Source: Utricularia gibba
Taxonomy: Eukaryota > Plantae > Magnoliophyta
Direction: 5' to 3'
DNA length: 64,000 nucleotides
NCBI GenBank assembly: GCA_002189035.1
Contig: NEEC01000002.1
Span: 5,828,001 to 5,892,000 of the forward strand
Below the pieces are notes generated by a model. It did not search any database. It saw only the letters and a program-made list of their open reading frames with translations, and was not told the origin of the DNA. Shown piece by piece: positions 1 through 64,000 of this stretch. The position numbers were made by a program, and so were the translations under genes. Each line of letters begins with the position of its first letter. Within the stretch, counting starts at the first letter, position 1.

Positions 1-125
1 TTCTTGCACGCATGACACAAATCAATAATTGGCTTTGCTTGTGTAGATGCCGACCCAGAAGCTTCAGCGGAGGATTTGGAGTTTGATTTGTTTTCCTTGC
101 TGCTTGTTTTGTTCTGCGACATCAT
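1..125 (-). CDS. FLZ: FLZ (FCS-like zinc finger) short-class gene, 5' part of exon 1; truncated by window edge
   Basis: Reverse strand reads MMSQNKTSSKENKSNSKSSAEASGSASTQAKPIIDLCHACK, nearly identical to the intact copy at 6085-6393 and including the first CxxC. Confidence 0.85.
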   Translation of the reverse strand, partial: MMSQNKTSSKENKSNSKSSAEASGSASTQAKPIIDLCHACK

Positions 126-563
126 GGTGATTGTGTAGTATGTAATAATGTTATATAGAGATTAGTATTATATATACACATCAGAATGGAGTAATTACTT
201 CTGCCTTTTTATTCCTTTATAGAATAAAATAATGGAAATTGGATTTTGTTACAATAACTTAAATAATTAACGTGTGAAAAATTAACATACATTCATATGA
301 CACGCCTTCTCTAATGGAAAAAGTTGTAAAACTGTGAGAAAATGATTTTAATAAAAACTAATAGTAGCGTATAAATATAATGAGTGTATGAATATATGAT
401 GTACAACTGTAAAGATTAACATAATACAAAAAAAGTTTATAATCTATGTACATTTATTAAAACAATTATATTTATAATAATAAGTGATATTTCAATGATA
501 AATATAAAACAAAAATTAGTATTTAAAATATTTAAATGATTAATGATATTAGAAATTAAAATC

Positions 564-1057
564 TGATGGGATATAAATCAGTTGGGGATGATCGGATTTT
601 AAAAGGCTTCCAAAAGGAGCTCTGACAGGATAACACCAGTCAGCAACCGATATGTGTCAGAGATTTGACAGCGATGACCGTATGACAGGAATAGGCAGCC
701 GATGTTTGAAAAGCAGGGTCGCATAGCAGGTCCAAAAGTAACCGACACGAGGTGAAGAATCGGCTAGACTGGCCTCCTCTATAAATAAAAGGAATCATGA
801 CAGGAGAAGGGATTGGATCCCTAGCCTCCCAATTTGTACCAATCTGTATCTTTCTCCATCATCTCCGTTTAGTAAACATTTTCTCCAGCGAGTTCCGACA
901 GCTCCGTGGTTTTTCAGCCTCACGGTGGTTTTCCGTTAAAAATCCCCGCCTACTTCTATGTTATCCAATCAAACTGAACAGACAGCAAAAAGGACACAAT
1001 ACCACCCGCAACCCGAAAAGTCGGCCCAATCCTGCATATCAATTTTCATCCGTAAAA
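564..1057 (+). mobile_element. Solo-LTR-like insertion (494 bp) with 5-bp target-site duplication AAATC
   Basis: Absent from the paralogous empty site at about 6830 (attaaaatc|aaaattgg). Flanked by AAATC at 559-563 and 1058-1062, starts TG, has an internal TATA (ctataaataaaagg, about 779-792) and is GC-richer than its flanks. The 3' end lacks a clean CA. Confidence 0.7.
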
Positions 1058-2929
1058 AAATCAAAATTAGTTAATCGATTGATATTATGCATAATGGCAA
1101 ACAATTCAAACTAGAATCATAGTTTAAGTTTTTGTACCATTCTCAATTTAAAACGAAAACTGAACAAAAACAAGTCAATTTGTCAATTTTGGATCCAATG
1201 GAATCAATGGTTCGAATCCACAAACTATCATTTCAAACACCCACGTGATCCGTTGTGAGTATCTAAAAAAACTTAAAGAAATGATGTTGTGAATACATGA
1301 AACATTTTTCGCAGTGTATGCATACATACATAACAATCATTATAAGTACATAAAAAAAACTTCGAAAAATATTGTGTTTATCAGATATCCACAATGGTTC
1401 ATATGAATATATTGAAAATATAAATATTTTTTGGAATATTTTCATACACGCAAAAAAGAGATTATGGATGATTGAAAATAGAATTTTTATTTTTAAATTA
1501 ATTTTTAATAATTAAAACCATGGTTTGAATTAAACCATATGGTTCAATTATGATTTTAGTTCCGGTTTGGTTCAAGTTTAATGATTTCGATTTTAAACTG
1601 AAACCATAACTAAATTAAAAAAAAATTAATTTGATTATTTTCTACAAAAAGATATTGACTTTAACATTAAAGGCATTTAAAGAATTTAATATTTTAAATG
1701 ATGACGTTCGTGCCGATTCTCTTTCGACATTGCATTCAATTTCAAAAAATCCAACATCCGAGAAATTTGATTAGCAAACCGTATGTATTATTTACTATTA
1801 CATTATTCGAAATAGAATTTTATAAAAGAAATAAGAGAATTTTTATTAATATATGAATGTTAAAAAAACATATAATTAAAAATTGAATATTCAAATGATA
1901 TGCATCTATATTATTATATATCCAATATTTAATATGTGGATCAAAAATAAATTTTGGTTTTGTTTGTTAAAATAGTGTGGACATGTAGGCAATGAGGGAA
2001 ATGAAATAGGAATTGAGGCTATGCTGCAAAAGTTATTTTAAAATTGATTTTAATAAAAAAATTTTTGGATAAAATAAGAATTGACATATACTTAGAAGTA
2101 TTTTTTTAGAATAATTATTACATAATGAATTCATATTTGATTTGTAAAAAAATAAGATTTGATTTCAACAATTAAATGATATACTTCTAAATAATTATTG
2201 ATAATTATATTTTACAAATTTAAAACATATATTTATATTTCATTTATATTATAAAATTATTATATTATTTTTTAATTATAATTGATGTTTAATTTAATTT
2301 AAACATTTTTATATTAAAATTATAATTTTAAATTAAATTAATTAATTATTGATAATAGTATTAATTATAACTATTTATAAATAAATAGATATAACTATAA
2401 TTTTAATTTTAAGAACACTTTTCAAAAATCAATTTTTAGAAAGAAGTTATCATTTGATGTTTTTAATAGAATATAAATGATTTTTAAAAATTAAATTTAA
2501 TAATGTTCAAAATATGGAAAAATTCTATCAAAATAGTTTTGATTCTATGGATTTCAAAACATTGATTGAGAATGGTTTGTCATCCCCAAGTTGGATATTG
2601 CTCCCAATGAAGTCTTTGCATTAAACTCGTGTATCATTTTCAACGTTTTGATATTTTGAAAAGTTGTTTTCTGATTCTATATATTTTAACCTCTCTCTGA
2701 CTGATTTTGGAACCTTTCAAACTCAGCTTGATCAATCTCAATTTTGATGGGTATTTCACATAACTCAAGTTACAAGTTAAGGTGATCATCATACTAACAT
2801 AGGAATAAATAATAATGTTCTTATTGAATAATGGGCAAATAATTGTTGTATAATTGAGTACACGAAGTAATTTGTGTATATACAAAAGATGCTATCTATT
2901 AACGTTTTGAAATCAAACATAAAAAATGC

Positions 2930-3225
2930 AATAATTCCAAGGCCATATAATATGAATAATATTTACTACTATGGAATCTTTGATTCTTGCAAACCAATAC
3001 ATCTATATTCAGTACCTTGTTTCCTTTATCTAGACAAAAAATGCATGAAATATAGCATTTGAGTCCAGCCCGCTAACTGGTATATGAAGGGACTTCAACC
3101 ACTGCTTTTCAATTGCATGTATGGAATATATAAAGAAGAGAGTTTCTAGAATTAGATGCAGTAGCTTTGAATAAAGATTTTGAATTTGATGTACTTTTTT
3201 TGCTGGTTGGCTTGTTCTCCGACAT
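2930..3225 (-). pseudogene. FLZ: FLZ short-class pseudogene (paralog of 17306-17587)
   Basis: MSENKPTSKKSTSNSKSLFKATASNSRNSLLYIFHTCN*: first Cys TGC>TTC, in-frame TGA, an indel and degenerate splice sites. An exon-2 remnant aligns with the 17.3 kb copy. Confidence 0.8.
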
Positions 3226-3719
3226 AGTTGCGTGATATTTTGTTAATTATAATATTATTTATAAATACGAGACAAGAAACAAGAAGGAACATAATTGATA
3301 TTTAGCTGCCCATGGTCTATAAGTTCTGGCCAACAATAGTATGAGTGTTATGAATAATATTTGCATTGAAAAAAAAAAAAGAGGAGAGAATAACATATTT
3401 TTCTAGAGTAGAGAGAAACCAAAAAAAAGACAAAAACAAAACCAAAACCGAAGAGGAGAAAGGCGACGATTCACAAGTAGATTTCAGTTTGGAATTCTTA
3501 CAGCACTAAATCTAGTTCCGAGATACTGTTTCGTGCTGAAAACAATAGCTACGGAGCATTAAGAACTAAACTTGACTTTTTTTATCTATTGTAAACGTTT
3601 TATGTTTATTGTTTTATTTTCAAATTTATGACCACTAATATAATTCAATTTTTAATTTTTGAAGTACTGATTTTGTTTTTCATCTTGAATAGTTAAATTT
3701 ATGGATGACTTAAGGTATG

Positions 3720-5640
3720 AAAAAATGATATTTAGGTGGTCTGCAGTCAAATGATCATATATTCAATAATTTTGAAAGGGATATTAAAAAAAATGTAAAT
3801 GATTTTGTTTACAAATATAGCATATTAGTATGAATGAACCACAAACACACAGCAAAATGTTACTGTCAAAAGGTTGAATCGGAGTTTATTCTTACAAAAG
3901 AATATCAAATTATGATTAAATTATAGTTGAATTATGATGAAACGATGATTGAATCACTATTGATCGAAACATATTGTTCGAAAATAAAGTATTCATGTGA
4001 GTTCATTAAGAATTTCGATCAAAATATATTACTTCTCCTATTATGCCTAACTTAGATTACTTCTTACAATGATCTCTTTATACTAGACTCATGTACATTT
4101 TTTCAACATAATCCTTTTGATATTTCTAGACCTAGTTTTTCAAACTCATGATCCACATCTTCTTTGTACGATATTGTATGTTTCGAATAGTCAATCATTA
4201 CGATTTTATGTTTTTCTCTTTCAGAAAAAAACAATTCATCTAAATTAATAAATATATCTCTATTTAAGTACATATTCTCCGTCGCATATAATCAATGTAG
4301 GATATTATCATTAGGCATTTAATCTTATATTAATTCCATCTTAAACCTACATGCATTCGGATATGACTATGATACTAAATACTTCCTCAAAACTACAAGT
4401 TAAGGTGATCATCATACAACTATAGAAACTTATAATATTGCTCATATTAAATATTAGTAAGATAATTATAGTTTAAGGTACACTTGGTAATTTGTATATC
4501 TACATAAGGTACTATAGATCAAACCTATGAAATCAATTATCCTTTCACAATAAAATAAGCCTTACAACATTTATTGCAGCAAAATCTATAACCTATTGCA
4601 GCAAAATCTATAACCCCTGCAAACCAAACAATTCTATTTAGTACCATGTTTACTTTGTTTATAAGAAAGAAAACATGAAAGGTATCATTTCATTGCACCC
4701 CACTTACTTGTATATGTGGATATCATCATAAGGGCGGATTTTCATCTTGCACCCATGGCACAAATCAACAATTGGCTTTGTTTGTTTAGACTCAGACCCA
4801 GACCCAGACCCAGAAGCTTCAGTTGAGGATTTGGAATCTGATTTTTTTTCCTTGTTGCTTGTTTTGTTCTGCGACATCATTGTGATTGTGCAGTGTGATG
4901 ATGTTCTATAGAATTTAATGTTATATATAGATAAAAAAAATAGAGTGTTCTCTTCTATCTTTTTAATCTTTTTTAATTAATATAATGAAATATTAGAAAT
5001 TGTATTTGCGATAATAACTTGAAGTATGAAAAATTAACAGCATTCATATGATAAATTTTCTTTAACCGAAAAAATAATAAAAACATGAATAGTATTGTGC
5101 AAATAAAATGAGTGTAGGAATATTTGATGTACAATCACAAAGATTAACATAATGCAAAAAACTTTACAATATATAACCTACATAGTTATTTATATTAAAA
5201 ACAGTTATATTTGTAATGGCAAGTGATATTTTAAATTTATATTTAAAATATTTAAATGATTAATGATTTTCACAATATGACATTAAAATCGAAATTGGTT
5301 AATCGATTAACATTAAGTAGAGAACAATCAAGTGAGTTAGTAGATTTATTAGTATTAATTATCATAATTTAGAAAAATGGGTATAATCGTAATTTCATTC
5401 TTAATTTTCATATAAATGCTATTATATATTGATTTTTCAAAATTCAATTTTTCTAAAATATTAATTTTCATTAAAATAGAATTTGATATATATTTCAAAG
5501 AAAAAAAGTAATTCTATTAGAATAAAAGTGATATTAAAGACTTCCAAACATTCATTTAGTCGATTTTGATGGAGTTTTATAGTTATTTATTATGTATTAT
5601 TATGTGTTAATTATATATTAAATCGTTCAATTAGAAATTA
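3720..5640. repeat. Segmental duplication unit, paralogous to about 12080-13950
   Basis: Long collinear similarity (e.g. tgcagtcaaatgatcatatattcaataattt and cctaacttagattacttcttacaat) spanning the FLZ copies at 4.5-4.9 kb and 12.9-13.2 kb. Boundaries approximate. Confidence 0.85.
4537..4880 (-). pseudogene. FLZ: FLZ short-class gene disrupted by a 22-nt tandem duplication in exon 2
   Basis: Exon 1 4880-4708 (MMSQNKTSNKEKKSDSKSSTEASGSGSGSESKQTKPIVDLCHGCKMKIRPYDDIHIYK), GT-AG intron, exon 2 from 4616 reads GYRFCCNRL* (stop 4586-4588). Removing one 22-nt copy restores GYRFCCNKCCKAYFIVKG* ending at 4537. Confidence 0.8.
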
Positions 5641-6084
5641 TATTGATAATTAATTTATTTTCCTTAGAAAAATTCGATTTTCCTATTTTGTATATATTTT
5701 CTGTTTTTTTTTCGTGCTCTTTGACCGAAACATGTCATGAGACTGTCGTGTAGTGTTGCAGTAGATCAGACTTTGACTTTTCGTATATTATATATATTCG
5801 TAATCAATGTGAGATATTGTCATTAAATCTTTGAACTTACATTATCTCCTTTTAAACGCTCAATATTTTTGCTATGTGGCCTTGTCTCACCCATTAGCAT
5901 GCATTCACATTTGGCTATAATGCTAAATGTACTCTCAAAACTACAAGTTAAGTCAATCATTATACTACTGTAGAAGTTTATAATATTGCTCATATCGAAT
6001 AATAGTAAGATAATTATAATTTAAGATACACCCATTAATTTATGTATCTACACAAGGTTCTATGTATCAAGACTATGAAATCAA

Positions 6085-6393
6085 TCATCGTTCCAACATA
6101 AGATAATTTTTGCGACATTTATTAGAACAGAATTTGTAATTCCTGCGAATCAAATATCTCCAGTTAGTTCCCTGTTTATTTGATCTATATAAAAAAATAA
6201 GAATAAAAGATATCATTTCAATGCACCTCACTTACTTGAATATATGGGTATCACAAGAATAGCGGATTTGCTTCTTGCACGCATGGCACAAATCAACAAT
6301 TGGGTTTGTTTGTGTAGATGCAGACCCAGAAGATTCGGCTGAGGATTTGGAGTTTGATTTCTTTTCATTGCTACTTGTTTTGTTCTGCGACAT
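6085..6393 (-). CDS. FLZ: FLZ short-class microprotein, 71 aa, intact; join(6393..6236, 6142..6085)
   Basis: MSQNKTSSNEKKSNSKSSAESSGSASTQTNPIVDLCHACKKQIRYSCDTHIFKNYKFCSNKCRKNYLMLER*. Fits C-X2-C-X17-FCS-X2-C; canonical phase-2 GT-AG intron. Confidence 0.85.
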
Positions 6394-8820
6394 GGTTGTG
6401 ATTATAGTATGTAATAATGTTCTATATAATTTAGTATTATATATAGATATCAGAATGGAGTACTTCCTTCGGTCTTTTTATTTCTTTATAGAATAAAATA
6501 ATGGAAATTGGATTTTGTTACAATAACTTGAATAATTATCGTGTGAAAAATTAATAGGCATTCATATGACAAATCTTCTCTAACAGAAAAAAATGTAAAA
6601 CTTTGAGAAAACGACTTTAATAAAAACGAATAGTAGCGGATAAATAAAATGAGTGTATGATGATATACAACCGTAAAGATTAACATAATACAAAAAAAGT
6701 TTACAATATATATGTACATTTATTAAAACAATTATATTTATAATAATAAGTTATATTTAAATGATAAATATAAAACAGAAATTAGTATTCAAAATTTTTA
6801 AATGATTAATGATTTTCAAAATTAGAAATTAAAATCAAAATTGGCTAATCGATTGATATTTATGCATAATTGTAGTCAATTCAAATTGTAATCTCAGTTT
6901 AAGTTTTTGTATGGTTCCCATTCTATAACCAAAACTGTACAAATTCAGATGGGTTTGTCATTTTTGGATGAGATGGAATCAATGGTTTGAAGTCGCAAAC
7001 TGTCATTTTAGACATCCAGATGATTCGTTGTGGGTGTCTACAAAAACTTAAAGAAACGCTGTTATGAATGCATGTAAAAAGTCAACATTTTTTGCAGCGT
7101 ATGTAGACATACAAAACAATCGTTATGGATACTTAAAAAAACTTTAAAAAATATTGTGTTTATCATACATTCACAATGATTCATAGGAATGTGTTGAAAA
7201 TATAAAATATTTTTTGGAGTGTTTCAAGACACCCATAAAAGATATTATGTATGCTTGAAAATAGAATTTTTATTTTTAAATTATTTTTTTATAATTAACA
7301 CCGTGGTTTTAATTAAACCATACTGTTCAATTCTGATTTTAGTTTCGATTTGGTTCAAGGTTCATAATTTCGATTTCAAACTGAAACCATAACATAATTT
7401 GACATTGAACCGCATTTTATAATTGAGTTAGTCAATTTATTAATATTGACATTTATAACTGGACACAACACTATTATTAAGTAACCAAGGGTCAAGTGAG
7501 TTAGTCAATTTAGAGGGAGATTCTACAAAACTCGTTATGCATTAAGAAAAAAAAATAAATTTAATTTGATTATTTTCTATACAAAGATATTGACATTTAA
7601 CATTAAAGTCATTTAAAGAATTTAATATTTTAAATGATGACGTTAATGTTGATTCTCTTTCGACATTATGTTCAAGTTATTTCAAAAAATTCAACATCTA
7701 GGAAATTTGATTCAATTTCGTTGTGAATTTTGGTCATTTGATTAATTTTCTCTACATACGTATTTAATTTTATATGTTAAAGATAGAGACTTGATGTTAT
7801 AATATCATATATATTTTCATATATTCTTAACTGAATTTAGAGATAATCTAATAAATATATTATGTAATTTAACATTTTAAGATTGATAACATTTTGTTTG
7901 TCAAAATAGTGTGAACAAGTAGTGGTGGCAATGAGTGAATTTTAGGTTTCCAATATTGAAATGAAATAAGAATTGAGGCTATGCATGTAAAAATTATTTC
8001 AAAATTGATTTTAAAAAAAATGAAAATTTTGAAAAAAATTTCAATTGAAATATTCTTAGAATTATTTTTTTTAGAACAATTATTACATAATGAATTCATA
8101 TTTGAATTGTAAAAAAAAAATAAGAATTGATTTCACCAATTAAATGACATTTATATATAATTATTATTAATTATATTTTATAAATTAAAAAATATATTTT
8201 ATATGTCATTTGTATTACAAAATTATTATATTATTTTTTAATTATAATTGATGTTATTAATTTAATTTAAATATATTTATATTAAGATTTTAATTTAAAA
8301 TTAAAGTAATTAATTATTTATAATAGTATTAATTATAACTATTTATAAATGAATAGATATAACTATAATTTTAATTTTAATTTTAATAACACTTTTCAAA
8401 AATCAATTTTTAGAAAGAAGTTATCATTTGATGTTTTTAATAGAATCCAAATTATTTTTAAACACTAATTTTCATTAATTAAATTTAATATATGGAAAAA
8501 TATGGAAAAATTCTATGAAAATAGAATTGATTTTATGGATTTCAAAACATTGATAGGGAATGGTTTGTCATGTTGAAGTTGGATGTTGCTTCCAATGAAG
8601 TTTTTGCATTGAACTCATGAATCCTTTTCAACACCAACATTTTAATATTTTGGGATGTTGTTTTCTGATTTTATACATGTTAACCTCTATGTGAATGATT
8701 GGGAGTTTTCAAACACAACCTCATCAATCTCAATTTTGATCGGTATTCCACATAACTTAAGTTGATCATCATAGGAAGAAATAGTATTGCTTATATTGAA
8801 TAATGGACAAATTTTATATA

Positions 8821-8860
8821 TTCTTTGCTAGTTGGTTTGTTATGCGATATAGTTGCATGA
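8821..8860 (-). pseudogene. Remnant of an FLZ 5' end; most of the gene deleted
   Basis: ttctttgctagttggtttgttatgcgatatagttgcatga matches 3197-3235. It is joined directly to sequence matching the 3' flank (about 2840), so about 350 bp including the finger is missing. Confidence 0.6.
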
Positions 8861-10189
8861 TAATTTTATTCGTATTTTCAGATTATAAAATTACGATATT
8901 TGATGATAAAACAAGGTATTTTAATTGTGATTTTTAATATTTTTTAATTATAATATTATTTGTATTTTTATACATAATATAGATTAAATTAGATAGTATG
9001 ATTTTTAGTGTTCTTCTAAATATTCGTAATAGCATTATGAATAAAATTTAGCTAGTTTGTAAGCACAAGTCAATGGTCACAAAAAACAATAAGGAGCATG
9101 ATTGATATTCAATTGTCCATAGCCTATAGGTTCAAGTCAACAACAGTGTGGGTGTTAGTAATAGTATTTGAATTGAGAAAAAAAAGAGAAGAGAAGAGAA
9201 TAAGATATTTTTCTAGAATGGAGAGAAACCAAAAAAAGAGATGAAAACAAAATGAAAAACCGAAGAGGAGAAAGGATGTGATTCAGAAGGAGATTTCAAT
9301 TTAGAATTCTTTCACTAAATCTAGTTCTATGATAATGTTTCGTGATGAAAACAATAGCAACCGAGAATGAAGAGCTAAACTTGGATTTTTTATGCATTGT
9401 GAATGTTTTATGTTTATTTCTTTATGTTCGAATTTGTAACTATGAATATAACTCCATTTTTAGTTTATGTAGTAATGATTCTATTTTTCATCTCGAATAG
9501 TTAAATTTAGGAATGCTTTAAAGTGTGAAAAAGTGATGTAGTTTAGGGTTTATGAGATAATCTATCGTTATGTATATTAGATTTTGTTTCTAACATCTTT
9601 TGGGTAGACTCAGGGAGGGGGATGGGAACGAGCAGTGGCGTAGCTCGGAAGCTTAGTTTAAAGATATACCAACGAATTAAGATTAGGATAGTAGATATTA
9701 ATTCTAGGTAGAACAGAGTATACCTAATTTTACACATTTTGCATAGACATAAGTGTGAAATGAATGATGATATTAAAGATTGACTTACCAAAAATATAAG
9801 AAACAACTTGGTTACATTACATCGTTTAGAATAAGCATATAAATAAATTGCAAATTAGAATAGAAACTTGAACACCACATCATCTAAAATATTTTTAGGC
9901 ATCTTAGTATTATTTTATGTTTAAAACTTACATTTTTTATTTTTAGCATTGAGAATCGATTATACTTATTGAACTTCATTCTGTTGTTAACTTGATATTG
10001 GATTAAAAGTAGCGTTTATTTTAAAATCTTCGTCTCAAAAAATACATGACAAACACATACTCTTTGTGATCGACACCAAATTCCATTATACATTTTGTAT
10101 TGAATTTATTTTTGTAAGGATTAAGACTTATAAATTTAATTTGATATGAGAATTTATTTTTATGCAAGATATTAAATTCTGTATATTCA

Positions 10190-12420
10190 TATGATATGTT
10201 TTTTAACTGAAAAAGGCATATATCAACATTTGGTGTAATACCATAAAGATTAACACAATATAAAAAAGTTTAGAATATCATATCTACATTGTTATTCGTA
10301 TTAATAATAGTTATAGTTATAATAACAAGTGATATTTAAATAAAAATAATATTAATTTTGATTACTTGTTACAAAAAACATATTAACATTTAACTTTATT
10401 GTAAATAATTTATGTTTATAGTGCCCACACCCCATGTCATATTACATGTGATTTGTTTACACATCATGGGAATACTTCACATTCAACATTGTGATCCCAT
10501 TCATGTCAATGTTTGCATATCCCTATTAACTAAACCCCTCTCCAATTGCAGTACTTGGGAGATGTGGGTTAAATTGAATTTTGTTAAAATTAAGGATACA
10601 ATAGATAGAACAACCATATATATGATATCCAAACACACAAAAAATGTAGATTCCATTCTAAAAATTTGTGTTCAATTAATTAATAACAAAACACAAATAT
10701 ATTTCACAATATCAATTTAATTTTCTGAGATTTTTTAACTTGAATGTATTTCCTTGCTTTATTTTAATTGAGACTTACACCAATACGAATCTCTCTTTAC
10801 AAATCAAGTCATGCTTCAAGAGAGAATTTCATACCATGCTCAAATTAAGGTTCGATAGATTAAGCAAGTATACGTAAAACTCATGTAAACAAAATACATG
10901 GATCACCTGTTCCTTTACCAAAATCGGGTTGAGGTATTTGGTTCTATTATTTTCTACAAAATATATATATATAACAGTTGATTCTTCTATTTTGCACATA
11001 TTTTAAATAAGTTGATTCTGATAAGCAATTCTAATAACAGTTCTATAATTATTTTTATTTTATTCAGATTTGGCGGCGTTTTTTCAAAGCGGGGTCATCC
11101 ACCTGTTTATCCGATTCGTTCTGTGCGCCCGACGACATCATATTCTTGATTACTTCTTCATCAAGCACCAGTTGCGAATGGCGACATCGCAGGGAACAGA
11201 ACTCGCAGTCCCTGAAAAGCGAAACCGAACACATCTCAGGCCACCAGAACCCGTACATGAAGACATTCCCAGTTATTCAGTTACCTGTACATGAAGACAT
11301 CAGTGTTGGGTTCGAGATACTTCCTGCAGTAATGGCAGTACTGGAGAAACGTCTCAATGGTTAGCCCTCTGTATTGTTTCGTGACGGGGGCGATGAAGAA
11401 AATGCTGGAACGCGAAGATTTGTCTTCGCCCACTGCGTCAATCTTAGTCACTGGGTCCATGTCTGAGTGTCGTCCTCGCTGCATGAGTGTCTCTCTGTAT
11501 ATGTAGTTGAAGGTTGGGGCAAATGTTCAACGCTTCAGTGAAGACGATCTTATTCTTTGCCGTGAAGTTTAAAGCCCAAAGTCATGGGAAGTTTTTGAGG
11601 AACCGGAGATTGAAGCGATGTGGGAGGAGATGATTTGGTAATTACATCAAAGAATGAATTTAGGGGAAAGGGATTGAGATAATCGAAAAGGCAAAAATGG
11701 GTTTTGTGAATCATGCTAGCGGTTGCTTCTCTTTCGGCACAATTCCATGGGTGCTTGTGAACCTTTCGGTAGCACTCCCCAAATCTTGAACTATTGATAA
11801 TGTTGTGTGCTACATGAAATGTCGAAAATATTTTGAAAAATTCGATATTTGAAAAATCTGATTCCGTTCTTCTTATCAATGTATAAACTATAATGCGAAT
11901 TTGATAATCTAATATTCGATTCATATTGGAAAAGTATTCTTTTTTTTAATTTTTTTTTTGTATTTAAAAAAGTTGTGCATCAATTGTATATTTTCGAAAA
12001 AACATTATTCGTAATATGACATTATCGGATGCAGATTTTTTTTTTTAAAAAAAGAAAAGACAATATTATAGAAAATTGAAAATCAGATATTTAGGTGTTA
12101 TGCAGTCAAATGATCATATATTCAATAATTTCCGAAAGGGATATTAAAAAAATTAATATTCATAATTAATGGAAATGATTTTATTTACAAATATAAGATA
12201 TTAGTATGAATGAACCACAAACCCACAGCAAAATGCTATTGCCGAAAGGTTGAATCGGAATTTATTCATACGAAAGAATATCAAACTATGATTAAATTAT
12301 AGTTGAATTGTGATGCAACGATGATTGAATCACTATTGAAGAGTTATTTGTTTATTTTGATCGAAACATATTGTTCAAACATAAAGTATTCACGTTAGTT
12401 CATTAAGAATTTCGATCAAA
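10190..12420. repeat. Segmental duplication unit, paralogous to about 17830-20110
   Basis: 10190-11060 aligns with 17830-19100 and 12015-12420 with 19735-20110. The FLZ gene at 11064-11484 corresponds to the deleted remnant at 19648-19690. Boundaries approximate. Confidence 0.8.
11064..11484 (-). CDS. FLZ: FLZ long-class protein, 115 aa, intact; join(11484..11285, 11211..11064)
   Basis: ...ETFLQYCHYCRKYLEPNTDVFMYR|DCEFCSLRCRHSQLVLDEE...DDPALKKRRQI*. Matches the FLZ consensus FLxxCxxC...D(I/V)FMYR...FCSxxCRxxQ...DE; 73-nt GT-AG intron. Confidence 0.92.
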
Positions 12421-12932
12421 TTATATTACTTCTCCTATAATGCCTAACTTAGATTACTTCTTACAATTAGCTCTTTGTACTAAACTCATGTATATTTTTT
12501 CAACATAATCCTTTTAATATTTCTACACCTAGTTTTTCAAACTTACAATCCACATCTTCTTTGTACGATATTGTTTATTTCGATTAATCAATCTTTACGA
12601 TTTTATGTTCTTCTCTTTCAGGAAAAAAAAATCATGTAAATCTATAAACATATCTCTATTTAAATGCATATTCTCCGTCACATATAATCAATGTGGGATA
12701 TTATCATTAGGCATTTGATCTTACATTAATTCCATCTTAAATCTACATGCGTTCGGATATGACTATGATACTAAATACTTCCTCAAAACTACAAGTTAAG
12801 GTGACCATCATACAACTATAGAAAATTATAATATTGCTTATATTAAATATTAGTAAGATGATTATAGTTTATGGTACACTTGTCAATTTGTATATCTACA
12901 TAAGGTACTATAGATCAAACTTATGAAATCAA

Positions 12933-13242
12933 TTATCCTTTCGTAATAATAAAATAAGTCTTGGAACATTTACTACTGCAAAATCTGTAACCCCTGCAAA
13001 CCAAACAATTCTATTTAGTACCATGTTTACTTTGTGTATAAAAAAGAAAGCATAAAAGGTATTATTTCAATGCACCCCACTTACTTGTATATGTGGACAT
13101 CATCATAAGGTTGGATTTGCATCTTGCACCCATGGCACAAATCAACAATTGGCTTTGTTTGTTTAGATCCAGACCCAGAAGCTTCAGTTGAGGATTTGGA
13201 ATCTGATTTCTTTTCCTTGTTGCTTGTTTTGTTCTGCGACAT
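12933..13242 (-). CDS. FLZ: FLZ short-class microprotein, 72 aa, intact; join(13242..13085, 12993..12933)
   Basis: MSQNKTSNKEKKSDSKSSTEASGSGSKQTKPIVDLCHGCKMQIQPYDDVHIYKGYRFCSSKCSKTYFIITKG*. Fits C-X2-C-X17-FCS-X2-C. Confidence 0.87.
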
Positions 13243-14848
13243 CGTTGTGACTGTGTAGTGTGATGATATTCTATAGAAATTAGTGTTATATATAGATAAC
13301 ATAATAGAGTGTTCTCGTATATCTTTTTATTTTTTTTAATTAATACAATGAAATATTAGAAATTGAATTTTGTGACAATAACTTGAAGTGTGAAAAATTA
13401 ACAGTATTCATATGATAAATTTTCTTTAACCTAAAAAATAATAATAATAAATGAATAATATTGCATAAATAAAATGAATGTAAGAATATTTGATGTAAAA
13501 TTACAAAGATTAACATAATGCAAAAACTTTAGAATATATTACCCATATTGTTATTTATATTAAAAATAATTATATTTATAATAGCAAGTGATATTTAAAT
13601 TATAAATATAAAACATAAATTTGTATTTAAAATATTAAAATGATTAATGATTTGCACAATATGAAAGTAAAATCGAAATAGGTTAACCGATTAATATTAT
13701 GCAGAGAACAGTCAATTGAATTAGTTGATTTATTATTATTAATTCTTATAATTTATAAAAATTGTTATAATTATAATTTCATTCTTAATTTTCATATAAA
13801 GGCTACTGTCTATTGATTTTTATAAAATTGAATTTATTCTAAAAAATTAATTCTCATGAAAATAAAATTTGATATATATTTAAAGAAAAAATAATAATTC
13901 TATTAAAATAAAATTCATTTTAAAGACTTACAAACATTCATTTTGTCGATTTAGAGTGAGTTTCTAAAAAACTAATTATATGTTAACAAAAAAAATAATA
14001 TTTAATTTGCAAAAATATATTAACACTTAACATTGAAGACATTTAAATAATTTAATATTATAAATGATGGTGTTAGTGTTGCTTATTTTTCGACATTAAG
14101 TTAAAATTATTTTGCAAAATTAAATATCCATAAAAGTTGATTCAATTTCATTGTGAATTTCTGGATATTTCATTAATATGTTCTACATATGTACTGAACT
14201 TATATTTTAAAGATAGTAACTTGTATATATTTTTTCATATATCCGTAAGTGAATTCTTTAATAATATAATTAATTATAGCATTTAATTTAATCCTTTTGA
14301 ATTTATTACATTATCATTTAAAAAAGACTTAAGAATCAATTATATTTTTAGAATAAAATATTAAGAAAACGTTATATATAATATAATATTACATTTTTTG
14401 ATATAAAATTTTATATTAAAATTAGAATATATTTAATAATATAATAATTTTCTAGAACATGATAAAAATTGAAAATAAAATAATCAAGTGATATGTACCT
14501 AAATTATTATATATCCAATATATAATATATGGATAAAAAATAATTTTTTGTTTTGTTTGTGAATATAGTTTGGACTAGTAAAGGTGGTAATGAGTGAATT
14601 TTAGGTTTTTAATGTTGGAATGAAATAGGAATTGAGATTGGTTTTCCACACCCAACTTGATTTATTAAAACAAATAATCATATATCAAGAATTGAAAGTG
14701 AAATTATCATACATATAATAAATTCAATACCAATAGTAATCCATTAATTCTATTTTTTTCTAATATGATCTATATTTATTATATAATTAGAATTTATGTG
14801 TGTTTGTTCGATCCACTGAATCCTTAATTTCAAAAGTCATTGTATTGA

Positions 14849-15230
14849 TGTAACGACTCACTTTCACCTTGCACAATATTGTTCACTTCGAACATCCAAT
14901 CCTCACGAATTTACATTATCCCCTTTTAGGGAAAAAATTTCATACAAAATTAGAAAAATCCATCTATTTAAGCATGCCTCATCTCTCATTAGTAATCAAT
15001 GTAAGATATCGTAACCATCACAAGACACTTGGCCTCACATTCATTCCCTCTTAGACCCTTAATGTCCTCGTTGAATATCATCTCATCCCACCATTTGTTC
15101 AAGCTAGGATTTGTTTTAATATCAAATGTAACGATTCACCCTCGCCTTGCAAGATATTATCCATTTCGAACTTCCGGCCCTCACGATTTTACGTTTCTCT
15201 CCTGAGGAAAAGGTATTGATAACAAATATT
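14849..15230 (+). mobile_element. Degenerate pair of roughly 80-100 bp direct repeats starting TGTAACGA (TRIM/small-LTR-like)
   Basis: tgtaacgactcactttcaccttgcacaatattgttcacttcgaac (14849) vs tgtaacgattcaccctcgccttgcaagatattatccatttcgaac (15127), 278 bp apart. No PBS, PPT or TSD identified. Confidence 0.4.
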
Positions 15231-15374
15231 TTTGAATGTTTAAGAATAGGAAAATAATTAATATTTTGATGTAAAACTCAGATTTTATTGTTTATTTGTA
15301 CGTTTTTGTGATTAGTGGCATTTTTTGCATCTTTTATTTCTAATTATAACTAAATCTTGATTTAGTCTCAATTT

Positions 15375-15830
15375 TAGTTCTAATCATTCTCTTGAGCAAT
15401 GTAGCACGTTTTAGCAGCCCAAATCCCAAGTAGTCGAAAGTGTACAGTGGAAATGGCAGAGAAATGGAGATAAAAACTGAAAATAGAAGATACTAAATTC
15501 CAAGGTGATAAAAAGTGGATTTTGGATATGATAAGGAGTGAGTAAAATATCTATACCACCTAGGAGAGCATGCCACAGAATTATGGGGAGGGGGAAAGGA
15601 AGAAAAATCACAAAAACCATGAAGAAGAAGGAAGACAAAGAAGAAGCTTCTTTTCATGAATACTACTCCTAGCCGAGAGTAGTTTTAGCTTTCCGTTTAT
15701 GTTTATATTTCTTTCTTTGTTGTTGCACTGCAACATGAACATGTTTTGGTTGCTATATTATGAACGTATTTTGTTTTACCTTATTATGAATGTCTAAACA
15801 CTTAGAGGTGCTTTGGGATAAAGATGGATG
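15375..15830 (+). mobile_element. Possible retrotransposon LTR fragment
   Basis: A purine-rich block followed by a T-rich block (gtttatgttt...tatgaatgtctaaac) resembles Gypsy-type LTR composition and is unrelated to the flanking duplicated units. No termini defined. Confidence 0.3.
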
Positions 15831-16461
15831 AGCAAGTTTATTACTAGACCACATTACCACTTAATCATTCTATTTTCTTATCAAACCAAGATAGATTCAG
15901 GAGATGGAGTTAATAGTTTTCATCATAAACAATACTAATTAGAGGTAGACAAAAAATTAAGAAAAAATAAAGGTTTAAATAGACTTGAACCTTTGTTTAT
16001 TAGATGAATGATTTTAGATTTAGATAAGATAATTGTAATTATTAGCATGCTACCCTTGAATGTCTCAAGTCATCAGCTTCTTTTATTTTAGATAAAGATT
16101 TACTTTTACTTGTTTACCATCAATCTACATAATATTGTTGAACTAACTTAATCTTAGTTTTCATTAAATCTCTTAAGCATGAAGAAAGCAGTATGTATCA
16201 ACCTTTATATAACAAGCACATAACTCTTTTTTTTCGTTTCTGATTCATTATGCTCATATTTTTCATATGATTGACTGTGAATTAGGGTTACAAATTTTAT
16301 TTGATAGAAAATTTTGCATATTAACGACATGCATCATTTTTCGTTTATCTAGCCTCATGCAAGATTAAGAAAATTTCTCTATTTAAGCATGTTTTCTATC
16401 ACGTCCATAATCAATATAGGATATCGTAACTATCACAAAGCACTAGGCCTTACAATTGGAC

Positions 16462-17059
16462 TAGAGCTGGGCACGGTTACGGGTTGACCCATGTATCCGG
16501 TGGGTCAACCTGATGACGGGTCCAACCCGTGACTCGTAACCGTCGAAAATAGGTACAAGACGGGTTGGTTGTAAACGGGTGTGAGTCGACCCGGTGGGTC
16601 ATCAAGAAGATGTCCAGGCACTGCCATAGCATTTTTTAGGTGCCTAGTGAATATTGAAGTGAGGCTCTTTCAGGCACCGCAATGACATGTTTACAATGCC
16701 CATAGAGTATTGAAGCCAGTGTCTTTCAGGCATCACAATGGCATGTTCGCAATGCCTGGCAAATATTGAAGACAGTGTCTTCCAGGCACCGCAATGGCAT
16801 GTTTGCGGTGCCTGGCGAATATTGAAGTCAGTATCTTCCAGGCACCGCAATGGCATATTTATGGTGCCTAGAGAATATTGAAGGGAGTGCTTTCCAAGTA
16901 TCGCAATGGCATGCTTGCAGTGTCTAGAGAATTTACTAACCCGTGTCAACCCGTGACTCGGGACGGGTAAGCCTGTCTAACCCGTCAACCCGTACCCGCC
17001 GAGTCAAACATTTCATTTTTTACCCGGTGGGTCCGACCCGTGACCCGTGCCCAGCTCTA
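16462..17059. mobile_element. Non-autonomous TIR element (MITE-like, hAT-type ends), 598 bp
   Basis: Perfect 15-bp TIRs TAGAGCTGGGCACGG / CCGTGCCCAGCTCTA, many subterminal ACCCG/CGGGT motifs, and flanking direct repeat CAATTGGAC at 16453-16461 and 17060-17068. Confidence 0.9.
16606..16935. repeat. Tandem repeat, 56-bp unit x5 plus one partial, with palindromic units
   Basis: GAAG unit starts at 16656, 16712, 16768, 16824 and 16880. The unit at 16768 contains GAAGAC-agt-GTCTTC and CCAGGCACCGCAA-8nt-TTGCGGTGCCTGG. Confidence 0.92.
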
Positions 17060-17305
17060 CAATTGGACTATTGTATTCTTTTCTATATAATCATTTCAAC
17101 ATTTCAAGATTTACTTTTCTGATTCTATGCAATTGATGATCTCTCTGAATGATTGGGAACTTTCAATCCCAACCTGATCAATCTCAATATTGATGGATAT
17201 TCAACATAACCCCAAAGCTACAAGCTAGGGCAATTTGCATACTATATTTGTGTATGTACCAAAGGTGCTATTTATCAACGGTCTGAAAATCAATCATCGA
17301 ATATC

Positions 17306-17587
17306 CTATAGTTTCGGGGCCATATAATATGAACAATATTTACCAGTACATAATCTTTTATCCCTGCAAACCAACACGTCTCCATTCAGTATCATGCTTT
17401 CTTTATCTAAACAAAGAACACATGAAAGGTAGCATTTGTGTGCAGCCCACTTGTATATGAAGGGACTTTGACTACTGATTTTTCCCATGCATGCATGGCA
17501 TATATAAAGAAGAGGGTTTCTAGATCCAAACGCAACAGCTTTGTCTGAAGATTTGGAATCTGATGTGGTTGGTTTGTTCTCCAACAT
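17306..17587 (-). CDS. FLZ: Divergent FLZ-like microprotein (about 64 aa); join(17587..17451, 17363..17306)
   Basis: MLENKPTTSDSKSSDKAVAFGSRNPLLYICHACMGKISSQSPFIYK|DKRLCTGKYCSYYMAPKL*. Same intron position as its paralogs; second half of the finger is altered (LCTGKYC). Confidence 0.7.
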   Translation of the reverse strand: MLENKPTTSDSKSSDKAVAFGSRNPLLYICHACMGKISSQSPFIYKWAAHKCYLSCVLCLDKESMILNGDVLVCRDKRLCTGKYCSYYMAPKL

Positions 17588-19647
17588 GATTGCCACCATG
17601 TAGTTTGTAATGATATCTTGATGGAGGTGAATTCTATATATAAATATCATAATGAGTCATCTACCATTTTATTTGTTTTTAATTAACATACCTTAATCTT
17701 GAAAACTAGATTTTGTTACAAAGATTTAAGTAAATAAATTATGCACATTCGTATGATACATCTTTTTAACTGAAAAAGACATAAAACCGTAAGAGAATGG
17801 ATTCAATCAATAAAAATGAATTATATTGTACAAATAAGACACATATGTCAATATTTGGTGTTAATACCACAAAGATTAATATAATACAAAAAACTTTAAA
17901 ATATAGGATCTACATGTTATTTGTATTAAAAAATAGATATACTTAAAATAAAAAGTGATATTTAAATAAAAATAATATTTAATTTGAATACTTTTTACAA
18001 AAAAATATTACTATTTAACATTATTCTATATAATTTATGTTTAGAGTGCTCACACCTCACGTGATATTACACATGATTTTTTTTTTACACATCATGGGAG
18101 TCCTTTACATTCAACATTGTGATCCCACTCATTATCAAAAGGCAACATGATTGGGAGATGTGGGTTAAATTCAATCATAGTTAAAATTAAGGATACAATA
18201 GATAGTACAAACATGTATATGAAATCATAGTTAAATGATTATATTCTAAAAATTTGATTTCAATTAATTAATAATAATACACGACATCTTATATATTTTA
18301 CTATACCAATCTAATTTTTTGACATTTTTTAACTTTAATGTATTTCCTTGTTTTCTTTTAATTGAGACGTAGGCCAATATGAATCAATATTTACTAATCA
18401 AGTCATGCTTTAAGACAAACATTTGGATATTATGCTCAAATTAAGATTCCGATAGATTGAGAAATCATGTGTAAAACTCATGTAAACAAAATATATCTAT
18501 CACACTCAAAAATTTTGGACTAAATTAATTGTTAATAATTCATAATTTATTATATAATTACCATATCACATTAATTCTGAGATTGTTGGTTCTAATAATA
18601 AATATGTGCTCTGCATGATCAACTCATACACTGTGTCACAGCTGATGACCATACAATTCATAACTAGGAGAAAGATATACCGTAAAATATTATTTCAAGA
18701 TAATATTTGTAATCCCTAACATTGAACACAATCTATATACTAGTTATATGAACATGAAATCAGGGTTTAACTCCTAAAAAATAATAAGTGATTTTAATTT
18801 TTTTAGATTAAAAATCATTCATATTTGCTAACAAAATTATTTTTGTAATAATTTTTTAATAGTACAATATTACACGTGTTTACATTTCTGTGCAGCAAAA
18901 TAATTCTACTGTATTGAAGTCCATCGTTCATGACTAACCCGGTCGGGCAGACCGGGTCACGGTTCCTAAACTAAAATTGGATTCAGGTATTTTCTACAAA
19001 AAAATATTTTTTAAATAACTTCCACTTTTTATTCATCTATTTTGCACATATTTTAAATAAGATGATTCTGATAATCAATTTGAATAACAGTTCTATATAT
19101 AATGATAGATAGTTGTGAGGAAGTTGTGTGATAAAATAAGACTGGCCACCTAATCGAATGAGCCCAAACATTGGATGTTCATATTCGTTCGTAATATTTT
19201 TTATCCAAAAATGTTGTTCAAACACAAGTATTCATGTTCGTTTACTAAGAGATATTATTCATGTTTGTTGAAAAGAATTTTGTTTTCAAATAATAAATAT
19301 TCAGTTAGCTAACTAACCCTAAAGATAAAAGTACAATTGGAGATGAGAATTCCTATCTGTTATTTTTTTCCTTGTAAATGTCATAGTTATCATTGACTTA
19401 ACATGTGACATAGTTATTTAACTGTTACATTATTTTTTTTATTTTTTAAGTAGTGAATAATAATTTTAATAGCATATATATCAAATTGACACCAATATGT
19501 AACGTTTAAGATGTCTGATAACACGCTTAATATTATCTTATAATAACACGCTTTAAACTAACACAATTTTCAATCCTTACATTTGAACCCTAGGAACACT
19601 CCATTATCAAATATATCAATTTACATGTCATTAATTATTATTTTTTT

Positions 19648-19690
19648 TTAGATTTGCCGACGTTTTTTTAAAGTGGGGTCATCGTTGCAT
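19648..19690 (-). pseudogene. Internally deleted long-class FLZ remnant
   Basis: ATGCAACGA (start of the 11484 gene) is fused directly to TGACCCCACTTTAAAAAAACGTCGGCAAATCTAA (its last codons). The upstream gagtgtctctctgtatat...ggggcaaatgttca matches 11485-11530. Confidence 0.8.
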
Positions 19691-20602
19691 GAGTGTCTCT
19701 CTGTATATATAGTTGAAGATTGGGGCAAATGTTCATAATATATTATCGGATGCGGAATTATATAAAAAAAAAAGAAAAGAAAATATTATAGAAAATTTAA
19801 AATCAGATATTTAAATGGTCTGCATTTATATGCTCAATAATTTCCGAAAGGAATTTTTAAAAAATAATATTCATAATTCATGGATATGATTTTGTTTACA
19901 AATATAAGATATTAGAATGAACCACAAATACACAGCAAAATCCTACTGTCGAAAGGTTGAATCTGAATTTATTCTTACGAAAGAATATCAAAATTTGATT
20001 AAATTATATTTGAATTATGATGAAACGATGATTGAATCACTATTGAATCGTTATTTTTTTATTTTGATCGAAATATATTGTTCGAACATAAAGTATTCAC
20101 GTTCGTTCGTTAAGAATTTCGATTGTAACATATTATTCGAAAACGAATATTCATGTTAGTTCATTAACCATTTCTAATAGAATTTTGTTTTCAAACAACA
20201 TTAGATTATTCAGTTACCATTGAATTTTTAATTTGTTGAGAATTCAATTACCGAACAGTCAAAATAAGAAAAGGGCAATTGGAGACATTGATTTCTATCT
20301 AATTTTTTGCATTACAAATGTTATAATTATCATTCGGTAGTGTTTTTTATGGTAGCTTCAAATTAATAAAATTATTATCTGGTATTTAATTTTTTTCTAT
20401 TTTACAATTAGTAATATTATCATGCGAGGTCAAACGTATAACGTTTAACAAATATGATTATCATAAAATAACATAATTAATGTATAGCGTTTAACAAGCA
20501 TTATTTTCGTAAAATAACATCTTTAGAACTTATACACTTTTGAAACCCTCCAATTTGAAACTTAGTGACAAACCATATAATCCATTACAGTTTAGATGTC
20601 AT

Positions 20603-21041
20603 TTAATTATTTTTCTTATTTGTCCAATATGCCCACGTTCTTTTAAAATAGGAGTCATCCACCCGTTTACCCGATTCGCTCTGTGAACCCGCCGCCATCT
20701 TCCTCTCTATAGCTTCGTCGAGCGCCATCTCAGAACGGCGGCACTGCTCGGAGCAAAACCCACAGTCCCTGCAAATTGAAACCCAGCACATCACAAGGCG
20801 AGCCCGCACCGCCGTCATCGACTACAAAAGCGCAGAGAGTTTGAATTTCACAGACAGTCAATCCGTCAGTTACCTGTACATGAAGATATCCTTCTTCGGG
20901 AGAGAAGGCTCCTGCAGGAATGGCAGTACTTGAGAAAGTTGTCGCCTGTTTGCATTCCGCAGCGTTTGGAGACGGCGGCGATGATGAAAATGGTTCAACC
21001 TGAAGGGATGCCTACGCCCATCGGGAAACATATGGGTCCAT
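20603..21041 (-). pseudogene. FLZ: Long-class FLZ, probable pseudogene (or N-terminally truncated gene)
   Basis: DNFLKYCHSCRSLLS(P)KKDIFMYR|DCGFCSEQCRRSEMALDE, with a GT-AG intron at 20769-20873. There is an in-frame TGA at the codon aligning with Ser of the 11484 copy, and a -1 shift at the GGG run 20898-20900. Confidence 0.75.
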
Positions 21042-22843
21042 TTCGCCGGTGTGCGGTGTCTGATAAGCTTCAGGAGTGTCTGTATATATAGCTGAAAACT
21101 GGGGAAAGTGCAGTGAAGACCGTCTTTACTTTGAACCAAAGCATGAATTCAGGGAAAGGGGATTCAGATAATGCAAAAGGCATTCATGGTTTGTGAAGAT
21201 GATGGTAGCATTGATTCTCTTTCGGCATTACACTCATGGCGTGTTTTGTTTTATTAATTTCATGAATTTTTTTTTAAATTTTTTAACATTTGAATCTTTA
21301 TTAGTTCGATAGTAAAACAAAAAATTTAGATTATGTGATTAACTTTACAAATTATTATATTTATTAAATTTCTATTTCAAAGATTAAATAATATATTAAT
21401 TAAAAAGATTATACTATTCAATTTTTATCTATTTATATTGTAATATTAATTATATAATAATTTAATATATTAAACTTTACAATATATATATATATATTAT
21501 TAAAATTTATAATAATTTTATATTATCACACAAAACAATTTTACAATCTTAAATTGATTATATTTACATAATCTGAATCATAGTTTCAAATTATAAAACA
21601 AGCCCTCAACTTTTTGAACAAAGAATTGAATATTGAAAAAATCTGTTGAATTTATGGACATTCGATTAATATTTTTTTATATACTAAAGAGACGATTTTG
21701 ATGTTCTAATATTGTATGCATTTTCTAGATATTCATGTATGAATTCATTAATAATTTAATTAAATATATTATTTAATTTCATCCTTTTAATTTTATAATA
21801 ATTTATAAATTATAATGATTTATTGTGATTTTAAAAGGTTATGGTATCACTTATATTTTTTTTAATAAAAATATTGTCTTAACATTATAAATAATATCAT
21901 TCAAGAAAACTCAATTTAAAATTTCAAATTTTATAATGTCACAGTCTAAGAAGATATTTATGAATGCAAGAATGTTACAGAAAATTGTAAAAATAAAAAA
22001 TTGTAATGATGAAAATCAAAATCAAATATTCGATTAATTTGTATCTGAATTATCGGATATTCAATAATTTCGACTACAGATATTAAATTTGCAAATATAC
22101 ATATTCAGCAGGTGGCAACAAATGAATTTTAGGGTTTTGATGTTGGAATGAAATGGGGATTGGGAGTGGTTCGTGGTTGCTGCTTCTGGCATGATAAGTT
22201 CTAGAGCACCACGGCCTGCATTGGTGTCATCTTCTCCGAGGCGGCGACGCCCAACTTGGGTTTCTGCACGTAGTGAGGTCTCTGCATTGGATTCATGCTC
22301 CTTGTCCGATACGATCGTTACGATATTCAGCAGTGGATGCAGTCTCTTTAATTCTATGCATTTGTTCCTCTTGGAATGATTGTATAAATCAAACCCGAGA
22401 CAAGCGAGAGTCTTTTAGGGTCGTTTTTGCATCTCCTGCACGTATAGACTTTTGGATTTCGGGGCATTTCTGAAACTCAATTCGATTTAATAAATTAGAA
22501 TCCTACGTATACATGAGGCTAAATTCACTTTCAAATCTATCAAAATGAGAAGGTTGATATCTAATATTAACTAATTGAAATTTTCTTCAACTAGCAGTAT
22601 GAGATCACGTTTTTACTTTTCCAATATATGAATTTTCAACAGATTGTGTGCTTCCAAACTCAGCCTCATAAATTTCAATTTTAGTAGGTATTGAGTATAA
22701 GCCCAGAGCTACAACTTGGTATCATAATCATACACTCGCAACTTCAATATATTATAAGAAGTCATAGTATTGCTCATATCGAGCAATAGGAAGATAAATG
22801 TAGTTCAAAACACAAGCAATAAGTTGTATATCTATTTATCAGA

Positions 22844-23152
22844 TCATCTGGCGCGCTTTTGTTCATCCTGCGCAATCTGATTTCTGCGGCATCTGGTAGA
22901 ACAGTATCTGTTATCCCTGCAAACCAACACATCTCCATTTCGCACAATGTCTCCTTTATCCAAAGAAATAGAGCAGAAAGGCACCCAAACCACTTACTTG
23001 TACATGTAGACAGTTCCGCTTGGGTGCATTGCAGTCCCGCAGCCATGGCATAAATCGGCAGGCGGGTTTCTCTCTGTAGACCCCGACGCATCAGCGCTGG
23101 CCGAAGATTTGGAACCTGATGTCTTTTCCTTGCTGCTTTTTTTGTTCCACAT
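22844..23152 (-). CDS. FLZ: FLZ short-class microprotein, 75 aa, intact; join(23152..22998, 22916..22844)
   Basis: MWNKKSSKEKTSGSKSSASADASGSTERNPPADLCHGCGTAMHPSGTVYMYK|DNRYCSTRCRRNQIAQDEQKRAR*. Retains the canonical CRxxQIxxDE tail. Confidence 0.88.
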
Positions 23153-25390
23153 CTTTGTAATTGTGTAGTTTGTAGTAATATTTGATGGAAGCTAGCGGTA
23201 TATATACAAGCCACCATAAGGAAAAAAAAATTATGAGAATTGAGTTTGTTACAATAACTTAAGTGTTAATAATAAAGTTACATTTATATAAAAAAAATTT
23301 CCACCGAAAAAACTGTAAAACCGTAAGAAAATTAGGTAACTAAAAAATGAATAATATCGTTCAAATGAAATAAGAGTAACAATATTTGATTACGACCACA
23401 AGGATTATGATAATACAAAATATAGCATATTAGAATATATGACCTACATTGTTATTTGTAGGTAAAAAAAGTTATATTTATAATAATTATAAATAAATAT
23501 ATTTAAAATATGAATTTAATGTGGAAATTTTTAACCTATAATAGTATTGTATGGCTTGAAGCACGCTCATTCAATCTATAATATAAGGATATATGCATAC
23601 TTAGTTGAATAGCTGTCCTCATGAGAATGTTTTCTATGTTCCAATCATAGAGAATTGTAATTATTTGCCTTTATATTGATGATTGAATTTTCAATGACTT
23701 AGAAATGGAAGGTGTAGATGAGTTCAAGAACAATATGTAATAGAAATTTGAAATGATAGATTTAGGCCTCATGCCATTTTACTTAAAACTTTTAAGTAAG
23801 GCAGAAACATATAGCGTACCTTCCTTTCTCAAACATGGTTCACTAAGGATAGATATTCTGAAAAAATTTCATGTAAAAAAAATAGATGCAATAAGAATAT
23901 TTCTCAGAAATGTCATTACTCCTAATACTACTCTCAGTCCAAGCATGTTAATTTTTCATGTTTTGATGTAATACTATGAACACACTTATTGAATCCGGAA
24001 TTAATTATTCTCTAATGATATATTTGTTGAACAAGTAGATACTTCAACTTATAGAAGATTTAATTGGGAGTTTGAGGTTGTTATGTTTGATATAGCTTCT
24101 TGAAAAAAAATACTAAATTGAGGTTTTTTAACTTTTTAAAAATAAAAAATATTTCTAAATTTTTAAATTTTTTGAAGTGTAAATCACTAATGCTATATAG
24201 CAAAATTGTTATTAGAACATTTTCCAGAAGTATAATTTTTTTTTTCAAATAAAACCTAATATACCTTATAAATGTTAATTCTAGCATGCATTTTGGAGTA
24301 CTCCTAGTGTATGGATTCGTGGAAAAACCAACTCAACTCACACACTGCATGAATTCTGCAGACCTTATATTAAAAGCACTATTGATTATGGTTTGCGGTA
24401 TGGAGGATCTGAAAATTTTGAGTTAAATGGTCTTAGTGATAGTGATGAGCAGATAAAAAAGATGATTAAAACAACACAGAAGGTGTTATGTTCTTTATAA
24501 GAAACTCAATTTTTATATAAAATTCAAAGAAGCAACTCTTTCTATTTGTAAAGATGAGTATGTTAAAAAGAGTGTATTACAAATGTGGTCATTTATAATA
24601 CAGAAAATTCACATAAAAGTGGTTATCCTTAAAAAAAAATTTCTAAATATGTGAGATAGAATGAGAAGGTGGTCACATTTATAAATGAAACGTATGGTAA
24701 ATATCTTTGTTTGGGTCATATTTTTACTTGAAGGGACTGTAACCATTGAATATATTGCTGCAAATCTACCATTACCATATGAAAGAACCCTGCGATGCAT
24801 GAGCAAAGCAACACACATTGAAACCAGGCAGGTTTCATTTTATCAAAGATAAAGAGATTAAGCTGCTGTGTCGAACATAGAAGCCGCTTCTTTGATCCCC
24901 TCCCACCGCCGCCAGTCATTTATTTTGTCAACGCAGTGTACTTTGCTTCTTGTACAAATATCGTCCATGTTGAAATGAAACGCCAGTCGATGCCTCATGG
25001 GGTGTGCACTTTGAAGTGATCAATTGAATGGTCGGTTCTGAAAATTTTTTCCTGATACGGAGGTTAGGTGTTTGGGTGCTTTTTACCAGTCTAAGTGATA
25101 ATGGCTCTATGGAGCTTCTGCTGCAACAAGGATAACAAGTACTCGGAAACGAAAGGAAACTGATGGGGATCAGATGAAGGTGCTTTAATCATTCAGAAAG
25201 GTTTAGTCCCATTTCTGAAGTTGATGAGAATGGAGGAAGGGATACAACTCTGGCTTGGAAACCAAACCCCCCATCTACGTCTACCAACGACTACAGGCAA
25301 AACAAGTTCAGAAAGCAAAAGTTTTGAAGCCTCCCTCCATCAGTATTCACCCCCATTCAGCAAAAACCACCATGGAATTGCTGGTGTATT

Positions 25391-26759
25391 CTACGTATTG
25401 GATGAGTGGGCAGCCAGCTTTGTGTGGCTGTGTTCCCCTTCATAAGTCACGATCAGCATCGATGGTTCGTCTACGCATCTCTCAACATGTTTCCTCGCAG
25501 GGCACCCTCTAACACTGCTGCACTTGTAGTAACCCCTGCAAGCGAAAACAGGCTCACAAGGTTTGTATGATGTGTGTGAAAATCTATTTTAAACATCAGA
25601 TTTCAGTGAAATCATTGCAAGGGAGTGTTTTGCTAGGAAATAAACTTGAAAAGAGTAACCCTCATACAATCCCCTATCTCTGATTGGAAGTTCAGCTACC
25701 TTAGCACAAAGGTAAAAACGCAGTAATGCAGATCCCATGACAGAGCATAAACAAATCACTTCCAAACACCCCCTGTTAACGCCTTGCAAAAGTCATTTGA
25801 AAACTAGGATATCGCAAGCTCCAAGCAAACATATGTAACATGAAAATCCGCAAAGACATTAGCCAAGCTATTATACCTAGGATGAGGAGACCCCTTGATG
25901 GGTTTCTGGCCATATTTTCTCCAAGAGTACTCATCTGGTGGGATATCAGCTAACTTATTGCTGATAGCAGGAACCTTGATTGACCTTTTGATCCTGTGCT
26001 TCCTGTGTATATGCAAAAAACAGAGAAACTCAGACTCATCTCCATGATGAGAAGCACAAACATACTCAAAAGCAGTAACCTTTTCTTGGAACAATGGCAT
26101 TTTCCACTTCCTCCACATTTAACGCGTCCATCATCCCCTCTGGCAGAGCACTTTCTCTTGTGATGATCAGAGCTCTGATCAGCTGACTTGGAGGCCCCAA
26201 TCAAACGAAAATTTCTACCATCCAAATTAGGAACACTCGCATCTACGCTCAACGAAGAGATAAAGGACCTAGTGCAAGATGAGCTATCAAAATTCAGGCT
26301 AACGCCACTAATGCTCCTCTCATACATCCCCTCTGCATTATGCTGCTTCAACTGCTGCTGCTGCTGAAGCTGAAGGCGCTGCTGCTGAAGGTAATGGTAA
26401 TTCTGCAAAGGGGTTTGCGGGGGAAGATGCGCAATTTGCGGATGGGAGCCTAACTGCAGAGGAGGGTTGATTTGAAGAAGTTGAAGGGCCTTCGGCGGCG
26501 GCTCATCTGCTCCAGCCACCGGAGATTCTAAGAAAATAGTTTCTGGTAAATGGGTAGGGCCTCTCTTGCCTCTTCTCACTCTAGCATGCCCACAACCAGA
26601 ACCAAGAAGGGAAACAACCTTCTTAAACTTCTGCACAGCATCTTCTGTTTGGTCCGCCAAGCTCTCCCATTGGCTCTGGTCTTGATGCTGGGACAAGACA
26701 TTAATAACTCTATGGCAAGTAGCAACCGCTGCGTACGCCGCCATTTCCACCTCCTCCAT
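25391..26759 (-). CDS. WRKY21: WRKY transcription factor, group IId (WRKY21/39/74 clade), 316 aa; join(26759..26080, 26002..25877, 25535..25391)
   Basis: MEEVE start, HARVRR calmodulin-binding motif, zinc cluster [22 protein letters not shown], and [16 protein letters not shown]...YEGEHSH. The exact ortholog within the clade is uncertain. Confidence 0.93.
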
Positions 26760-28164
26760 ATCAGAAAACAATCCCCAGCCCAAACCCTTGTTCAAGATCA
26801 ATGAACCCTAACTTCGAAAGGCAGGGGACGGACTAACACCCACAAAAACAGAAAAATGGATCCCCAAGCATCGGAAAAACCACAAAACGCAGAAACTCAA
26901 TTCCCAACAAGAAGCAGAACCCAGCTTACCCCGGCACCATAAATTGAATTAAAGAGCGCAGAATTGAAAAAGAAGCATCAAAGCATGAAATTCAAACCCC
27001 CCCAAAAAAGTTGAAATTAAAGAAGAAGAAAGTGAAGCCCGGAGCCCGAGCGAGGGAGGACCTTTTGCAGAAAAATTATGATAGAAAATTAGGCTAGATT
27101 CTTTCAACCCCGACATAGGGGCTGACTAGGGAGAGAAAAGAAGTGATTGATGGGTGCCTGATAGGAGAGGAGGAGAAGACTTTTGCCTTGCTTTTGCCAG
27201 AGGACTCAGACAGAACAAACAAACAAGCAAGAAAAGCAATCCATCCACCCAAGGGAAGCAACGAAAATTACTTGTTTTTTTCGTTGGAAAAAATAATATT
27301 TAATTATTTCCGTTAATTTAAATGCGAGATATTCATTTAATATTACTCATATAAAAAAAATAACAAAAAATTATCGAATTTTATATTTTAAAAGGGCTCG
27401 AGTGGATAATATTAAAAAAAGGAAATACCGGAAGATGGGCTGCCCTGCCACTCTTGGAAGTGGAGCCCCGGATACGGCAATCGCGTGCGGGCCCATTTGA
27501 TATATTTAGAATTTTGAGTCGCGTCTCACTTTGGGTAGTGGGCCACGCCACCCCAAATCTCTTGTTTTATATTTCAGTTTCTACGGACCAAAATTAAAAA
27601 ATATATCAAATTAAAAATTATAAATTGTGCTAAGAAATTAAAATTTCGAAAATATAAACATAATTTTATTTACTTTTATATTGATTATAAAAATATTAAT
27701 GATGTGTTCAAAAAATATTAATTTTAACTGTACCAAAAATATTTTTGAATTTATACTGAATACAAAAATAGATTATTCATTACTTTTTAATTTAACCCAT
27801 TTTTCTCAAAAATAATTTTCAAACACTCTTAATTTTATTTATACTTTTATAAATTATTTTTTTACTTTTCTATAAATAAAAATAAATTCAAAATTTTTTC
27901 CAGAAGACTAAATTATTTTGCTTTTTTATGTCAAAAATCTAAAATTTCTAAAAAAATTTAAAAGCCCCACAAACGCAGAAATTAATTGGTATTTAAAATG
28001 CATTCTACACTGCTTTGTTTTGAATTTCAAAATATGCATTAATTAGGAGGGATTCTAAATACCTGGAACTCCGGCCTCTGGGTTTGAATGAACGAACTAC
28101 AAGAGCATTCTGCATTAGAAATGCACAGTCGCACAAAAATAGGATACCGCACAGCAGTTGTTCA

Positions 28165-29859
28165 CTATGCCGCTGTATAGTGATGCAGCTTGTATAGCAG
28201 AACTTTTCCGGCAGCATTCCCAACAGTCAGGAAGCCTCCACGGGGGCTGAAGTCCATGCAACAGGGATACTGCAGAGAGTGATTGTGGCGAGGCCAGTTC
28301 TCGAACACGCTCAAGGAAGGCACATGGACAAGCCTCATGCTGTTCCTCATCATGCGAGAGCCTATCGCCAGGATCTGCGCGTCCGGGTTGAACTTCATGA
28401 AGTCCACGCTCTCTGTCAAGTTCTTGAAGGATTTCAGAGGCTTCTTTTTGCCGTTCAGGAACTGTTCCCTGTTGTAGAGGTTCACGACCCCGCTGCTTGA
28501 GCCTGCAGCGAACAAGCTTCTGTCGGGAGAGATGCAGAGGGATGTGCCCTTGAGGCAGCCTTCGTCGACGCCGATGTGCATGCATGACATCTTTTGCATG
28601 TCCCACACGTAGACGCGTCCGTCGTCACCGGAACTCAGAAGCTGCTTGCTGTCACTGGTGAAGGCTAGTGATCGGACTGCTGCATGCATTTTCAGTGTCC
28701 CGATCATCTCCTTTGTCTTTGTGGAAGCTAATAGGATATGGCCTTCGTTGCCGAGGAATGCAATGGTTTTTGAGTCAGGGCTTACCTCGAAGGATTCCAA
28801 GCTTTTTTCATCTCTTCCAATGAAAGGGCCGAATTTGCTTATCTTTGCTTCGACTAAATCGAAGGCGTAGGCAAACTTTCGTCGTCCAGACACAATGACC
28901 TGGGATCCATCAGGCAGGAATGCGGCCTTGCGAATAGGACAGTCTTCTAGGAAAATGCTTTGTACTAACTCGTTCTTCTTGCCATCAATTTGGAAGAATT
29001 TGAGGGTCTTATCCAAGCCACCAACAAGCAGCAGCTCAGCATTGTTGTGGAACTGAACAGAATTGATGGGAGCATCTGAAGAATAATTCACATTAGCATT
29101 CACCAATTTTGAAAACTCGAGAATCCGAGGTAATAACTTCACACCCCTTTTCGAGATAAGATCTTCATTTGTTGTTAGAATGCCATCATCATCAACAAGG
29201 TCCTGATACCGATTGTTTACTACCATACCATCTTCTTGATCAGAATCATCATCATCGTCATCATCATACTTTCTCCGGTGATTATCAGGCTGACTCCACT
29301 CAGTTCCTGGGTTCATCTTAGCATGCTGTGCTCGCAATCTTGAGACATATGCAGAACCAGAAATGACGGTTTCACCATCTACCTTCCTCAGCTTTCGTAA
29401 TTTGTTGACTTGTGCTATATCAACGGTAATTTTCTCCTCTTCATCATCAACCCATACAGGTCTTCCTTGTTTCTTTTCTAGCTGAACGATATTTTCCTCG
29501 GCACTGTCAAGCTCCTCCTTATGCGCAGACAACATACTATTCGCGGATTTATCGGTGAAGAACAAAGCGCATTCGTTGTCACTTTCATCACTAGTTTCAG
29601 CATCTTGCTTCCCAAACTTGATTGGATGGTGCAATGAACCAAATAAAGCTTGTTCAAGCCGCTCCATTTCCTGCTCCTCAGCCTTGCACACTTCTTTCCC
29701 TCGCTTCCTTTTCCCACTTGCTTCATCCAGAACTATCTCCTTTCTAGCGTCGCCATTCCCTCCGGCTTCTTCCTCAAAAACATCCTTTTCCTTCTTTTTC
29801 ACAGATTTTTTCTTACGCAACCCACTCACTGAAGCATTTGATGAGATTGACTCCATCAT
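28165..29859 (-). CDS. UTP18: U3 snoRNA-associated protein 18 homolog (WD40), single coding exon, about 564 aa; probable 5' UTR intron 29881-30060
   Basis: EMERLEQALFG, PVWVDDEEE, YVSRLRAQHAKMNPGTEW, WD40 repeats, and the C-terminal LSVFENWP...GNAAGKVLLYKLHHY. Confidence 0.93.
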   Translation of the reverse strand: MMESISSNASVSGLRKKKSVKKKEKDVFEEEAGGNGDARKEIVLDEASGKRKRGKEVCKAEEQEMERLEQALFGSLHHPIKFGKQDAETSDESDNECALFFTDKSANSMLSAHKEELDSAEENIVQLEKKQGRPVWVDDEEEKITVDIAQVNKLRKLRKVDGETVISGSAYVSRLRAQHAKMNPGTEWSQPDNHRRKYDDDDDDDSDQEDGMVVNNRYQDLVDDDGILTTNEDLISKRGVKLLPRILEFSKLVNANVNYSSDAPINSVQFHNNAELLLVGGLDKTLKFFQIDGKKNELVQSIFLEDCPIRKAAFLPDGSQVIVSGRRKFAYAFDLVEAKISKFGPFIGRDEKSLESFEVSPDSKTIAFLGNEGHILLASTKTKEMIGTLKMHAAVRSLAFTSDSKQLLSSGDDGRVYVWDMQKMSCMHIGVDEGCLKGTSLCISPDRSLFAAGSSSGVVNLYNREQFLNGKKKPLKSFKNLTESVDFMKFNPDAQILAIGSRMMRNSMRLVHVPSLSVFENWPRHNHSLQYPCCMDFSPRGGFLTVGNAAGKVLLYKLHHYTAA

Positions 29860-30763
29860 CACCAACGGAACAAACAGCCTCTGCAAGATAATCGGAAAAT
29901 CAGAATACCAGTCAGTGATCAATTTTTATGAAATCAATTCATATTCACCAAATAAACAAGCAGATTCTAAAAGGATACCGAAGGATCACAAAAAAAACAA
30001 TACAAGAAGGAAATTAGGGCTACGAATCGACTCGCCAGTTGAGAAAAGAACGACACTCACAGCTTATTCTTCTTTCCTAGTGCTTAGAAATGGTAGCCAC
30101 GTTTCGTTTCTGTATGATATGGCGGGTGTGGTTGTCCGGCGGAGGCGGAGGCGGCGTCGAGGATGCGCAACGCTGTATGTTCTGACCTAATTCATTATAG
30201 AAAAACATTTGGGCCAATTTCAGACTTCGTAAGTGGGCTTCTTTGGTTTGCTTTTCATTAAAATTATTATATTTAATGGTAGAGTATATTATTATTTAAA
30301 AAATATTTTTTTGAATTATGAATTATTTAGAATTGCATTAAATTCGAATTCTTTTAAAATAAAAACTTTTTATAATTTAATCACTATTTTCACTATTTAC
30401 GATCAATTTTCGAAATGATCACTTTATTTTTTTCGTAAAAAAAATTAAAAAATAAGCTATTCAATTATGATTACCCAAATTAAGAATGGTATATACATGG
30501 ATCATGATTTTTTAATTATTAAAAAATAAAAATTATGGAATAGACTACCAAAATAATTATTATACTTATATTTTTAAATATAAATTATTTACATTAAAAA
30601 ACGAATAAAATGATTTATATACTTTTAAATTACGATAATAGAAAATAGAGAAAGGTTACGGGAATCTTCTCCCCCTTCCCTGTGTTATCTGCATTCTCTG
30701 CTCCTGAACAGCTACCTGCCTTCGGTGAGAAGCTTATGTGGAAGCCATTAGGCCTCACTCTAA

Positions 30764-30769
30764 CATGCA
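30764..30769 (+). promoter_or_regulatory. RY element (CATGCA) in the 11S globulin promoter
   Basis: CATGCA lies about 95 bp upstream of the ATG, with TATAAGTA at 30809-30816. RY boxes are the established B3 (FUS3/ABI3) sites of seed storage protein genes. Confidence 0.6.
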
Positions 30770-30861
30770 CACCGCAGAATGGCACTCCTTCTCCACCGCC
30801 CAATTTCGTATAAGTATCCCCATTCCCTGTTTCACATCATCCACATCCACATTTCATCGCC

Positions 30862-32402
30862 ATGGCTACGAAGCTCGAGTTCCTCTTCCTCACTCTTGTG
30901 CCTCTGCTTCTTTTCTCCTCAGTCGCCATAGAAGCGGTGTCCGAGGGAGACAGGGCCGCTGCAACATCGACAAAATCGACGCCCGTGAACCGTCCTACAC
31001 CCGGAAAGCAGAAGGCGGCGTCTCTGAGTTCTGGGATCACAGCAACGATGAGTTCCAGTGCGCCGGAGTTACCATCCACCGCCACCGACTCCGCCAAAAT
31101 GCTCTCATGCTCCCGGCTTACCACAACGCTCCGGTTCTCGCTTACATTGTTCAGGGTCAGTACATTTATATTTATCGATAGGGTGATTCTTCAACGTGAG
31201 AGAGATAAGTGGTAGACTGTTTACTGCAGGCCGGGGTATATTCGGGTTGATGATTTCGGGTTGCCCTGAAACCTACGAGTCGCCGCAAGAATGGGGGAGA
31301 GCACCGGTGAAGGCGGGAGGAGATTCAGGGATAGGCATCAGAAGGTTGGGCATTTCAGGGAGGGAGATATTATTGCGATCCCGGCTGGTGCTGCTCACTG
31401 GGCTTACAACAATGGCGATCAAGAACTCGTCGTGGTTTCTTTGCAGGACACCGCAAACTTCGCCAATCAACTCGATCGAACCCCCAGGGTAAATCAAAAT
31501 TGCATGGATCTGCAACATCAAATAATTGCAGAGCATGAAGTAATTCTAGTTTTTTTTTTTTTTCTCGTTAGTCTTTCTTCCTCGCCGGAAACCCGGAAAG
31601 AGGACAAGAACAGAGCTCGCGCAGAGGCAGCGGTGAGCATGAGTTTGGGAATGTTTTCCGGGGCTTCGATACCCGTTTGCTGTCGGAAATATTCCAAGTA
31701 AACGAGGAGACAGCAAGGAAGCTCCAGGGAGAGAATGATAACAGGGGCCATTTGGTCATCGTGGAGAGATCACTCCAAGTACTCTCTCCACCACTCCGCG
31801 GCGAGGAGAGAGAATACGATGAAGAGCCCATCAGAGGAAATGGACTAGAGGAGACAGTGTGCACCGCCAGAATCAGGGAGAACATCGACAGGCCTTCACG
31901 CGCCGACGTTTACAATCCACGCGCCGGTCGTTACAGCACCGCAAACAGCCTCACTCTCCCGATTCTCCGCTTTATCGGCCTCAGCGCCGCCAGAGGCGTT
32001 CTCCAAAAGAACGCAATAATGTCCCCACACTGGTACGTGAACGCCCACAGCATAGTCTACTTCACGCGGGGACAGGGCAGAGCGCAGGTGGTGAACCACC
32101 GCGGAGAAGCGGTGTTCGACGGGCAGGTGAAGGAAGGTCAAGTCTTGGTGGTACCATTCAACTTTGCGGTCGTGAAGCAGGCGTCGGAACAGGAGAATCT
32201 CGAGTGGGTGGAGTTCAACACTAACCACAATGCAATGATCAATACACTCAGCGGCCGGACATCCGCCCTTCGCGCGATGCCGGCAGATGTCCTCGCGGCG
32301 GCGTATCAGATTCCCAGGGAGGAGGCGCAGAGGCTCAAATTCTCCAGGGTGGAGACCTTCTTCAGCACCGGCAGGAGCAGCCGCGGGAAGGCGTCAGCCT
32401 AA
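30862..32402 (+). CDS. 11S globulin (legumin-type) seed storage protein; join(30862..31155, 31230..31488, 31572..32402); two -1 frameshifts as assembled
   Basis: Signal peptide, [38 protein letters not shown], the NG|LEETVC cleavage site and cupin domains. Frame breaks near 30945-30947 and 31293-31297. Confidence 0.93.
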
Positions 32403-34251
32403 ATGTATCCATCGGGTTTTTGTGGGAATAATGTTGCATGCAAAACGGAATAAATGATGAGACCTGAAACTTAACACTTTGCCACCAAAGTTATCATCTT
32501 TCACTTCATCAGATAAACCCTTACATCGAGCATTTGGACTCCAGATTCTGTTCACAAACCGATTGAAACCGCATTCATGTTACCTCTCATATATCTGAGA
32601 AGTTCAAGTTTATAGAAGGAGCGTAGATAGTGATCACTGATATACTACGAAGCACCTTTCATCGTTTGGACAAATGAATTGGTATTCTTTTTTCAACAAT
32701 ACCTTTTGATTTATTATCAATTATCACTGATTTTAATAAAATTTTGTTTTTTATATTAATAAAATGATAAAAATAATAAATTTTAGATATTTTTAAATTT
32801 TTCGTATCAGTATGCATATCCATAGTAATTATTTTTTACAGTTATATGTAAACTTCAATAGCTTATTGGATATGCTGGGGGCATTACAAACGCTTTTGAG
32901 GTTTATCATTGTAAACATGGTTATGCATTGTCCTGAAATTCTATAATCTCAACATTGGGGACGACTCCTATTAAAATAAGCAATCTTATGTTAAAAAATC
33001 AAAATGAAATAATCAAATATATAAAAAATTATAAATCAATAATAATTGATTGAATTTAATTTTTTATAATATGATACATACTTTTTGTATACGTAGGTTT
33101 CACATATATTTATTCGATTAATCGAATTCTTAATTTCAATAGTTTTTATAAACATCTGCTTCGCTAGCCATGGAAGAGCAACAACCCGTTGAGCATTTTC
33201 AACTTGTTGGTAATCGACTGCTTTGGTGACGGCATTTATGCAGGTCTCCCCACCCACACGCAGCATCATGCTCCAATTGGAGTTCTTGCAGTTTGAGTGG
33301 TCATGACCGTTAGTGATAGAAGTTGTGTTTCATTCCTTATCTGAGCATCCGGATCCGTTGGTCTACAAGGCAGATGAATACTTGTCCATACAATTGCGTC
33401 TCTATTTAAGTTTCCTTTTTTTTTTTTTGTTTATATCAAATAAATACATATTCTATTTAATAAACATATCTTATAAATATATAATTAAAATATTATTGTT
33501 TTTTATAATATTTAAAGGAATAAGAAAATTTATTAAAAAAGTAAATAAGATTTAATAAATCATGTAAATATTTTATAAATCACATACACATTAAAAATAG
33601 GTATACCAAATAAAGTAATTTCCAATATTTATAAAGATAAATAAAATCTATTAGATTATTGTGTCAACTTTTTAGTTTTAAGGTAAAAAGAATAACATGC
33701 CAAATGTGAGATTTATAATTGGTAATAATTATAATTATGTTAATGAATTATTTTGCGGATAAAAAAGATAATTACTTTTTTATTTATCATATCCTGAATA
33801 ACAAAATCAGAGGATTCCACGTTTCGCTGTCATGCACCTGTCGCCGTCTGCTGCGCTCCTCTCCTCTTTTTCTCTTTTATTTTGTCTAATCGTCTCTCGC
33901 ACGCGTTTAGCGTTTCCCTCACCGCAGATCTCTGCCTCCGTCCCGGAGTGCAACTTAACTCGCCATGGATCATGGTTTTTCTAATGAATCCTCTAGGATT
34001 CCATGATTCAGCGAGGATCGGATAAGACTTTCTCAATTCACGTCTCCTCTTGAGGGTTTCTGTTCATATCGACGATGCGGCGTGGCTGAACCGGCGCTAA
34101 AAAGCAAGCGATCGGCAATTTGTGTTCTCTTTTATTGGCTTATGTGGTTGAGTTCACCTAATTCTGTTACTTTGCGATTTTTTGTGAAAGATTATTTGAG
34201 ATTCGGGTGTATTTGGTGTTTTTGAGCCTTGACTGGTTCCGGGTAGTTGAT

Positions 34252-38022
<3,771 letters not shown>

Positions 38023-39586
38023 ACCGGGTAAGCTTGCTTGTGTTAAAAAACCAGTGTGGGAAGGGAAAAAGAATCCCACCCTTTTCATCTCTTTCTTCAT
38101 ATCCTCTTTCCCTCCCTCCCTCTTGGGTGGGGTGGCGGGACTGGATGAGAAGACAGTAATCTTGACTTGTCGTGCTCATTGTAAAAAGACGTGTTGTGGG
38201 GGCACTTAGAGAGCTGGCATTTGTTGCAGTTGCATGCCTCAAGGATGCACGGAATGAGGTGTCAAATTTTCCATTTTTCAGACACAAGATTCTATGTAAT
38301 GTCAACAGTATTATTATTATAATGCATTTGTTTCTGTGATTCAGTTTAATCCAGCTGCTCTGTGGGTTTTTCTCCACGCCTTTCGGGCCTGAAACACTGC
38401 TTTCGCGATGGCTAACCCCAGATGACTAGCTGGGAGAGAAAACTAGGTGTAGAATAAAAAGGAGAATTGGTGTCATATAACCGGTAAAACAGATAGTAAA
38501 AAGAGAAATATATTCTGTTGAAAACATTAGAAAAAAAGTAAAGAAAGAAATTTGAGAAAATGAATTAAGGGTATGTTCTAACCTACTTTTAAAATAATAA
38601 CTTCTTTTTATTAAGAAGTAGAAGTTAAAAAAAGAAGTATAAATTAGAAGTTATTTTTTGATAAATTATAAATTATATTTCAGTACTTATATTGATTTTT
38701 AGTTCTCATTTTTATATCAAATTCTCAATCTATCCTCTAGTTAAAAATATATTTTTATTTTGAGGAATAAATATATAACTTTATAGTAAAGAAGTAGAAA
38801 TAAGAAATTAGAAGTAACTTAAAATAAATTCTCATATTTCATATATTTGATAAGCAGGAGAAGTAGTTGATAAGTTAAAAGTAGAAATGTGAATGTTGTT
38901 TTGTTCTGACATTTTATTCTAATTTTTTTTGGAAGTAAAAGTAAAAAAAAAAAAAAAAAAAACTAGATTATAACATGCTCTAACATTCAAAATAAGCAAA
39001 ATATATGCTTTTGGATTTAGTGTTATTTTTTAAAAAATAAGAATACACTGAAATATATGTTGGTATATATGATTGATAAATAAACCATACTCCATTTCCT
39101 GTGTTTGAAGGTGTCCTCAATTAAGAGTATATGATATGGGTGGTTGACTTTCTTATTAATACATTATATTAGAATAAATAATTTCATATCAGCAAATTGA
39201 AGTGAAATGTTAGTGTATAATATATTATAAATTACTAATAATGTTATATACTATTAGAATAAACAATTTCATATCAGTAAATTGAATGTAAATGGTGAAG
39301 TATATATTATATTACACATCATTAATAATGCTGTATAATATTAGAATAAATAATTTTGTATCAACAAATTGAATTTAAATGTTCAAATATATAATAAATT
39401 ACATATTATTATTAATTCGATATATCTAATCTTTTATAATATTATTCATATTTATTTATTACAAGTAATTGTAATAAAATAATATGAAAGTTGAAATTCT
39501 CCACGTCCAACTGATTTTATTCTGGTTGAAGGGAACAAATAGGGAATAACCGTTTTTACGCCTGGAACCTGATTCCTCACTTCTGA

Positions 39587-42204
39587 ATGGCAGTAGCTGG
39601 CTTTTACCGCCGGATCCTCCCCTCTCCTCCCGCCGTCGATTTCTCTTCGCCGGAAGGCAAGGTAACTCCGATCGCGTCTTCTTACTCTGTAGCGTGGTAT
39701 TGTTTGATCACTTGAATGCTTTCAATGTTATATTCTGTCATATAGGCATGCAAGGGAAAGCATTTATGTTAAGTTGAATTTTTCTTTATTGACCAACCCA
39801 TTGATTGTTGTGTAATTTGTGGCTTAGATGTCAACTTGAATTCTAAAGAGATTGTGATTTTTCTTTTGTTTGCAGAAGCTCTTCCTTGAGGCCATTTATG
39901 ATGGAAATATGGAAGGGTTTTTCAAGTTGATTTCGTATTTTCAAACACAATCTGAACCTGCGTATTGTGGTTTGGCAAGCCTTTCTATGGTTCTGAATGC
40001 CCTTGCAATTGACCCGAAAAAAAAGTGGAAAGGTAAATAATGCTTAAAATGCGACTTCTCTTGTAGGGTGAAACTGCAGTGCTTCCTCATATATTTCTGA
40101 AATTTTCTAGCTATCCTTTGGAATGCATTTGTGTTTTTTTTTTTCATTTTCAAGATTACACATTTTGTTATTTTCATTAAATTAGGGCCTTGGAGATGGT
40201 TTGACGAAAACATGCTGGATTGTTGTGAGCCTTTGGAGAAGGTTAAGGAAACAGGCATCTCCTTTCCGAAAGTTATATGTTTGGCTTACTGTTCTGGAGC
40301 TAGAGTTGAGGGTTTTCATGCAAATGAGAGCTCTATAGATGTTTTTCGGAATTATGTTTCGAAATGTTCTTCTTCAGATGATCGCCATGTAATTGTGTCC
40401 TACCACAGAGGCATTTTTAAGCAGGTTAGATTGCATTCCCCTTTCATGAAGTCAGAGGTGCTGCCTGTCGTTATGTTTTGTATTTGTGTACTTATAAAAT
40501 ATTACATGCTTCATTTGTAATACTTCGATTTGGATGTTTTTTTTTACTTTGACATTTCTTTCTAATCATTATCCGTCTACCTGATTATTAAGCAAGTTGC
40601 TTTCAATGCAGACTGGAACGGGCCACTTTTCTCCAGTTGGGGGATATAATGCCAAAAAAGATATGGCTCTCATTCTAGATACTGCAAGGTTTAAATACCC
40701 TCCGCATTGGGTTCCACTTACTCTCCTCTGGGAAGCTATGAGTACTTTAGATGAATCAACAGGAAAGCAACGTGGGTATGCACATGAGTTTTCCTGTGTT
40801 GGCTGTTTTAAGGTTTTTGGCGTTCCAACTTGTAGCATCGATTTTCCATCATATCTCAATCTCCTTAAATGCAATTCCTAATGTCCTAAAAAATCATCAT
40901 GTTTTCATGTCATTGATATGACTGCTTTGATTCTAAGAATTTCCATCTCAAATCTCATCATCTATATTATCAGGTTCATGATTGTTTCTAAGAACCAAAG
41001 AGACCCAGCTTTGTTGTATTCTCTGGTATGATTTTTTCTTTCATAAAATAAAGTGTATGATGCTGTTGAACTTAAGCTTCCAATATCTAGATGTTTATCC
41101 TGATGGAGTTAGTCGACTAAATTTTCCAAGTTGAGAATCGCCATTTTCAGATTCATATCTTAATTGAGTATGGTCTAATCCTTTACTGTTGTCCAGAGCT
41201 GCAAACATGAGAGTTGGATGAGCACTACAAAGTATTTGATGGATGATGTTCCAGCCATACTAGGTTCAGACTTATTGAAGGATGTCCGGAGCATTCTTTT
41301 AGCTATTTTCACATCCCTTCCTCCAGATTTTTTCAAGTTTATTGAAAGGGTGGTAGAGGTTCGTAGGCAGGAGGATGCAACACAATTTCTGAGTGAAGAA
41401 GAGAAAGGAAGGATTGACATCAAGGTAAATGGTTTAGCAATTTCGTTGCATTGTTTGGTGACTAGAATTTAAACGCTTCTAACTTTCCGACTTCCTGAAT
41501 GGGATGTTTTTTTGCCTTCTTCCAGGATGAAATTCTAAAGCAAGTAAAAGAAGCCCCCCTCTTCAAGTATGTAACTGATGTCTTACAGTCAGAGGAGGTT
41601 GCAAAACCTGTAAAATGCAAATTTTGCATCCGAGATAGTTTGACCAGTATAGGAGCTAGCGTATGTTGCCAAGGTGCTGGTATCCTGATGGGGAAATATG
41701 GGTCATCAGAGGCGCTTTCCATCCAGGATGCATGTGTTAGATGCTGCAGTGCTACAAATGGGGGCAAAAATGTTGTTGTAGTATCTGGAACCGTTGTTGG
41801 TGGTACCAGTGCTCAAGGTGTAGATGCGCTGTTTCCTCTCTCCCAAACGGAGTCCAACTGCTGCGAAACTGGATCAGATTGCTATTCTTCCGGTACACAT
41901 CTACATCGCCATGATGTCTTGACAGTGCTTTTGTTGGCACTGCCCCCACCCACATGGTCTACCATCACAGACAAAAATGTTTTGGATGATTTATCTGCTC
42001 TAGTTTCAACAGAAGCGCTTCCTCTGTTACTCCAGGAAGAGGTATATATATTCATATGCCAATTATCTGCATCTTTCGTTTCAAGGAATGCTCATGGCAT
42101 CCTCTGGTTTGCTCCTAATGTCACAGGTTCTCCATTTGAGAAACCAGCTGCTCATGCTTATGAACTGCGAGGAGGATAGACCCCACCGCAGTTTGAAAAC
42201 GTAA
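39587..42204 (+). CDS. PCS1: Phytochelatin synthase (glutathione gamma-glutamylcysteinyltransferase), 8 exons
   Basis: [40 protein letters not shown] (catalytic Cys), [27 protein letters not shown] (His), [16 protein letters not shown] (Asp). All splice sites are GT-AG. Confidence 0.95.
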
Positions 42205-42482
42205 GCCATGGCAACTCACTCTAGTCCAGGGATATGGCTGCTGCTGGCTGGGAGCCCGGTTCACAGCCCCCACCGAACAGAACAATGTCCCCAAAAGGAA
42301 GAGAGCTTATTCAGACCTTTGCATTAGTATGACGATTAGGATCCATTCAACATATCTTTGTAACAGGAGATGCAGGAAAAAATGTCACAGAGAATGGTAC
42401 AGGCTACACGCAGAATATATCCACACCTACAGACACCTCTAGTCTCCAGTGTTAGGAAATCCATACTTTGACAGTTACCTTC

Positions 42483-44335
42483 TTACTCATCCTTCCCGTT
42501 GTTGACTTTGATCTCTAATAGGCGCTCAACGGGCTGTCTGCAAATCGGGCACCTGTCTGTTTGGTACCTCAGCACTTTCGCACACTCACTGCACATGCAC
42601 TGTGTTTTCAACCACAAAAACATTCATCACGAGCCTGAAGTCAGGAAAGCCAAGGTTTAGTGATGAGAAGATTGAACTGTACCATGTGTCGACAGGGTAG
42701 GACTGTTGTGTCGCGAGCTTCCGAGAGACAGATGACACACTCTTTGCCAAGATCATTGCCTTCGTATTCATCACCCTCGATCGAGTTTCCGATACCGTAT
42801 ATCTCCTGTAGCTCATACCTCATGCCATTCACCCACAAGATTTGCCTCACTACTCTCACATGATATTCCCCCTTGTCCTTCTCAAATACAGCATGAGTTA
42901 TCTGGGAGTTTGTGGAACCCGTGTCTGACTTGCCACGTTCGCTGTCTGGACAAGCCTCTGCCTTGATTGCAAGAGGGTAGACATCCATGTCCTTGTCCTT
43001 TGATAATTCTGACTCATCATACATTGAAAGATCGATTCCTGTTCCGGGCGCTTGTCTGAACCTCTGAGCTAAGCCTTGGTTGAAACATGCGGTGATTGGA
43101 GGATGTGCACTTTCTGAGACTGGGGTCAAGTGGCAATCTTTACCCTCCCTTGCGAAAAACATTACAGTGATGCTGCACGACATGGAAATCTCACATCAGA
43201 AAGCTTGGCTATTTCAGAAACATGGTTTATGCTACGCTGTAAACGATGACAAAACTGATAAATAAAAAAGTTGTTTAATTAATCGTTCAGTTGCCATCCA
43301 ACTTCGGAATATCCAACAAGCAATGGCCTTTAAGGAGGTGTAATCCATACCGCAGATTTCACAAGCTACACAAATAGGTAATTCATACTACAACGAAGTA
43401 GCAGATAAAAACTGCAATCAAGTGATAATTACGAAGCCAATTGCTGCTGATGACTCAGAAGATATTCTTGTTCTACAGTCAAGTAAAAGCTCACATTCTA
43501 AAATTCATAGAAACATCATGGTAAACCCAGAAAGTATCCGGCTTTCAAAACAGGTTTAAGGGATCAAGTGAAATGAACCATTAAACCAACACTAACTACA
43601 CTACCAGGCCATTTTACCCTTTTGATGTGCCTTCAATACGCATGCAGTAAACTTAAATGGTACACGATCAGCTATAAAAGCAACCATTCTGAATATAGAT
43701 CCATAAACATCGAAGAAGAACAGCCTTCCTAACACAAATTACGAAGTTGTATATATATGAAGCGAAAACGTCTGTTGATTACTCGAGGATCAGAAAGAAA
43801 AGCTAAAAACAGTGCATGAATGAAAGAGAACAGCATAGGCAAAGATGGCACTTTTACCTTCCGGCTACTGTAGCGTCAAACGTGAAGGAAACAAGATACT
43901 TCCCTGGATTCTCCTCATCAGGCTCGATTCTCAACGTTTCCTTCTTCAAATTAACATCATTCCGAATCGTAACCGCCTTCTGATGCTCCACATAGGGTGG
44001 AGGCGGCGGCGGCGGAGGCGGAAGCGCATGCTGCATCATCGGCCCATAAGGATAACGGCCGGCAACCCAACCCCATGGTGATGATCATACGTCCCCTGAA
44101 CTGGAATCGTTAGCGCACCGTGTGCCTGAGGCGGGTAATAACCCGGGTACTGGTAATACGGCGGAGGGTTTGGGCCGGGCGCTGGGTAGGCGGGCGGAGG
44201 ATAAGGCGTCGCCGCCGCAAAAACATACCGATTGTTGGTGGTAACCTCATTCTGGGGCGGAGGTGAGCGCGGGTGACCCCGGCCCGAAAAGTGCCATCTC
44301 CGGCCATTAACGCCGCTACTCCCCATGTTACCCAT
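42483..44335 (-). CDS. LOG2: LOG2/LUL-type RING E3 ubiquitin ligase; join(44335..43858, 43172..42683, 42599..42483); one -1 frameshift in exon 1 as assembled
   Basis: N-terminal MG myristoylation start, [34 protein letters not shown]2 region, and [24 protein letters not shown]|[22 protein letters not shown]. Confidence 0.93.
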
Positions 44336-44625
44336 TCTTTCCTGCAGAATCACAACGATTTCAACCTTGATTAAGACGAACGAAGCCGAAATCGGAAGAG
44401 GGTTTTGAATAAGAAGAGTGGAGAATTGGAAAAAGGAGACCTTGGGAGGTAAGCGAATGCCAAAGGGCAAAGGGAACCCAGAAAGAAAAGAGAAAGGGAA
44501 AGTGTCAAGAAATGATCATTTTTCGGACACCGCACCGTTAGCAGTTCTAATTTTCCCTTCATTTAATCACAAAAACCATGATTGGCCACGTCGGCGTAGT
44601 GCCCTCCGACGCAGCTTCCCATCTG

Positions 44626-47238
44626 CTAGATGAGGCATGGCACTATCGCATCTCTGTCTCTGCTTCCATAGCTCCAGACCCACAACACCGCCTCCTCATG
44701 CCGCGTGTCTTCCTTCATCTTCATGCAGTTTTGCAGACACCGGAGTGATTCACATGTTCTACTGTCCAACCCACCGGAGAAGAAGACCTCTACGGTGTCT
44801 CCAACCTGAATCCAGCTGCATCCAGGGAGCTTCTTTAGCCCCCTCTGTCTCATCACTCCCCTCAACTCCGCTGACTTTTCCTTTACTCCTAAGTCCGCAT
44901 AAAAGTTCATGATCTGGGCATAGTTTCCGGGATCCATTTCAATCAGGCGGTTCGCAGCCATCTTACCAATCTCATCATTCCCATGGATCCTTGAAGCTGA
45001 CAACAACGACATCCAAATGCTGCTACTATCAGATGCAGAAGGAGTAGATGCCATGGCATCGATGAGCTCGTGTGCCTCTGCTAGATGTCCTCCCCGGCCC
45101 AAGAGATCCACCATGTTTATGTAATGATCCGTATTTGGTGCTATTCCATGGTCTTTCATGGAGTTGAACAGGGCTATTCCCTCATCGATGAAGCCACAGT
45201 GGTTGCAGGAGGAAATAAGGGACAAGAATGTTACCTCATCGGGTGCTACTCCTGAAGATTTCATCTCCTGGAACAATTCCAGGGCCTTATGACAATCACC
45301 ATGAGATCCATGCCCAGAAATCATTGAATTCCATGTAACTACGTCTCTTCTTGGCATGTGGGAAAAGAGCAGCTGTGCATATCTGAAGAAGCCACACTTG
45401 ATATACATATCTAGTAATGAGTTTTCCAACTGAAGATCCCGAGGTAGCTGAAATCTAATGAAGTAAGCGTGTACTGATTTACCTGCAGGTAACAGAGCCA
45501 TCTGTGAAATGGAAGATAGTGCAATGGTGATCGTTATGCAGTCGAGGCGCAAATCATATTGCAGAATTTCTGGGAGAAGAGCAAGGGAGACATCAGGCAT
45601 GCCATTTAGAGAGTAACAAGACATTAAGGAATTCCACACAGCAAGATTCTTCCACAAGACACCAACGAATGATCTTCTTGCCATTTCTGGTTGTCCACAC
45701 CTCGAATAAAACTCAATTAAAGCATTTCCTGTATAAGCATCAAGGTCCAAGCCAGCCTTGATTGTGTAGCCATGGATAGAACAGCCTAGGAGACTACAAC
45801 TGAGATTAGAACAACAACTAAATGCATTTGCAAGAATATTAGGATCCGGCTTTATATCAACATGTAGCATTTCTCGGAATAACATCAATGCCTCATGAAA
45901 CTCTAGATTCTCAAGACTCCCAGATATCATGGATCCCCAAGCTATCAAATCCTTTTCCTGCATTGCAGCAAAAATAATGCGGGCTTCTTTTTTCTTCCCA
46001 AGCTTCGAGTACATCGCCTGTAACGCACTTTGGATAGTTTTACTATCTTCAATGAGCCTCTTACAGAGCTCCCCATGTATCATACTTCCCATGGAGAATG
46101 ATCCACTCACACTGCAAGCAACCAAAGCGCTTGAATAGGTGAATGAATCAGGAATGATGCCTCTATGTCTCATGGAAGTATAAACTTCCAAAGCATCATT
46201 ACCATATCCCTGGTGCACATACGCAGAGATGGTAGCATTCCATACTTCAACCTCCACATGTTCATCACGAAATATAATCCTCCCAGCATCTTCAGGATAA
46301 CCACTCTCACAATACGCAGTTATCAGAGAAGTGCAAACGTACGGATCATTATCACACCCCATCTTAACCAGGTCACAGTGCAACTGAGTGGCAATGCGCA
46401 CATCCTCACCCTGTGAAGATGCCACCAACAGAATGGCAAATGAAGCAGACCCCATGTAGTGGCCTTTTCTCTTTGCTGTGATGAGTAGTTCCAAGCCCTC
46501 TATCCATAATCCATGGCAACAAAACCCACTGATCATGGAATTCCACACTGCAGTATAGTAATTATTCTGCAACTTTTCAAAAACATTCCTAGCATCTGCA
46601 AGCCTACTATAACAACAGTACGCATCAATCAATGCAGTAACTACAAAAGGATCATCATCACAAAAATTTCTTATCGCAAATCCATGAGTTTCTTTCCCAC
46701 ACAAAATATTTGGAAAAGCTTTACATATTCCCAGAAGAATGCACAGTGTATACGCATCAGGCCTGACATTAAAAAGTAGCATCTGGCTAAAACGATGCAT
46801 TGCCTCCTCCAAAGATCCATTCTTGAAGTAGCCATGGATAATGGAATTCCAGAGCGCAGTATCTCGAAGCAAGACCACCGATGACTCATTATCGAACAAC
46901 TTACTTGCTGTGCTAACAGACCCACTCTTGATATACAGTCTGATCAGAGAATTGACAATGTAAGGATCAAAAGAGAAACCCAGCTTAATAACTGAAGAAT
47001 GGAGTGCCTCACCATATCTAAAATCAAGAAGCAAAGTGCAAGCTTTTAGAAGTGAAGGGAAAATGAATCTGAAGGTGTAGGAATTATAACAGGTTCGTCT
47101 AGAATACAAGTCAAGTGCCTCTGAATACTGACCGCGCTGAACAAAGGACAAGATCCTTTTATCGGAATTATCTAAACAGGAAACATGAATTCTTCTGAAA
47201 ACAGAACGTGATGGAGAGATCAAAAAGCCATTACGCAT
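44626..47238 (-). CDS. Pentatricopeptide repeat protein, PLS class with E domain (about 870 aa, intronless)
   Basis: Uninterrupted ORF with repeated WNSMISG/TALIDAY/PDEVTFLSLISSC motifs and an E-domain end (GLKKLPGCSWIQV); no DYW. From memory it resembles Arabidopsis At2g40720. Confidence 0.93.
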   Translation of the reverse strand: MRNGFLISPSRSVFRRIHVSCLDNSDKRILSFVQRGQYSEALDLYSRRTCYNSYTFRFIFPSLLKACTLLLDFRYGEALHSSVIKLGFSFDPYIVNSLIRLYIKSGSVSTASKLFDNESSVVLLRDTALWNSIIHGYFKNGSLEEAMHRFSQMLLFNVRPDAYTLCILLGICKAFPNILCGKETHGFAIRNFCDDDPFVVTALIDAYCCYSRLADARNVFEKLQNNYYTAVWNSMISGFCCHGLWIEGLELLITAKRKGHYMGSASFAILLVASSQGEDVRIATQLHCDLVKMGCDNDPYVCTSLITAYCESGYPEDAGRIIFRDEHVEVEVWNATISAYVHQGYGNDALEVYTSMRHRGIIPDSFTYSSALVACSVSGSFSMGSMIHGELCKRLIEDSKTIQSALQAMYSKLGKKKEARIIFAAMQEKDLIAWGSMISGSLENLEFHEALMLFREMLHVDIKPDPNILANAFSCCSNLSCSLLGCSIHGYTIKAGLDLDAYTGNALIEFYSRCGQPEMARRSFVGVLWKNLAVWNSLMSCYSLNGMPDVSLALLPEILQYDLRLDCITITIALSSISQMALLPAGKSVHAYFIRFQLPRDLQLENSLLDMYIKCGFFRYAQLLFSHMPRRDVVTWNSMISGHGSHGDCHKALELFQEMKSSGVAPDEVTFLSLISSCNHCGFIDEGIALFNSMKDHGIAPNTDHYINMVDLLGRGGHLAEAHELIDAMASTPSASDSSSIWMSLLSASRIHGNDEIGKMAANRLIEMDPGNYAQIMNFYADLGVKEKSAELRGVMRQRGLKKLPGCSWIQVGDTVEVFFSGGLDSRTCESLRCLQNCMKMKEDTRHEEAVLWVWSYGSRDRDAIVPCLI

Positions 47239-49940
47239 TTGATGAGTCAAGAAGCAATACGTCTACAGTTAGGTTAACCAATCCAATGACTCAATAGAAC
47301 CAACCAGTATGTGCAAAGTGACGTCGACCCCTGATGATCACTCTTGGATTCACAAAGTCATAAACTTCCACCTAGAAAACAAAATCAAAATAGAAGAACT
47401 GGAGGCAAGGGGATTCATTTGTACGGAAGAACGCCGCCGTCTACCGGCATGAACGCTACTACTGCACATGATTCCCAGTTTGCGATTTCTCCTCGAATAT
47501 GGCGAAAAAAAACCAGAAATCCGACGCGGGTTGAGGTCAATAAGTCCGTCAAGGAAGACGACTAGTAGTAGCACCAGCAGAGAGATGGAGAGAAGTCGCC
47601 TTCGCCTAATCCAACACTTGAATTCAACAATCAAATGAACCACCCACTCACAAGTTACAGTGGCCTGCGAAATATTTGAGAGGGGAAATCAATTTCATTC
47701 ACCTCCTATTTTCAAATTATTTGAAAAATAGGAAAACCGCATGAAAAAATCACTTAATAAATAATTTTAACTGATAAAAAATAACTGATGTATAATTAAA
47801 ATATTTTTAAACATACTTATTGTAAAATTAATTCATTTTTCACATTAAAAAAATAACATATTTATTTATATTTATTAATAATCATATCTTATAAATTTAT
47901 AAATAAAAAACATGTTTATAATTTATAAAAAAATTACCTACTTTAATTTACATATAATTTAAAAATGAAATAATTTCAATAATTTAAAATAATTATTTAT
48001 ATCATAACGAATATAATTATAAATTTAAGGACTGTGCGGTAGAATTGTTAAAGTTACTTAACAAGAGGTTTTAATTTTAGAAGATATGACTTTACAAATA
48101 TGGAAAAGTTTTGGAATGTGACGATTAACATGGGGATGTTTAGATTTATCCACAACTCATCTCTAATAAGTATTATTGGCTTGCTCTCACTAGAGTGGTG
48201 AGAAAGAACTCCAGAAACCTAGAAGCAAATGATGAAAAACTAAATAACAAAGAATTGAAAGAATGATGATTTTTAAACAATGTTAGCAAATACATAGTCA
48301 ATCTAACATACTGTATGCTTATTTATCTAAATAACAATAATCAAACTATAAATTAAACAATTCTATCAAATAGGGACTTAATTAAATAATATTTCAATAT
48401 CAATAGTGGCATATCACATCAATCATCTTACTAGTAAATGAGGTAAATACATGTAATTTTTACAAATAGTTTGTAAAATACATGATGTTTTGCAAATCAT
48501 TTACAAAAAAAAACATGATGTTTTGTAAAATATATGTATTTTACAAACCAAAATAGTTTTATAAATTAGTATTAATATTTTTAATGAAATTTGAAAATAT
48601 TTTAAATCAATTGATGAAAATTGAATATTGATCTATTAAAAAATAAATAAGATTTTTAGATTGCTAAAAATTTACAAATTAATTTATCCTTTAATACTTT
48701 TTTATCTTCCTAATCAATCATTTCTAATATTTCATGTAATATTAAATTAAAGACTTTCATATAGTATAATTATATAAAAAAAATTATTGTATATTTTGAA
48801 TTTATAAACTATATATATTTTGCAAATTCTTTGTAAAACATCATGTATTTTACAAATGAGTTTCTTCAATTACACGGAATAGAGAAACTCATCAATTTCT
48901 CATCATCCAATACACCACACAGTTGATCAACTCCAGTTTCTGTCTTGGAAAATTTATCCCACAAACCAAGAACCAAGCCCACAAATCCTGCTGTAGGAGT
49001 AGGAGTGAAGAGAAGAGAGAGAGGGGGGTTTGTATGGTATGTATTGCATTTGCGATATGGTATTCAAATGCAGCATGCAGTGCAGCACACAACCCAGACA
49101 CCCCAGTCTGGCATGATTGACAAATATCCATGCAGGCACCGCACAACCACCTTCCGCCACTCATGTCAGCTTTGACTACGAGACACAGGGGAGGGGCGAC
49201 TGTTTTCTGGCTCCCCTTCCTCACCTCACCTTTTCTTCCAACTGTTCTCTCACAACCCACAATTCATTATTCATCTTATTCTTCTTTCGACAGATTAAAA
49301 TATCCCAACAAAACAAAAATGGAATAGTTGCTCCAACACCCCCAATCCCAATCCTCTTGCATATTTACCTTCTGCATATCCAGTGGTAACTTGTTTGTTA
49401 CACAGTGCCCATCTGCTCTTGTTGACTACAACTCTGAGTCTTAAAAAAATGTTTTACTATCACAACAAAAGCCCCTCATTGAACAAATGTGTTTTGCTTT
49501 TCTTTGCTTTGGTTTGTAATAAAAATGGGTTCTTTTTTTTTTTTTTACAAGACATGGATGAATTCTACTTATTGTTACAGTGCAAAAAGGATTTATACAA
49601 AAAATATATATATAGTGTTAGGGTGAAAAGGTAAAGCCAAATAACATATCTTGGTAGGAAAAGACAAATAGAAGATGAACTGCCACAATGTTTTTACCGC
49701 AAAGGGGCAAAAAATGCAAACTGCAGTGTCATGGTTTCATTTCTCCAGTCCCAGCCCCAGCCCCATTATAACTCCTCCATCTCAGCTACTTCATTTCAAG
49801 CCAAGCCAAGAGAAGAGAGACACAAAGGCGAAAAGGTAGACACATGCCCCTTTCCCATCTCTCTATATACACCAACACGCACACTCACACCGCATTCTTT
49901 CGTTCTGTCTCCAGGTAACAGGCGCGATACATAGGAAGGA

Positions 49941-50110
49941 ATGGGGGAGGAGACAAGGAGAGAGAGGAGAGCTCCGGGGGAGGCGGAAGCCGGTCGTTCG
50001 GGGAGAAATGCAGCGAGCTAGCGAAGAAGCAGAGGGCGAAATTCTACATCGTCCGCCGCTGCATCGCCATGCTCGTCTGCTGGCACGAGAAGAACGACCC
50101 CAGAGACTGA
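49941..50110 (+). CDS. DVL/RTFL: DEVIL/ROTUNDIFOLIA-like small peptide (about 56 aa); one -1 frameshift just after the ATG as assembled
   Basis: The frame from 49991 reads [39 protein letters not shown], the RTF motif. No in-frame ATG exists unless one G is added to the G5 run at 49943-49947. Confidence 0.88.
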
Positions 50111-53100
50111 CCTGAAACAGACCACTCTCCACAGTCACACCAACACAAAAAACAAAAAAACGACTGTGAGTGAATCAATTCCTCTGCAAACCCCCTCCCC
50201 CATTACATTATTCTCTTGTTTTTTTACCATCCCAATACCCAAGTAATTCACAGTTTCTCGTCCACTGGTCTTTATACTGTGCTTAACAAGAATGCGATTA
50301 GGGTTTACACACTTAAAGAAAAAAGAAAAAGGGTGGAAATGATTAGTCGACATGATTGAATCATTGCAGGGAAACAAACCAGAGGAGGAGGGAGATGATC
50401 AAGGCGCAAGGTGAGAGTGGTGCATTATTGAGGAATGTTTCTCTTGGGAACAACATACACGTCAGCAGGGGGCCAACATGGTGACATTTTTGTTGACTAC
50501 TTGGGACTTTGATTGTAATTTTTAATTTTTTTTGTTTCAAAACGCATGATAATTATCTTATTTTGGAAAAATAATAATAAAAAACCAACCTTCAACTGAT
50601 TTATTTATTTATTTATTTTCATTGAAACCTTGAAGTGGCAATATCACGTGGCTAAAACATGCTGCCTCAAGGTCACGCACGACTCGCTACAGCGTTGAAA
50701 ATTGGAGGAGGACAAATTTGACCATACATGCAGGTGGGAGCCACACCTTATCATGTGCTTTGCACGTGGTTGAGATAAAATGTTTTTTAAAGTAAAATTA
50801 AGGTGATTAATAATAATAAAGTGCTTTTATTTTAATTTTTACCTTTACTCCTGGTCCTGTAGGAGGAAATATAATAAATAATTTGAATTTCATAGAGCCT
50901 GCGCCAGAGGGGCCAATGCTTCACCACTCGTGCGCCCAGCCACGTGCCCCTCCTTTGTCTCTACTGTTTGTTACTTATTCTCTCTGTCTATTAATATTTA
51001 TATTTTTTGGAATAATTTATATTTTGAAAAACCAATGTAGAAATAATTATGTTATGATTTTTGTTTAAAAAAATAAAAATTCAGAAGCACTATTTATCTC
51101 AAAAAAACCGCAGAAATCAAATTCTATTCTAGTGGAAATCACTATTTTAAAAGAGTAGTAAAATTGGTTTCAATTTTTTTTAATATAGTAGCAAAATAAT
51201 ATTCACCATTTTGATATAAATAACTCTAATTATTTGAAATTATTGGTACTATTAATTCTCAAATTATTTAATTATTTGGAAAAATTAATATCCAAATAAT
51301 CGTTCTAGTTTTTAAATAATTAAAAATTAATTGCGCTCAATGTTCAATTAATGGAAGATAAAAAAAATATCTAAAATATAAAATTATAGAGATTAATTAT
51401 GTCACATATGCTAAAGTTATGCAGGCATATGAAACTTTGGAAATTGATTTTATTAATGAGGACCAATTACACAATTGATATTAAAAATAAAGATTAATTT
51501 TCTCAAAATGTTAAAATTTAGGATTTTTTATGTAATTCTCTCCTACCATAATAACTGCATTACTATAAAATCTATCAAATTTTTTAAAAAATATCGGTTT
51601 CTTTTTGTGTTTAAAAATCGAGAGATGATGGTCGTAGTTGCGAAAGAGATGTTGTAAGAGCAAGTTGGTGTGCATCACAATTATTTAAAAAATAAAAAAT
51701 CATTTCATAATTTTTTAATAAAATAAAAATAAAACCGACACGAGGGGATGGGGTTTGGGCAAGAGTACAGGCGCATGGGCATCAAGATTGACACACGAGA
51801 GTGTAAGAAGAGAGGAGAGGTGTGGGCTACCCACATGAAGCCATGATGATGATGGAGAGAGCATGCATCAGTCAATGGAGATGTGTCGGCCAGAAAAAAT
51901 GCAAGCACTGAAGTGAACACAAACTCACACAAGAACCCAATCTCCATGGACCGGACCCTAATTTATAATTAATATGAAGAATTTAACTTTTAAGTTTCAA
52001 AATTACATTATATATTTCTCACCGTTTTTTTTTTGTAAATAGTTTATCTTCTAACTTACGAAATTGTATGTTCAACTTCTGATATTGCTAAAATTAATTA
52101 ATTTTAACTTTAATATTATTATAACGATGCATTATATAATCATTTTTACTTTGAATCATGTAAAACATGAATGCGATATAATCATAGTCAATTCGAATAA
52201 TATGATATATAAACATGATATAACCTTAATTTGATTCATCAAACTTCAGACACAAATACAAAAAGTACTAACACACAATTTTATTAAGTTTGAAATTAGA
52301 GTTTGTTTCACGGCGTTGTAAATAAGTTCATATTTTAAAAATTTTGAAAATCATTTAAATTTTAGTTATATGATTTTGACACTTGAAATATTTTTTTGTA
52401 ATTTTAAAATTTGAAGATTAAATTCTTTATACTAATTGAAACTTATGATATTATTTTTGTAATTTTCTCATTAATTTTCTATATTTTTTGACAATGTATA
52501 TTATATACATTTTTTAAAAATTGATATTTAAATAAGTATTTGTTAGAAATGGATAATTAGTTGAACACTATTTTCAAATACACAAAGTATAAATCATATT
52601 AAAACAATGTTATGTAAAATTTTTGAAGTATATTTCTATTTTTCAAAAAATAAAAATAATTTTATTTTAAAATAATATAAATTATAAAAGTAATTCTATT
52701 AAAAATACTTTTAAAATTATAATATAAAAATTATTTTTAAAAAAGTAATAAGTATTTTACTTTTTAATTCTTATTTCTATTTTTTAAAATAATTTTAAAA
52801 GAATAAAAATAGTTTCCAAAAGTTTTTACACAATAATGTTTAAACTCGTTTTTGGTAAATTAGGGGTACTTTAGTCAAATCATAATTCGCAGTTCAGTCT
52901 GCGTCTTTAAAACATCTCCGGCTTTCCCCCAATGCAAGCTTCGAGTTCTCGGCATCGGGTGTAGGGTTTGCATTTTCGTCGTTGAAAGTTCTGCTCCAGT
53001 ATAATTGGAAAGCCCTAGGGAAGTGATTTACATCGCTCTCTAGGGTTTGCAAGCGTCCATTTCGCGCATCTTTGCTGGTTCTCTTTTTGCGGAATCGCTT

Positions 53101-53363
53101 TGGAGTTGGATATTCGGGGCATCGGAAAGAGCTTGGCGACTGTAAGTGCTCGTTACTTGGTTTTTGTTTTTTCGTTCTGGATTTGTGGCAGTACGACCGG
53201 GAGCCTGCCGTTGAATCTATTTTCAATTCTATTTGAGGCGGAACCCTCGGGTTTTTTTGAACCGTATCGATATACTGAAATGAATCCGTGAGTTACCTCG
53301 TTAGCATCGGAAATTTGTGATGTTTTGAACTCGAATTGAGATAAATGGTTTTGGAATTTGACT

Positions 53364-54059
53364 ATGAACGATGAAATGAGAGGGGAGAAAGATGAGCAGG
53401 ATAAACGAATTATTCGACCTGGTTGTGATGATTTTGGCAGAGAAATAGCAAGAATTGCTGTTGCCCAAGTGTGTCAGACCGTTGGATTCGAGACATTTTA
53501 CGAATCTGCTCTGGATTCTCTAGCTGGCATCGCCATTAGATACATCGTTGAATTGGGCAAGAGCTCAAAGTTTTATGCGAGCGTATCTGGAAGGACTGAC
53601 TGCAATATATTTGACGTTGCTCACACTTTGGAAGACTTTGCCCCTTCTAAGGATACTTCAAAGCTTCATTCTCATTGTGTGGTTAACAGTGGTATCATGT
53701 TGGAGCTTGAGAAGTACGTAGAGACTGCTGAGGAGATACCTTTTGCACAACCCTTGCCGAGATTTCCTGGCATCAGATATCCAAACCGGATACCAAGTTT
53801 CTCACAAGTAGGAGAAGCACCGAAGTCAAAGCATATACCAGCTTGGCTGCCAGCGTTTCCCGATCCTCACACATACATCCAAACACCTGTTTGGAATGAC
53901 AGGGTCACTGATCCTCGTAGTGATAAGATTGAGCTAGCAAGGCAGCACAGAAAGGCTGAAAGGTCGTTACTGAACTTGCACCAACGGCTGCTATCAAGTG
54001 GATTGCAGGAGGGAACTAACACCCCCATTTTGAAAACCCATTCACACATATACCCCAGA

Positions 54060-54091
<32 letters not shown>

Positions 54092-54412
54092 GTAGAAGAA
54101 GAAAAAGTCTCCCCAGTAAGCATTCCAGCAGAGAAGTCTGAAACGCTGCTACAGACATTCTCACCTGCAATCGAAGCAATGAGAGATAGGTTGCATTCTG
54201 AGGGTGCTCCTAGCAAGAGACCTCGTGTAATCTTGGAGTTCAAAAGCAATAAAAGGTTGTTGGGCGAACCGGTTGATATGATGATTCAGTGCGTGGCTCT
54301 TGGGAAGAAGGAGCCATGGTTTGGACGTGATGGGGTGAAGGATGATAAGAAAAGAAGGGTTGAGTTTATGCTGAGACAGTCTTTGGAAAACCAGCTTGAG
54401 GGCTTCCACTGA
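53364..54412 (+). CDS. TAF8: TAF8-like bromodomain-associated (histone-fold) protein; one -1 frameshift near 54022 as assembled
   Basis: DDFGREIARIAVAQVC..VGFE....SALDSL histone fold and HIPAWLPAFPDPHTYIQTP TAF8-C motif. The second frame gives ENPF...EKVSPV...KRPRVILEFK. Confidence 0.88.
54062..54088 (+). repeat. (GAA)9 microsatellite inside the TAF8-like CDS (poly-Glu in the corrected frame)
   Basis: Direct count of nine GAA units. Confidence 0.95.
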
Positions 54413-55576
54413 AAAGTGCTGAGCCTCTTCCCTGGTTCAATCAACCATGGGGATTCCTTTTGGTTCGGTAGTGTTCATCTGTGTTGTCAATTCTACGGAT
54501 AAACTGAACTTTGAAAGTTAGAGGGTGATAACGCGAATTGGTTTGAGTAATATATCAATATGATATATTAAATAATTATTAAAAAATACATTCGAGAATG
54601 ACATCCCACTTGAAGTATCTCGGAGATGTTTTAATACTATAGTATAATGTTTAATTATTTGTGAATAATATTTTTTATATATATTTTGAACGTGATACAT
54701 AACTGCACATTATTTGATAAATCTTTTTTAATGGGGAATTTTAAAAAAAATGCACTCCGGAGGTCAAGAATTTCACCTACAATTCTGCGTTATGCCCCCC
54801 GTAAGGCTCCTGCTCTGTTCTTCCGCTCCTTGTGATTCTGGTGCGGAGTCCCGTTAGTCTGGTTCATTTGTCTCCATTTTTCAATGACCTTGAAAACATC
54901 CGATCTTCGATTTTTGTTTTTCTGGTAGAGTTTTGGTGGCGGCAGCTGTAGTTCTTGGGCAGGGCGTTTTTGAATTCGATTCCTGGTGAGTTACTTTGCT
55001 CGATAAAAGGATCCGATTTTATTTTCCGACGTTTATGTTGAGGAATCAACTAGGGTTTGCGGTGTGGTGATTTTTGGGTGGCAATATCCGATCTTTGAAT
55101 GCTGTTTGAGCAGGAATTGGGCTTCTGTGACCAGATGTTTGCTGATAGTTTTTTAGGGCTAGGGGCCGTAAATTTATTAATTCTTAACATCTGTGGTACT
55201 CTAAAGCTTATGAATTGATGGAAATGGTGGTCAGGTTTATATTGTGTCGTTTTAATTACGAAGCGAGAAGTGCAAATGCAGTTCTGGATTGTTGTATAAT
55301 TGAATGATTCGTGGTTGTTTTTTGGAAACCCTACAGTGGGGGTTTTTCGCTAAATGATCTTGAGGTTTAGGCCGTCATGGCTCATTCTAGAGTTTAGTTT
55401 CCAAATAATTTTTTTACAGGGATTTTTCTCTTTATCCAGGTTTTCCCCCGTTGGGAATCACCGGCTATTGAAGTGTGATCACATGCATGATTCCAGGAAA
55501 GGCATGTACTAGTGAGAGCACATTTGCTATGGGATTGTTATACAGAGGTATCAGTTCCATCTGATTGATGCCGCCT

Positions 55577-57856
<2,280 letters not shown>

Positions 57857-59552
57857 TTCCTTTGCATCGTCTCCGTGCTTCTTGTGTGTTGCAGTGTATG
57901 ATGATTCGTAGGGAGAGAGAAGGAGGTGCTTTTGTATGCAGTTAACGGTTACAAGTAGTTAGTTAGTGGACATGGGGGCTCTTCTCTGGTCTCTCGTTGT
58001 AATTTATTGGGAGGATTTCATTATAATTCCTTTTTTGTTAACGTTTTTAATCTTGGGAATTAAAACATTTCCTCAATTTATTCAAAACCAAAACATATCA
58101 TAAGGGGGTGTTTTGCATCATTTTTATTATTATTAACTTATAAGTTAATGAACTTATAAGTCAATTATAAATGCATAATGTTTAATTTGATAAACTTAAT
58201 TTATAATTAGCTAAATTTATAAGAAAAAAATAATTATGTTTTTTTACTTATAAACGTAACTCATAAGTAATTTAAAAATATTACTTTAAAATCAATTATA
58301 AGTAATAAGTAAAACACTTGTATAAATTATAATAACTTATAATCAATTAAAATAATTTTTAATCAATACAAAACACCTCCATTATAATTTCTCATAATAC
58401 TAACGTTTTATTATGAAGTATTTAAATGGAATTTTATTACTAATAAATTATATTATCTTTAGTAATAATATCAAAGAATAATAATATTTAAATAATTATC
58501 TGCACTTGCATCTCACATGTACGGATTTAAAAATTTGAGAATACATGAATATGATTACAGATTACATGGATTCATAAAATTTAGATATATTAGTATTTAA
58601 AATAAAATTATTTATTCCTAGTTCTCCGGCATCCCATGATGATGAAATTGAGGCTTGGTTAGATATAAACTCCTCCTAACAGGAATTACCTGAAGCTTAA
58701 AGGAAACAGATGAGGATGGTTGTTTGTGCCAATGGCTCCAGCCCTGATCATCATCAATTGAGTGAATCCAGCAGCAAGCTCGTCTCTGCACTCAGTGATC
58801 TGTATTGGGTAAGCTCGTCACTTGTTTATTCAGGTCTTGCACATCTGAGTTTGGTCTTCCACTGTTGCAGCTGGACTCCTTTGGACCTCTAGATTTGAAG
58901 ATACCATCATGTAGGTATAGCGCGGTGTGAATCTGCAACAACCATGGCTCCGGCATATTATAGTAACGAGATGGGAGAGGTTTGTAGCCTCTGTGAGATG
59001 TCAATATGATGATGATGATGATGGATGTAGCAGAGAAAGTGATTGTAACCTGAATGCACATGATGTTTAACTCTGGTGGCCCTCTTCTTGTTGGGTGGAT
59101 CCATCTCCTCTGCAATGGAAAATCCAACCTGAACAGGACGGGTGGCTCAGGCATCTCATTCATGTGTTTACGACAAAGTTACCTGAAATATTTTTACACA
59201 GAAAGCAAATCGTTCATTTCATACACACATTAGAAATTTCAAACTTGCATTTTCTCACCGTTTTCGTTGAGAATGACAAGTGGATGAAACACAACCGTCG
59301 AAGGGATGCGCCCCACAACAACCGACAGATGTTGAACATACACAGACATGAAAAAGGCATTGGGTCCAACCCATGAGTCATGTGGCTCTTGAACGTAGAT
59401 CAGACAGCAGCATCCGCCCCCTGCAGTAGACCAGCAGAGATCATTCTAAGGAGCGGAAATAATAACCATTAACAAAAAGGAAGCAGATGGACGAGCCCCA
59501 TGGCGGTTATAAATTGGGTGTGGAAAGCACTCGGAGGAGGTGAAGGAGAAGC

Positions 59553-61079
59553 ATGGAGAAGGCAAACCAGAAGCCTCATGCGGTTATGATCCCGTACCCT
59601 CTTCAAGGCCACATAATCCCCTTTGCCAACCTCGCAGTTCAGCTAGCCACCAGTCACTCCTTCACCATCACCTTCGTCAACACTGAAGTTAACCACCTTC
59701 GCATCTCCCGGGCCAACGACGGCCAGGAAGACATTTTCGCCTCCGCCCGCAGCTCCGGCATCGATGTCCGTTATGCCACCGTCTCAGATGGCTTTCCCAT
59801 TGAATTCGACCGGTCCCTCCACCATAGCCGTTTCCTGGAGGAACTGCTGGTTAGCTTCGAATCTAGAATCGACCAACTGATTGGGCGATTGATCCAGGAG
59901 GATCCATCCATCAATACGTTGATCACGGATACCTTCTACGTTTGGACATCAAGAATAGCGAGGAAGTACGGTCTCGCTAGCGTTTCGTTCTTCACGGAGC
60001 CTGCACTTGTTCTCACTATCTACTACCATTCTGATCTTCTGAAGAAGCATGGCCATTTTGGTTCCGAGGGTAAGTTCAATCAACTCCGTCGAATTTTCAC
60101 CTTGTTCTTGTGCTAACCTTTTTCCTCGACAGAGAATCGAAAAGATCCCATCGATTATATACCTGGAGTGAAATCGATTCTGCCAACGGACTTGATGTCC
60201 TTCTACCAAGAAAGAGAGATTGTGTCAGTGATTGAGCACAAGATTCTGGCGATAGCATTCCTGGATGCTCAATTGCTGGATTTCATTCTCTGCAACACGA
60301 TTCAAGAGCTAGAAGAAGAAGCAGTTTCAGCTCTGGAAAAGAAACAGCCGTTCTACGCAATCGGACCCATTTTCCCACCCGGTTTCACCAAAAGCATCAT
60401 CTCCACGAGCCTCTGGTCAGAGTCAAACTGCACCCAGTGGCTCGACTCAAAACCTCGAGGCTCTGTTCTTTACGTCTCGTTCGGAAGCTACGCGCACGCG
60501 ACGAAACGAGAAGTCGAGGAATTAGCCCACGGGTTACTCCTCAGCGAAGTCAATTTCTTACTGGTGGTTCGATCTGACATTGTCAGCTCGGATGAACCAG
60601 ATTTCCTTCCGCCGGGATTCGTTGATCGCGCCGCCGAGAGGGGTTTGCTCGTGGAGTGGTGCTCTCAAATCCAGGTGATTTCGCATCCAAGCGTCGGAGG
60701 ATTCTTGACGCATTGTGGATGGAATTCGATCTTGGAGAGCGTCCACGTTGGTGTCCCGATGATATGTTACCCTTTGTTGACGGATCAATTCACAAATCGG
60801 AGGCTGGTGGTGGATGATTGGAAGGTTGGGGTCAATTTGAGGGATGAGAAAATTCTGACGAGAGAAGAGGTTGCGGCTAAGATAAGGTTCCTGATGGAGG
60901 AGAAGACGTCCAAAAAGATCAGGGAGAAAATGCAGACGGTGCGGGGAATCCTGAAGGCCGCCACCGCCGACGTCGGATCATCGGCGGCGAATATAGCGCG
61001 GTTTGTTGTAGATTTGAAGGCCAAGATTGCAGTGAACGCCCAAAAGAATAAGTTCCAAGGAAATAATATCCCATACTAG
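59553..61079 (+). CDS. UGT86A: UDP-glycosyltransferase, UGT86A-like, 487 aa; join(59553..60069, 60133..61079)
   Basis: PHAVMIPYPLQGHIIPF, VSDGFP, SFFTEPALVLTIYYH, IDYIPGV, and the PSPG box WCSQIQVISHPSVGGFLTHCGWNSILES...PLLTDQ. Confidence 0.92.
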
Positions 61080-61579
61080 CTATTACAATTTTTCTTCCTA
61101 GTTTTTCTTATTGTGATAAATAAATAGGCAAAAATTGCCTATTATTTTGAGTAATTTTCCTAAATATATACCATAATTTATAGTAGCTTTTTTATATATA
61201 TTTTTTAATTTTCCTATAATAAGTATAATATTTTAAAATATTTTAATAGCTTCAACAATTTTAGGAGGAATATTTTAATTAAATTATTGCTATCTATATC
61301 CAATAATTTTAAATATGAATAATTGTTTATACTAAATTTTTTTATAAGAAAAATATCAATTTTTGGTATCATCAAACTGTTCTTACAAATTATTCCTGGG
61401 TTTTTTTGATTATTTAAAATAATGCTTTTTGTTTGTTTAAAATCAAATAATCAATGGATTAAGGGCGTTTAAGCCCATTTCGTATCCAGGAACCGCGCAA
61501 GCCCATCGAAGAAGACAGAACAACTTTCAGCGATCGATGTCACCGCCGGCGAGTGTCTTCAGTATCACGAGACGAAGCA

Positions 61580-62728
61580 ATGGGTTTCAGCTTCGAGGCC
61601 GGGGTTCTCGGTGTCGTCATTCTAGCGCACGCTGCTCACGCCACTATTCAATGTAAGATTAAAACTTTTGATTACAACTTCTCCGAACTCGAGATCCGTA
61701 AATCCTATTTGTTTTAAACGATTCATTTGTTTTTTCAGATCGATCCTTCCTCAAGATTATAGGAGATGAGTTCTCTGGGCCTCCATTCGCCGTATGGTTA
61801 ATTTTGATAGTAACTGTGATTACCGTCTGTCGTGTTTGATCAGTTCCTAGATTTGCCAATTTTCATGTGGGGACGGGGTAAATTATGCAGGTGGTGTTGG
61901 AGCTGTTGGCAGGTTTGGGTTTTTGCCTGTGGGCTGCCTTGACTGTGCCTGGAAAGTTCTTGTCCATACGTCCCCAGGACGATGAAAACAGGTTTTTGAT
62001 CCTTTCTTCTTCTACTTCCATTTTCCATACAATGATACAATTCAGTATGGATAAAGATTCCTAGAGAAACTGGGTGAATATTGAGCTTTTCCTGTAGAAA
62101 ATTGGGAGGTGGAATCAGGTCTAGATACAGTTTGATCAGGTCCTTTGTATAATCTTTCTTTGGTTTGTGCGAAAAAAATTGGGAAATGCCTGAGTTGACA
62201 GAGCATCCGAGGTGAAACATAATCTCTGGTTTGCCCAACGAACAATTTAAGTATTTGGGTGGTTAAAAAGTTGGTATTTACCAGGGGCTTCCCTTACCAT
62301 TCCAATGATCTGAGATCCTGGAAGCAGTTCTGTCGTATATCTTTAAATGCAAAAACTTAAAATCTCAACAAGGATGAGAATATTTCAATGAGCAAGACAG
62401 CTTTACTTCATTTTGATACAGAAGAGGTATTATTTTGTAGAGTTATTTCATGCCAAGAATTTCCCAGCCATTTCTCCAATGGGGAAATGATGTTCGAATA
62501 TTCACATGCATATTGCACCATATCTGATCTCTGGTCTTCAGTATTCGCATTTTAGGTTGTTTTAGATCGACATTAGTATTCTTAGATTGTTCGTTCAGTC
62601 TTTTATGCTTGTGTGATATCAGGGTGGTGGCTCTGCCTGCAAATCTGGATTTCATGATCTTCAACCACCGAGGCAAAGCGTTTCCGTTGGCCACCACGAA
62701 CAGCAAACCTTCTGGTTATTTGCTTTAG
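61580..62728 (+). CDS. EMC5: Membrane magnesium transporter / ER membrane complex subunit 5 (MMgT/EMC5), 4 exons, about 110 aa
   Basis: GVLGVVILAHAAHATIQ|YRSFLKIIGDEFSGPP|VVLELLAGLGFCLWAALTVPGKFLSI..DENR|VVALPANLDFMIFNHRGKAFP. Confidence 0.88.
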
Positions 62729-63655
62729 CAGCATTGAATTGTAAGCAGTTGGATTAGGACCGTCTGTGTGAAGCTTTGATTTGATAGACTTTATACAAAT
62801 GATATGTTTGGTACGTTTATTTAAACTACTAAACATATATTAGGGTTAACCGAACCGAAACTAAATCGAAATTGAATTAAAAATAGAAATACATAAAGTA
62901 TATACTTATCTAAAAAAAGGATTAATTCAGCAAATAACCAAATTAATCGATAACTGATTTATGCCAAATTTTACTAACAAAAACCCAATCGAATTTTTCA
63001 GTTTCCGTTTGGTTCGATTAATCAATTTTCTTGATTACTAATCGAATTTTACTCTGCCATACATGCATGTTTTAAAATTAGACATATTTTGTGTAATTTA
63101 TAAAATATTTGAATAATTCATATAATCATATTTATCAAAAATTTTATCTAATTTGAGGTTTTTTAATCAATCAAGTGTATGGTATATGTCATATGTATTT
63201 ATTACATATAATAATATTATATATATATATATATGTAATAAATACTTATTAACATATAGATTTTGAATATAATAATATAATGTATGTCTATCAAATGTGT
63301 TCAAAAGATTATCATTTCAGTGTGATTCAAAAGTGCCAAGAGCGAACACTCTATTTTCAATTTTTCCCGGAAAGAATTAAACATTATTCCAAAATTATAA
63401 TTTTGAGAAAATGCTAATAAAAATAGACTATACGATATTCATGATTTTTCCTTTTTAAGATAAAAAAATTAATATTAAAAATAATAATTTGTAATAGGGC
63501 AAAATGTTGATATTAAATTGAATAATACAGAAAATAAAAAAGAAAGAGAAAATCTGAAGTCTTGAAATTCGGGAGACAGAAGTCCTCCTTTTTCCGAAGT
63601 TGAGAGGGCAGTCACTCGAACTCAATGCTGCAGCATCCATCTCCATTTTTCTGCT

Positions 63656-64000
63656 ATGGCTTCGTGTTATTGCTTTCGGAGTTTCATCCCTCTCCCTTTA
63701 GGAAGACTCGACACTTCTTGCAATCTTCTTTTTCCCAAGTTTCAGTGTTACCCTGCAACCCGTAATGAGGCGAATCATTCGAGAATCTCTGCGTCTTTAA
63801 AGAAACCCAGGTTGCGATGTGTTTTCTAGATTTAGGGTTTCGAATTAGTAATGCATGTGTTTATGGATTTTGGAGTACTATTTCTTCTTCTCTTTGCCGT
63901 GTCTGCCGTTTTGACATTGGCGGAGTTAACAGGAGGGCGAAGAGCAACGATGAACTTGTGCACGATATTAGGGAGTTTTTGTCATCTGTTGGACTCCCTG
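63656..64000 (+). CDS. PTST3: 5' part of a Protein Targeting to Starch (PTST3-like) gene; join(63656..63810, 63933..>64000)
   Basis: A transit-peptide-like exon ending ASLKKPR is joined in phase 2 to RAKSNDELVHDIREFLSSVGLP, recalled as the conserved N-terminal motif of PTST3-like proteins. Truncated by the window edge. Confidence 0.7.

Follow-up and report, generated by a model that had tools for sequence, protein, structure and literature searches.

The first 23 kb of a stretch of the Utricularia gibba genome raise a question: is a run of very small zinc-finger genes lying in one orientation a working gene cluster or a collection of relics, and what would its members do? The window analyzed is the whole 64,000-nt stretch (NEEC01000002.1, 5,828,001-5,892,000, forward strand), and all coordinates below are positions within it; the array occupies 1-23152. 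Among the plant-specific proteins that act as adaptors and regulators of the energy sensor SnRK1, the FLZ proteins, to which these genes were assigned, are the main group. The original prediction described a birth-and-death tandem array of eleven same-strand FLZ copies or remnants that share a phase-2 intron within the finger and have short-class products of 64-75 aa, and suggested that the minimal fingers could compete as microProteins at SnRK1 or serve new partners.

Reading all eleven intervals as reverse complements and splicing them explicitly placed eleven FLZ copies or remnants on the minus strand, each where it had been predicted. The common intron was reproduced, the spliced short products measured 71, 72, 75 and 64 aa, and the region proved to be a same-strand tandem array of intact, degenerate and dead members, which makes it a case of birth-and-death evolution. 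The count of eleven stood, but not the integrity of every member: the 4537 copy is not intact, the 2930 and 20603 copies are broken, and intact canonical fingers are found in only four of the eleven (11064, 22844, 12933 and 6085), with five to six copies visibly dead. The short A class consists of 1-125 (partial), 4537-4880, 6085-6393, 12933-13242 and 22844-23152, the B class of 2930-3225, 8821-8860 (a stub) and 17306-17587, and the long L class of 11064-11484, 19648-19690 (a 3' stub) and 20603-21041. Along the minus strand, a short A, a long L and a degenerate B copy make up a higher-order unit that is repeated at least three times, as defined by 64-92% segmental homology extending across flanks and introns. 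A strict pattern for the exon-1 half of the finger occurs four times in the window, always inside the array, compared with a mean of 0.03 across 30 composition-preserving shuffles, and is absent from 24-64 kb of the window.

In every spliced copy, two exons are separated by a single GT..AG phase-2 intron of 73-93 nt, located inside the finger after the (Y/F)-x-(Y/F)-(K/R) codon. The donor reads AA|GTAAGT, or AG|GTAACT in the L class and AA|GTGGGC in the 17306 copy, and the acceptor reads ..CAG|G. Intron position and phase are identical in an annotated FLZ gene of another plant, and one intron is reported for almost all FLZ genes (PMC11641214, PMC4529292). Among the intact genes, the 22844 copy (exon 1 22998-23152, intron 22917-22997 of 81 nt, exon 2 22844-22916) encodes 75 aa and is the most canonical short copy, with a GC content of 0.50. 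The 12933 copy (exon 1 13085-13242, intron 12994-13084 of 91 nt, exon 2 12933-12993) and the 6085 copy (exon 1 6236-6393, intron 6143-6235 of 93 nt, exon 2 6085-6142) encode 72 and 71 aa, respectively, and both lack the R..QI..DE helix signature after the fourth cysteine. The 11064 copy (exon 1 11285-11484, intron 11212-11284 of 73 nt, exon 2 11064-11211) is an intact canonical L-class FLZ gene of 115 aa, and the nearest ESM Atlas clusters to its product are zf-FLZ. The short products of 71-75 aa amount to a bare FLZ finger preceded by a disordered tail rich in Lys and Ser; they can be aligned over their full length with the 115-aa L copy, with which they have a D-x-KSS motif in common.

The remaining copies are in varied states of decay. 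The gene at 1-125 crosses the window start, so that only the 5' portion of exon 1 (41 codons, to CHACK) is seen; it shares 89% identity with the 6085 copy, upstream region included. At 4537-4880, an A-class copy that is 92% identical to the 12933 copy is broken by a perfect 22-nt tandem duplication in exon 2 (4572-4615), which shifts the frame so that the 67-aa product, ending in ...FCCNRL*, is missing the fourth cysteine; being perfect, the duplication must be very recent. The B-class copy at 17306-17587 retains an open spliced frame of 64 aa, with a degenerate finger, an intron at 17364-17450 and the weak donor GTGGGC. Its 76% identical counterpart at 2930-3225 is a pseudogene that has lost the first finger cysteine and carries an in-frame stop within the finger; a search with the pattern GT[AG][AG]G found no donor there. 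At 8821-8860, only an exon 1 stub (..NKPTSKE) of a B copy survives, the remainder having been deleted, and its flanks at 7552-8812 and 9079-9537 are homologous to those of the 2930 copy. In the L-class pseudogene at 20603-21041, which shares 67% identity with the 11064 copy, exon 1 is interrupted by an early stop and by two or more frameshifts; its exon 2 is still readable as DCGFCSEQCRRSEMALDE and alone scores 20.3 bits against zf-FLZ. The stub at 19648-19690 is an L-class 3' end (..DDPTLKKRRQI*), and next to it 19732-20123 matches the spacer that lies upstream of the 11064 copy (12008-12416) at 85% identity.

Assignment to the FLZ family was first judged against the Pfam zf-FLZ model (PF04570, DUF581), for which the gathering cut-off on a whole spliced protein is 23.4 bits. 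The predicted match was obtained for four spliced products (11064, 52.3 bits; 22844, 37.7 bits; 12933, 29.8 bits; 6085, 28.0 bits) but not for that of the 17306 copy, which gave no zf-FLZ match in Pfam. The family signature is C-X2-C-X17-19-FCS-X2-C with four cysteines (PMC8380221). The same four products carry a C-X2-C-X17-(F/Y)CS-X2-C finger that conforms to it, with YCS in place of FCS in 22844; the 17306 finger, C-X2-C-X16-LCT-X3-C, falls outside. AlphaFold2 models of the finger (pLDDT 86-95 for 22844 and 82-91 for 12933) predict a beta hairpin and a C-terminal helix. For the 22844 model, the first 14 Foldseek matches in Swiss-Prot all belong to the FLZ family of Arabidopsis (TM by query about 0.55), in a comparison that sets prediction against prediction and whose input alignment included FLZ proteins. 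The proposed identity of the copies as FLZ (PF04570) genes is thus supported on four counts: the Pfam scores, the spacing within the finger motif, the place of the intron and the fold predicted for the products. Among 1.84 billion representative proteins, no close relative was found, the best match reaching 51.7 bits at 38% identity. The array is a genuine local expansion within a family already known to regulate energy signaling.

How many of these genes still work is the harder matter. One view holds that the locus is mostly a graveyard with one or two working genes at most (11064 and perhaps 22844), and that the AT-rich 6085, 12933, 4537 and 17306 copies are unexpressed relics drifting to pseudogenes; the short copies would appear intact for no other reason than their recent duplication from one another. 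The five to six dead copies and the duplication that broke the 4537 copy fit this picture, as does the drop in Pfam score (37.7 to 28 bits) and coding GC (0.50 to 0.37) from 22844 into the array. Pairwise dN/dS among A-class copies is 0.3-0.95, near 1 in several pairs, with one pair alone departing from neutrality (p = 0.01, uncorrected), and reaches 0.95-1.4 between 17306 and the A copies; conservation of exon 2 falls below that of the intron and does not exceed that of upstream DNA. In addition, no spliced transcript was seen: four RNA runs compared with 17250-23240 yielded zero contigs, and none of the public RNA runs listed covers 4450-13350 or 11000-13330. With just 9-86 million letters of contigs in these small runs, such negative evidence is weak.

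Other comparisons count against this view. Identity between the 6085 and 12933 copies is just 75-80% in intron and flanks (80% over the gene region and upstream), and within the gene region either copy matches 22844 at about 67-68%; with 300 nt of upstream DNA added to the gene region, divergence among the intact A lineages comes to 20-33%. Despite this divergence, all three retain the ATG, open frame, GT/AG splice sites and four cysteines. In a substitution-only simulation of neutral drift with these features as criteria, joint retention has a probability of about 1-5% per lineage for these three copies. By distance, it is about 1% at 0.15 substitutions per site and at most 0.4% at 0.2; the terminal branch of the 22844 lineage measures 0.29. 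Open frame, splice sites and cysteines have therefore been kept more often than neutral drift predicts, which argues that selection preserved the intact copies. The N-terminal tail, where dN lies well below dS in most pairs, also speaks against mere decay, as does a promoter box at a conserved distance. This box, TATATATA (TATA), precedes the start codon by 49-55 nt in all A-class copies (169-176 for the 1-125 copy, 6438-6445 for 6085, 13287-13294 for 12933 and 23199-23206 for 22844), in the 17306 B copy and in the 20603 L pseudogene. The 2930 pseudogene has TATAAATA at 38 nt upstream instead, and no such box was found within 120 nt upstream of the 11064 ATG. Taken together, the graveyard account is possible but doubtful.

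The same comparisons bear on whether the fingers have been repurposed. On that account only the zinc scaffold is retained and the rest is diversifying toward partners other than SnRK1, biotic interactions being one example. The suggestion comes from IRM1, a small Arabidopsis protein of 113 aa with the FLZ fold that ranks among the best fold matches. Nonsynonymous change is faster in the finger than in the conserved tail (p = 0.001-0.05) and is concentrated outside the cysteine ligands, a pattern opposite to that of canonical FLZ families (PMC4529292), and in the three closest pairs the segment of the finger encoded by exon 1 has a dN/dS of 1.4-2.2. Yet no dN/dS above 1 is significant (e.g., Sd 1 versus Nd 10, p = 0.67), and the whole-finger values of 0.17-0.94 are fitted equally well by relaxed constraint, so repurposing seems unlikely. 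A bolder version would make the short copies a minimal FLZ finger battery under diversifying selection, with the zinc ligands and Lys/Ser tail fixed and the interaction surface changing quickly. Its members would either modulate SnRK1, each in its own variant form, or bind new partners, perhaps in a biotic or reproductive setting, and a similar cluster in Brassica nigra would be an independent, convergent case; this too is improbable. Capture and spread of gene fragments by a Pack-MULE or Helitron type element, for which the very AT-rich, repeat-laden region and a 56-nt tandem-repeat element at 16641-16932 just downstream of the 17306 copy might be cited, is barely credible for genes that are complete from promoter box and start through intron to stop and that lie on one strand in fixed A-L-B order, between homologous spacers whose ORFs lack a transposase domain, and without convincing terminal inverted repeats around any unit.

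We therefore favor, at roughly even odds (about 0.5), a lineage-specific tandem cluster of small FLZ genes produced by unequal crossing-over and birth-and-death, whose short copies would tune SnRK1. The cluster may have grown through repeated unequal crossing-over of the A-L-B unit, a few copies staying intact and the rest gaining stops, frameshifts and deletions. The four-cysteine FLZ domain mediates protein interaction (PMC4529292), and canonical FLZ proteins bind SnRK1 alpha subunits through the finger (PMC10904321, PMC11641214). By analogy, the finger of a short copy could bind the catalytic alpha subunit. The Arabidopsis protein FLZ3/DUF581-9 (O80506, 93 aa) binds the catalytic domain of KIN10, blocks its GRIK-dependent T-loop phosphorylation and lowers SnRK1 activation (PMC10904321). 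Since the longer regions found in scaffold-type FLZ proteins are missing from the short ones, these would be expected to damp or tune SnRK1 activation in the manner of FLZ3. Reading the short copies as SnRK1 modulators is plausible, their expression, SnRK1 binding and any physiological role being inferred.

FLZ3 is itself an instructive comparison. Like the short copies it is very small, with little beyond the finger, and it is a fold match of the 22844 model. However, it is longer (93 aa versus 71-75 aa), single-copy and experimentally characterized, with about 28% identity over the aligned finger; the array copies are set apart by an N-terminal tail rich in Lys and Ser and, in two cases, by the absence of the conserved helix motif that comes after the fourth cysteine. 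Tandem or local duplicates of two-exon FLZ genes are also seen in Arabidopsis FLZ17/FLZ18 and in clusters on rice chromosomes 2 and 4 (PMC4529292), and FLZ17 and FLZ18 (126 aa) are among the top Foldseek matches of the 22844 model. Those differ from the present case in being two identical copies in Arabidopsis and a handful of larger genes of 103-389 aa in rice (PMC8380221), with no reported 70-aa forms or mixed pseudogene array. Plant microProteins such as LITTLE ZIPPER and the MIF type are likewise small, have one interaction domain and derive from larger relatives. The tail-plus-finger products of 71-75 aa show these features, in a likeness that is conceptual only, and no paper in the literature searched connects microProteins with FLZ and SnRK1.

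The nearest precedent overturns the supposition that no such array had been described. Seven negative-strand genes of Brassica nigra, BniFLZ19-BniFLZ25, lie within 108 kb of chromosome B4 (48.78-48.89 Mb) and encode basic, hydrophilic products of 69, 74, 74, 74, 74, 72 and 95 aa (PMC11641214, Table S1); the cluster is mentioned there in passing as a tandem duplication. As in U. gibba, these are small zf-FLZ genes in same-strand tandem, and two of them span 308-309 bp compared with 309-310 bp for the 6085, 12933 and 22844 copies. Molecular weights and pI differ from those of the array, so the proteins are not the same, and the likeness is one of description rather than of compared sequences. 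The B. nigra cluster also differs in spreading seven annotated genes over 108 kb, whereas eleven copies or remnants, many of them pseudogenes, are packed into 23 kb here, and in lacking the mixture of long, short and degenerate classes.

The novelty of the array relative to known FLZ clusters is therefore modest. Since the kind of gene, the mode of expansion and the mechanism of inhibition by a small FLZ protein are already known, it adds a case rather than a concept. It does illustrate birth-and-death evolution cleanly, in an array that gene callers built for longer ORFs would probably miss. If the 71-75 aa copies are expressed, they would rank among the smallest natural FLZ proteins and would mark the smallest unit that can engage SnRK1, and their naturally varied fingers would form a panel for mapping the surface residues that matter for binding.

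The original prediction described eleven intervals between window positions 1 and 23152 as copies or remnants of FLZ zinc-finger genes with a phase-2 intron in common, and reading their minus strand reproduces that description. Copies are named here by start coordinate and divided into short (A), long (L) and degenerate (B) classes. By explicit splicing, minus-strand gene models were obtained for the copies at 6085-6393 (71 aa, intron 6143-6235), 12933-13242 (72 aa, intron 12994-13084), 22844-23152 (75 aa, intron 22917-22997), 17306-17587 (64 aa, intron 17364-17450 with the weak donor GTGGGC) and 11064-11484 (115 aa, intron 11212-11284). The introns of all spliced models are GT..AG, 73-93 nt in length and phase 2, and lie inside the K/R codon directly after (Y/F)-x-(Y/F). 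Four copies have the finger spacing C-X2-C-X17-(F/Y)CS-X2-C, in agreement with the published FLZ signature CX2CX17-19FCSX2C (PMC8380221). A search of the window for a strict half-finger pattern gives four matches, all inside the array and none in 24-64 kb, against a mean of 0.03 in shuffled sequence.

When the spliced products were run against Pfam zf-FLZ (PF04570; cut-off 23.4 bits), 11064, 22844, 12933 and 6085 scored 52.3, 37.7, 29.8 and 28.0 bits, respectively, which bears out the predicted family; the product of 17306 gave no match. AlphaFold2 models of 22844 and 12933, built on an alignment that already included FLZ proteins, consist of a disordered tail and a finger formed by a beta hairpin and C-terminal helix (finger pLDDT 86-95 and 82-91, respectively). 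In a Foldseek search of Swiss-Prot with the 22844 model, the top 14 matches are Arabidopsis FLZ-family proteins, among them FLZ3 (93 aa), IRM1 (113 aa) and FLZ17/18 (126 aa). The FLZ assignment of the array is solid. Since an FLZ protein annotated in another plant (P0002, locus L001, GCA_051175675.1) has two internal fingers, each with the intron position and phase of the array, the intron is a trait of the family. The 167-aa gene itself (L001:10001-10734; GCA_051175675.1, CM118637.1) consists of a complete mini-FLZ unit duplicated internally in tandem; both units have a phase-2 intron of their own besides the finger and a lead rich in Lys, Ser and Glu, and the mini unit is thus able to duplicate within a gene too.

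The main rival explanation, which we consider less likely, is that the array is mostly dead, and a number of its members plainly are. The copy at 4537-4880 is not intact: a perfect 22-nt tandem duplication within exon 2 (4572-4615; 2.0 copies, 100% match) shifts the frame, and the product, ending in ...FCCNRL, is left with no fourth Cys. Apparently, slippage produced this duplication very recently and disabled a gene that was otherwise intact. The copy at 2930-3225 is also dead, having lost its first Cys and acquired a stop inside the finger, and a search of it for a donor site by the pattern GT[AG][AG]G found none. Exon 1 of 20603-21041 contains an early stop and at least two frameshifts, with exon 2 still readable as a finger half. 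According to reading and self-BLAST, 8821-8860 is a minus-strand stub from the 5' end of a B-class copy and 19648-19690 one from the 3' end of an L-class copy; the minus-strand copy at 1-125 extends beyond the window start.

Several observations count against live short copies. Pairs within the A class have a dN/dS of 0.3-0.95, and comparisons with 17306 give about 1; the value falls significantly below 1 in one pair only (p = 0.01, uncorrected). Exon 2 is conserved no better than intron or upstream DNA, and both Pfam score and coding GC fall from 22844 into the array. Listed public RNA runs contain none covering 4450-13350 or 11000-13330, and four runs searched with 17250-23240 returned zero contigs; these runs are small (9-86 million letters of contigs) and constitute weak negative evidence. 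Against the rival stands a neutral simulation (substitutions only, local base composition) scored for the ATG, open frame, GT/AG and four Cys, in which all features were retained in about 5% of cases at 0.10 substitutions per site, about 1% at 0.15 and at most 0.4% at 0.20. The intact A lineages are 20-33% divergent when the gene region is taken together with 300 nt of upstream DNA; for 22844, the terminal branch alone is 0.29. Given the simulation and this divergence, it is very improbable that all three A lineages would have stayed complete unless selection acted on intactness. The intact copies, three short and one long, were kept by selection, at least historically. Also in favour of live copies, a single TATATATA box is found 49-55 nt before the ATG in all A copies, B copy 17306 and L pseudogene 20603; the 2930 pseudogene has TATAAATA 38 nt upstream of the ATG.

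Within the short copies, the finger has a two- to threefold higher density of nonsynonymous differences than the Lys/Ser-rich tail (p = 0.001-0.05, four non-independent pairs); no such contrast is seen for synonymous differences. Canonical FLZ families behave the other way round, with the strongest constraint on the domain (PMC4529292). A test for positive selection by Nei-Gojobori partitions gave no significant dN/dS >1; the faster finger fits relaxed constraint except at the zinc ligands equally as well as diversification. The disordered N-terminal tail of the A-class copies may have a function of its own, such as localisation or as a degron.

Self-BLAST and a gene-region tree reveal 64-92% homology across flanks, introns and spacers. 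In minus-strand order, the array reads A (22844), L (20603, dead), L stub and B (17306); then A (12933), L (11064) and B stub; then A (6085), A (4537, broken) and B (2930, dead); and finally A (1-125). This order amounts to three or more repeats of a higher-order A-L-B unit, the pattern expected from unequal crossing-over. Since products of all three classes can be aligned from end to end and have a D-x-KSS motif in the tail in common, the short classes are shortened derivatives of an L-like gene. Transposon capture of the copies was rejected, as neither terminal inverted repeats around the units nor a transposase could be found; the best Pfam match among spacer ORFs falls short of significance (E = 0.03). 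The copies make up a cluster of small FLZ genes that is lineage-specific and evolves by birth and death.

No Rfam family occurs in window 1-24 kb. Just downstream of the 17306 copy, 16641-16932 contains 5.2 copies of a 56-nt repeat unit (79% match), with a hairpin-forming inverted repeat in each unit (arms 16753-16794 and 16803-16844). An ordinary gene-rich region (GC 0.31-0.48) takes over from the AT-rich array (GC 0.23-0.35 over 1-24 kb) at about 23-24 kb. This region encodes a UTP18-like WD40 protein (28165-29922, minus), an 11S globulin/cupin seed-storage protein (about 30.8-32.4 kb, plus; 240-262 bits against solved 11S globulins, several plant families about equal), a RING-finger ORF (42641-43183, minus), an 874-aa PPR protein (44626-47250, minus) and a UDP-glycosyltransferase-like protein (59553-61079, plus), none with an FLZ finger.

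Word-indexed searches for homologues with exon 1 of 6085, exon 1 of 11064 and the full 11064 product returned no candidate. By phmmer against 1.84 billion representatives, the 22844 product has five matches at E <=1e-3, the best at 51.7 bits and 38% identity and none a near relative; the top scores are high because those proteins have two fingers. An exact look-up of the neighbouring PPR and UTP18-like proteins in the protein collection gave no match; this genome's proteome is probably missing from it, and the blanks are therefore no sign that the copies are unannotated at source. In the ESM Atlas, exon 1 of 22844 alone retrieved only sub-threshold bacterial zinc-ribbon clusters, and exon 1 of 11064 adjoins zf-FLZ clusters with representatives of 77, 111 and 106 aa, indicating that short FLZ proteins exist elsewhere.

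FLZ expansion is known to proceed via tandem and block duplication (PMC4529292). On Brassica nigra chromosome B4, BniFLZ19-25 are seven annotated negative-strand FLZ genes within 108 kb, encoding 69, 74, 74, 74, 74, 72 and 95 aa (PMC11641214, Table S1). Two of the seven span 308-309 bp, the gene size of 6085, 12933 and 22844; molecular weight and pI differ from those of the products described here, so these are not the same proteins. A nearly domain-only FLZ protein is already established as an inhibitor of SnRK1, since the 93-aa FLZ3/DUF581-9 of Arabidopsis binds to the catalytic domain of KIN10 and prevents GRIK from activating the kinase (PMC10904321). In the literature searched, no paper links microProteins, FLZ and SnRK1 together. 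By analogy, the short products would most likely bind and damp SnRK1 alpha in a putative FLZ3-like manner. We place the probability of the full explanation, a birth-and-death cluster of small FLZ genes with a putative role in SnRK1 tuning, at roughly 0.5. For the family, the array adds another case of a known kind of gene, not a new kind.
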